A stretch of DNA of 54,396 nucleotides from Rhizaria sp. SCN 62-66 (Eukaryota): positions 1 through 54,396 of the forward strand of contig MEDY01000195.1 of the NCBI GenBank assembly GCA_001724265.1, written 5' to 3'. Made by a program: the position numbers and the translations under genes. How positions within the stretch are numbered: position 1 is the first letter of the stretch; every line of letters starts with the position of its first letter. This document shows, piece by piece, positions 1 through 54,396 of this stretch. Under the pieces are notes generated by a model. That model was not told where the DNA came from. It saw only the letters and a program-made list of their open reading frames with translations, and ran no database searches.

Positions 1-350
1 CGTCTTGAACGTCTCGGCGGCCTTGAGCTGTTCGTTGTGGTGCATGTCCGTCAGGGCCTTCATGCGGTCCTGCAGGGCAAAGATCTTCTGCGACAGCGTC
101 GTCGCCGTCGTGCGGCGTGCGCGGGCAGCTGGTGGTTCAGCACTTGGACCGTAATCTCGGCCACAAACAGGGAGCGCATACCGCTCTACTCGTCGAGGTG
201 GTTGTCGGTGGCGTTGTCGTAGGCCTCCATGAGACTGTCGACAACGTGGGCGAAGCCGCTGTTGTTCATCTTGGTGAACCACGCGCTCGCGTCAGGTGTG
301 AAAACACCCGGCCTGATGAAGCCGCCGTCGGTCTGATAGGATAGCTGGTC
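1..350 (-). pseudogene. Coding-like fragment running off the left edge (gene 5' part or decayed gene)
   Basis: Codon-biased minus-strand sequence MNNSGFAHVVDSLMEAYDNATDNHLDE* is followed, in another frame, by TTLSQKIFALQDRMKALTDMHHNEQLKAAETFKT. Joining them needs a frameshift or a 53-nt intron (181-129). No family recognised. Confidence 0.3.
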
Positions 351-437
351 TTACACGTCGATGTCATTTATTCAAAGCATACGCTCGATTTGCGCGCTGC
401 ACTGCGTACACGAGGAGGGTCTGCAACGCCACCGCAA

Positions 438-884
438 TTAGATGGCGTGGTCTAGCAGTGTCGCCAGCGGAACCGTGGTGCCCCGCATCACAGCGGCCAG
501 ATCGGTGACAAAGAGCCTGAACTTGCGGTCGGCGATGGCGAAGCTCTTGGCGGCGCCGTGGTCGCGGTAGGCCACGACAAGGTGCGCCATGAGCCCGGCC
601 ACCTTGCCGCGGTCCTCGGCCGCGATGTGCACGGCGGGGAACTGCGGGTGCGCGAAGGCGTCGCTGAGCCACGCGGCGACCAGGTCCGCGGGCGCTGAGT
701 AGAGTAGCGCGAGCAGCGCCGAGGCGGCGCGCGAGATCATGTCCTGCGGCAGCAGTGGGACTCCGCCCAGCGCGAAGATGAGCGCGCGCGCGAGCAGCCC
801 GCCTGCGCGCGCCGCGGGGGGAAACAAGACCACGGCCACCCCGGGCACAGCCACGCCGAAGTGTCTCTGCTGTTGTTGTTGCTG

Positions 885-933
<49 letters not shown>

Positions 934-3900
934 TGGCCGCGGGCGTGGGGGATTGCGGTGGCACCCTCCATGAGCATGGAGCCGAGCCCGATCTCGCGGC
1001 CGACCGAGTTGGCGGCGCAGCCCATGCTGCCCGCGCACAGGTCGCGGCCCTCGCAGCGGCCCGTGGTCTGCGACGACGGACACAGCCGCGCAAACGGCGG
1101 CGCGGCGCGGTCCACGTCGCGGAACGCGGCCGACATCCACAGCAACGCGCCGCGGCCGGCGCCCGACTCCGACACGCCGGGCCACGGCAGCGCGGCGGCG
1201 GCGACGGCGGGCGGCACGGCCAAGGCCGACAGCCCGCCGTCGGGCGCGCGCAGCAGCGGCGGTACCACTGTTGACAGCAGCAGCGCGTTGAACGCGTCGG
1301 CCTGCGCGAGCGCCGAGGACGTGCTGCAGCCGCCGCCGCCGCCGCCGCCGCCGCTGCTGCTGCCGCCGCCACCGGGGCTCGCGGCGCCCGCGGCGTTGTA
1401 GGCGGTGCGGCGCGGCGACGAGGCCAGCGCCGAGTCGCCCAGCAGATCTGGCCACGCGCCTGCGCTGGGGGAGCTGCTCCCGCCGTTGTGCGCCGTGCCG
1501 CCGAAGCCGTGCGCGCCCATCCCCATCCCCATCCTCATCCCGATGCCTTGGCCGCCGTGGCCGTGGCCGTGGCCGTAGCCGTCGGGGCTGCTGTGGCCGC
1601 CCCAGGTCGCGGCGCCGGCCGTCGAGTCGGGGGGCGCGAGCCCGCCTGTGCCGCCAGTGCCGCTGCCAGTGCTGTAGAGCACGCGCGAGCGCCACAGCGC
1701 GTCGTCGCGGGCCGCCGCGGTGTAAAAGGCCGTGACGAGCTCGAGCACAGCGCGGGTGAGCGCGCGGTCCGCGGCGGCCTCGGCCAGGCAGCGCGCGAGC
1801 AGCTCGGCGACCGTGGGCAGCAGGCCGCGCGAGAGGTAGAACATGGGCCCGTAGAGCAGGAACGTCTGGTCCGCCACGGCGGCCTCGGCGGCGGCCTCGG
1901 TAGCGTCGGCGCCCGCGCTGTCGGCGGCCGCGGCGCCGGAGAAGGTCGGCGCCACCCCCAGCCCGGCCGTGACGCACTGGCATAGCGCGGTGAGCGCGTC
2001 GGCGTGCGCGAAGACGACGCCCGTGGCGCCCGACGGCGAGTGGTAGTCGAGCCCCGGTGCCGCGTAGGCAGTCACCACGTCGGCCGAGTGCCGCAGGAAG
2101 GCCACGAGCGTGTCGGCGAAGATGGGGTGCGCGGCGGCCGTGTCGCCCATGCTCGTGATCGCGGCGCCCACCATGTACAGCGGCGGCGCCGAGAGCACCA
2201 TGGGGTACGATGACAGCGCGCGCGCGGCGGCGGCGGCGACGCCCTCTGCGGCCGCGGTGACGGCGAGGTCGGGCGAGAAGAGCACCGTGGGCGGCGGGAA
2301 CTGCGTGTAGATGAAGGACGTGAGCAGGCAGCAGCTGGGCGTGATGTTGTGCACGCGATTGCCGCACGTCTCGATCATGAGCGCCAGCACGTTCATCAGC
2401 ACCTCGACCGCCGACGTCAGCGGCGACTCAACGAACGACGACGAAGCGCTGTTGGCCCCGCCGCCGGTAGTCGCGCCGCCGCCTCCGCCGCCGCTGCCGC
2501 CGCCGCCGCCGCCCGCGCCGCTGCTGGAGAGGCCCATGGGGACGCGGCTGACGTACGTGCCCAGCGAGCGCGTGGCGCCGCCGTAGATGCGGTCGCGCTC
2601 GCTCACGGCGCCCGCGCCCGCGTACACGATCGTGGCGGGCGACTCGGGCATCTGCGGCCGCGCCGCGCGCGCGAAGGGCAGGCGCGCAAGCGCAGGCACG
2701 AGGACGCCGAACTCGTGCGCGCTGGGCGCGGCTTCGGCAGCGACCGTGGCGGCGGCCAAGCGAATCGTCTCGCCCGTCTCGACGCCCTCGACCGCGGGCG
2801 CCGCGGCCCCGCCGCCGCCGCCCGGCGCGCCGCCGGGGCCGCCGCTGTCCAGGTAGGGCGCGGGCACGGCCCAGGGCGTGAGCGGCTGCGGCAACTCGTC
2901 GAAGAGCGGCGGCGAGAAGGACAGCGGCGCGCCGTGCGGCGTGGTCAGCGAGACGAAGACAAAACGCTGGATGGACATGTTGTTGTAGGTGAAGACGTGA
3001 GAGAGCCCGCGCGAGGCCATGTTGAAGCACTCGATGTCCTCCTGCGCCAGGATGTGCGTCAGCGCGCTGAAGTCGAGTGGCACTGAGCCCGAGCCCGCGC
3101 CGCCTTCGCGTTGCAGCAGCTGCTGCTGCTGGTGCAGCTGGTCCTGCTGCTGCTGCTGCAGGTGGCGTTGGATCTGCTGCACGTTGGCGACGACCGAGGG
3201 CGCCGAGGTCGAGGCCGCCGCGGCCGCCGCGGCCGCCATCTGTGGCGTGTCGAGGCCCAACGCGCGCGGTAGCGCCGACGCGGCCTCGGGGCCCGGGCCG
3301 CAGACGCCGCAGGCCTGCGCCCACATGGCCGCGGCGGCGACGCGGCGGCCCACAAAGGCGGCGTTGAGCGTGGCGGCCGTGTCGGCGAGCAGCGCGCTCC
3401 AGCCGCGCGAGGCGGCAATGACGGCCTCGTTGGCCTGGATCAGCGGGCGGCACGCCGTCGCCGCGGCGGGCGCACCCAGCGCCGAGGGCAGGCGCGCCAT
3501 GACGCGCGCTAGCGACAGCGCAAACTGCGAGAGCGAGAGCGCGCCGAGGCAGGGCGGCGGCGCAAACGACACGAGCGCCGTCTCGAGCGTCAGCGAGGGG
3601 AAGTTGGGGTCGAACATGTGTGCGAGCGAGCCCGCGGCGTCGTGGTACGCGCCGGGTGAGGCAGCCCCACGCTCGATGGCCGCCAAGTGCTGCGCGGAGA
3701 AGATGGAGAAGAAGCCGGCGAGCAGTTCGACCGAGGCGGCGACGGTGCCGGCGCACTCGCGCGTGAGCGCCTCGAAGGCCGAGGCGGCAGGGTGCGAAGG
3801 CAGCAGCATCGCCATGCGCATGTCGTCAAACGCCAGCTCCATGTGCGCCTTGGCACCAGAGGCCGAGGAGAATGGTGGCAGCAGCGACGTGCGTGCGGCC

Positions 3901-6900
3901 CCGCCGCCGCTGCCCTCCTTGGCACCGCCGCCGCACGCGGGGGTGGGGTTGCGGATGGACTCGGCCAGGTCGATGCCCGCGGCGTGGGCCTGCGCGATGG
4001 CCGCCGTGGCCGCCTGCGAGAGTAGCGCCGAGGCGTGGATGAAGATGGTGTGGCAGCTCTGGCGCGGCAGCGGCGCGGCGGCGAGCGCGAGGCAGTAGAG
4101 GTAGCGGCCGATGGGCAGGATGAAGCGCGGCAGGCACTGCGGTAGCAGCCAGGCGTAGGTGGCAAAGAGCCGACACACAAGCAGCACGTACGTCGCGTCG
4201 GCCGTGGCGGCTTCCATGTTGGGGATCTGCGACATGACGGCCTGCAACACCTCCTCGCGGCCGCCGATGCTGCCAGTGCGTGGCCCGATGGGCTTGAGCG
4301 AGAAGAACTGCACCGCGGCGACGTTCGACGCCGCCGTGGCCGTGGCGGGGAATAGCGACAGCAGATGCTCGAACAGCGGGCCGAAGAGCAGCCGCAGGAT
4401 GTAGCACTGGTCGTGGTACGTCAGCGCCGCCGCCGCGCCTCCGGAGTCGGCGAAGTCGCCTCTCGCACCGCTGCTGCTGCTGCTATTGTTGTGGTTGTGG
4501 CTGCCGTGGTGGCTCGTCTCAGCCGCGGCGAGGCCCAGCAGCCGCGAGGACGTGCCGTCGCGGGACCAGCCGGCCGCGAAGCCCAGCCCGCCCCCCGCGG
4601 CCGCGCTCACCGAGCTGGCCGCGGCCTTCATCGCCTGGAAGCAAACAAGAAATACCAAAGCGGATGATTCGATATAAGGCAAAAGTGAGATCGAAAATGA
4701 GTTTTGAAATCCAATATAGAAAATATTAAAAACGCATGCATTAATGTTCGTTTTATATCGGTTTCGCTCTCTGAGCGGCGTACCTGTCGCTCCTTGGTGG
4801 CGAGCGTCTCTAGCGCCTCGCGGGTGTGGGGCGAGACCGACAGCAGACAGCGCAGCGTGGCCGACGCGAAGGCCGAGAACGGGATGTTCGCGAACAGACG
4901 CCGGATGTGGCTGGGCTCAGCGGCAAGCGCGGCGGCGGCGGCGTGGCCCATGTTGGCGACGAGGAACTCAGGCGGGTTGGCAAAGACGAGCGGCGACACG
5001 AAGGGCGGGAGTGGGTGCACCAAGTTGTGCTGGACGAGGTAGTCCAGGTCCGGGTGCGTGATGCCTAGCGAGCGGATCAGCAGGAACACGGCCGAGTGCC
5101 GCAGGATGGCGAAGAGGTCGCCGATGGCGTCCTCAACCTGCGCCACGTAGAGCTCGACCTCGTCCGACTGCTCTGGCTCGTCGTCCGAGCGCGAGCGCGT
5201 CACCACCACGGCCGCCAGCTCCACTTGCAGCGCGGGCGACAGCTCCAGCCACGCAGTCTCGGGGTAGAACGCGCCGTTCGCCGCCTCGCCGCCGCCGCCG
5301 CCCTTGCTGTTGAGGAAAGCGACGCGCGTGAAGTAGCACCCGTACGGGTTGTCGTCATTGTCGCAGTTGCCGTCCGCGCAGGCCTGAGCCCCAGTGTCCG
5401 CGCCCGCGCCGGCGCCCGCGGCGGCGGCGGCGGCGGCGGTGGCCGTACCGACGGTGGGCAGCCCCGCGGCGGCGAGCCCGCGGTTGGCGGCGGCGGTCAC
5501 CACGGCGGCGGGCGCGCCCGCGGCGGCGGCGGCGGCGGCCTCGGCCAGCGCGGCGGCCTCGGCGCCGGGACGCTCGCCGCCGCACAGCACGATGGGCGGC
5601 ACGGCGGCCGCGCCCGCGGTCGGCGAGGAGATAATGTTGCCCTGCGCGTCGAGCGAGCTGTCGCCCAGAGGCAGGGTCACGTCGCCGTTGTCGCCCTATG
5701 TGATCAGCAGAACAAAAGCAAAGGAAGGAACAAACGCGAAATGAGAATTTGAGAGGATATACGCGTTTTAGAGCGATGAGAATTTGGGGATAAAGATCGG
5801 GTATATAATAATAAGCTACATGTAGGAAATAACAAATATTTCCTGATGAAACAATTTATATGCGTCCGACATCCTCTGTTACGTGAAGCCTCGATGACGT
5901 ACCTGGCAGAGGATCCAGTAGGGCGCGAGGCCCGCCGAGGTGAGCTGCAGGATGAGCACGTGGAAGACGATGAGGCTGAGGCGCTCGCGCATGACGGCGC
6001 AGCGCTTGCGCGTGGGCACGGTCTGCAGCGCCGTGAAGTAGGGCATGACGAGCGCCGACACGCGCGTGCGCTGCGGGTGAGCCAGCATGCACACCATGCA
6101 GTTGGTCAGCGACAGGCTCGCGTTGTCGCCGTTGACGATATAGTACGTCTCGTATTCAGCAAGCGCCAGCGTCACCAGCGCGGCGGCGCGGGAGGCCGCG
6201 TCGGCCGCGACGGCGTCCATGTAGGCGCGCGAGAAATCCGAGTGGCACGGGAGGGGGATGCAGCCTTGGCTCGCGGCGGCAGCGGCCTGCGGGGAGGAAA
6301 TAACAAAGCGAATAGAAGAGAATATACAGTAGAGTATATGAGTGGAATTTGATAATATATTTTGCAAACATGTGTGAAATATAAAAGAGGCATCATTGAT
6401 TAAAAAAAGTATCATCGATAACGTCTAATATCACCATAAAGTAGCCCACACATACCTGGTCGCGCATGGGCACGAGCATTCTGTTGGCCGCGGCGCTGCC
6501 GCTGCCATTGGTGCTGCCGCTGCTGAGCGATGCGCTAACGGTGGCCTGCGCCCCCTGCACCCAGTCCTCGGTGTCCGGCACCGCGTAGCACGAGTAGGTG
6601 CGGCGGATGGCGAGCTTGGTGACGGCGGCCAACCCGCTGGCGAGGATGACGACAGTCTCGTCGTGGCCCGCGGGCCGCGGGTACGACTGCGCGGCGAGCG
6701 CCTCGGTGAGGATCGCGGCCGCAGTCTCTGTGTGCGGGTCGTGGGTCATGAGCGTGACGAGCGCGAGCGGCAGGAAGCCGCTGCCCGCGGTGCGCAGTGT
6801 CGCCACCGAGTCCAGCAGCGGCGCCCAGGCCGCCAGGCACGTCAACACGCGCGCCGTGAGCGTGGCCGGGAAGACGGCGTTGAGGTCCGCAGCGACGGCC

Positions 6901-7988
6901 ACGCGGCACAGCGGCGCGCCCACGTGCATGGTGAGGATGGAGCGTACGCGGACCAGCGGCGTGGGCAACAGAGCGGCCGCGGCCGCGGAGCCGGCCTCGT
7001 AGGCGGCGGCGTAGAGCGGGATCGCGTGAGGCGCCACCGCGGGGTCCGCCGAGAGCAGGAATGGGTACAACGGGGCCAGCAGGTGGTCGCAGAGCGCGAC
7101 GACCGAGTCCGCGAGCGCCGACAGCGCGGCCGACACTTCACTGTCGCGGCGGAACGAGAGCGCCGTGCGTGACCGCTGTTCCGCCAGCGCCGCCGCCAGC
7201 TCCAGCGCCAGCAGCGCCTCGGGGGGCGGGATGCCCGCGACCACGCCCGCGCCGGAGGTGGCGCTGGCGCTTGTGGCGGTGGAGGCGGAGGCGGCGGCGA
7301 GCGCGGCGGAGAGGAACTGGTCGACCGAGTTGTCGACGAGGGCCTGGAAGGCAGCGACGGAGGCGAGCTTGCTGGTGATGAGCAGCGCGAGCCGCGAGTA
7401 GGGGGAGCTCGGGGGCACAGGCGCGGGCGCCAGCGCGGCCGGCAGCCGCCACCAGTACTGGCCCTGCGTGCCCCGCATGCCGTGGGCCTGGGCCTGGGCC
7501 TGGGGGCCCTGGGGCGGGAGCTGGCCCTGTTGCCGCAGCTGCGCGTGCAGCGCGGCCAGGTCGCCCGCAGCCGCCGCGGCCGTCTACACCAGCACGGCGT
7601 GCATGGCGGCGCAGCGCAGCGAGAGGTGGTGCTGCAGCAAGCGGCGCACGCCGTCCTTCTCGTCCTCGCCCGCGGTGGTCCACACGAGACGCACCTTTTC
7701 CTCGACCAGCGACGCGCCGTAGTGTTGCGAGTGCGCCGCCGCGCACAGCGCGCTGTCGCCGCCCTGCAGCAGCGCGTGCGCCACGTCCCACGCGTACGGC
7801 GACGCCGAGAAGGCGTTCAGGAGCGTCTGCGCCGTGGGGTCGCCGGTGGTGTAGCAGGCCGAGATGATGGCCAGCAGCGTGTCGGCGGGGGGCGGCGCGG
7901 AGGGGTCGATGCCGAACGGCGCGCACGCGGCCGCCAGCGCGGCGAAACGCTCGTCAGCGGCGGCGGCAGCGGCGGCGGCGGCGGACAT
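438..7988 (-). CDS. Importin-beta family karyopherin, importin-13/transportin-SR-like (~2,341 aa, expanded by low-complexity inserts; one in-frame TAG)
   Basis: Exons 7988-6456, 6286-5903, 5695-4784, 4634-438 join in frame across AT-rich GT-AG introns (7026 nt); stop is TAA. The N-terminus LLNAFSASPYAWDVAHALL...HYGASLVEEKVRLVW resembles an IBN_N domain. The C-terminus AWLSDAFAHPQFPAVHIAAEDR...KFRLFVTDLAAVMRG resembles the end of importin-13. The model requires reading through TAG at 7586-7584. Confidence 0.8.
867..935 (-). repeat. CAG/CAA trinucleotide repeat encoding 23 Gln in the karyopherin
   Basis: A ctg/ttg run on the + strand translates to Q23 in ORF 438..4682. Confidence 0.9.
7584..7586 (-). 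other. In-frame TAG (codon 135) inside karyopherin exon 1
   Basis: ...GTG CTG GTG TAG ACG GCC GCG... ORF 7584..8321 and ORF 6393..7478 are in the same frame, separated by 105 nt of open GC-rich sequence. Confidence 0.85.
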
Positions 7989-9855
7989 GGTTCGGCGCGA
8001 GGACGCGGGCGCGTGTCTGTCTGGGTGGGGAGGGGGGCGGGGGGAGTGTTCAGTCAGACTGCGGTTGCGACTGAAAGGGTTACAAAGTGCGGGCGCGGGC
8101 GCAGACGCGAGAGGCACGCGCAGGGGCGGAAATGGGCGTAGAGAGTGTAGTGTGTAGTTGCAAGGGAAGATGATGCGCAGACAGGCGCGGAGATGGAGCC
8201 CGGGGGGGCGTGGATGCGAGGCGGGACGATGCGACGTCGGCCGGGCTTGCAGCTGGGAGAGACAGGTGTCTGGAGGGCTGGAGCGGCGGATAAACGAAGT
8301 GTTAAGAGTAGATTTAGGCAAATTCGTGCATGCAGTGATTAAGCGCGGTGCATATTTTCAAAGGCATATTGATTGTGGCGACAAAAACCAGGGTAGGAGT
8401 GCGGGAAGAGGGGGTGGAGTGAGAGGGAGACAAAAGCTCTATAGGAAGGATTTGGAGGAGATGCGGTCGTCACAGACAGAAATCTAATTGTCCACAATAT
8501 GCAATCAAGTCACAAACATCCGTGTTTGAAATTAGATTTCAATCTAAGATAATGTCGAAACCGGTTGAAGCGGAAATGCATTCGCGACCAAGCGTCTCGG
8601 TATCAGAAGAGCTGGGCTTTTTTTGCGAACCACAGCGGACGCGCAATGACCATGACCAATGATGACAAAAGTTCAGGCTTGTGACCGCATCGATATAAAG
8701 CACAGTTTTATTTGGAACATCTGCAGTAGCATAGCACAGGCGCTGTTTTCTCTTAGTGTTAATGCATGGCATCACGAGATTGTGCTGAGCTAATGCTGTC
8801 AGGAGTGAGGAGATTTTGCCATGCTCGAAGTTGAGTCGAAAAGGATAAGGGGCTGAGTTGTTTAAGTGGGTCATGTTTGAATGTGTATGTTATGTAGTTT
8901 TTAAGGTGGTCAAATGTGTGCTGTTGCGTTTAAAGGAGTTTGTTCAGTCATGCTCTCATCGCTGTGGACCTCAATCGAGGTCATGCTTGCTGTTCGCAAC
9001 AAAGAAAGTAGACAATGCTACTTGCGATATTGGATTGTAATGGCTACGATATGAATTAATCCCCGACTTTAGTATGCACATATACTATTTGTATTCTCTT
9101 GTGTGGTTTCATATCTTTACGCTGTACTCACGCCTCTAGAATGGTTGTGAGATGAGAGACTCGTTTCATGGTTATTGAGTCTCGGCTTTCCGTAATCCCA
9201 CGTCTAGTGCGTCGTAGAAAGTGAAAAATGACGTTCAACCTCGATTCTATTATTGTTACATGCGTGCAAACCACCATGTATGTTAATTTGATTGCCTAAT
9301 GTACACCTAAGACTGATGTTGCTTTACAGTGAGGCCTTGGGAGACAAGCAAGGAGGCAAAGACATTTGGTGGCGGGAGAATAAAACACGCAAACGCTGCG
9401 TGTCAATTTGCCCAGATCGACACCAACGACTGCGGCGTATACATACAGGCATTGCATATACTATATTCAAACGACAAACTCATATGTGTTGATCTTCTAT
9501 CGATTACGCCTCGATATGTGCTTTGCGTTGGATTCCTCGTCTTGACGGTCGAGGACGAGTCAGCAGGATCAAATCGCATTGGATCTCGATATAACCTCCG
9601 TCAAACGGGCTGCCACAAGCACGGCGCTACTAAATATGAGGTGATGTATTTGTCCCATTTACATCTTCACTATACTCTCTTAATGTGATGTCTAGCACCT
9701 CTTAAACTACCGCGCTCTCATCCGCGTCCAGACTCACCGTCCCTCTAATTTCCCTCGCACCGTCTGTCCAGTCCGTCTTTCTTTTTCTGCTCTCTTACAC
9801 TCTTGGCCAAACAACTCATCCTTGAGCGCCGACCCCCCATTGCGTGGCATTCACG

Positions 9856-10476
9856 ATGTCCACTCCCGACACCCCCAACGCTGCTGCCGCAGCCTCGACT
9901 GTTGTTGCTCCCGCTTCGGTCGACTCAAGCTCTGCCGCTGCCGCTGCCGCTGCTGTGAGCGTCAACAGCGACGCCACCGCTGCCACCCAGTCTAACTCTG
10001 GCAGCGACAGTGACCGCGATCATGAAAATGACGGCAATGTCAGTTAGAAGACTGACAAGGCTGACAAGGCCCCTGTCGTCGCGGAGGCGCCCCAACACGT
10101 GGACATCACGGACCCGCTGGAGATCAAGCACGCGCTCGACTCGGCGCTCTACTCGCTCTTCGTCGACACCTACGGCTTTGCGCCCAACAACGTGCTATCG
10201 AACATCCGCATCGCGCTCTCGCTCGCGGGCGTCGCCATCGCCGGCGTCGCCTACCTGGTCTACAAGGACCTGCAGTCGCCGCACCACGTCGCCATGTCGC
10301 ACGCGCTCATCCTCGCCTACTTCGCGCTGCAGGTCGCGCTGACCGTGTTTACCATGTACTGCGTCGGCAGCGAGCTCGCGCGCTTCCAACCCCTCACCGC
10401 CGACAAGGCTGGGAAGAGCGGTTCCGGCAAGGGCGGGGACAGCACGCGCGCTGCTGCTGCTGCTATCAATGGTGCT

Positions 10477-10511
<35 letters not shown>

Positions 10512-10959
10512 TGTGATGGAGCTGTCCGCGGCGGCGCGCGGGGTTGTGTCATCGCTGCAGTCAGCGCAGCATGGGCTGCGGATCACCACGTCGCTGCCCC
10601 ACTACGAGACCGACTACACGGTCACTTTCGTCGTACGTCTAGAGCGAAACCGCGAACCACTACTCTGCAACAAACCAAGAAACATATCCCACAATTGCAT
10701 TTTTATTACTCTTATTTAATATCTGAATCAATCGAAGCTGCAATCAATCTGTACATTTGTAGCTCATATTGACTCACCTATATGCAATCCTCTTTAACTC
10801 AACCCCCGCTTACCGCATCTTGTCTCCGCGCAGCTGGGCGAGACGACGTGGTCGCAGACGTTGCAGATCACCGAGTTTTTCGACACGCGCGGCGTCTTCC
10901 TGCCCCAGCGCTTCACCGACGCGATCGAGCTCGCCGCCGTGAACCCCAAGCACAAGTAA
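9856..10959 (+). CDS. SPCS2: Signal peptidase complex subunit 2 (SPC25 family), ~300 aa; one in-frame TAG
   Basis: Exons 9856-10632 and 10834-10959; stop is TAA. Motifs: DITDPLEIKHALD, YGF..NNVLSNIRIAL, two TM helices, C-terminal SLPHYETDY...ITEFFDTRGVF. The only in-frame ATG upstream of the domain lies before the TAG at 10045-10047. Confidence 0.85.
10045..10047 (+). other. In-frame TAG (codon 64) inside SPCS2 exon 1
   Basis: ...AAT GTC AGT TAG AAG ACT GAC AAG... The frame continues into ORF 10099..10719 (offset 51 nt). Confidence 0.85.
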
Positions 10960-11230
10960 ATGGGGGCACATTAAGAAAATATCTGTCGCTTGAATAGGTG
11001 GTTTGATGATGGAGACGCATGATACATTGTTAATATACTTTTTTACGTCTCAATTACGACTCTTTTTGTATTTTTTGTTCTTATTATTTGAAATGTGTCT
11101 GTACCTGCAATTGGTTAGAGACAAATGTGTCACTCTTTGTGGGTGGAGACATAATCATACTGAAAGATTCATTTTTGAAAAAAACATTTTGTATTCCGAA
11201 ACAACGTGGATTTCTGCACAGAATGCAGTT

Positions 11231-11244
11231 TTTATTTGAATAAA
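11231..11244. terminator. Putative back-to-back poly(A) signals (TTTATT-TG-AATAAA) between the convergent SPCS2 and giant ankyrin genes
   Basis: AATAAA on + at 11239-11244 and on - at 11236-11231, in the AT-rich gap between the two stop codons. Confidence 0.4.
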
Positions 11245-11342
11245 TAAAGTACAAATATTACAATGAATTACCCCCATCAATGTAGCTATCTTATATCAGC
11301 TAAGTATTATCATTCGATTATTTTGTTCAGTTAAGTTGGTGT

Positions 11343-14300
11343 TCACTCGAACAGGACAGTGAATCCGCGCTCCTCAAGCGCCTTGGCCGACAACGGCATC
11401 GCCTTCCTGACCGCACTGGCACCCCGGGCGGCGGCGCCCACAGCAGCGTCGCCAGTGGCAGTCGCAACAGACTCGGTGTGGACGTGCACGTGCGCGTCCT
11501 CGACAACGATCTCGACGCCGTTGCTGTCGACGATCACGGCGTCTACGATGTCGGCGCGAATGAGCTGACTGGCGTCGCCGTCGGAGTCACTCACGCTGCC
11601 CGCGCTGCTCTTCGCACCCTTGGCGCTGCCCTTGCTCGGGCTCTTGGCCTTCGTAGGCTTCGCGGCGGGGAGCGCGACGTTGCTGAGCCCAATACTGGCC
11701 CACACAGGCAGCTCTTTAACCAGCACGGCCGCGCCCACCAACGGCCGCAGCGCGATCTTGGTGACGGTGAGCGGGCCCACCGCGCTGTCCACCGTCGCTG
11801 TCACAGGCGCGGGCACTGTGTGGACGGAGCAGTCCGCCGCGGGGACCGAGGCCGGGCGCGAGACCGCGTCCGCGGCCTTGGCGACGGCGGCGGCGACGGC
11901 GGCGGCGCTGAACGGCTCCGCGCCCACGGCCGGCGCGTGGTGCACGATCACGGCCCAGTTGAGCTTGTTCTGGATGGCCGCGGCGACGGCCACCGAGTCA
12001 GTGGTCACCGCCACGGCCGGGTCCGCGCCCAGCGCGAGCAGCACGGCCGTGGCGGCGTCGTCGCCGCGCATCACCGTGTCCTGCAGCGGCGCGCGGCCGC
12101 GGCTGTCGGGCGCCGAGACCGAGGAGCCCGCCAGGGAGAGCGCGCGGATCAGCGTGGCGCGCGACGGCGGGGCCGCGAGCGCAGCCAACGACGACAGCTC
12201 CAGCGGCGAGGCCGCAGTGGCAGCACCCGTGTTCGAGGCGTCGTCGAAAGCGAAGGACGTGTTGACGACAGTGGTGAGCGCTCGGAGCGAGGCGAGGTCG
12301 CGGAGCAGGAGCCGGTGGTCGAGCTCGCTCCACAGGGACACGGCGGCACGCGAGCCGGCGGGAGTGTCGTTGTCAGGATCGACGAGGTCGTCGCCGACTA
12401 CGAGTTTCGTGGAGGCGGCAGCGCGGGCCAGCCAGCGCCGACTCTCCTCGTTGCTTCCACCGGAGCCGGACTCAGGTGCAGAGTCACGCAGCCGTTGCTG
12501 TTGCTGTTGCATCTGCGCCTGCGCCTGCGTGTCGAGACCGAGGATAGCGGCCGACACGCCGCACACGGCCTCCGCAGATTGCGCGCGGTACAGTGCGCTG
12601 CCGTCGCTGAAGTTCGCGGCCGCGGCCTCCTTGGCCGCCGCCTCGGCCTCGGCCTGGGCCTCAGCCTCGGCCACCGCGGCGCTCACCGCGAGATCCATGT
12701 TGCCCGGGGCTGCCTGCGCCCGCGAGCGCGCCTCAGCCGCCACGACCGCCGCCGCAGAGCGCACACTCGCGCCACTGCCACCGCCACTGCCGCTGCTACT
12801 GCCGCTGCTATTTCCGCTGCTATTGTGGGTATTGCTGTGGGTATTGCTGAGGGCGGGCTCAGTCCAGAGCGCGACGTTGTGCGCCCAAGAGCGGCTCGTG
12901 TCGCTCCAGAGCGCGTCGGTGCCCGCAGCAGGGGCGCCGGCGGCGAGCAGGATGGCCGCGGCCACGGCGTTGCGCGAGCGCAGTGCGATGATAAGCGGCG
13001 TCTGTCCGTCCAGGTCCGGCGCGTGCAGGGCCGGGGCGCTGCGCCGCATGCGCGTGGCCGCCTCGCCCGTCGCCGCAGCCGTGTGGCCCGTCTGTAGAAG
13101 CGGGGACGCCACGAGGCGCGCGGCCGCCGCGGGGGACAGCGGTTCTGCGCTCTCATTGGTGCGCATGCCGAAGTTTCCGCCGAAGATGTTCCCCGCGCTC
13201 TCGTCGTCCGTGTCCGGGACAGCGCCGTCGGCGTCGCTGGTGTTGGCGTACACAAAGTCGAGGAGGAAGCGCAGCAGCACGGGGTCGTTCCAGCGCGCGG
13301 CGGCGTGCAGCAGACGGCTGCCGTCGACCTGCGAAGGCTGGCTCGCCGCCGCGGCCAGCGACGCGCGCACCGCCTCGGCCATGCTCGCGGGCGCCGGCGC
13401 GCGCGACACCGGCGCGGCCGAGTCGCTGGCGGCAGAGTCAGCAGCAGGAGCCATGTTGCCGTTGCCGCGACGGCTGCTCTTACCCCTGTTCCTCTTGCTC
13501 GCGGTCGCGTCCGAACCCGGCGGCGGAATGAGGCTGCTCGTCTCCTTGGCGTGCAGCTCTAGCAGGACCTTCCTGCGCGCGCCCACCCCCATCAACGACA
13601 CGGGCGCCAGCAAAGCCCAGTGGAATGGCTTCACCGACGGCGACTGCGACGACACCGACGACGGTGACGAGGCCCACGTGTTCGGCCCAGCAACAGCGCC
13701 GCCAAGCTTGCCCCGGCGCGCGCTGCCGGGCCCGCTGGTGCTGCAGTCAACGAGCGCGCGGAGCGTCGGGTGCGCACGCATGGCGGCCCGCTCGCGCAGC
13801 GCCCAGGGCAGCAGGCGGTCGACCTCGGTCCACTGCTCCCACGCCACGCTGCCGTCGTCGTAGCTCTTGTAGTAGTAGTTGGCGGGCGAGGGCTTGTAGA
13901 TGCTGACGCCGCCGCTGCTGTTGAGCGGCACGGGCGGCCGGCGGACGACTGTGATCGCGGTGCCGTCGTTGCTACGGAGACTAGTGGTACGGCTGCGCGC
14001 CGAGGGCTTGACACTCGCAAAGGAGGATACGTACTCGTGAGTCTCAGCAGCGACAACACTGCTGTACTCGGACGCGGGCTCAGTGTCCGTCTCCGTCTCT
14101 GTCTCAGGCAAGGTAGGCTCAAACTCAGCCACGGCCCCAGCATCGGACTTCACCGCGTCACTGCCAATGCCGCTGCTGCTGCCGCTGGCTCTGATGCCGG
14201 TGGAGTTCGTGCTCTCGCTGCTGCCCTGTCCGAGGAGCTTCATCTGGTCGGCAGCGTCACCGCCACCCAAGCCGTCAGGACGCAGCGCCAGCGCGGCGAC

Positions 14301-17300
14301 GAGGACCGCACCGCGGGTGGCGGCGCTGGCTGCCGCGGCGGCGGCCTCGCGGCTGAGCATGAGGCGGTGCGGCAGCTCGGCGCCGAGCACGCCCGCGCTT
14401 ACGCGATGCGCGCCGGCGACGCCCACGCGCCGCGTGTCGGGACCCGTGACCGTGGGCACCGAGCCCAGCGCGCGCAGCGTGGAGCGTCCGGCGCGCGTCT
14501 CGGCGGCGGAGAGCACGGCCAGCGCCGCGGCGCGCGCGGCAGAGACCACGACCGCGTGCTTCGCGCCCTGCGCGCGGAGGCGCTGCTGCGTGGCGCGGGC
14601 CGCCGCGCGGGCCAGGTGGTTCACGTTCACGAGGCCAGAGTCGGCGCCGTCGGAGACGTTGGACTTCCACTGCGGAGGCAAAACAACAAAGAAATGCGAG
14701 CGAGATGCAATAAAGTTGTGAGCAGTGTGACGGGGAGATACAACACGATGTTTGCTTAAGGACTAAAAGATACGCATTACCAGGAAATTGGATAGAAGAC
14801 ATCGATAACAGGTCATTTCAGTGAGAGGATATGCGTTTCAACAATACAAGTGTGATATGATGCGATGCGATGCGAGTCCGACGTACGAGGTTGATGACGT
14901 CCGAAGCGGCCGCCATGGCGGACTCGGACATGTCGACCAGGTCGCTCATGACCGAGGGCGCCGAGCTCGCGGTCGCCGGGGGCATCATCTTGGTCACCTC
15001 GGCGTAGAAGCGCTGCACGACCTCGGGGTTCTGCGCCTGGATGCGCTCGAGCCCGTCGACGGCGGCGGCGTCGCCCGCCGCGTCCGCGGGCGCGTCGGCG
15101 TCGCCCCAGGGCTCGGCGAGCGCGGAGAGCGGCACGCCCGTGCTGCGGCTGATGCGGCGCAGCTGCGTCATGGAGAAGGGCATCGAGCTGTGGCCGTGGT
15201 TGTCGTCGCTGCTGGGACGCTTGCTGACGCCAGGGCCGCTGGCGCCGGCGATGGCAAGGCTGTTGCCGCCGGCGGGACCGCTCTTGCCTTCAAGCAAGTG
15301 CTGCTGCTGCTGCTGCTGATGCGGGAGCTGGTCGAGCCGCTGCGCGGGCGCGCGCGCCTGGAGCTGCGTCTGCGCGCGGCCGGCGAGGCGGATCACGTTG
15401 CTGATGGCCGTGCGGAGCACGCGCTTGTGGGTCGCCTCGAGCCGGTGGTAGTTGAGCATCGACGCGATCGCGCTGTCGCCGCGGCGCGGCGGGCTGAACC
15501 AGCTGCCCTGCGACGACTGCGCGCCCTCACCCTCGTCTGCGCCCAGACCGGCGCCGGCGTTCATGCGGAGGCGGGAGGAGCGCGCGCCGGCAATGCCGCG
15601 CGCGCTGGCGCTGTGAGCCAGCTGACCGTGGCCGTGGCCGTGGGCGAAAGTGTCGCCGCTCTCAGTGATGGTGATGGTGTGGGCGTTGGGCCGCAGCGCC
15701 GAGGTGGGCGGCGTGCGCAGCGGGAACGAGACAATATTGAGGCGCCGCGCGAGTTCCTCGGGGATGGCGCGCGCCACCACCGAGCTCCCGACATGCGGCT
15801 GCGCCTGTGAGCCCGCGCCCGCGGCGGCCGCGTCGGGCGGGACGTCGGCGCCCGCGACGGAGACGTACTGCGCGGCCACCCGCAGCTGGTGCTGCTCTTG
15901 CTCGTCCAGCAGCTCCTGCGTGAGCGTCGGCAGCGGCATGCGCAGCAGCGGCCGCGACTGCAGCAGCGACGCCGACGACGCAGGCGACGCAGGCGCGACG
16001 CCAGCACCAGCAGTGTCGGCATGCGCGTGCGCGTGCTTGCCCGCGGTCTCCGACTCCCTCGTCACCGCCTCCTTGATACCTCCTTCCCGCTCGGCCTCGG
16101 CCTTGGCCGCGGCCTCGTCCGCCTCGACCTCGGCCTTGCGGCGCGCGGCCGTCACGGCGGCGTTCATCTGCAGCGCGAAGAGCGTCACGCGAGCGCGCTG
16201 CTGCTCCTCCCTCGTCACGAACGCGGCGTTCTTGTTGGGGAAGATGAAGTAGTCGCCGAGGCCAGCGTGTGCGCTCAGGTCGCCGGCATCCAGACGCCGC
16301 GCCGTGTTGGCCAGCGAGCGGGTGCGCACGGCCGCGTCGGCGGCGAAGGCGGCGGCAAGCACGGCCGAGTCCTCCGAGCCGCCCGTCTTGGCGCAGCCCT
16401 TCTTGACCTTATCGCCCTTCTGACTCACAGCGTCGCTTGCGTTGGCGTTGCCGTTGTTGTCAAGGAATGAGAACGAGTTCCACATTTGCATGACTTCCTG
16501 ATCGCGGCTGCGCACAGCAGGCACGCCGGCGGCCCCATTACCGTCGACAGGCGCGTCCGCGTTGGGACCCAGAGCGGTTTCGGCCGCGCTGTGCGCGTCG
16601 ACAAACGTGGCCGGCGTCGCCGCGTCGTGGTCCGAGACCTCATCCCCACTGTCTGCGTCGTCCTCGTCCGCGTTGCTGCTAGTGCGCTCGCCGGCGGCGA
16701 CGTGCGCCGACAGCCGCTCCGCGAAGCCGCGCAGCACGGCCTCCCTGAGCGCGTTCTCGTAGAGGTGGTTCACCGTCACGCCGGCCTCGGTGCGCATGCC
16801 GCCCGTGGAGACGCGCATGCCCGACCCCGAGCGCTGCGCGAGCGAGACCCACTCACCGCCTACGTACGGCGTGGAAAATGGGGTGAACCGAAGCCGCGCC
16901 TGCTGCGGCTTCGACGCTGGGATGGCGTCGTCCGCACTCGCACTGCCTTCCAGCGCGTCGGCGTCAGCGTCGGCGTCGGCGTCCCCGACAGTCGCGGTCG
17001 CGATCGCGGCCACGGTCGCGCCGAGCCTGTCTTGGTAGCGCGTCGCGGCGAGCGCGGTGATGTTGCGGGCCACGGTCGGCGCGTGCTGGTCCAGCGCCGC
17101 CCCGAGCGCGCCGGTGCCGCGCCGCAGCTCCGCCAGAGTGACCTCGCGCGCCAGCTCGTCGCGCGCGCTGGAGCCCGTCCTCGCGCCGGCCGCGGCTGCG
17201 GTGGAGGGGTCGAGCGCGGCCAGCATCCCACCGGCGCTCACGGGCGTCGCCGCGGCCGCCGCAAACTGCGTCACCAGGCTGCCGGCGACGAAGGCCCGCG

Positions 17301-20300
17301 AGACCAACGACGCGGCATCGCGGCCGCAGTCGCTGCCGCGGTCGCGCCTGTCCTTGTCGCGAAAGTCCGCTGCAGTCGTCCTGCTGCTGCGCGTGTTGCG
17401 GGCGCTGCGCTCCTGGGCGAGGAAATCGGCCTTGGCTTGCTCGGCGACAGCGCGCAGCACGTGCCACAGCGCGCGCCGCGCGCGCACGGAGCTGGCGCGC
17501 GGCACGGCGTGGCGCTCGCCGTGGTAAGCCAGCGCGGGCAGCTGCTGCCACAGGTCGCCCATCGTCTTGACCGTGCGCGCCACCGCCGCCACCGCCGCGC
17601 CGTGCTGCTCGGAGGCCGCCGCGGCGCTGCCGGGCGCCCCATCGGCCTCGGTGGCAGCCGCCCCCGCAGCGCTGACGCCGCCGCTGGCGCTGGCGGCGGA
17701 GCTGGAGGTGGCGCTCGTGGTGTCTGCGGCGGTGTTGACGCGGGCGAGCGCGACGAGCAGCGCGGCGGGCACGGGGTCGGCGGCGTCGGGCAGCGGCGCC
17801 GCGATGCTGCTGCGGCCCAGGCAGCGCTGCACGTGCGAGAGCAGCGCGGGCGAGTCGGCGTCGATGGCGGCCGCGATGACAGGCGCGTAGAGCGCGGTCA
17901 GCACCGAGCTGCGCCCGGGCGCCTGCGGCAGGTCGTAGGCCGCGCCGCCGTTGACGCGCGCGGTCAGCACGGCGGTGACCGCGTCCGGGGACAGCGCGCT
18001 CACGAGGCCCACGGCGCCCACAACGGCGGCGGGGGCGGCGGCGGCGGGCGGCGCGGCGGGCGCGCTGTCACCCGACTTATCGCCAGCGCTGTCGCCAGCG
18101 GTGGCGGTGGCATCGGCGCTGGTGGCCGGAGTTGCAGTCGCGGTGCAGTCAGCGCCGAGGTACGTGGCCTCGACGTGCGCCTTGTAGAGCCGGTACCGGC
18201 TGTCGAGCACTTCGTACTGCAGCAGCACGGCGTTGACGCGCGGCGTCACGACCTCCTCCAGCAGGGCCATCGCCAGCAGCGGCATCTTGCGCTCCAGCGC
18301 CGCCGTCTTGAACAGCCGCACGCCCGCCGCCAGCGCGTGCACGGGGCAGCCCAGGTGGTCCGCGCCGCCGACTGTGTCGGCCACGGCCGCGCCCGCCGCG
18401 CCGACGCCGGCGTCGCGGGGCGGGCGCACCAGCTCGCCGTGGCTCTCAAGCAGCGAGAGCAGCAGAGACTCGGGCGCGCCGTGTGTCAGCGCGATCTCGA
18501 ACAGGTTCCGCGACGGCGCGCGGTGCGCCGTCAGCGCCTCGTCCGCGCCGTCGTCCGCGGCACCGTCCACGGCGGCCTCGGCCGACAGTAGCAGCTTCGG
18601 TGGCAGAGGGCGGCCGGAGATGCGCGCGATGTCGAGTCCGAGCCTACGAGGGAAAGGAAAGGGCAGAATATCACAATAGAATATAAAGTCAAGGGTGAGA
18701 TTATCAATATATTCAAACAAAACAAATGAAAGACAACAAAACAACATTACCAGATTTCTTAGTTTAATTTTGATGAGATATTCTTGCTCACTATCAAAGT
18801 GGTATTCCGTACCTTGCGCCGAGCACGGCCGAGCCCGCGGCGGCCGCCGGCAGCCGCGCGCTGTCGAGCGCGGGCCGCGGCGCCTCGGGCGGCGGACACA
18901 GCGGACTCAGCACCGCGAGCCAGGGCGCGAGCCACCAGCCCTGCGCGTCGCGCACGGCCGTCCGCGGCGGCGCGTAGGGCGCGGTGGCGTTGGCGGGGGC
19001 GAGCAGCGCGACGCGCGACATGCCGCTGCGCGTCAGCAGCGGCGCCGAGTCCGAGGTCGCCGTCGTCCCCGTGGTCGACGACGCGACCGACGTCGACGTC
19101 ACCGACGCCGCCGCCGTCTCCATCGAGTTGAAGATGCGGCTTAGCTTCTCGGCCTCGGTCCAGCGGCCCAGCGCGAGCGCGGTGAGCAGCGCCTCGTAGG
19201 TCTGCGAGCGCGGCGACGGGCTGTGCGGCGAGTAGTAGAACCGGTGGCTCGGCGTCGGTACCAGGAAAAAGTCGATAAGCTGTGACAGCGCAATGTCGTC
19301 GACGGAGCTCGCCACGACCGTCGTGTCCGCGTTGCTAGACGCACTCGTGGCCGGGCTAGTATGACTGCTGCTGCTGCTGTCGAGCTGGTGCAGTTGTGAG
19401 GGAGCGACCGCGGGCCAGGCGGGAAGTTTGGCCGCCTCGAGCGCCTGGTGCCTGGTCTCGACGAACCCGTCGGCGAGCGCGGTGCGCAGCACGGCCAGCG
19501 CAGCGCGCGGCAGCAGGCGCAGATACGCGACGAGGCGTACGAGCATGGCCTGACGCTGGACGGTGGACAGGGTGATCCACCAGATGGGCGCCGCCGCGAC
19601 GGTGTCGGCGGCCGGGTTCACCCAGCCCGAGAGCCCGGGTGTGATGTCCACCACCGTGAACTCGGGGCCCAGGCGAGTGAGGATGGCGCTGGAAAAGACG
19701 GCGTTGCGCGGCGCGAAGAGCACGGCGTCGTCGTCGGGCAGCGCCGCGCTCAGCGTGAGGTTCGCGCCGGCCTGGCTCGCGCCGCCGCCGCCGCTGCCGG
19801 GGACGCTGAGACTGTCGCTGGTGGGGGGACTACTGCCGGACGCGGCGTCGCTGCCGATCAGGTCGATGCCGAGCCCAAGGCCCTCGCCAGCGGACGCCGC
19901 GGTGGACACGGCGGCGGGGCGCGCCATGGGCCGCATGCCCTGCGCCGACATGGACGCCGCCGAGCGGTTGCTGTAGAGCAGCGTCGTCGCGTCGAGCGCG
20001 CGCAGCAGCGAGAGCGTGTTACGCCAGCCCGCGCTGTCGGCCAGCAGTGGCGGCAGCGGGCTGCTCAGCTGGACCGGGTCGTCGGCCGTCGACCCGCCGC
20101 CGTCGAGGGCCGCGGCGATGGCCGTCAAGGTGCGCTGCGCGGCCGCGGCCGCAGCAGAGGCGCGGTTAAACGCGCTTGCAGCGCCGCGCGTGCCGCAGGC
20201 GGCCTGCGCCGCAGCCTCGGCGTCGGAGATCATGATCGCGCGCGAGAGGTCGGGCTTGGGGACGCCCGGGAGCGTGGTCTCGGTGTTGAGAGAGCGCATC

Positions 20301-23300
20301 GTGGCAGTGAGGTGGTACGAGTTGAGGTGCGGGGCTGCCAGAGAGGCCTGGGCGGGGTAAAGTGAAATAAGCGGCAAATCGTGAATGAAAAATAACGTTG
20401 TGAGAAAGTGGAGGATTGTGACATGAGATGTGAAGTAAGAGAGACATTGAAATATTAAAAATGCACAACACAAGCTTTGATGAACGTACATAGATGGCCG
20501 GGACGAGGACGCTGATGACGTCGGAGCGGTTGAGCGAGACGGCGAGCCTGATGCTGCGCGACATCCTGGTGAGCTCGAACTGCACCGGCAGCACCTGTCC
20601 GGCCGCGAAGCCCTCGACGGTGAAGGGAAGCGGCGACGTGATCTGCGGCGACAGCGCCAGCGGCAGGCGCATCACCGAGGACCTGAGCTTGTAGCGGCCG
20701 ACGGCGCGCCACACGCGCACGAGGCGTGGGTCGAGCTGCGCCGCGCGTGCCACGGCGTCGGCGGCCTCCTCGGCAGGGGTCAGCGCGGCCGTGCCGTTAA
20801 GTACCGCAAGCAGCTCGCCCAGCGTTGCCACCGGGCTGTCCAGGTTTGCCTGCAGTCCGCTGACGCTGTCGCTCCCCGCGCTGTCCCTCGCGTCGGCTGC
20901 AGCACGCGGCGACTCATCGATGTAGAAGTAGTTGCTCAGGCTATTCATGAACCGCTTGAGCTCCCGCTCGAGGAACTCCTTGCTGTTGCTGATGCGGATG
21001 GCCTCCTGCGCAGCCGCCGTCGAGGCGCCCTCCGGCGAGGAGTGCTGCGCGGCGAGCGTGCGGTAGAAGACGTGCGCCGACTCGTCGCACGCGGCCGCCA
21101 TCTCGCGCGACAGCCAAAAGGCCAGACTCATGCCACTGCCGTTGTCGCTCGACACGCTCGACACTGTGCCGCTCTCTGCCTTGGCGGTGCCTTTGGTCTC
21201 CGTCGCGGTGGGCGTCGAGGGCCGGTAGTAGTAGCTCGGCGTGCGGTCCAGGCGCTCGGCGCCGCGCGCGGGGTTGCGGTGCAGCAGCAGGTACGGCATC
21301 AGGCGGTCAGGGACGCTGGCGACACCCGAGTTCCGCTCCGGCGCGCCCACAGCACCGGCACTGCCAGTCTCGGTCTCGTGCTCCGCGCCCGCGCGCGCGC
21401 CCGCCTTAGCGTTGGCGAGGTTGCGGAACACGAGGGACTCGAAGAGCTGCTGCCCGCTCGTGTGTGCGGATAGCTCTGTCGTTTCACGCCGGGAAAAAAC
21501 CAGGGGCGCGGGATACTTTAAGTTAGGCCGCACGCCCACAGTCGCAGGAAGGCGTGAGTCGCCCGTCAGCTCGCAGGTGACAATCGAGCCAGGCGCGGCG
21601 CCGAGACTGCGGCTGTAGGCGTTCGCGCGGTTCATCGGGATGTTGACGCGCACAGACGTCTCCAACTCCCACATGGCGCGCCTCTCGCCCTTAGCCTGGG
21701 ACTGGGGGATCGCGTAGCCGAAGACGCCGGTGAGGCGGCCCCAGGCGTTCTCGCGCTCCAAGGCGCGGCGGCGGTCATCCCACAGCACCACGCTGCCGGG
21801 CGCGCGCGCGTGCGCCGCCGCGCTGCCCAGCCCGAACGCCAGCGGCTGCGGCGACTGCTGCTTGTGGAGCTGCTCTGCGGCACTGGTGCCGAAGAGCAGC
21901 GCCTCGCTCTCCGGCGGGTAGGTGCCGCCGAGCAGCCCGCGGAACAGGCGCGGGTTGGCGCGCGCGCGGTCGGGCGCGGGGTGCGAGGCGTGCCACACGC
22001 ACGCGATCGCGTTGTTGGCGCGGTACTGCGCGTCGAGCGTCGTGAACTGCGACCGCGCGTCGTTGAGCACCACGCGCGCCGCGATGTCGTAGTACGGCAG
22101 CCGCGGCAGCGGCACCACCGGCTTCTTAGAATGGAAGAACTGAGTCTGCTCTTCGTCATTCTCCTGCTCTTGCTGCTGCTGCTGGGCCGCGTCGGCGACG
22201 AGCGCCTTGACGGTGTCGACGGCGGCCACGGTGGACTGCAGCAGCCCCGTCTCGGCGTCCACGGTCACGGCCAGCGGCGCGTCGCGCTGCAGCCCCTCGG
22301 CGTAGAGCGCCACGGCCAGTGGCTCGCCGAGCGGCAGGTTGACCTGCATGACGCGCGTCTCGGTCGTGTGTTCGGTACCCAGCACGGCGGGGCGCTCCAT
22401 GCAGCGCGACATGAGCATGCGCAGCCCGTCGCCGCCGTCGTCGTCGGCGTCCACGCCGCCGCCGCCCTTATTGGTGTTCGTGCCCAGGCTGCCGCCCGTG
22501 GGGCCGCCGCGCGCGCCCGAGGCAAGCTGGTCGACGCGGACGGCGAGTGGGAGCCGGCGGAACACGGCCGTGAACTCCTCCATGAGGTCGGCGCAGTAAA
22601 TGGACGAGACGAGCTTGAGCAGCGTGCGCGACGGCAGCGTCGGCCACGGCGGCGGCGAGGCCGACTGGAACATCATGCTTGAGCCCGACGACGACGCTGT
22701 TGAAGACGGCAGCGCCGACAGAGACGCCGCGCCGTCGCCGTGGTCGCCGCCGGCCCCGGCGCCGTAGTCCTGGCTCTGGCTGCCGTGGCCGTAGCGGCTG
22801 ATGGACTCGGTGAGCGTCGACACCGCGAGCGCAATGCGCGTGGCGGCCGCCAGGGCTTCGCGCTCGTCCGCAGTGACCGCGAGCGTCACAGGGTGGTAGC
22901 CATGCCGGTGCCGGATCGGCATCGACAGCGAGCTCGGCGCCGTGGCCCATAGGCGAGTCAGCCACGTCGGGCTTGACGCCAGCAGACTCGCCTCACACGG
23001 GCCGGGGACGCGCGCCGCTGCAGCGGCCGCAGACTCCGCGGCGTCACCGGAAGCGTTCGCGTCTCCAGCGCCATGATGCGCGCGCCGCTGCTGCGCCTCA
23101 GCTTCGGCGGCGGCGGCCGCGGCGGCGACGGCGGCGATAGTCTCGCTGGCCGTCTGCACCGTGCGCTCGACCTCAACGGGCAGCACGGGCGCGAGCCGCG
23201 TCTTGGCGCCGCCTGCGTTGCGCACGCGCTCGGGCAGCAGCCGCTGGTGCTGCGCGGGCGGCGGCAGCGGCGGCGTCGCCACGGGCGTGCGCACGCGGAG

Positions 23301-26300
23301 GCGCCGCGCGAGCATCAGCAGCATGGGCGGGATGGTGAAGGACGACGAGGGCAGCGGCGCGAGCGGGTCCGCAGGGCGTGCAAAGAGCACGGCGGCCACG
23401 GCGGCGGTGCGCGCCGTCTCGGCCGCGGCGGGCGAGGCCGCGCGCGAGAGCGAGAAGGCCAGCAGCGCGTTGATGCCGGCGTCGGTGCGGTCGTAAGCCT
23501 CCATCTGCTGCAGCGTCGCGCTGCCCGCCTCGCCGAGCTGCCGCTGCTGCCTCTGCAGCCGCAGCAGCCGCAGTTGGCGCCGCGCGAGGGCCAGGTACTC
23601 TGTGAGGTTGAGCATACCGCAGTCGGTGGTGTTGACGACGGCGTTGTTGCTCTCGGCGACGGTGCCGGTGTGGACGCGCAACACCAGTGAGTCGGGCGCC
23701 TCGCCCTGCGGCCCCAGCACTAGCGACCGCCCGTGCGCAGAGGCGCGGTGCAGCGACGCGTAGTGCAGGTCGCGCTCCAGCCGCGCGCGGTCGCCCGCGG
23801 GCAGCGCCGACAGCACAGTCTCGGGCTCGGCCTCGGTCTCCGCCTCGGCCTCGGCGTCTTTGCCGTTGCCTTTGTCGTTGCCGTTGCCCTCGCCGCTGCC
23901 ACCCTTGCTCTTGCTATTGTTCTTGCTCTTGCTCTTGCTCAGGGGCTTGCGCGCGTTGACCGCGGCGACGAGCGTGTCGACGTCGACGTCGCTGTGGATA
24001 TACGACACGATCGGCGGCGCGCTGGTGATCACGGCGGCGCGCGCCAGCTCCGCGGCCTCGAGGTAGCGGCATGTGCTGAAGTCGACGCTCACCACGGGCC
24101 CGCCGCTGGCGCCGCCACTCTGGGCAGACGGGCTCGGCAGAGACAAGGACTGGCCGCTGCTCACAGCGAAGGCAGTCTCGTCCGTGCGCGCGCCGGCGGC
24201 ACCGGGCAACTCGACGCCGACCGCCGGGATGTCGCTGCTCGCGTCCTCAGCGGCCGCGGGGCTAGCGTTCGCAGAGGCGGCGCCAGAGTTGGCGTTCGCG
24301 GAGGCGGCGCCAGAGGCGGCGGCGCTGGCTGGCTCGGCCATGTAGCCGAGCGCGAGCGCCCAGGCCTCCCAGCACCACGTGAGCGCGTGCGCCATGAAGT
24401 CGCCCACCTCGCCCTGCCTGCGCGCGTCGAGCCCGCTCAGCACGCCCGTGCCCGCCACCACGGGCCGCGCGTACTGCGGTGCCTGCGGCGGCTGCGGAGA
24501 CGTCAGGGATGACTGCGACGGCGATGACGTCAATGCGCTCGTCAGTGCGCTGGCGTTTGCGGCGGGGGCCGGGCTGATGCCGTCCGCGTCCACGGTATCG
24601 GGGCGGGGGGCGGGCAGGCCGCGGCGCGCGCGGGGCACGGCGGCCCTGAAGGGCAGCGCCAGAGGCACGGGCGGCCAGCGCGGCACGACGGGCAGAAAGC
24701 GGCCCGCGCCCGCGGCGCCGAACGAGACCGGGCTCGTGGTCGACAGCGTCGCGGGCGCGGCGCCGCTGGGGCTGAAGGGCGCGCTGGCGGCGGTGGCGTA
24801 GATGGACACGGCGGCGCTGCCGTCGGCGTCGCCGCGGCCCTCCCAGGCGAGCGGATGCGAGTGCAGGTGGCTCAACACCACGGACCCGCTGCTGCGCGAC
24901 AGCAGCGTCGTCGCGCGGGCCGCCGCGATCGCGCCCAGCATCGTCGCCGTTGCAGTCGGGGGCGGCGTCGTCACTGCGGGCCTGTCCGAGTCAGCGGACT
25001 CGGCCGCAGCCGTCGAGCCGCTGTCGCCAGCGCCAGCGGGAGCGCGGGCGCGGGCGCTGGCGTCTGCAGTCGCGGCGGGGGGAAGGGCGGGTGCGCTCTT
25101 GTGGCTGACCAAGCTATCGCCAGTGCTGCCGACGCTCTGCAGTGTCTGCAGCAGCACCTTGTGCGCTTCGGTGCCTGCGGCGAGGCTGCGGTCGCTGAGC
25201 AGCTCCGCCTCGGTCACGGCGACCGGCGGCAGCGGCAGCGGCGGCGGCAGCAGCGCCACGGGCGCAGTCACGCGCGGCGGCACCGGCGGCAGCGCGGCGT
25301 CGCGGCTGCCGTAGAGGCGCGCGTAGGTCCGCCGCAGCCGCATGCGCAGCGCGATCTCGCCGGCGCTGTTGTAGCCGTTGTAGTCAGTGTTGACCAGGGG
25401 CGAGTAGGCCGAGTCGGGGGGCAGCACGTCGCCGTCGCCGTCGCGGCCGGCGCCCTTGCGCCCGGGGGCAGCGGTGTCGAGCCCGGTGACGATGCGCAGC
25501 GTCTCGTCGATGTCGCGCAAGACTTCCTTGGCGTGCGCGAACGCCGCGCCGCTGAACGAGACGAGTGGAGGTGAAAACAATCAAGGATCAATGAGCGAAG
25601 GTATTTGTCACATATGGCATGGACATAGGATTTTACAATTTTAGACTGAATACAGGACGCGTTCATGTCTTTCTGCGACGTACCGAGCGTAGGCGTGGTT
25701 GACGTTGCGCTCGAGCTCCATGACGCTGGAGAGGTTCGCGAAGGCGCGCACCAGGCCTGGGGCGCCGAGGGCGACGGCGTCGGCCAGTGCGGGCGTGTAC
25801 TGCTGCGCGGGGATGAGGCCTGTGGTGGCGTCGATGCCGAGACACTCGGGGGAGTAGGCGCCCGCGCCCAGGGCCGTCTCGGGCCTGCGGGCCGAAAAAA
25901 GAGCAAGCAACGATTAACCAAATTAAGACATACAAATGAGTACCTCGAATGCACAGATCAATAAATCACATCGAATTTAATTGATACAACAAATAAATAG
26001 AGGAACAACACATATTTATCTTAGATATCGAAAATATGTAAGTCTAAGTCCAAGTTGCACGTACCTGATGCCGCGGGCGACGGCGAGGCGCCGGTGGAGA
26101 ATGTGCGCGGGCGCAAAGAGCACGTACTCGGGCGAGAGCATCGTCTTGAGGTTCCGGTTGGCGTACCAGCTGTTGGTGGCGCTGGTCTCGAGAAGGCGCG
26201 CCTTGGCGGCGCGCGAAATGCGGTAGGGCCGGCCGTGGTTGACTGGCGCGATGAGTCCGTGCGTCGACGGCGTGCCGGGTGCCAGCTCGAAGGCCGACGT

Positions 26301-27964
26301 GCTCGCGCCGGCCGCGGCCAGCAACACCGACAGCGCCATGGGCGCCGCAGCGGCGGGCAGAGCGGCCACGCTTGCCGAGAGCGAGACCGCGGCCTCGGGC
26401 AGTAGCGCCGCGGGCGTCACGCTCGCGAAGGCGGGCGCGGCTGCGGGCGGCAGTGCGATCGCGGGCACAGTCACGCTCGTCGCATTCGCATTCGCACTTG
26501 GACTCGCACTCGCCGCCGCCGCTGCAGCTGCAGTGGTCTTGGGGGAGGCGCGGGAACGCTTCTTAGTGCCGGCGTTTTTGTCGCTCGTCGAGTTGACAGC
26601 GGCGTTGGCGGCATCCGCGGCGTTGGCGGCGCCGGTGAGGCCGGCCTCGACAGCCGACTTGGCGGCGCCGAGCGCGAGCGAGAGCGGGAGCTGGCCGTCG
26701 GTGGCCATGCCGTTGACGTTCGAGTGCGCGGCAACGAGCAGCGGGACCAACCAGAAAGACTGCGGCAGCACCACGGACGGCGTCGTCACCGTCGCGGCGA
26801 CCGTTTGCACAGGCTCCGCAGCCTCAGTGGACTCAGTGGGCTCGATGGTCTGCTTAGACTTGCCGCGAGCAGCGCCCTTCTTGGTCTTCGTTGTGGTCCC
26901 TGGAGCAGCACCCGTGGCGGGTTCTGACGCCGGCGTGGTGACGGTCGTCGTGGTGACTGTGCGAAGCATGGTCATTTCGCCCGACAGCCGCACGGCCTCG
27001 TGCAGCGCAGTGAGCCCCTCCTTGCTCTTGGCGTGCACCAGCGCCTCGCCGCCGACGCTCAGCGCGGGCGGGAAGCGGTGCAGGTAGTGCGCCGGGCTGG
27101 GGGTGTCGGTGTTGGGCAGGGCGAGCGTCTCGCGACGCGTGGTGAAATACAGCGCCTGCGCGCGCTGCCGGTACAGCGCGGCGTCGAACAGCGCGTCCAC
27201 CGACGGGTAGAAGGCATCGCTGGCGGCAACGGCGTAGCGCTTGCTCCAAGCTGCGATCTCGGCGGGCGCCAGGTACGGCGCGAGCAGATGCGTCATGAAG
27301 GCAAGCTGCACTGCGGCCACCGTGAGCGCACGCGGCGCGGCGCGCGTCTGCAGGTGCTGGCAGTAGAAGAGGCAGTAGCGCGAGAGCGCCTCGGAGCGGC
27401 CCAACATGTCTTCCGTCAGCGCGAGCGTGAGGCCGAGCGCGATCTGTGACGGCAGCGTGAGCGCGCGGTAGCTCACGCCGAGCCCACCGCTCCGGGCCGC
27501 CTGCGCGATCTGCACGCCGCTGTTGCTGTCGCTACCGTCGAGACTGCTACCGGCGCGGGGTGGCGCCACCAGCGCAGACGCGTCCTTGACGTCGCTGGCG
27601 CTGTCACCAGCCTCAGCGTCAGCGTCAGCGTCGGCCTTCGTCCCGGTCTCGGTGTCGGCGTTAGCGGCCGCGGTGAGACTGCGAGTGGCGGCCGGGAGCG
27701 CAGCCGGGCCAGCCCCGGCCTCCGTCTGCAGCTGCTGCTGCGGATTGGCCCCCGCGCCGAGCGCGACGGCGACGTAAGGCGGCGGCAGCGGCCGCAGCGG
27801 CGTCACGGGCCGCGTCTCGACCGGCGGCCGGATGCCCGGCGTGTATGCGTCGAAGCGCAGCGAGTCGTCGTCCTGGTCAGTCTTGTGCCGGTTGTAGCTG
27901 ATCGGATGCACCGACACGCCCGCGTTGTGGAAGAACGCGCTGCCGTCGCGCGCGTTGTTCTTCA

Positions 27965-28004
<40 letters not shown>

Positions 28005-29786
28005 ATCGGCGGGAGCGTCGGTGCCCACCTCTGCGCCGGCAAGCGCGGGCCCGTTGCCGCCCGGAGGGGGCATGACGGGTGCCCTCGGGCCGCCGGCGCC
28101 GCCGTCGTCGGCGACGGCCTTGTTGACGGTCACAGTCACCACGGCCGTCTTGGGCTGCCGTTCCATGAAATTGATCACGTAGTGCTGCTGCACCTCCGGC
28201 TCCTGCGTGTGCTCTTCGCTCTGCTCGCCGTCCTTGTCCTGCGACAACTGCGCCTGCCGCTGCTGCAGCAGCTGCTGCTGCTGTAAATCGTACAGCGCGC
28301 GCGGCTTCCGCGGCTCTTTGGGGGGCTCGACCAGCCTCTCCACGACGTCGTTCTGCGGCTCCAGCGGCATCAGCCCCGCAACCCAGCGCTGCGTGCGCCG
28401 CGCCAGCGCCGCCTCTGCCGCGGCCGCGACCTCGCCGGCACGCTCGGTGCGCTCGCCGGCCGAGGCCGCGGCCTCGCGCAGCGCCGCCACAGCCTCGGCG
28501 ACGGCGGCGGGCGCGGGGCGGTCTTGGGCCACGGCGGCCTTGACGACGATGTGCAGCGCCGTGTCGCCGTTGCCGTCGTGCTCCAGCTCCGTCGCGCGGC
28601 TGTACTGCAGCAGCAGGCGCGCGATGGTGACGGCATGGCCCACGCGCAGCGCGGCGTCAGCGCTACGGTGCGCCGTGCCGCCGCCCGAGGTTGCCACCGT
28701 CACCGCGACCGTCAGCAGCGACGTGGGGGCCACAGGGAACCGCCGCGGGACCAGCGCGGGCGCGGCGTCGGCCGCCATGGCCACGGCAGCGCCAGTGTCG
28801 GCATCAGCCTTAGCGTTAGAGTCAGCAGCGTTTGCAGCGGGCTTGGCGGGGACGAGCGCGTTGTCGGGGTGGAAGAGCACGCCGTGGAGCGCGGCGCGCG
28901 TGTGCGGCGAGGGTAGTCCGACGCGGTCGGCGGTCGTGGCCAGCGCCAGGGAGGCGAGCGCGTGGCAGTCCTGCAGCAGGCACGCGAGATACATAAGCAC
29001 GTAGGGCTCCGTGCGCAGCGACAGGGAGGCCGCGCAATGCGCGAAGTCAAACGCGTGCGCCGCGGGCAGCGTCAGCGACGACGGCGGCTTGCCAGGCGTC
29101 GCGCTACTGCTGCTGCTGCTGCTGGTTATGTTTGCGTTTGCGCCATTGGCGAGCGCGGTGAGGGTCTCCTTGAGGCAGTCGATCGCGGTCTGCATCAGGA
29201 ACTCGGGCATCAGCACCACGCGGTGCAGCGCGTTCGCTTCCACAAACGCGCCGCTGCCCGCGCCAGAGACCGCGTCCGTGCTAGGGCTCGCCGCCTCGGA
29301 CTGGCCATGAGGGGCCTCGGCAGAGTCAGGGGACGCGGCGGCCTCCTCGGCGGGCGCGCGGTCCGCGTCGGTGGCCTTCGCGAGGGGCGTCTTGGTGTAC
29401 TGCGGCTGCCTCGCCGCGGTAGGGGCGCTGGACAGCCAGATGCGCGCGAGCTCGCCGCCGGCGTCGGTGATGTGCTGGCGGCGAGTCGTGTAGCGGAGCG
29501 ACGGCGGCTGCGGCTGACTGGCAGCAGCTGCGCTGTCGGCAGCGGTGTTGAGCGGTGATGCCGCCTGCTGCTGCAGCTGCGCCGCCGGCAGATCAGCAGA
29601 GGCATTATCGTCATCATGCGGCAACGACGATGACGAAAACAAGCTATGCTGGGTGTGCAGCAGCGCCTGGTGCGCCAGAGCCTGCGGAGGGCGCTGGGGC
29701 TGCTGCAGGGCGCTTGCGAGCGAGGCAGGCAGCGCCGGGAGGACCGCGCCGGGCACGGCCCGCGAGATGCGGGAAATGGCACGCAT
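11343..29786 (-). CDS. Giant (~5,867 aa) Ala/Ser-rich protein with dispersed ankyrin repeats and a possible mitochondrial-type presequence
   Basis: Six exons 29786-26065, 25884-25684, 25551-20490, 20347-18813, 18643-14887, 14669-11343 splice in frame (17,604 nt); stop is TGA. Ankyrin-like motifs: DGNGDTALHIVV, SKEGLTALHEAV, TDGQLPLSLAL, LLHAAARWNDPVLLRFLL, DLDGQTPLIIAL...LLAAGA, DSRGRAPLQDTV...LLALGADP. Confidence 0.75.
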
Positions 29787-30258
29787 GCGTAGCCCACGAT
29801 TAACGCGCGTGCGGCGCGCAGGAGCGAGTGAAGGGGCACTGAGTGGCCGGTGTCGGGAACGCGCGGGTTGAGCGGGACAAAAGTCTTCCGCGAGTGAGGA
29901 AGGAAGGTTGCCTAAAAGCGGGGTTAAACAAGTTGATTGAGGTAATTAATGAAGGGTATTATACGCCGTTAAAATTCAAAGTTAAGTTCAATTGATAGTC
30001 GCTATCCACGATTGCAAGATGAGACACGCAGGTGTTTTTGTTCACGGCTGGGTTGGCGTGTTAGTTGATCGGTGCTTCTCTCGTCCGAGGCACTGGGCCG
30101 AAAAAATCAGCGCGCGTAAACATATTTGGTCGCTTTCAAAGGTGATATCAGTTGCGAAAAAAATCATAGAAATATGTATTCAGTAGGGTTACTATGGTAT
30201 TATTGTTCTATCAACGTTACATTCTATGTATCCTTTGTTAGGCGGGTCATATCCCGTC

Positions 30259-33200
30259 TTATGTGCGTTTCACGTGCCCCGCTGGCGCCACCCCGCGCTC
30301 GTCCGTGGTCACCACGACGCCCGCCCAGGCCCTGGCGCGGCCCCCGGACAGCGCGGACACGCAGCCGCAGCTGCACCTACTGTCGCTGCGATCGGCAGCG
30401 CTGTCGTCTCTGAGCGTAGCCGTCGCATCGGCCACTGCCCGGAGACCCGCGACGACAGCCGGGTCATCCACTCCGGCATGAGAACTTGCGCTCGCGCTCG
30501 CACTCGGTTGTTGCTGCTGCTGCTGTTGCTGCTGAGGCGTCTTGTCGGCCAGCGTCGCCAGCGGGGGCACCGCGGTGACGGCGAGCAGCAGCGCGTTGCC
30601 GGTGACAGTGCCGTCGACCGCCGCGGCGCGCACGTCTTTGATCAGGCCGCACGCGCATGCACAAGCGCCGCTCTTGCCACCGCTGCCGCCGCTGCTGCTG
30701 CTGCCGCTGCTGTTGACTGTGTTGTCGCTGATGTTGAGCCTTTGCGCCATCAGCGTCTTCATCGTGTTGGTCCTGAGGTACGCCCCGCCCCGCTCGTCGG
30801 CGTAGCCCAGGGCCACCGCCGCGGGGGCCAGCAACAGCCGCCGGTCCACGCCCAGGCCCCACACGCGGCCTAACTTCGGGCGCCAGACGCCCCCCGCGGC
30901 CCCACTGCCATACTGAGCGGTATCAACCTGCGCACTGTGACCGTGACTGTACGCACTCGCACTGCCGCCAGCGCCGCTGCCGCCGTGGCTGCTGACGCTG
31001 CTGTTGTAGTTGTAGTAGACGCCGTTGGTGACGAGCACGGCGACGCCGCACTCGCGGGCGATGCGGTGCAGCAGTGCGGTCACCGCGGTAACGAGGAGAG
31101 ACACGCGCGCCGCCGAGCGCATCACGACGTCGCCGGCGGCGGTGGCGGAGACCAGGCGCACCGCGTGCATGGGGGGCTTGGCAGGGCTACTCGCATTCGC
31201 ACTCGCACTGCTGTCGGCGGTTGCGCTGGCGTTGGCCGCCACGCTAGGGTTGGGCAGCCCAGTGATGGTGGTGTAGAAAACGCTGGTGTCGATGGGCCGG
31301 CCGATCTCGCGCCGGCGCTCCTCAGCCGCAGCCTCGGCGATGCCGTGAGCCAGAATCGCGCCCGTCGCCGCAAACACACGGTCCAGACAGGGCAGCACCA
31401 GCAGCGCCACGGGGGGACGCGGCTGCGCACCGGTCCGTGGCTGCTGCAGTGAAGCCTCGCGTTGCAGTTGTTGGCCAGGCTGTGTAGTGCTATTGGGCGC
31501 AGACACAATCGCACCGAGCGTGGCAGCGGTGGCGGCGGCGGCGCCCACGGCCCGACCCCATTCGCGGCGCGCGCGCAGCAGCGTGCGGTGCGTGTGCGTC
31601 AGCAGCGATAATAGCGCAAAGGGCGTCGCTACCGGGGCAACCTCGATGCGGGACAGCGTGGAGCCGAGGCCGGCGGGCAGACGTGCTGCGACTGCGGCGC
31701 CGGACTGCACAGCGGCAGTCGCACTCGTCGCGTTCGGCACAGCACTGGCGCTGGCACTGGCACTCGATGAAGCAGAGTGAGAGCTCAAACTTCCGAGCGC
31801 GGCGCTGGTGGCGTTGTTGCTGCTGCTTGGATTGAGGAGTGCCGAGGCAAGGCCCGATGCGAGAGTGACTGCGTGGTCTAAGGGGGTACTCAAACCCGAC
31901 TTGAAGTAAGGCCGCATCGACGCCGGGAGGAAAGACAGCCGTTGCTCAAAGCCGAGCGCCGCGCCGAGGTAGTCCGAGACTACGTTGGGGGGGCTGAGGT
32001 ACTTGGCCTGGTTATGGAGCGCTCCCGTCGACTGAGTGTAGACGAGGTCAAGAAGGTAGGCGGCTAAGTAGGTCTCTGAGGGGACGTCTAAAGGCTTTGT
32101 GAGCCGAGGCCACACATCAGCCGCATGAAGCATCGGCACATCAACAACGCTTGAGCTCCCACTGTGGCGTATCTCGGCGTCACCGCCGTCTACCTTAGTC
32201 TTATCGTCACCGTCGGTGAGGCCAGAGACCGGGACGGCAGTCGTCGCCGTCCCACGGCCACTCGAGTCCACAGCCACGCCCAGCGAGTCGCCAGCGCGAG
32301 CACCGCTGCTACTAGATGCGATGTCCTTTGCCTCGCTCGGCTGCTGAGAAGTCGCTGGCGGAAGAACGCTGTGAGACGAGCGAGAGATGCGGACAGACAT
32401 GACAGCTCCGCCCCCACTGCGAGGGCGCTGCTGCTTCTGCTGCTGCTCATGTTGTTGCGGCGAGCGTTGGGACCGCAACTCTTGCTCTCGCTGCAGTAAC
32501 GACTGTGACAGAGGCTGGGCATTCGACTGCCACCGTGTCCGTGGCAGCTGAGACTGTCGCGTCTGAGAGCTCTGCTTGTTATCTTCAGCGGCCTCGTCGT
32601 CAGAGTTGTCCTTCATGTCACGGTCAAAATCACTGGCAGGCTGCTGGGCACCGAAACCAGCCTTCGACTGCGCGGTAACGACTGAGGGCGCGGGTAGCAG
32701 CGGCAAGTCAATCATCTCTGGCGACTTCGGCCGCGCTACTGGCGGGGCCTCTGCCGCAATGGGCTGAACTTGCGAGGCTGTGACGTCATCGCCAGCGCGC
32801 CCACTGCTTGCGCTGTCACTGCTACTGCCACTGCTGCTCACAGTCATTAGCACACCGTCGTGCACTGCATTAGCACGCAAGCTCGCTGCACGCATGTCAG
32901 CGCTCTCAGCAGCTGCAGGCGCGCTGCTTACAGCAGGGCTGCTCTCTGCAGTGCTCTGCTGCGCCTGCGTCTGCGCGGCGCTGGTGACCGCAGTCTGTGC
33001 CGGGCCACGCGAACGGTTCATCTGCACGCGCACCGCTTTCGATGACCCTGACGTTGCTAGCACAGCCGCAACGTCGGTGACGCCGATGACCACGATGCTT
33101 GCCGCGGGCGATGCCACGGGTGCGCTTTCGACGCCATCGTGCAACTGCTGCTTCTGCGCAGGCTGAGACTGAGACTGCGACTGAGCGTCCTTCTGCCGGG

Positions 33201-36200
33201 ACGGACGGCGCGATGGCGACTGGGAGTAGCGGTACAGCTTGTCCCTCTGTGACAGCATAGCGCTACTCTGCACGTCGCCCGTGTAGGAGCCTCCTTGATT
33301 CAGCATCAGTCTCTCTGAAGCAGACGCTGGTAGTGGAGGAGAGGAGACAAACGCCGCAGCACCCAGCGTCACAGCAGCAACGACAACCCTGCTCTCGCCG
33401 CTTTCCGAGTCAGAACCGAGGAGATCGCTCCCTCCGCTGCGCGACTGCGAGAGTTGCGCCTCTTGCTGCTGTCGCGCATGCTCTTGCGACATGATGAGCT
33501 GCTGCGCCTGCTGTTGCGACAGCAGAGTCTTCGATTGCGACAGCAGCTGCTCGACAGCTCCGCCGTTGCTACTGGTACGCGTGGTCTGCGGTGCCGTGGA
33601 AGCGCTGCCTGCGGCAGGAACGCGAGGGCGTGGGGGCAAATAAAGCGCTTGTGACAGCACATGTAGCCCGGCCGTCTTGGAACCGTTATCGTAAGCAGAG
33701 GCGCTGTTGTTGCTCGATTGACGTTGCGAAAGTAACGTTGCATGTTGTCTTTGGCTTTGCAGCTGCGGCGAAAGCTGAGGCGGCTTCGCATCTGAGCGCG
33801 ACTTGACTTCGCGGGCAACGGCAGCAGCACTACGTTCGACGGTCATGCTGAGCACAGTCTGCCTCTGGGCCGGAGACAGATGGGTTCCGCTCTGCTGCTG
33901 CGAAAGCATCCGCTGCGACATCGACAATGACCATGACAGTGAACGCGACTGTTGCTGCTGCTGTGAGAGCAAACTCGCACTTGCACTGGCGCTTGCACCG
34001 CCCGAATGGGACTGATGCTGCTGCAGCGAATGCTGCGAGAGAAAGCTCGTGACCGCGGCCATGTCCTGCGTCAGGTCACGGGTTCCAGCGGTTACCGTCG
34101 TGTGCAGCCGGACCAGCGGCACGTCCTCCTCCTGCCCCTCGCCGTACTCGACGCTGCCCTCCAGGTCGCCCCCGAGCGACTGCTCCTGCTCCAGCTCCAG
34201 CTGCGCGGAGCTCGCATGCGCACTTGCGCCTGCGCCTGCACGAGTGTTGGCAATGACTCTACTCCGAGTGGTTAGTGCCGCGGCCTCGGCTGAGAGCGGC
34301 TCAGGTGAAGCAAGCTGCACAAGCCTCTCACGCCCACGCTCACGATTAACTGTGACAGCGCCCCGGTTCATGTTGGCGCCTACGCTGGCTTGTTGACTCG
34401 GCACAGACTGCACGTGCAAGAATGCACTCAAAATCGGATTGCTGCGAGTCGGCTTAACCTTCACTGAACGCGGACTTCCGCGCTTCGCCTTTGGTTGCTG
34501 TTGCTGCTGCATTTCGTGCTGCTGCTGCTGCTGCCGCCACAGCCTCTGCTGCTCCTGCCGCAGCCGCGCTTCCTCGCGGCTCGACTGCGCAGCAGACTGC
34601 GAGAGCAAGGCAGACTCAGATTGGGACAGCAACAGTGACTCTGACTGGGACAGCTCAAATGCAGCGGAGTCAGCGCTCGCAGTAACATCGATGGGATTAG
34701 CTAGAGCAGCAGTTGTTGTTTCCGCCGATGCTAGCGGCGTCACTTCAAGAGCCAAGTCCTCATCAGCGTCTCCATTAGCAGTGTTGGCGTTGTTGTTAGC
34801 AACGCCATCGCTATCAGTCATCGCAAAGGCGGCTTTAGGACTGGTCATGTTGTTGTTGATCACGTTGTCGTCATTGATGTCAAGACTGATGTCGATAGCG
34901 CCCTCATCGTCAATGACAACGTCACTGCCATCATCATCGCCACCCGTGGTGCTCCAGCGCGTGATCCCTGCGGGCGCGGTGCTGCCACGAGGAGTACTAG
35001 CGTTGCGCGGCACGGGTGACGTAAGACTGAGACTGATCTCGTTGTTGGTTTCATCGTCAATAGCTATGACATCGCTGTCTGGATGCTGATGAAGAGCTGG
35101 TGTTTGAGTCACAGGAGTCGACGTGGCAGAGACAGGACTGATAATCACGTTGTTGCTTTCATCATCATCGTAAGATGCAAGAAGCCCAGCTGCATCTACA
35201 GGCTCAGACTTTACAGCAGAAGTCGGCGAGTGCACAAATGTTGCAACAGTCGCTGCCAGATGCAAGGGGATAGTCGGCTTAACTTTTGCAGCGGCTTGAC
35301 TTTCGAACGAATGGCGCCAGGCGTCGAGGACACGCTTGCCTCGTTCTTGATCATCCCCACCAGCAGCAGAGCCGGCGCGTGCCTTGGGGCGATCATTGTC
35401 TCTCACGCTCATACTTGCTGGGAAGCTCACACTCTCGAGAGAAGCATCGATGCCAGCAGCAGTTGCAGCAGCGGTGGCAGCGTTAAATAGGTCCGTTGCA
35501 AGGTCGCTTGATGCGGTGCCTGAGGCCGTCTTGGAGTCCAGGTATAAACTGCTTTGAGTTAGAAGCTCCTCGGGTGTCACCGTAAGCAAACCAACCTTGC
35601 TTGCGACAGTAACCGCAGCAGTTGCAGCAGTCAACCGTTCGTTGGCCAAGCGCCGATCAGCACTGACGTTGGGCGATGCAGCATCAGCTTTCGGGAACGT
35701 AATTTCGTCAAAGCTCGCCACCGCTGCGTCCGCTTCGACACGGACGACAGCAGCCGTGTCATTGTCGCTATCCGTACCGCTGCCATCGGGGTCGTCACCC
35801 CCGTCGGTCATATCCATCGCGGCAGCCTTCGTGTCCGCGCTTGGGCTCCCGTGCGCACGGTGGGAGAAACGACCTGGTGACACTTGGCCGTGACTGGCAA
35901 TGGTATCACTCTGTCCGGGGATCTTGTGGGGACCGCTGGCGCCACCGCGGTCTGATTTATCGTCACGGCTTAACTTCTCGCTCAGGCCGCTGCGTCGCCG
36001 GGCCTTGCGGTCGCGCAGCAGCTGCTGATGCTGCTCCTGCTGCTGCTGCTGCCACAACACGAGCCGCTGCAGCCGCTGCGTCTCCTGGTCCCGCTCGCGG
36101 TCGTCGTGCTCCTGCTCGCGGTCATGGTCGACCTCGGAGCCACTGCGCTGCGGGTGCTGCTGGGAGTGGCGCTGGCTCCAGTGCGACTGCCCGCCTTCTT

Positions 36201-39200
36201 GGGACTGCGGTTGCTGACTGCGGACATTTGTGAACTGGGACTGCGACATCATGCTGTGTTGACTGGCGGCGGCGAGGGCTGCTTGGCTTTGCCTCACTTG
36301 GCTCTGCGCGCCAGTTTGGCCCCTCTTAGCCTGACTGGCACCAGCGACGACTTTAGCGAGAATGTGATCATCATCATCATCTTCGTCTTCTTCTTCATTG
36401 CCGTCACGGCCACTTTTCATTTCCGTACCGTTGTCGTTGTCCATGTGAACGTGATCAGGAGACGTATCAGCCTTCTCAGTCGAAAGCTTAGGATTACTGT
36501 TCCCAGGTTCAGCCGTACTGGGCTCAGTCGCGCTCGCACTTGTGTTGCGGTCTGTCATGGTCGCGGTTGCAGCTGCTGCGCTACCGACGCTGACGCGGGG
36601 CACTCTGTTCTGCTTCTGCGCGGGCAACGGAACCGTGCAAGGCAAGTAAGCACTGATCAGGGCGTCGTGCTCGCTCGCTTCGATAGCTGTATCAATTGTT
36701 GGAACAACCGATGTAGCTGACCCAGTCGCAGTTGCTGCAGTTGCCGCAGCCGCAGAAGCAACGACGGCAACATGCGCTTTCTCCCACGCCTTGAGCGCGT
36801 TCACGACAAACCCGCCGTCGCAGGCACTGTCCGCGCCAGCGTCAGCGCCCAGTGCAGCCCGCAATACAGTGGTTTTGTTCTGCGTCGTGCGTACGTCATC
36901 ACTCGTCTGCTCCACAGGATGCTGCGCAGACATGTGTTGTGTCAGCGCGCTGATCGCTTCCGTGAACTTGAACCGCATCCACTCCTCGGCCGCTGCATCG
37001 TCACCGCTGCCGGCACGATCGCTGTGAGTGTTGTCGCCTGTGGCAATCGCAAGGACCGCTGCGACCAACGCGCGCATCGAGTCGCTCTCGTCGCGCTCAC
37101 AGTCACTCGGTGTGCAACTTGCTGACTCAGCAGGCTCGCTTGACTGGGGCTGAAAGAGACCGAGAGTGGAGCCGCCGCTGCAGTCAACCCACATGACGCG
37201 CATCGGCGGCAGCGGATTCGCAACACTACCATTCACAATGACATTATTTGCGTCCATAGCGCCCGTGTCCGTGGTGCTGCCTGCGCTGGTAAGGATCGTG
37301 TCGAACGCGCGTTTGTGGCTGTAATAAGATGTGCCGAGACTGTTGCTGAGAGCCTTTGCAGTTGAAACAGTGCCTACACTGACCCCAACACCACGACTCA
37401 GAGTCGACGGGCGACGCGCAATATGAGTCTCAGACTCGTATTCATCACTCATTGTGATCAATCTCTGGCCGGTGGCAATGGGAGCCGTCGTATCAGACTC
37501 GATCTTGAAGCTGCTCTCATTGATATCCGCGTTATCACGAGTGACTGTGAGCGCAGTGACCGTGGGTCCTAGCACGGTCTCCACCCGCCGTGACGCCGCC
37601 AGCATTGCAATCTGCGCGGCTAAACATAGATGCGCGGTCCATGCCTAAATGAAAGAAAAGAGAAAGAAAAGTTGTTATGTGAGCTATAAGGATGTCATTA
37701 TAGATTTTAATAAAATTGTTCCTTGCAGCATGACAGGATGAGTCTCGTACTTGAGTGTGCGCCGGAGGGGCAAGGAGCTCGGTGATGGAGCCGGCGCGCA
37801 AACCGAAAACGCCGATATCGTGATCGTGGTGAGTAGGATCAACAAAAGTTGCACAAGATTTCGACTGCAACTGCGTCTTTGCCTCTGGCTTAGACGCATC
37901 TGGTGCAGTTGCCGTCGCAGGGACCGGCTCAGGACAATATGGCGGCAAAACGACCTTCAGCTGTTGTAGTGCCGTTTCTTGCCGCAGCTGTGGGCGGTTG
38001 CCGCTTCGGCCACCAGACGGCGACATAACAGTCAAAGGTGACTGCGAGCCATGGGCCGACTGTGTCCACAACGGAGCGAGCGACTGTGCGCGCATCAAGT
38101 GTGAGCGCATCAACTGTGAGCACACCAGCGGCTTGGCCCAGTCCAGCCTCGCGGCCTGCGCCGCCCGCGCCAGCGCCGCAGCGAGCCGCATCTGGTGTCC
38201 GTGGGCCGCGCACGGCACGGCAAGCAGGCCAGCGTCGCGGGCGCTTACGTATGCACTTCCAAAGGCACTTACATCAGCGGCACTCGCGCTAGAGACAACG
38301 AGCGGCTTGACGTCACGAGAGTCTGCGAGAGTAGTGTTCGCGGTCGCGCTTGCGTGGTCGCCGCTCATGTTGCTGTTGCGGCGGCGCAGACGCGGTTGCA
38401 GTGGGGGCGGCGGCAGAAGGTTTCGAATGAAAGCCGCGCCCGCAGCCGCTGGGTCAACCTTCACAAACGCCGCCGCTAAGCCCTTCTTCTGCCACATATG
38501 ACTGCTACCAATACTAGAACTGGTGTTTACAGTTTCGACCTTGGGCATATCTGAATGGCCAAGCGTGACCGCAGGCAATGCGCCATTGCCGCTAAATGCG
38601 AGCGCATCACCGGTGGTGGCTGCGGACCCTGTGACAACGTCGCTCACAGCGGACCGTGGGCTTGAGGACTCGAATGGCGGCTGTATCAGCAATAGAGGGG
38701 TTCGCGCGTCGATGGCGCCCGGCCGGCTAGCAACCGAGTCCACCGAGCTGCCCAGCAGAGCGTCGATGGCGCCAAAGCCGCTGCTCAGCAGCAGGGGCAG
38801 CGCGGGCAGCGGCGCCGGAGCCGGCAGCGGCACCGTCAGCACTGCCATATCAGACTCAAAGTGAGCGTGGGGCTCGGACGCGTCCGTCTTCGCGCCAGTG
38901 ACCGTGGGCACTGACTGAGCGACCGTGGGCACGAGAGCGTGTGGAGCGTAAGTACTCGCGTCAGTCTCGCACACGAAGACGCTTAGCGCCACGTCGAACG
39001 TCGTCGTAACCACGCTCGCACTGGCACCTACACTGGTCGCAGAGTTAGCGTTAGCTGAGCCGGCGACGCGACTCTCGCGCTTCGGCGGGGTGCCGCCGCG
39101 ATTCGCCGGCGACGCGTGCTTCGCAGTGTTACTTTTCCGCAGCGTGTGCACACCAGCTGCAGTCCCAGGGCCTCTGCCACTCGCGGCGACCGAGTCGATA

Positions 39201-40731
39201 TCGAAGTCGGCGAAGCTGTTGCTCACAGTCACCAGGCTGCTCTCGATCCAGGCCAGCGCGCTGCTCTGCGCCGCGGCCCGCTGTTGGCGTGCAGCGCCGT
39301 CGGCCGCCGCAAGTACGCTGTCAGTGACCGTGCGCAGCAGCTCCTGGCGGTACTCGCTGAGCAGACGTTCCCAGTGAACCCTGGACGGAGAAACAAAATA
39401 TAAGAGAATGTCAAGGTGAGATAAATACAATGAGCCAAACTAATATACCGCATCGACATTTACAAAGGATACGCATTAAACATCATATTTAGCGTATTTA
39501 TCGAATAAATCGTCGTTTTGTGAATGTTCACGCACCTTACGAGTGCCCTCGCCTCGTCCTCGGCCCGCTCCGTGGCGGCGACAGTCGCGAGCATGCGCCT
39601 CGACCGCTGCCCCGCCTCGGCGGCCGCCCGGGCCAGCAATACGCGCCGCAGCCGCAGCATCCGGCGGTGGCAGCGCGTGAGCCCGCGGCCCAGCGCGTGC
39701 AGCCAGCGGCGCTGCTATGAGAAAGCGGGTGCCAGCGGGGCGGTGAGCGCGTGCGCCGCGGCTGAGTAGGGGCACAGGAAGCATGGGTTGCCGACCAAAG
39801 TAACCGGGGGCGCGGAGGTGTAAGTGCTCGCGCTGGCGTCTAAGTGGCCACGGTCAGTGACGGCTTCGGCATCGCTAGCGTCGTCGCTGGCGTCATCGAC
39901 GATGTTCTCAGTGCGAGTATTAACTGTGAGGGATGCTGATGCGGTTGGAACGGGAGCCGCCTCTGCATCAGTCATGGACACAGTATGATCAGCAGCCCTC
40001 CCACTGCCACTGCCACTGTCACTGGCAGTCGCACTTTCACTCGTACACGTACTGCCACTGCCAGTCCCAGTCTCAATAGCAGAGGCAGTTGCATCATGAG
40101 CACCCGGCTCGTGAACTTCAGTCTCTGTCAAGACACCAGGTCCAGCCCCACCCGCAGCTGCGGCTTCCGCCTCGGTCTGCAGCATAGCTTCGTTGTCTGC
40201 GATGACGTTGCGACTCGTCTGCACGCTGTTGTAACGGAGACGAGTCGGAGAGTGTTCTGCAAAGGGACTCAGTCCCCTCAACGCAGCAGCGCGCCCAGTC
40301 CGAGGAGTAAATGCAACGCCAGCGTGAGCACCGCGGGCGCTCGCAGCGGGACTCGCGCCGCCGTCTGCGCCTCGAACGCTGGTGCTGCCATGGGCCCCGG
40401 TGCTAGTGTTATGGGCGCGAGCGTGTGCAATTGCAGTGCTGGAGCTGCCCCTCCGAGGGGTGGACTGCTCGCTGTTCAGCACAGCTGTCGCCGCCCCAGG
40501 GGAACGGATGTTAAACTGCGAGCCAGGGGTAGCGTTACTGCTGTTGCGACTATTCTGCGCAGCGGCGGCGGTTGAGGCAGAGTCTGCGTCTGAGGCTGAG
40601 GAGGCAGAGGACGTTGTTGGAGTCACTGGCGCTGCAGCGGTGGTTGCCTTTGTAGCGGGGCTCGGACCGTACAGTGGCACGGGCGTCGTTGGCACAACCC
40701 TGCGCGGGGTCGTGCGGCGGTGTGTGCTCAT
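30259..40731 (-). CDS. Divergent RAD51-paralog/RecA-fold-like protein (~3,403 aa) with a very large SQ-rich insertion; one in-frame TAG
   Basis: Exons 40731-39536, 39380-37751, 37644-30259 (10,212 nt); stop is TAA. RecA-family motifs appear in order: GFGAIDALLG, GLRAGSITELLAPPAHTQAWTAHLCL, RVMWVDCSGG, LSRIEV, VALLVLPCLDRVF, LLHRIARECGVAVLVTN, RPKLGRVWGLGVDRRLLL. The model requires reading through TAG at 39717-39715. Confidence 0.7.
39715..39717 (-). other. In-frame TAG (codon 339) inside exon 1 of the RAD51-paralog-like gene
   Basis: ...GCT TTC TCA TAG CAG CGC CGC TGG... The frame continues into ORF 39460..39660 (offset 54 nt) and on to the splice donor at 39535. Confidence 0.8.
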
Positions 40732-41214
40732 TTTTGAGCGTTATGATAAGCAAAGGTTAGGCAGACCTGGACAGAGGAAGGCGCGGAAACATGAGACAAA
40801 AAAACCAACCTTAAGTGGGTCGAGATCAAGGATCCAAGAGAATATATTTTAAAAACAAATATGAAACAAACATTGAAATATGATATCATGCTCGATGTGC
40901 TATACGACGATCAAATAATGTTCTGTCTAAGTGAAAGTTTGGAGTCCCACGAAGTCTGCCACAAGGCGGGGCAAGCGCGCGACTTTAAATTCGCGTTTGT
41001 GGTTAGATTGACAAAACACGACTAAAGGAGGTGTGTACTAGACTCAAAGAACGTGTATTATTATAAACCAATTCCACAATATCACAAAACTACTACTATG
41101 TACTAAAATAAACAAAGGCGTGCATCTCGCGCCTTATCTCCTCAACGCACAAACATTTCTCCGCCGACAAAGCTCACATGTGTCGGTGCTTTGCGGCCGC
41201 TCACTGCCGGTTGC

Positions 41215-42684
41215 TTACCGGTAGAGCAGGATGGGGAAGTTCTCCGTGACCATGTGGTCGCCCTCGAAAAGCACGATGAGGTTGACCTCGAACTCAACCT
41301 TGAACTGCTTCGTCACAGTCGTGCAGCAGGTGAAGAGCCTAAAACATATAACAAGGACAAAAGCAAGGATTTGAAACACAAGGTGTGAGACTATCAAGAT
41401 AAAAGCAACAATATACGTGTATACCAATACAAATGTTGTTCAAATTGAGTTGTTAAGACAGAGCAAGGTATGCGTCGTCAAAGGCGTTATTTAGTAGTGT
41501 TGAGCGACGTACCTAGGGAAGACCATGTGAATGGGGATGGCGAGGTTGCGGACGGCGTTGCCGTCGGCGATCTGGATGTTCTGGATCTCGGTCGCCTCCC
41601 TGGTCTCGCCTTCAACGTGAGAGCACGTCTCGACGCGCACGAGTTGCAGCTCGATGGAGCGGATGTTGACGGGGCACTTCTTGATCGTGATCTCGCCCTC
41701 GAAAGCCTCTGAGATGGCACAGCGCACGCGGTTCAGGTGGCCCTCGAACAGGAACTCGGGGATCTTTTTCTTGGACGACTCCTTGACGTTGAGCAGCGAC
41801 TCGGGCGAGATGCGAAACTTGAACGGCTTGGACGCGCGCGCCGTCTCCATCACCTCGGGGTCCCGGTTCAGCTCCACGTAAAACTCCCGCACTTCCTTGA
41901 GCGTGGACGAGAACATGGAGCGCGGCATCTCGACCGCGCACGAGTAGCGCACATTGACGTACACGCCGTGGTAGGTGTCGTGCAGCTGCGAGCCGCTGAG
42001 CGGCTTCAGCACAAACTCGAACGGGAACTCGGTCACGCCCTCGGGCTGCGAGGGTTAGAGATGGATCGAAGGCAACAAAGAGAAGCACGGGAAACCAAGA
42101 GGCGAAAGAAACATTGAGGATATGAGCATGGGTATTGACATGACATGAATGAAAAGTGGATACACAGGTATAATGGCATCAAAATCCACTGACTCCAAAT
42201 TGATTCTGGCAAAGACATTTCTTGTCGATCAGGAGGGATGATATACTGAGTAACAAGTATCTCATTTGCATAACAGTGCAACGTACGACTTTGCCGGCGG
42301 GCGTGACGGGAATCTCGTAGTACACGAGGGGCTGGGGCTTGACACTAGAGTAGAAGGCCTCGAAAATGCCGACACTGCGCGCGCTGAGCTGGAGATTGAC
42401 GCTGCCCTCGACGATGACGTTGATACCGGCGTGCTTGGCAGGGCTCGAGTCGCGGTTCACGACGACGACGACGCCGCTCACCTGCGGGGATTACGCAATA
42501 ATACAGCATTACCAAGAGTGAGAAACGTAAGATATTGTCAGAATAGAAACTGATATATAAGCGCATTCAATGTTAGTTGTCGGCATAAAGAATTGATGGC
42601 GTGGCGTTGGCTGGAATAGAGACGAACCTTCTCACCGGGGTGGTAGCTCCTGTTGACGCGGTTGAACTTGACGTCGATGGACAT
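41215..42684 (-). CDS. VPS26C: VPS26C/DSCR3 (retriever complex subunit), ~302 aa
   Basis: Exons 42684-42628, 42481-42287, 42045-41513, 41338-41215; stop is TAA. Motifs: EGSVNLQLSARSVGIFEAFYSSVKP, TYHGVYVNVRY, IRSIELQLVRVETC, ATEIQNIQIADG, PIHMVFPRLFTC, FKVEFEVNL, TENFP. An alternative in-frame ATG exists at 42732. Confidence 0.95.
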
Positions 42685-43014
42685 CGTGGAGGAAGACGCC
42701 GAGGCGCTTCCGGAAGTAGATGACGGCTTCATCTGACACTGACGTACTAACCTCAGGTCTCAGAGAGCTTACTGACGGTATGCTGACGGCAATATCCATC
42801 GAGGAAGATTGAACTACGTCACTCCCTCGGCCAGCCTTGCTCTAAGCAAGATCGGTTCGTAAAAAATGCCGGCCGACCGTTGACTGAGAGACGGGAAGGT
42901 TCCTCGTCAAGAATCATCGAGATTGACTTCTTCTGATCGTCACATTGTATCATCTATCAACTATCAGACTTAACATAACGCCTATATACTCTGTTTTTAT
43001 TTTATAGCGCCCAC

Positions 43015-43681
43015 ATGGCTCGCAGTAAGCTCGTGGGTGGTGGGACGAAGAGGACCTCGACAACCCCCATGCCCCACCCTTCTGCCTACTCTCGCCCAGG
43101 TACGTTCCACTTTTCGATTTTCAGTTTGAGCGGTGAAATGCAATTGTTACATCAAAGCATAACTTATTGTATTCTATGAACCTGTTCGACACTTCTCACT
43201 CATCGTAACACTCTCCGTGCCCTTCCTGTTCCCTTTCGCGCCATGTAACACACTTTCGCTCGTGTTGCTTTCTCCATGCGCAGCCCCCGGCTACGTCCCC
43301 TCGTCTTCCTCCACCTCCGCCGCCGCGTCGGCGTCCGCGTCTGCCGCGGCCGCCGCGGACGGCTACGACCGGCCGGCGCGCATGCGGCCCGGCTTCCGCG
43401 CGCTGCAGGAGATCCGCCACTACCAGCGCTCGAGCGAGCTGCTCATCCGCCGGCTCCCCTTCGCGCGCCTCGTCCGCGCCGTCGCGGAGACGCACCAGCG
43501 CCGCACCGTCTTCCGCTGGCAGGCATCGGCGCTGCTGGCGCTGCAGGAGGCTGCGGAGGCGTTTCTGGTGCAGCTGTTCGAGGACGCGAACCTGTGCGCC
43601 ATCCACGCCAAGCGCGTCACCGTTCAGCCGCGCGACATGATCCTCGCGCGCCGCATCCGCCGCTTCGACTTCCCCTCATAA
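43015..43681 (+). CDS. CENH3: Centromeric histone H3 variant (CenH3/CENP-A), ~160 aa
   Basis: Exons 43015-43099 and 43284-43681; stop is TAA. The H3 histone fold shows CenH3 hallmarks: divergent N-tail (MARSK then unrelated), PFARLVR in place of PFQRLVR, loop 1 two residues longer, RWQ in place of RFQ. Confidence 0.88.
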
Positions 43682-44978
43682 GCGATCGTCGGGCCGGTGG
43701 GACTCCCTATAGACAGCGCCGCAAACGCACTTCACGGCAGACAGCTTGCAAATATCACTCTTTTCCTCGCAGTGTCTCCCGGTGTGTCTGCTGCTGTGCG
43801 TTGCGCTGCTGCATTAGGGCCGTCTTCTATGCCGATTTCGGGTTGAGTTTGAGCTTGTTTTGAACCCAGCCAGGCTCTGGCTTTGGTTTTTAATAGGCTC
43901 TAGTTTTTACGTTACAAAGTTCCTTTCGCTCGCATCTGGTTCTCTCCTTGCTGTGCGAGTGTTTTCTACGTTAGATTTTCACTTGATATTGTTTTCTTCA
44001 GTTTATGTCACTAAATTGATTGCTTCATACGGTGCTATGTTGGCTCCGCTTTCGCTCGAGGCGTCTTGGGCTGCAATACACATCACATGTTCCAACTCAT
44101 GCAGTAAGTTTTGATATCGTGAGCAAATTGCGTTAATCTATTGATGCTACTATGCTATACGGGAGTAATTTGCTACTAGGTCTCTGTGATGTGTAAACGA
44201 ACACCACTCCGTCAGTTGGACGATCCAAGCAACTGTGCGCTTGTCTGCTCAGCATTCCAGTGAAGAGTATGCAAAAGCAGCCTGCTTGTTCTAATCGAAG
44301 ACTAGAAGCAAGAGCTGCGTTCGATGTTCGTTGTTGCTTTTCCTGTGTGATACAGTCACGCGCTCATAATACACCACCACTAATGCAACACACAGGTACG
44401 CGGACGCACGATGCAAGTATCTTCGTGTAAGTAGGCGCACGAGTGTGGTGAGTAAGTGGCGATGCAGAGCAGCGAATTGAGACGATATCGAGAAACAACA
44501 ACAAAACGAAGCAACGGCAAATAAAACAACATGTAAGCAGTGTCGTGACTAACCACAATACGAATGAATACAGTCATCATGCGGGATAGATTTGGCGTCC
44601 GAGGATGACAAGACATCAAGCACTGGCGTAGAGAGCGCTGCTGTCAATGTTGAAAGAAACAAACTTGAGAATAATAGTATACAAGAAAGCTAAAAAAAAA
44701 GCAAATGTTATACGCTTGTGTGTCAAGATCATTAATAATGTCAGAGACATCAAACAAAATAAGCAAGTCAAATTCATCTGGATTTTCGTCGAAAAACAGG
44801 AAAAAATGAGGCAGAAGTTACGTTGCGCTTGGAAATGAGAATAATCAAAAAAACAAAAACACCACACAACACCCGCAAGAGAAATACGTCTTTGCAGATG
44901 CAGCGTGTTGTAAAGATCTTCCCGAGCCTCTTAAGCTCCTTCGCGGACCGCAGAGTCTCCTTTCTGAAGCGAGAAAGC

Positions 44979-47900
44979 TTACTGGAGGCCGATGGAGTTG
45001 AGGGCGTAAATAAGGATGATGGAGAGCGGGAAGAGCGCAAGTACGACGGCGGCCTGCCACATCTTGATCGTCTGGCGCGTGCCGATGCAGCCGACGATGA
45101 AGGTGACGGCGAGGATGCCCGTGACCTCGGCCGTGTAAGTCCACGCGAGCCCGCGGAAGTAGACGAGGCCGAGGAAGATCGACAGGCAGAAGGTGTTGTT
45201 CATGGTGGCGGCGCCGTAAAGCGACGAGAGCGTGAGCCCCATCGCCATGTCGGTCTTCTTGGCCGCGAAGCGCAGCGACGCGATAACCTCGGAGGCGTTG
45301 GACGCGAGCGGGGTGACGATGAACGAGACGTAGAAAGCCGGGATTGAGAGCTTCTCGCCGACGCAGCCGATGACGTCGACCATGGGGTCCGCAAAGATGG
45401 ACACGCAAAGCGTGCCGCCGAGGATGAAGATGGCGGCCCAGCGGAGCTTCTGGCTCGAGGTCATGGCGGCGTGGCCGTGGTCGCCGTCCTCGTCGTCGTC
45501 TTCGTCGTCGTCGCTGCCCGCCGCGCCGTCGTCGCCGCCGCCGACGATGGCAATGCCTTCGTAGCCGTCGCCGCTGTTGAGCAGCCCGTAGCCGTTCTTG
45601 GTCGTCGTGAGCGCGTGCTTGCCGGCGTTGGTCGGGGAGTTGGAGCCGGAGTTAGAGCCGGAGCCGACGAGGGGCTGGACCTCGCTGCTGGCGCCGGCCT
45701 TGCTCTCATCCGCGTCCGCGGGCCCGTGGTAGGGCGAGGCGTGATGCGACACGGCGGCGGGCTCGACCAGGTTGACCAGCAGCAGCCGCACCTCGTCCTT
45801 GGTGAGGCGGCAGTCAAGGTCAGAGTCGTGCGAGTAAAAGAGGAACTTGACCTGCGTGCGCGTCAGCGGCAGGCTGAAGCGCGTCGAGAAGGCCTCGAAC
45901 GCGTCCAGGCCCACAGTCGTCGCAGACCTAGAGCAGCAGTTGTGACGCAGGAGAGGGATGGAAGTGACAAGTGAGAATAAAAGTGAGACATCTGACGATA
46001 CATATGATTTCAATTAACGATAGAATTTGAAAGGAATAGTAATAACACAAAAATCTACATAATATATAGTCAGTGATATAAATATTACTGACTATATGTA
46101 CATCAAAAACAATTCTTTTGTGAAGATTTTCCAGTGAAGTGAACCGAAGCAAAAGACGTACTTGGAGCCTGCGCCGAGCGCGGTCGCGAAGAGCTTGTCG
46201 AAGACGGCGGCATCCTGCTGTGCCAGCACGGCGTAGGACACCTGCAGTTGGTCCAGCGAGGCGGTGTGGTTGTGGTTGAAGTACTGCGTGAGCTTGGGCG
46301 AGGCGCAGGCCCAGGCCGGCACGCCCGGGTGCAGCGCCTGGCGCTGGGGCTTCGTCGCTGAGGCCGCGGCTGACGACGCGGGGTCGACCTTGGTGACGTC
46401 GAGGTGGCGCGTGTGGCCAGCGACGCCCGAGGAGACGGAGTCGCCCGCGGCGGCGGCGGCCACGGCGGCGGCGGTGACCGATGGCGAGGAGAAGGTCGCG
46501 GCCGCGATGGCCTCGGCGCTGGCGTCGTGCGCGTGCGTCGACAGCGCGAACGCCGCAGTGGGGGCATAAGCGGCCGCCCAGGCGTGGAGCAAGTAGCGGG
46601 AGGCCTGGGTAAGCGTGAGCGTGATCGTGGTCTGCGCGGGGTCCGCCAGGAAGGCCTCGATCTGGCGCCGAGTGTCGGCGGCCAGCGCGGCGGGCACGCG
46701 GTGCGTCGCGGCCGCGGCGTCGGCGGCGGGCGCGGGCTGCGCCGAGAGGTACTGCGGGAGCAGGTAGTCTTCGATCCAGTTGACGAACTCGGCGCGGTTG
46801 ATGCTGCCTGTGCCGTCGTGGTCGACCATGTTGAAGGAGGCGCGCGCCTGCGCATCGTCGAAGGCGTAGCCAATGCTCTCCCAGCCGCGGCGCATCTCGG
46901 CGAAGTCGATCTCGCCGTTCTGGTCGTGGTCGAACAGCGAGAACAGGCGCTCGGCGTCGGTAAAGGGGTCTGCGCCGCCCAGGATGTGCGTCAGGTTGGA
47001 GAAGGCATCGACCGTTGTCCAGTTCTCCTCGAGGCGGCGCTGCTTCTCGCGGACCGTCTCGATGGCGTCGCCGTCGGTGTAGATCCAGTAGACGTAGCCC
47101 AGGAAGGCCAGGAAGGCGATGACGAAGCCGAAGAGTGCGAATTTGGACTCGTGCGCCGCGCCGTGATCCGCGTCCTGCATGTAGAAGAAGGCGGGGACCT
47201 GGATCAGCAGGTACACCAGCGCTGTCGCCATCATAACCCTGCGGGCGAACAGAGGAACCAACAACGAGTGACGGAGTCAGAGTTTTGATAATTGAGAGGA
47301 TTTCGAGAGTATATCGACGATTTGCAAAATAAAATTGAAGTGGTAAGCAATAATTAATGAAAAACACTTAACAAAAATAGAGTAAATATGAGCGATATTT
47401 CTCGACGTACCAGGCGCCCTTGGGCGTGGTGTTGATCGAGGTGGCGCCATTGCGAGTCCAGGAGAACTTCTTGGGCGCGACGGGGACCAGCACGGACACG
47501 GTCTTAGACTCGACGGCGCCGGTAACCTTGTTGAGGACCTTCTTGACCTGCTTGCGCTCGCGCATCTGCGCGCGGCCCTCACGGCCGCCGATTGCGCGGC
47601 GGTTGAGGTAGATGCCGACGCTGTAGGGGATGGTGAGGAGCATGATGGTGGAGCCGGCGAGCGTGCCGACGCCGATGTTGAGCTCCTCCTGGACCGTCTC
47701 AATGTCGCCCAGGCCGGACATGAGGATCATCATGCCGTCGGGAAAGGCACCCAGGATCGGGATGAGCACGCCGCCCACGATGCCGGGGCCGCAGACGTCG
47801 AGCAGGAACTCGCAGCCCTCGGCCATGAACTGGCTCGCGTTGAGCAGGATGTAGCCGTCTATAATATCAGTGAAACAGAGTGCAGAGAAAGTTCGATGCT

Positions 47901-48059
47901 AGATAAGAAAGTATTCTACAGGAAAACAGTAGTGGCTGTTGGTTATATGCGTTGTTTAGAGAAGTTGGCGACGGGAAAAGAGCGAGACGTACAGACGACG
48001 GTAAGGAAGAGGAGAGGCCCGAGCTCGAGCCCCTCGGTGGGAACAAACCACTCACCCAT
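44979..48059 (-). CDS. EF-hand-containing cation/Ca2+ exchanger (NCL/EF-CAX-like, CaCA superfamily), ~846 aa
   Basis: Exons 48059-47993, 47858-47411, 47238-46162, 45927-44979; stop is TAA. Alpha-repeat motifs GPGIVGGVLIPILGAFPDGMMILMSGL, GVGTLAGSTIMLLT and SFIVTPLASNASE...LYGAATMNN. EF-hands DHDQNGEIDFAE, DHDGTGSINRAE, DSDLDCRLTKDE. Confidence 0.9.
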
Positions 48060-48690
48060 TGAAGCAGAGCGGCTACGCAAGACAAAAAGTGGCGCGGATA
48101 AAGCAGTGGCAAAGACGATAAGGTGAGAAAAGTAAGCTTAGTGCATCGGTGAATGAGCGGGAAAGGCGCAACTCTGGTTGTGGTGGCGGCAACGTCATTG
48201 GTAATTGGATGTCCTTGGCAGCTATGATAAGCAAGTGAATCCCGATGCGTAATTAAAAAATAATACAGAGTAACACAGAAAAAACACACTAAACAACGTC
48301 TCACTTCTTGTGATGATAGCGATCAAGCGTGAGATACGTTCTTGTAAAACGCCTCCAAGACCTCCTTCGCCGCAGATTCGTGCCTCTGCGAACTGGGCGT
48401 CGACTCGTGCCAAATTCAACACACTCTACAGACGTGAAACATCCGTCTATGGGGGAAAAAGCGCATGTTTAGCGTTTTAAGTACTGTATTATTACTAATA
48501 CATTTGCAGCAGTACCTCCGTCTTGCTTCATGCTGTGTATTTGCCAAACCATCTCACCCTGAATGCTTCCCCCTGGCAACCCAACGACTCTCCTCCAGCC
48601 TCCACGCCCCACCAGCACAACACGCCCACCACTCCACCCTGCAAGCTCGCCTTCAACCCTAAGCCCTGCTTGCCACCCTTACGCTGACCG

Positions 48691-50510
48691 ATGTCCCGCG
48701 GCCTGGGCAACGTGCTCTCGACCGTGGCAACCGCGGCCGCGGCGCTCGCGCTCGCCGTGCTTTGGCGCCGCCGCTCCGCCGCCTCGCGTGCGCGCCTCCG
48801 CGCAGCGCGGCTTAACTTCCTCGTCGCGCACCGCTTTTCCACGCAGAAGTTCACTATCCTCCACGCGCTCTCATCGACTTCGCAGCTCTTCTCGAGCTCG
48901 GCGGCGGGCGCGGCCAACGGCGACGGCGGCTCCCTCCTGTCGTCGTCCCCGTCGTCGCAGTCCCCGTCGTCGTCGCCGTGGGGCGCCGTGCGGTCACCGT
49001 TCTCGGTGGCGACGCTGGTGCGCCTGCACGCGGCGTTTGTGGCCGCCTCCGAGCACCCCCAGCACGGCGTGCTGTCCTACGCGGCCGCCATGCGGCTGTT
49101 CATGGCGCCGCCGCTGTCCTCGTCCAGCAGCAGCAGCAGCAGCAGCAACAGCAACAGCAGCAGCAATGGTCCCAGCGCCAGCGCCAGCGCGAGTGCGAGC
49201 GCAGGTGAGAGTGGGAGTGCGAGCGTTATGAGTGAGGATGGCTCTGCGAAGGAAGGCCGTTTCAACCCGGACGCTGAAGAGAACTCGACCGTCCTCCCTT
49301 CTGCTTCTTCCAACGAAAGCAGCAATGGTCACGACAGCAAAAACAGCAACAGCAGCAGCAGCAGTAGTGCGGGGAGCGCTAGGCCGCGCCGCCGCAAGGA
49401 CGGCCTGCTGTACGGCGGCCTTGGCATCACGGACCCGCTTTCCGCCGACCTGCTCTTCAGTTTACTGGACCGCGAGCACCAGGTACGTGCACTCTCCGTG
49501 TGTGGTTATTGCTCAAAACATGATACTGATGATTTGGATCAATTGCTGGTGATTATGTGCTATCACATATTATTAACTGATCATGCTCGTATTTCATGTT
49601 TATTCCCTGTCCCGTACTGTGTACATATTGCTTCCCTGCGCTTTTACTCCGTTCTGCCTCTGCTCTGCTCCGTCACCACCTCTGTCACTCACCATTGCAG
49701 GGCTGCATTAGCTTCGCCGCCCTCGTCGACCGGCTCACGGTCGTCACGGCGGGCGCCGACGCTGACGCGCTGTCGGACGCCTTTGCCGTGCTGGACGGCG
49801 AGCGCCGGGGCGAGATGACCGCGGGCGAGGTTGCCAACCTGGTCACGGCGCTGGCTCCGCTGCCGGGCCAGGAGGCGCAGGTCGCGGGCGTGCTCAGCTA
49901 CCTGGTACGTCCGCACGCTAATCACGAAATGAAATCTTTCTTGATGAAACATCCGGTTTGAGGGATGTAATGTTTGTTCTTCTATATGCAACGAGATTAT
50001 GCATCGAAATTTACTTCTCAATTTCTATTCACATTTATTTTATGTTTGTTATTCGCGTATTCCTCGGCACAGCAAACCTATCACGGCATCACCCCCGCCC
50101 AGCCCGCTCTGCCCATCGCAGTCGACCCCGACGCCGACGCCGACGCCGACGGCGCCTTCGACGCCGAGGCCGCCGCCGCGGCGCAGCATGCCTGCTCCCC
50201 GCTGGACCCTCCCTCCTCGTTCCTGTCCTTTCTCTTCTCGCCCCGGTCCAGCGGCTCCCAGCCCCTCACGGCCTCCACTTGGGCCGCCGTCGCAGACGCC
50301 GCCGCCTTCCCGGTCGACTGGACCTTCCCGCTCTCGGCCGCGTTGGCCGCCGCGTTCGGCGTCGATTTCGCGGCCGAGCGCGCGCGCTGCGTGCGGGAGG
50401 CGCAGCACGGACACAGCGGCGGCGGTCGCGGTCACGGTCCCAATGACAGTCACGGTCAGTGCCAGTGCTGCTGCGGCGCGGCGAGCCACGCAGGGGCAAA
50501 AACGGGGTGA
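48691..50510 (+). CDS. EF-hand protein of calcineurin-B/NCS-like type with an N-terminal hydrophobic anchor, ~477 aa
   Basis: Exons 48691-49482, 49701-49904, 50073-50510; stop is TGA. The spliced EF-hand pair reads LFSLLDREHQGCISFAALV...AFAVLDGERRGEMTAGEV. The N-terminus is VLSTVATAAAALALAVLWRRR. Confidence 0.7.
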
Positions 50511-51713
50511 GCAATGAGAGAAGGATTATCGGGATAGAATGCAGATAGTGCGATTGTGCTATAAGCTTATGATCACTCTAACAGTTACCTGACTACATGA
50601 TGTTGTGCTGGCCATTCGCGGACATCATGCGTCCTCGTTCACTCTCAAAGTTTCTACGGACTCGTCAATGTCAATAAATGGCTGGTGATGATAAAAAGCA
50701 ATAGATATGTATTTTTCAATCAATCAACGTATATCGATCGTTTCGCCCCGTGCGATTGACGCGTTGTATCACAATATCTTGCGGCAATGATTTCGCACAA
50801 GGGACACGTGTGATGTCAGAGTCACAAATTAGACGCCTACCCGTTCTTCGTCTTGCGCTCCGTTGGCTTCATTAGGAGATGAATCACGCCACGCCCAAGT
50901 GGGCATTGTCGCTTGAATTTGCTGAGCTCTTGTCCTATCAAGTGCGTAAAGGTCCGATGCAAAGCTTGAATGTCCTGTGAAGGCTGTCCGATTTGAAGCA
51001 GAAGACGGACGTACAACTGCGTTTATAGCGCTCGCACAACTTCCTTAGTGGAGACAATAACCGTTTGAAAGCCTCCACTTGTACAGCTTCTCATCAAGCG
51101 GTTGTTTGTACCTGCCCACGTCGCTCACAGAGAGGTGGCGACACAGCGCGTGACTTCCGAGGGGGAGGCTGCGTGGGCTACCAGAGCTTGCTGACGTGGC
51201 AATAACGTGAGTGCAAGGCGCACCCGCATGCGCGTGGCAAATAACACGGAATACGTGTTGCTTCGACTCAGAAATGACGGCACGAGAACAGTCAAAGAGT
51301 GTTCAACGGATGCTCACGTACAGAGTGTTTCTCATGAAAAACTGAAGATGAGTTTTTCAGAGGAGTGACGCAGTTATTAGAGACGCTGTAATTTAAGCAC
51401 AGCAAGACAGGCTTATTTATATTCTTTCGCACAACAATTTGCCGATTTAACTCGAACTACGTGCGGATATCCTTTGGATACTTCCGGGTGAGTATGAGTA
51501 CCGAGTGGTTGGAGGGTAGTGGCGGCTAACTAAAACGAGCTGTATCTTACTCACCCGTCGTCAAATAGTCCTGAACGGAAACAATGTTAATTGATATATA
51601 CACTCCCCCTTTTTTTCATTTTACTCACGCTCAATATCTTTATTTGTGCTTCTGTGCAGACCTTTGCTTACCGACTGAGACAAAGCAGAATCCGAGCGCA
51701 GAGAAGTCTTGTC

Positions 51714-53792
51714 ATGTCGCAGCCGCCCTCTGCGTCCGTGCCCGCAGCTGCGTCCGCGCCCGCGCCCACGGCCGGAGCCGTGTCTGATGCCGCGCCTGCC
51801 GCGGCCGCGCCCCGCGCCGCGGACGTCGCGGCCCCCGGCGCGCGCGCCCCGGGCCACATCAGCGTGTTTGAGTTCGACCTGAACCAGCGCCCGCTGGGCA
51901 GAGGCTCCTTCAGCGAGGTCGTCCAATGCGAGCGCTACGCCGACCGGCGCAAGTACGCGCTCAAGATGATTAACAAGAGCAAGGCGCAGTCGAAGAACGT
52001 GATCAAATACGTGCTGAACGAGCGCCGCGTGATGTCGCTGCTGAACCACCCGCACATCATCAAGATGCTCTGGACCGCGCGCGACGAGACCAACGTGTAC
52101 ATGTTCTACGAGCACGCGCCGCGCGGCGAGCTGTGGGAGCTGCTGCAGAAGTTCCCCGCGCGCGCCGTGCCCGTAGAGCTGGCGCGCGTGTGGCTTGCAC
52201 AGCTGGTCTCAGCGTTGCGCCACGTGCATTCGCTCGGCATCGTGCACCGCGACGTCAAGCCGGAAAACATCCTGCTCGCAGAGGACTTCTCCCTCAAGCT
52301 CTGCGACTTTGGCACCGCCAAGATCCTCGCCGACCTCCCCGTGGAGGAACGGCGCAAGGCGCTGGCGCTGGCGGCCGCGACCAAGAAGGTCGACGACGCC
52401 GAGCGGCAGCGCACCACGGAGGAGATCGCTAAGTCGGCCGCGATGGCGCGCGAGAACAAGTACAACAACATCATGTCAGGTACGCGCCGCTACGATAAAC
52501 ACGAACATGCAACATGTTTATCTAAAATCTTTCAACCTAGTGTGTACACCACGTTTCATGTATGCTCTTAAGTATTCTCTCACCTGTTTTCCTCCTTTTG
52601 TTCCCTCCCACATTCAGACGACGAACACCGCCGCCGTTCTATCGCCTACTCGGTCTCGCGTCTTAACTCGTTTACCGGCACGCCCGAGTACATGGCGCCC
52701 GAGGTCGTGGAGAACAAGCCCACGCGCTTCGCCCCCTCGGCCGACTACTGGTCCGTTGGCGTCGTGGCCTACCAGCTGCTCACGGGGCTGCTGCCCTTCC
52801 GCGGTGCTTCCGCCTACCTCACCTTCCGCGCCACGCTTGAGGCGCCGCTTGCGCTGCCGGCCAGCGTGCCCGCCGCGGCGCGGGAGCTAGTGATGGGACT
52901 GCTCGAAAGCGGGCGGGACCGGGGCGACTTGGGTCAGGAGAAGAAGCAAGACAGCGAGAGTGGCAGCAAAGACGCCGGAGCTGCTGCTGCTGCTGCGGCG
53001 GCGGAGGGTGAGACTGGTGCGGATGCAGCGAAGATTGGCCTGGCGAAGCGGTGGGGTTGGGACCAGGTGCGCGACTGCGAGTTCTTCAGGGGAATTGACT
53101 GGGCAGCACTTGAAACAGTCAACAGCCACAACAGCAACAACAACAGCGCAGACAGCGCAAGCAACACAGACATTAGAAGCGACAGGAGCAGTGTGAACGA
53201 GAAGAGTAGCTCGGAGACTGCTCCCTATGCGAATGCTGGCGCCACGAATGGTAGCGTTAGTGTTGACAACGTGCTTCTGTCCGTCATCAACAATAACCTC
53301 AGCAGTCACACGGAAAACAAGCCCGAAGACTCCAGCTCAAGCTCGAGCTCTGGCTCCCAGTCCAGCTCAAGCTCGAACTCGAGCTCCCGTGCGAGTGGGA
53401 GGTTCACCAGCGACGGCGTGCGCATGTCGGCCTCGGCGACCGCGCTGCTGGAGCGGCTCCACGCGCTGCCGCTGCCCGGCGACTCGAAGCGGCGCGGGCT
53501 GACGGCGGAGAAGGAGGTAACGGTGACGATGGAGCAGCTGGAGCGTGAATTCGGCCAGATGGTCGTAATCGAGGACGGCTTTATCGTCCCCGGCAATAGC
53601 GAGAACGGCGGCGGCGTTGCCCCCGGTGCCGTCGGCCAGGGGGACGGCGACAGCAGTCGCGGCAGTGGCAGCGGCAAAGCGAGGAGTGCTGCGAGCAAGA
53701 CTGGCCGGTGCGAGATCGTGTGCGAGGGCGAGGAGGAGGATGAGGACGAGGACAGTAATATCAGCGCTGCGACCACCGAGGCCGCGAAGTGA
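51714..53792 (+). CDS. AGC-group Ser/Thr kinase, PDK1-like, ~646 aa
   Basis: Exons 51714-52479 and 52618-53792; stop is TGA. Motifs: LGRGSFSEV, YALKMINK, HRDVKPENILL, DFGTAK, RLNSFTGTPEYMAPE, DYWSVGVVAYQLLTGLLPF, FFRGIDW. Confidence 0.85.
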
Positions 53793-54062
53793 TTCATTAC
53801 GCGTGGTATCCTCGACTAGAGCTTTCAAGCAATAGTGTGCGTGTTTGTGAACACTATACTGTATTCAAGACCATCGGATGGTCGAGGTGATGAAGTATGC
53901 AACATTGGGCCGTTAGATGACCTGGTCTCAGTGCATGCAGACATTATATAGTCAGCCGCAAAGGGCACTACAGCTATACGCGGTCGATTTTGTGTTTGAA
54001 CAGAGTGAGCGATTACGAATACATAGAGATAATTGGCAGAAGAGTGATGCTGTCCAAAGACT

Positions 54063-54193
54063 AGTCAGTAATACAATTCCCTGGTTTTAAGACACTTTTT
54101 TACAACTCAAAAACCCCTCATCAACTCAGTGACTTCATAGGGTTTTTGAGTTGTAAAAAAGTGTCTTAAAACCAGGGAATTCTATTACTGGCT
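54063..54193. repeat. Long inverted repeat (foldback hairpin; MITE-like or hairpin-RNA-like)
   Basis: 54075-54116 is the exact reverse complement of 54140-54181 (42 bp) with a 23-nt spacer. The arms extend to 54063/54193 with 2 mismatches. Confidence 0.9.
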
Positions 54194-54396
54194 TGACTGC
54201 TGAACAAAAATCTTGGCAGGTGTGAATTGTGAAACATAAGTGCGGTGTTGTATTGAATGTCAAGTAAAGCATCAAAAAGCAAGGCGGAATGCCTATTTCT
54301 GTAACCCCTATGTAGCGTCAACTAAAAAACGCCAAAAACGCAGTTTTCGGCAGGTAACTTCCACAATAGAAATCTCTGTGAAATAATCGTCAAAGC

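Follow-up and report, generated by a model that had tools for sequence, protein, structure and literature searches.

Does UAG still mean stop in the nuclear genes of this organism? The window analysed here is the whole 54,396-nt contig MEDY01000195.1 (assembly GCA_001724265.1, Rhizaria sp. SCN 62-66), which comes from an uncultured wastewater eukaryote of ≈ 70% GC. Among its ≈ 10 adjacent genes, three and perhaps four carry one in-frame TAG each. The initial annotation, based on three of them, read this as a probable variant nuclear code with UAG as sense and UAA and UGA as stops. We find that the TAGs are real DNA and lie in frame within the coding sequence of otherwise intact genes; they suggest, without proving it, that UAG is read as an amino acid.

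Results

Three otherwise intact genes contain a single in-frame TAG

The three genes and their TAG codons are as follows.

438 to 7988, minus strand: gene 1, giant importin/exportin-like gene; exons 7988-6456, 6286-5903, 5695-4784 and 4634-438; 2341 codons; terminal TAA
7584 to 7586, minus strand: in-frame TAG of gene 1, codon 135
9856 to 10959, plus strand: SPCS2 (SPC25 family); exons 9856-10632 and 10834-10959; 300 codons; terminal TAA
10045 to 10047, plus strand: in-frame TAG of SPCS2, codon 64; GAG in a sister strain
30259 to 40731, minus strand: gene 3, possibly Rad51-like at its C-terminus (a lead only); exons 40731-39536, 39380-37751 and 37644-30259; 3403 codons; terminal TAA
39715 to 39717, minus strand: in-frame TAG of gene 3, codon 339

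The TAG was the sole internal stop in each spliced model, across four exons in gene 1, two in SPCS2 and three in gene 3. As the initial annotation had described, the frame stays open after each TAG up to a normal splice donor (GTATGT at 6455, GTACGT at 10633 and GTGCGT at 39535, respectively). In gene 3, GTAAGG was tried as the donor and rejected, since it breaks the frame, which GTGCGT five bases further restores. Two neighbouring genes served as controls.

11343 to 29786, minus strand: gene 2; six exons, 5867 codons, zero internal TAG, TAA or TGA; terminal TGA
41215 to 42732, minus strand: gene 4, Vps26-like by eye; four exons, 318 codons, without internal stop; terminal TAA

No in-frame TAA or TGA was found in the spliced models of genes 1 to 4 or SPCS2, and the nine terminal stops comprised six TAA, three TGA and no TAG, both as previously noted; for genes 5 to 8 the terminal stop was taken from the last open reading frame and its codon-usage frame only. 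Under the standard code, zero TAG in nine terminators has a p value of 0.04 to 0.23. We also scanned symmetrically for single stops flanked on either side by 60 or more open codons; by our reading of the resulting list, nothing but the three TAGs lies in the coding frame of a modelled exon. The remaining same-frame entries were AT-rich introns, off frames or antisense frames, with zero TAA or TGA cases.

The sequences flanking the TAGs score as coding. By GC3 and codon-usage log-odds, the TAG frame ranked first of six on both sides of the TAG in gene 1 and in SPCS2, and GC3 in gene 1 was 0.90 to 1.00 in the same frame over 360 nt on either side. Upstream of the gene 3 TAG, the TAG frame was again the best of six; over the 59 codons downstream the codon score was ambiguous, with a GC3 of 0.85 to 1.00.

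SPCS2 was identified correctly at the outset: exon 1 matches profile positions 1 to 82 of Pfam SPC25 (PF06703) at E = 2.2e-14, its 54 bits exceeding the gathering score of 24.3. The domain begins 25 residues past the TAG. The stretch from the TAG to the domain lacks an in-frame ATG, and the sister strain has a sense GAG codon at this site; the position of the TAG is therefore coding.

Gene 1 had a single homologue, P0007 (1273 aa), among 1.84 billion representatives. BLASTP aligned the two proteins in collinear segments that lie on both sides of the TAG and reach into each of the four exons (gene 1 residues 37-129 with E = 2e-11, 388-466, 542-635, 1219-1297 and further segments). The TAG itself pairs with Q116 of P0007, at a low-confidence alignment end beside a 67-residue insertion. 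The annotated label karyopherin keeps some backing from P0007, which resembles exportin/importin-beta clusters by language-model features (0.95; a lead only). It gained nothing from Pfam, in which neither gene 1 nor P0007 had a match (IBN_N and Xpo1 models included), or from a PDB sequence search with gene 1 (nothing significant; best E = 0.79). Much the same holds for the label RAD51-paralog-like of gene 3: its C-terminus is a language-model look-alike of Rad51-family clusters (0.87; likewise a lead only), and Pfam and PDB sequence searches with gene 3 gave no match.

When gene 1, exon 1 of gene 3 and exon 1 of SPCS2 served as protein queries, the searches gave back either fragments of the window itself or nothing; 8000 candidates were scored in these searches, and low-complexity words crowded them. 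A contig scan found no relatives among bacterial and archaeal genome contigs, and the sole match in a metagenome scan was contig L001, which is identical to the window.

A possible fourth TAG at the edge of the window

A putative gene model at the edge of the window contains one more candidate.

186 to 188, minus strand: possible fourth in-frame TAG, in an edge gene with its ATG at 269-267; putative model

On either side of this TAG, GC3 and codon-usage log-odds rank its frame first of six. Near position 120, where there is no GT-AG intron, the reading frame shifts, and Pfam gave nothing significant for the edge gene. A plus-strand gene ending in TAG at 220-222 was considered and rejected; its GC peaks at the first codon position, which marks it as the antisense shadow of a gene on the minus strand.

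In GC3-rich DNA such as this, GC3 stays high in one antisense frame too, and most of the stops that break this frame are TAG. Because an antisense frame can thus mimic the signal of a sense TAG, the sense-strand reading of the three genes was confirmed.

TAG is rare, 5'-proximal and without a common context

UAG is not in wide use as a codon here: gene 2 has zero TAG in 5867 codons. Genes 1 to 3 together contain 2 TAG versus 415 CAG, and ≈ 60 TAG would be expected from the TTG/CTG ratio; TAG is thus ≈ 30-fold rarer than a neutral synonymous (Gln) codon would be. All three TAGs are 5'-proximal, within the first 6 to 21% of the respective coding sequences (Fisher p = 0.037). The stretches around them are of low complexity and poorly conserved, and hence no conserved column reveals the encoded residue. 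Neither GAG, the single-step neighbour at the SPCS2 site, nor the Q aligned in gene 1 points to Leu, and Gln or Glu fits best, without the data fixing the residue.

The observation that TAG alone, never TAA or TGA, interrupts these frames had been offered as an argument for reassignment. It is weak evidence, because in coding sequence as GC3-rich as this a random nonsense substitution produces TAG in ≈ 70% of cases; three out of three then has a p value of 0.34.

Programmed readthrough, raised earlier as an alternative, finds no support in the sequence around the codons. Leaky contexts include C at +4 and the motif CAR-YYA. The base after TAG is A, A, C and A at the four sites, CAG directly follows the TAG in gene 3 only, and the four sites have no motif in common. 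Decoding of the pyrrolysine type, which is not known from eukaryotes, was set aside.

UAG may be translated

We infer that UAG is translated as an amino acid in this organism, a reading that we regard as plausible although still short of probable. The parts of the original proposal that stand are the real in-frame DNA, the coding flanks, the failure of introns to remove the TAGs (see below) and the absence of TAG from nine terminators; translation itself is a further step, and several of the supporting arguments proved weaker than first presented. The ribosome would insert an amino acid at UAG by means of a cognate CUA-anticodon tRNA or by efficient suppression, and UAA and UGA would terminate. 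UAG would then be a very rare codon (≈ 0.2 per 1000 codons), probably poorly decoded or recently captured, and tolerated chiefly where sequence close to the 5' end is disordered. The window contains neither tRNA genes nor eRF1. In these data, a fully reassigned codon looks the same as one that is leaky or has a dual use.

A rival reading: true premature stops under the standard code

The TAGs could instead be true premature stops under the standard code. They would be nonsense alleles specific to this strain and fixed in it, tolerated either because they come early in genes that are long and have disordered N-termini or because the genes are dispensable or beginning to decay. We consider this somewhat unlikely. 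Premature termination codon polymorphisms are found in wild microbial strains as single in-frame stops in intact genes that vary between strains, and the present TAGs resemble them in both respects. At position 10045 there is a T in run X2 and in L001 and a G in X4 and X9, which represent the sister strain and give GAG. This strain is ≈ 99% identical to that of the window, and ≈ 2% of codons differ between the two; a difference at the only site for which a second strain could be compared would suit a recent and perhaps deleterious allele. The mutational bias towards TAG, the 5'-proximal positions and the scarcity of TAG relative to an ordinary sense codon all agree with premature stops, as do the in-frame ATGs that follow the TAG after 36 codons in gene 1 and after 18 in gene 3. 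The frame change of the edge gene near 120 could be a second type of lesion.

Against this explanation, three or four of ≈ 10 neighbouring genes would have to be freshly disabled, a density well above that which we take to be usual among yeast strains. Genes 1 and 3 and SPCS2 lack the several lesions of a decaying gene: their 6044 codons contain no frameshift or other stop, and no splice site of their six introns is lost. Runs from two studies, one of 2015 and one of 2017, carry the same TAG alleles. Gene 1 would lose an N-terminal block that it has in common with P0007, and SPCS2 has no usable start downstream of its TAG. Finally, reinitiation in eukaryotes is inefficient after upstream reading frames of 63 to 338 codons, the lengths that precede the TAGs here.

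Possible removal of the TAGs from the RNA

A second explanation also keeps the standard code and lets the TAGs disappear before they reach the ribosome, through unconventional GC-rich or short introns, alternative first exons or RNA editing, or else holds that the 5' ends of our models are wrong. We judge this to be quite unlikely. The 14 modelled introns are 106 to 241 nt long, with a GC content of 0.32 to 0.44 and a GTNCG donor in 13 of the 14. In-frame intron candidates that span a TAG and combine a consensus donor with a YAG acceptor numbered zero in SPCS2, zero in gene 3 and 37 in gene 1, and every one of these 37 has a GC content of at least 0.71. The best of them would delete residues aligned to P0007. 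A 111-nt candidate of the form GTGCGT...TAG (7694-7584) is 71% GC, encodes residues aligned to P0007 and was likewise rejected. Ordinary introns do not explain the TAGs.

Some features do suit removal or wrong models. The 5' bias is what mis-modelled first exons would give, and non-GTACG donors do exist (GTGCGT, GTTCGT and GTATGT). A pyrimidine-rich, acceptor-like stretch precedes the gene 3 TAG, and a perfect GTACGT donor lies at 40052, 338 nt upstream of it, with a 15-codon, ATG-started mini-exon in matching frame. In SPCS2, the AG of the TAG is a possible acceptor for donors at 9762 or 9771, and the edge gene shifts frame without a recognisable intron. Set against these, all candidates have a GC content of 0.59 to 0.76, outside the range of all 14 real introns. 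The sequence upstream of the TAGs scores as coding in the TAG frame, and gene 1 aligns to P0007 right up to its TAG. The 338-codon open frame upstream of the gene 3 TAG has, by our estimate, a chance probability of ≈ 5e-5 at 62% GC. In the polyA run X7, no listed contig covers a TAG; its contig 6107-6338 includes intron sequence and so says nothing on splicing or editing.

Sequencing or assembly errors as a further alternative

Errors such as CAG to TAG miscalls, the remaining alternative of the initial annotation, are extremely unlikely and for sites 7586 and 10045 are excluded as read errors, because both sites read the same in the window, in run X2 of a different study, whose contigs show 0 differences across 7253-7948 and 9058-10333, and in the JGI metagenome contig L001 (0 mismatches in 7057 of 7057 bases). 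L001, like run X1, may be the window's own source; X2 is not.

Discussion

If the TAGs are premature stops, they are ordinary strain-level variation. If UAG is translated, the organism would be an independent, non-ciliate case of UAG-only reassignment. Within the latter reading, we tentatively entertain an early stage of UAG capture in an organism without a close sequenced relative: UAG would no longer end genes and would be translated, probably as Gln or Glu, while being ≈ 30 times too rare, confined to 5' regions and turning over between strains. Such a genome, if real, would be a natural snapshot of the intermediate predicted by models of code change and rarely seen in a nuclear genome. The combination of a rare UAG with turnover between strains could make early reassignment testable, including the old dispute over whether codes change through codon capture or through an ambiguous intermediate. 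The TAGs matter in practice as well. Gene callers that use the standard code cut such genes at the TAG, and public collections list pieces of gene 1, of 134 aa and 361 aa, as proteins in their own right.

Very few lineages are known to have reassigned UAG alone in their nuclear code, and in the excerpts of the two reports considered here those lineages have UAA as the preferred stop (PMC5304391, PMC11687900). Since the known lineages already use UAG widely, they say little about the first capture of a stop codon.

In the rhizarian exLh (Sainouroidea), UAG encodes Leu and the stops are UAA and UGA, with 384 in-frame UAG in 71 genes, as given in the excerpted part of Panek et al. 2017 (PMC5304391). 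According to the same excerpt, many of these UAGs occupy conserved Leu columns, whereas here there are three or four TAG per ≈ 14,000 codons and none at a conserved column. In Iotanema spirale (Fornicata), UAG encodes Gln at hundreds of positions, 231 of them at highly conserved columns (PMC5304391, in part); this again differs from the three or four found here. Phyllopharyngean ciliates read UAG as Leu or Gln, with suppressor tRNA-CUA genes identified and "widespread usage" in the words of the excerpt (McGowan et al. 2024, PMC11687900). Unlike these ciliates with widespread UAG, the organism studied here has ≈ 70% GC and AT-rich introns of 106 to 241 nt.

The likenesses, taken from the same excerpts, are in the pattern of the stops and in the origin of the data. 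As in exLh, only UAG occurs in frame, and the true stops exclude UAG and are dominated by UAA (PMC5304391). As in I. spirale, UAG alone would be sense with UAA as the main stop, and Gln, along with Glu, fits the present sites best (PMC5304391). The phyllopharyngean case, too, came from metagenome data, with UAG alone reassigned and UAA the preferred stop (PMC11687900). Like exLh, finally, the organism is a protist outside the ciliates for which contaminating or environmental sequence is the only source (PMC5304391).

Gene models and terminal stop codons

GC content in the window was 0.54-0.74 (2-kb windows), ∼0.70 in the left half, and AT-rich islands lay within this GC-rich sequence. The window was found in bioreactor, wastewater, activated-sludge and fuel-cell metagenome runs of eight studies, which identifies the contig as that of an uncultured eukaryote. 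No tRNA genes were found in the window by ARAGORN.

Gene models and their stop codons
438-7988 (-): gene 1, giant importin/exportin-like gene; 4 exons, 7026 nt, 2341 codons; sole internal stop TAG at codon 135; terminal TAA
9856-10959 (+): SPCS2, SPC25-family gene; 2 exons, 300 codons; TAG at codon 64; terminal TAA
11343-29786 (-): gene 2, control; 6 exons, 5867 codons (17.6 kb coding); no internal stop of any kind; terminal TGA
30259-40731 (-): gene 3; 3 exons, 3403 codons; TAG at codon 339; terminal TAA
41215-42732 (-): gene 4, control, Vps26-like by eye; 4 exons, 318 codons; terminal TAA
Genes 5-8: last ORFs coding-scored in their own frame; terminal TAA, TAA, TGA and TGA

The tally of terminal stops in the initial annotation (nine genes: six TAA, three TGA and no TAG) was reproduced from the spliced models and, for genes 5-8, from the last ORFs. 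Pfam confirmed the SPC25 label of SPCS2. Pfam gave no match or weak ones only on the searched exon ORFs of genes 1-3, those of gene 2 being weak ankyrin repeats in the last exon; the proteins of genes 1-3 are rich in Ala, Ser and Gln. The karyopherin label of gene 1 found no sequence support in Pfam or PDB and stands as a lead, since P0007, a 1273-aa homologue, scored 0.95 to exportin/importin-beta clusters on language-model features. The Rad51 label of gene 3 is likewise a lead (C-terminus, 0.87 to Rad51-family clusters). By eye, the ORF at 43163-43681 (+) ends in a histone-H3-like fold with a divergent N-terminal tail and has the look of a centromeric H3 variant.

In-frame TAGs in coding sequence

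In-frame TAGs are present, as claimed, at 7586-7584 (-), 10045-10047 (+) and 39717-39715 (-), each the lone internal stop of its model. Contigs of X2, a sequencing run of a study other than that of the likely source, covered 7253-7948 and 9058-10333 with no differences from the window, and the JGI metagenome contig L001 matched 7057/7057 bases of 3277-10333. This identity spans the sites at 7586 and 10045 (those at 39717 and 188 lie outside it) and rules out sequencing miscalls at these two.

One frame kept GC3 at 0.90-1.00 across 360 nt to each side of the gene 1 TAG. On a codon-usage log-odds score trained on genes 1-3 minus the tested stretches, the TAG frame was the best of six both upstream and downstream in gene 1 (+0.57 and +0.57) and in SPCS2 (+0.43 and +0.83). 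Upstream of the gene 3 TAG it was again the best of six (+0.08; a model trained on gene 3 alone gave +0.24), and every other frame scored below zero; over the 59 codons downstream the score was ambiguous and GC3 was 0.85-1.00. There is no in-frame ATG between the TAG and the SPC25 domain of SPCS2. GC3 signals call for care, since an antisense frame in a GC3-rich genome can imitate a signal that TAG is sense: plus-strand frames opposite genes 1 and 2 (e.g. 1726-3000 and 23497-25917; GC3 0.88-0.95) are broken almost only by TAG (8 and 12).

A HMMER search of 1.84 billion representatives yielded one true homologue of gene 1, P0007, besides two fragments of the window itself, one of 134 aa that stops at the TAG and one of 361 aa that begins beyond it; a repetitive 2009-aa protein that also scored was disregarded. 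By BLASTP, gene 1 and P0007 are collinear: residues 37-129 with 10-110 (E 2e-11), 388-466 with 240-318, 542-635 with 339-432, 915-944 with 603-632, 1219-1297 with 728-804 and 1871-1922 with 1135-1184. TAG thus interrupts a single conserved protein.

A possible fourth in-frame TAG lies at 188-186 (-) in the edge gene (1-347 (-); ATG 269-267), with the same frame coding-scored on both sides. About 65 nt past this TAG, a one-base shift of the coding frame occurs near position 120, and no GT-AG intron lies close enough to account for it; the shift could be an assembly indel near the contig end, a real lesion or an unknown feature. The edge gene thus cuts both ways, as a further in-frame TAG yet possibly a damaged gene. 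Only ∼170 nt (438-269 (-)), with an AATAAA between, separate the gene 1 TAA from this next same-strand ATG, so tandem genes may be tightly packed.

Rarity and strain variation of TAG

Because three to four lone in-frame TAGs occur in otherwise perfect neighbouring genes and none of nine terminal stops is TAG, translation of UAG as a rare codon is the most economical single explanation, which we favour tentatively, at a little under an even chance. Entered as X, the gene 1 TAG was aligned by phmmer to Q116 of P0007, a low-confidence column and the final one ahead of an insertion of 67 residues specific to gene 1. At the SPCS2 site, 10045 reads G in X4 and X9, runs of two other studies that contain a sister strain (9 differences/1396 nt); the resulting GAG (Glu) is one step from TAG. 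Together these tentatively suggest Gln or Glu as a better fit than Leu. The TAG sites share no readthrough context (next bases A, A, C and A at the four sites).

Several observations weaken the REASSIGNMENT reading: mutational bias towards TAG, few terminators, TAG rarity, 5′ position and the sister-strain GAG. Computed from codon usage, 69-71% of stop-creating single-base changes in genes 1-3 give TAG, so that TAG-only sites have p = 0.34 (3/3) or 0.24 (4/4). If 15, 20 or 30% of genes normally ended in TAG, its absence from nine terminators would have p = 0.23, 0.13 or 0.04, respectively. Genes 1-3 contain 2 TAG, 415 CAG and 76 CAA codons; by the analogous first-position pair, TTG/(CTG + TTG) = 0.127, ∼60 TAG would be expected. 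An established codon would be far more frequent. Measured along the coding sequence, the three sites are at 5.8%, 21% and 10% (Fisher p = 0.037), all within low-complexity or non-conserved stretches. The chance of a given codon differing between the strains is ∼2%; the sister-strain GAG indicates that the position is coding and that its TAG is evolutionarily young or unstable. That the TAGs are true premature stops in this strain is a serious, less probable rival. In gene 1, the sister strain also carries insertions of 16 nt in intron 1 (at 6404) and of 6 nt, in frame, in exon 1 (at 7232); it has many intergenic substitutions as well (8431-8801).

Introns and possible removal at the RNA level

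A further serious rival, slightly less probable still, is that the TAGs are removed at the RNA level or that the 5′ models are wrong. The 14 modelled introns are strikingly uniform (106-241 nt, GC 0.32-0.44, in exons of ∼70% GC), with donors GTNCG (13) or GTATG (1) and a YAG acceptor after a pyrimidine tract. This signature could help to bin the organism's other contigs. Examples are 6455-6287, 26064-25885 and 10633-10833; a CTCAC-like motif was seen by eye 30-45 nt before the acceptor. Intron 1 of gene 3 requires the donor GTGCGT at 39535, as the reading frame is lost with GTAAGG, which lies five bases upstream.

We searched for frame-preserving introns with an organism-type donor, a YAG acceptor and the TAG inside or at the end. 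SPCS2 and gene 3 had none; gene 1 had 37, all of GC at least 0.71, and the best-looking (7694-7584) would delete residues aligned to P0007. With the frame constraint dropped, gene 3 offers GTACGT at 40052 as a donor; 338 nt downstream comes an acceptor-like stretch ending in the TAG, and a mini-exon of 15 codons that starts with ATG has the matching frame. SPCS2 offers donors at 9762 and 9771. These candidates have GC 0.59-0.62 and their use would discard coding-scored sequence; they are unlikely removers of TAG. No TAG was covered by any listed contig of the polyA run X7. One such contig (6107-6338) runs from gene 1 exon 2 into intron 1, so that library contains the organism's DNA or unspliced RNA. 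Errors, ordinary introns and untranslated leaders are disfavoured as explanations.

Comparison with known UAG codes

In PMC5304391, Amoeboaphelidium is described as a UAR-to-Gln case and not UAG-only, and the sainouroid rhizarian exLh, in which UAG is Leu, has 384 UAG in 71 genes, in contrast to 2 TAG against 415 CAG in genes 1-3 here. If UAG is translated, the organism would be a new non-ciliate member of the UAG-only codes, and its use of UAG would be unusually rare beside exLh, Iotanema and the phyllopharyngean ciliates.

Follow-up and report, generated by a model that had tools for sequence, protein, structure and literature searches.

UAG as a sense codon in described nuclear codes

When nuclear genomes reassign stop codons, UAA and UAG nearly always change together, and the exceptions in which only UAG has changed are described, in the excerpted text of a survey of such codes, as reading it as leucine, glutamine, or serine (PMC11687900). 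In the same excerpts and those of an earlier report, these exceptions are the rhizarian exLh (leucine), Iotanema spirale (glutamine), the phyllopharyngean ciliates (leucine, glutamine), Protocruzia (glutamine), and Scotinosphaera (serine) (PMC5304391, PMC11687900); for exLh and Iotanema the corresponding tRNA was, according to the excerpt, only predicted (PMC5304391). Glutamate is the meaning of both UAG and UAA in peritrich ciliates and in Blastocrithidia (PMC11687900). The code of Oligohymenophorea sp. PL0344, as described in the part of the report available, reads UAA as lysine and UAG as glutamate and stops only at UGA; UAG is common there (10,160 Pfam-aligned codons) and is served by ten CUA tRNA genes (PMC10553269).

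The genome of Rhizaria sp. SCN 62-66 resembles the UAG-only codes in that UAG is very probably a sense codon while UAA and UGA stop translation, but none of those codes, in the excerpts cited, assigns UAG to glutamate, its probable meaning here. With PL0344, as excerpted, it shares both this assignment and a CUA tRNA most similar to tRNA-Glu, and it differs in that UAA is a main stop, UAG is rare, one CUA tRNA gene was found, and the organism is not a ciliate according to a dynein tree. It also differs from the peritrich and Blastocrithidia codes described in the survey excerpt: of 60 TAAs none had coding sequence on both sides, and TAA is the terminal codon of the genes for eRF1, ubiquitin, and the karyopherin-like protein described below. 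Like Iotanema, for which the excerpt gives a T32G substitution, the organism has an altered Thr32 in eRF1 (T32S), while the L69A substitution reported in the excerpt for the eRF1 of exLh, which is also rhizarian, is absent from the eRF1 found here. In the literature searched, which was mainly open and taken without supplements, no report of UAG as glutamate together with UAA as stop was found, although a prior report is possible, and the reading of UAG as leucine in exLh, known from an excerpt (PMC5304391), was the only rhizarian code change found. The cause of the in-frame TAGs is very probably a nuclear code change of a known kind, whose assignment is apparently new.

An in-frame TAG in a karyopherin-beta-like gene

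The window, the whole analyzed stretch of 54,396 nt (contig MEDY01000195.1, assembly GCA_001724265.1), contains near one end a long minus-strand gene, which is interrupted by a TAG. The first-pass annotation had placed this TAG in frame in a GC-rich region free of AT-rich introns, and both statements hold: the GC content at third codon positions is 0.96 upstream of and 0.94 downstream from the TAG, and no intron of the genome's type was found around it, as the listed GT..AG spans that could excise the TAG and keep the frame, 20 in number, have 50%–80% GC and GTG donors. The three predicted introns of the gene are of a different kind, all of them in phase 0, 149–207 nt long, with 32%–38% GC and the donors GTATGT, GTACGT, and GTACGC (Table 1). 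Splicing the four exons in silico gives 2,341 codons with a single TAG and a terminal TAA. The earlier estimate that about 2,200 residues follow the TAG agrees with the 2,206 codons counted, but their placement in the same genomic frame does not stand, because the unspliced frame of exon 1 closes at a TGA at 6393 and three phase-0 introns separate the exons.

Table 1. Features of the karyopherin-beta-like gene and other in-frame TAGs in the window
Feature	Position	Strand	Description
In-frame TAG	7584..7586	(-)	Codon 135 counted from the ATG at 7988; putative sense codon, most likely Glu
Exon 1	6456..7988	(-)	511 codons, ATG at 7988, contains the TAG; P0124 matches residues 37-129 and 388-466
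Predicted intron 1	6287..6455	(-)	169 nt, GTATGT...CCGCAG, ~32% GC
Exon 2	5903..6286	(-)	128 codons; matches P0124 339-432, E 1.4e-8
Predicted intron 2	5696..5902	(-)	207 nt, GTACGT...ACATAG; its TAG would be a splice acceptor and no codon
Exon 3	4784..5695	(-)	304 codons; weak match to P0124 603-627, E 0.004
Predicted intron 3	4635..4783	(-)	149 nt, GTACGC...TTCCAG
Exon 4	438..4634	(-)	1,398 codons and true stop TAA at 438-440; matches P0124 728-804, E 2.8e-5
Second in-frame TAG	10045..10047	(+)	Codon 64 of the neighboring SPC25 (signal peptidase subunit) gene
Probable third in-frame TAG	39715..39717	(-)	Frame 39460-40740; both sides coding-like by eye and by a one-sided filter

Two circumstances that could have undone the observation, a read error and an intact second copy of the gene, were checked. 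A contig assembled from DNA run X3 covers positions 7253–7948 at a depth of 7.5 with the TAG unchanged and no other letters, which excludes a one-off read error at 7584–7586; X3 and a possible source run belong to one study, and X3 does not represent another population. Run X5, from another study, covers positions 7494–7741 with two other letters somewhere in that span. Among the contigs listed for RNA run X6, none covers the karyopherin TAG or that of the SPC25 gene. When the genome was searched at the DNA level, the window itself was the only full-length match (1 of 35). The database gene calls break exactly at the TAG, into proteins of 134 aa (P0122) and 361 aa (P0121); since standard gene callers split such genes, the database proteins of this organism are mis-annotated. 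The observation is partly confirmed as real, with the TAG not being damage, and the analysis supports the proposal that it is read through as a residue within one karyopherin.

The identity of the product was approached through its homologs. Pfam assigned no family to residues 1–134 or to exon 1, and the other exons gave only sub-threshold, unrelated matches. A search of 1.84 billion protein representatives returned four matches, which were the two exon-1 halves, a repeat protein, and P0124, a protein of 1,273 aa that itself has no Pfam match and no PDB relative. P0124 matches all four exons in order, and within exon 1 it matches both before the TAG (37–129, E 1e-12) and after it (388–466, E 5e-7). 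The language-model features of P0124 are nearest to karyopherin-beta clusters (0.95; Xpo1, IBN_N, TNPO3/IPO13 repeats, exportin-T, exportin-5), and all 10 of its best named matches belong to the same family or clan, with a low recognition score (1706). The karyopherin label of the first-pass annotation finds some support in the features of this homolog, while its IBN_N and importin-13 labels are not confirmed, as Pfam finds neither in the gene's own sequence. The karyopherin-beta-like assignment rests on P0124, and the subfamily may be importin-13, transportin-3, exportin-T, or exportin-5. Members of the karyopherin-beta family are usually about half as long as the protein encoded here, which contains low-complexity inserts and lacks a Pfam match. 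An alignment of orthologs at codon 135 had been suggested as a check, but P0124 aligns only at residues 37–129 and 388–466, so that codon 135 falls outside. Because the residue at this codon cannot be read from orthologs, the site is not the strongest single one, contrary to what had been proposed; instead, eRF1, UBE2J1, and the CUA tRNA, all located elsewhere in the genome, carry the case.

This genome's proteins are inflated, the karyopherin included (2,341 residues versus 1,273 in P0124), and between window positions 11343 and 37644 the minus strand has one very long frame after another (1,139–2,461 codons), all rich in Ala/Ser/Gln low-complexity inserts. The TAG of the SPC25 gene lies within an acidic, charged linker upstream of the Pfam domain PF06703 (E 4.3e-14, residues 89–171), and is unchanged in an X3 contig covering 9058–10333. 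The frame of the probable third TAG has no Pfam match. A further TAG at 186–188 on the minus strand, 250 bases beyond the karyopherin stop, has coding-like sequence upstream and belongs to a short frame (63–350) without a Pfam match. A near-identical short stretch by an exon boundary occurs at unrelated places, in L030:2274-2660 and at window positions 44979–46013, and is possibly a repeat.

TAG in coding context in the sampled part of the genome

To compare the three stop triplets, a codon model was trained with frames of kinases, ABC proteins, and DEAD-box proteins (77 in all). It then scored every distinct stop triplet, 49,459 after de-duplication, in 208 partly overlapping sequences that total 985,823 bases and come from the ~3% of the 34.9-Mb eukaryotic assembly that was read. 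Among the stops preceded by coding sequence, coding sequence also lay downstream for 10 of 38 TAGs, while it did so for none of 60 TAAs and none of 63 TGAs (Fisher p 1.9e-7); one of the 10 two-sided TAGs came from a locus fetched because of its TAG. The TAG share of 0.26 is like those of the rare sense codons CGA (0.26), AGA (0.30), and TTA (0.30), and unlike those of TAA and TGA. Non-coding sequence followed 50 TAAs, 49 TGAs, and 10 of the 38 TAGs, the last being a share like that of rare sense codons; those of the latter that were inspected were in a wrong frame, intronic, or beside a donor, and true gene ends were identified in few cases. The genes of eRF1, the three ubiquitins, and the window karyopherin-like protein have true ends in TAA. 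With the same filter, TAG was found at 25 sites versus ~5,600 for GAG, which is ~0.4% of GAG usage, and this scarcity is consistent with a single tRNA gene and selection against TAG.

After removal of splice acceptors, 11 exon-interior TAGs remained in conserved proteins, which are eRF1, five kinases (one of them in an insert), UBE2J1, an ABCA transporter, a Brr2/ASCC3-like helicase, a DEAD-box helicase, and a ubiquitin-derived domain. Among 142 kinase matches, nine contained only TAG (five exon-interior, four acceptors), one only TAA, located in an intron, and four had mixed stops, which in the three inspected lie in introns. Scans of other families gave no exon-interior stops: none of 20 ABC_tran matches had a stop, the only stop among 43 DEAD matches was a splice acceptor, and both stops among 18 dynein AAA_6 matches were acceptors. 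In six dynein loci, all seven inspected TAGs were intronic or acceptors and none lay in an exon. These data make it very probable that TAG is a sense codon genome-wide, while TAA and TGA appear to be kept as stops. In a divergent, lower-GC kinase family (L136, L137, and L138, on G000:C148, C49, and C9), each gene contains several in-frame TAGs, which exceeds the number in genes of other kinds.

Changes in eRF1 and a CUA tRNA

Over 234 residues the eRF1 of this organism aligns without gaps to human eRF1, with the TAG opposite E107. In 120 homologs this column holds E in 108, D in 11, and V in one. The TAG is also present in a separately assembled genomic DNA contig (L208), and the only eRF1 gene found contains it, the other match being pelota-like by translation. 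The protein has serine at human Thr32 (T32S) and at Gly57 (G57S), each found in none of the 120 homologs, and lysine at Thr58 (T58K), found in one of 120, which is the closest relative, P0001. Thr32 contacts the G of UAG by bonding, and in Iotanema, according to the excerpt, it is replaced by glycine (PMC5304391). P0001 is 85% identical, has T58K in common with the eRF1 found here, retains Thr32, and has valine at the TAG column, which suggests that the constraint at this column is relaxed in the lineage. Of 32 metagenomic eRF1 loci, 31 are distant (69% identity or less); no stop was seen at the TAG column among those shown, and three have glutamine there. Because the TAG lies inside eRF1, synthesis of the release factor needs UAG read-through, and a feedback loop between release-factor output and read-through is conceivable. 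This TAG is located in the eRF1 N domain, at locus L048 (G000:C63:103370-103699).

A pattern search gave eight matches, among which was one gene for a tRNA with a CUA anticodon (G000:C84:76008-76080), and no second copy turned up when the genome was searched with its DNA. This tRNA is identical to the genome's own tRNA-Glu(CUC) at 47 of 73 letters, while the next isotype reaches 41, and its first five acceptor pairs are those of both own Glu tRNAs. It carries U11-A24, U13-G22, A46, and A37, lacks base 47, and is followed by a T-run terminator; these five tRNA features are Glu determinants in E. coli, as given in the excerpted source (PMC9976931). C36, whose strong contribution to Glu identity in E. 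coli is given in the same excerpt (PMC9976931), is lost, and all determinants compared here are those established for E. coli. The anticodon loop has C32-A38, while the own Glu tRNAs have C38. The same A38 change in human tRNA-Glu(CUA), according to the excerpt, raised UAG suppression in human cells more than 20-fold; in the same system GluRS charging was unimpaired by the CUA anticodon, and the optimized form inserted ~95% Glu and ~4% Lys (PMC12204705). No tRNA with a UUA anticodon was present among 16 matches of a short-arm, intron-free tRNA pattern, in a tRNA set that is incomplete; 63 of 506 tRNA candidates were scored. Pyrrolysine, the default ARAGORN label for CUA, was rejected, as the tRNA body appears tRNA-Glu-like. 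Leucine, a first guess drawn from exLh, was also rejected: three pattern matches on C404 were ordinary tRNA-Leu(CAG), and leucine scored 13.7 bits below glutamate in the comparison that follows.

The residue at TAG

When each of 10 residues was placed at the TAG in seven sites, the summed Pfam scores were 605.1 bits for E, 603.5 for K, 602.4 for Q, 601.8 for D, 600.1 for S, 597.2 for A, 594.2 for Y, 592.9 for V, 591.4 for L, and 590.0 for W. Glutamate leads K by 1.6 bits and Q by 2.7, with K being best at two of the seven sites and D at one. The column of the UBE2J1 TAG holds D in 67, E in 18, H in 12, S in 11, T in eight, G in two, and N in two of 120 homologs. Among the genome's own kinase paralogs, the residues at TAG columns are E/A/D and E/D/P, while a CaMK site is opposite A, K, and Y, and the Brr2 site is opposite K and N. 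Glutamate is thus clear at the eRF1 column and compatible with the UBE2J1 and kinase columns, while Q or K columns at four sites speak against it. Mixed E/Q/K columns are what would be expected of glutamate: if TAG is rare and disfavored, its copies would mostly be recent mutations of GAG, CAG, or AAG at tolerant sites, while glutamine would give mostly Q columns. Together with the tRNA, these data indicate that UAG, though little used, probably specifies glutamate in a nuclear variant code in which UAA and UGA terminate.

Glutamine, as in Iotanema, would imply either that GlnRS charges the CUA tRNA or that a further tRNA, not seen here, is responsible, and we consider it unlikely. It is absent from the TAG columns of both deep alignments (0 of 120 eRF1 and 0 of 120 UBE2J1 homologs), and the tRNA body is unlike the own Gln tRNAs (36 and 32 of 73 letters), although in E. 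coli, as the excerpt states, GlnRS recognizes U35 and aminoacylates amber suppressors (PMC9976931). Individual sites do point to it, since the TAG of the ubiquitin-derived domain stands in place of a CAG (Gln) codon of the genome's own ubiquitin, the DEAD-box site is opposite H, Q, and Q, and several TAGs lie within poly-Q tracts. In these tracts, however, TAG (3) is as rare as the non-synonymous GAG (6) and AAG (8), compared with 192 for CAA, and mutation of CAG to TAG would seed TAG in Q sites whatever it means. A model of neighboring residues applied to 25 TAG contexts, at least two of which are in a wrong frame, placed K and Q ~7 bits above E, with K first. Lysine, or glutamate mixed with lysine or glutamine through a loosely charged tRNA, could draw further on its second place in the Pfam sum, its first place at two of seven sites, the K opposite the TAG in Brr2 and in an ABCA paralog, and, from the excerpted sources, the ~4% Lys of the engineered human tRNA (PMC12204705) and the frequent charging of amber suppressors with Gln or Lys (PMC9976931). 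It is nonetheless highly improbable, because K occurs in none of the 240 homolog rows at the eRF1 and UBE2J1 columns, and the tRNA matches the Lys tRNAs at 39 of 73 letters and does not have their acceptor stem.

Two other explanations would leave the code unchanged. If the TAGs were assembly errors, nonsense alleles, or pseudogenes under the standard code, their rarity, the apparent origin of the assembly from a mixed community, and the two other letters in the X5 contig over the karyopherin TAG would be accounted for; yet errors or decay would also yield TAA and TGA, of which none was found in coding context, and those in two examined kinase matches are intronic. The TAG in the sole eRF1 gene found, kept in the contig L208, and the presence of the CUA tRNA likewise make this reading very improbable. 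The TAG could alternatively be removed or changed in RNA, by splicing of a GC-rich micro-intron or by editing of UAG to UGG or CAG. The listed X6 contigs leave the site uncovered, there are GTG...TAG spans at this site, one 6 and one 12 nt long, and the TAGs are acceptors or intronic in four of the nine kinase matches that had no other stop and in every dynein match. In the eRF1, UBE2J1, and kinase alignments, however, exactly one residue is needed at the TAG and none is spare, tryptophan was last of the 10 residues scored, and neither removal nor editing explains the CUA tRNA and the eRF1 changes; we give this possibility very little weight.

A possible route to glutamate insertion at UAG

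If UAG is decoded as glutamate, the components found could have arisen and could act as follows. In a duplicated tRNA-Glu(CUC), C36 would have mutated to A and position 38 would have become A, and the resulting CUA tRNA, charged by GluRS, would pair with UAG and not with UAA. The T32S change in eRF1, with G57S and T58K, would loosen its grip on UAG, and the ribosome would insert glutamate at codon 135, giving one karyopherin of 2,341 residues. On balance we favor, with less confidence than the glutamate assignment itself, a joint reading of an undescribed, early-stage code in a probable rhizarian flagellate, in which UAG is glutamate and UAA and UGA are stops. In this joint reading the Glu-derived CUA tRNA independently acquired the C32-A38 suppressor optimization, the T32S eRF1 may still partly stop at UAG, which makes up <1% of Glu codons, and the UAG within eRF1 could link release-factor output to read-through.

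Such a code, with UAG as glutamate and UAA as stop, would be the missing intermediate toward those UAG-glutamate codes that gave up UAA, and, given the low use of TAG, the single tRNA gene, and the TAG within eRF1, the reassignment may still be under way. Because a genome and not only a transcriptome is in hand, both the tRNA and eRF1 are visible, and they are testable in standard reporter systems.

Lineage and other features of the genome

Dynein heavy chains are encoded by about eleven genes in this genome, and the best named match of one of them is from Plasmodiophora. In a quick single-gene dynein tree it was placed with Plasmodiophora, Lotharella, and Bigelowiella (SH-aLRT 92), apart from other named taxa including Tetrahymena, and from this sequence comparison the organism is probably rhizarian. 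If this holds, the change would be a second, independent code change in Rhizaria. Other markers gave no lineage placement: in the eRF1 tree only P0001 groups with the eRF1 found here, the 18S rRNA gene has diverged strongly and contains introns, and the ubiquitin junctions carry no lineage signal, as only monomer genes are present. The small-share RNA runs (X6, X9, X11–X14) give no evidence on habitat. The proteins P0250, P0251, and P0001 come from close relatives, with a dynein clade support of 100, and would be useful for dating the code change.

Ubiquitin is encoded at L188 (G000:C3:11235-14019) by a tandem array of three monomer genes, each with ...GG-His-Pro-Gln-stop as its end, without polyubiquitin; it is unusually divergent, and two copies apparently miss 15–27 residues in the assembly. 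The TAG-bearing ubiquitin-derived domain (L246, G000:C681:2900-3400) shares a frame of 629 codons with AT-richer sequence to which it is fused; the part of this frame downstream of the domain may resemble a phage-type S74 chaperone domain, which would suggest a viral or mobile element. The 18S rRNA gene (L039, G000:C706:4459-8903) is extended to 4.4 kb by several insertions resembling group I introns, the first of which contains an open reading frame that we take to resemble a His-Cys box homing endonuclease.
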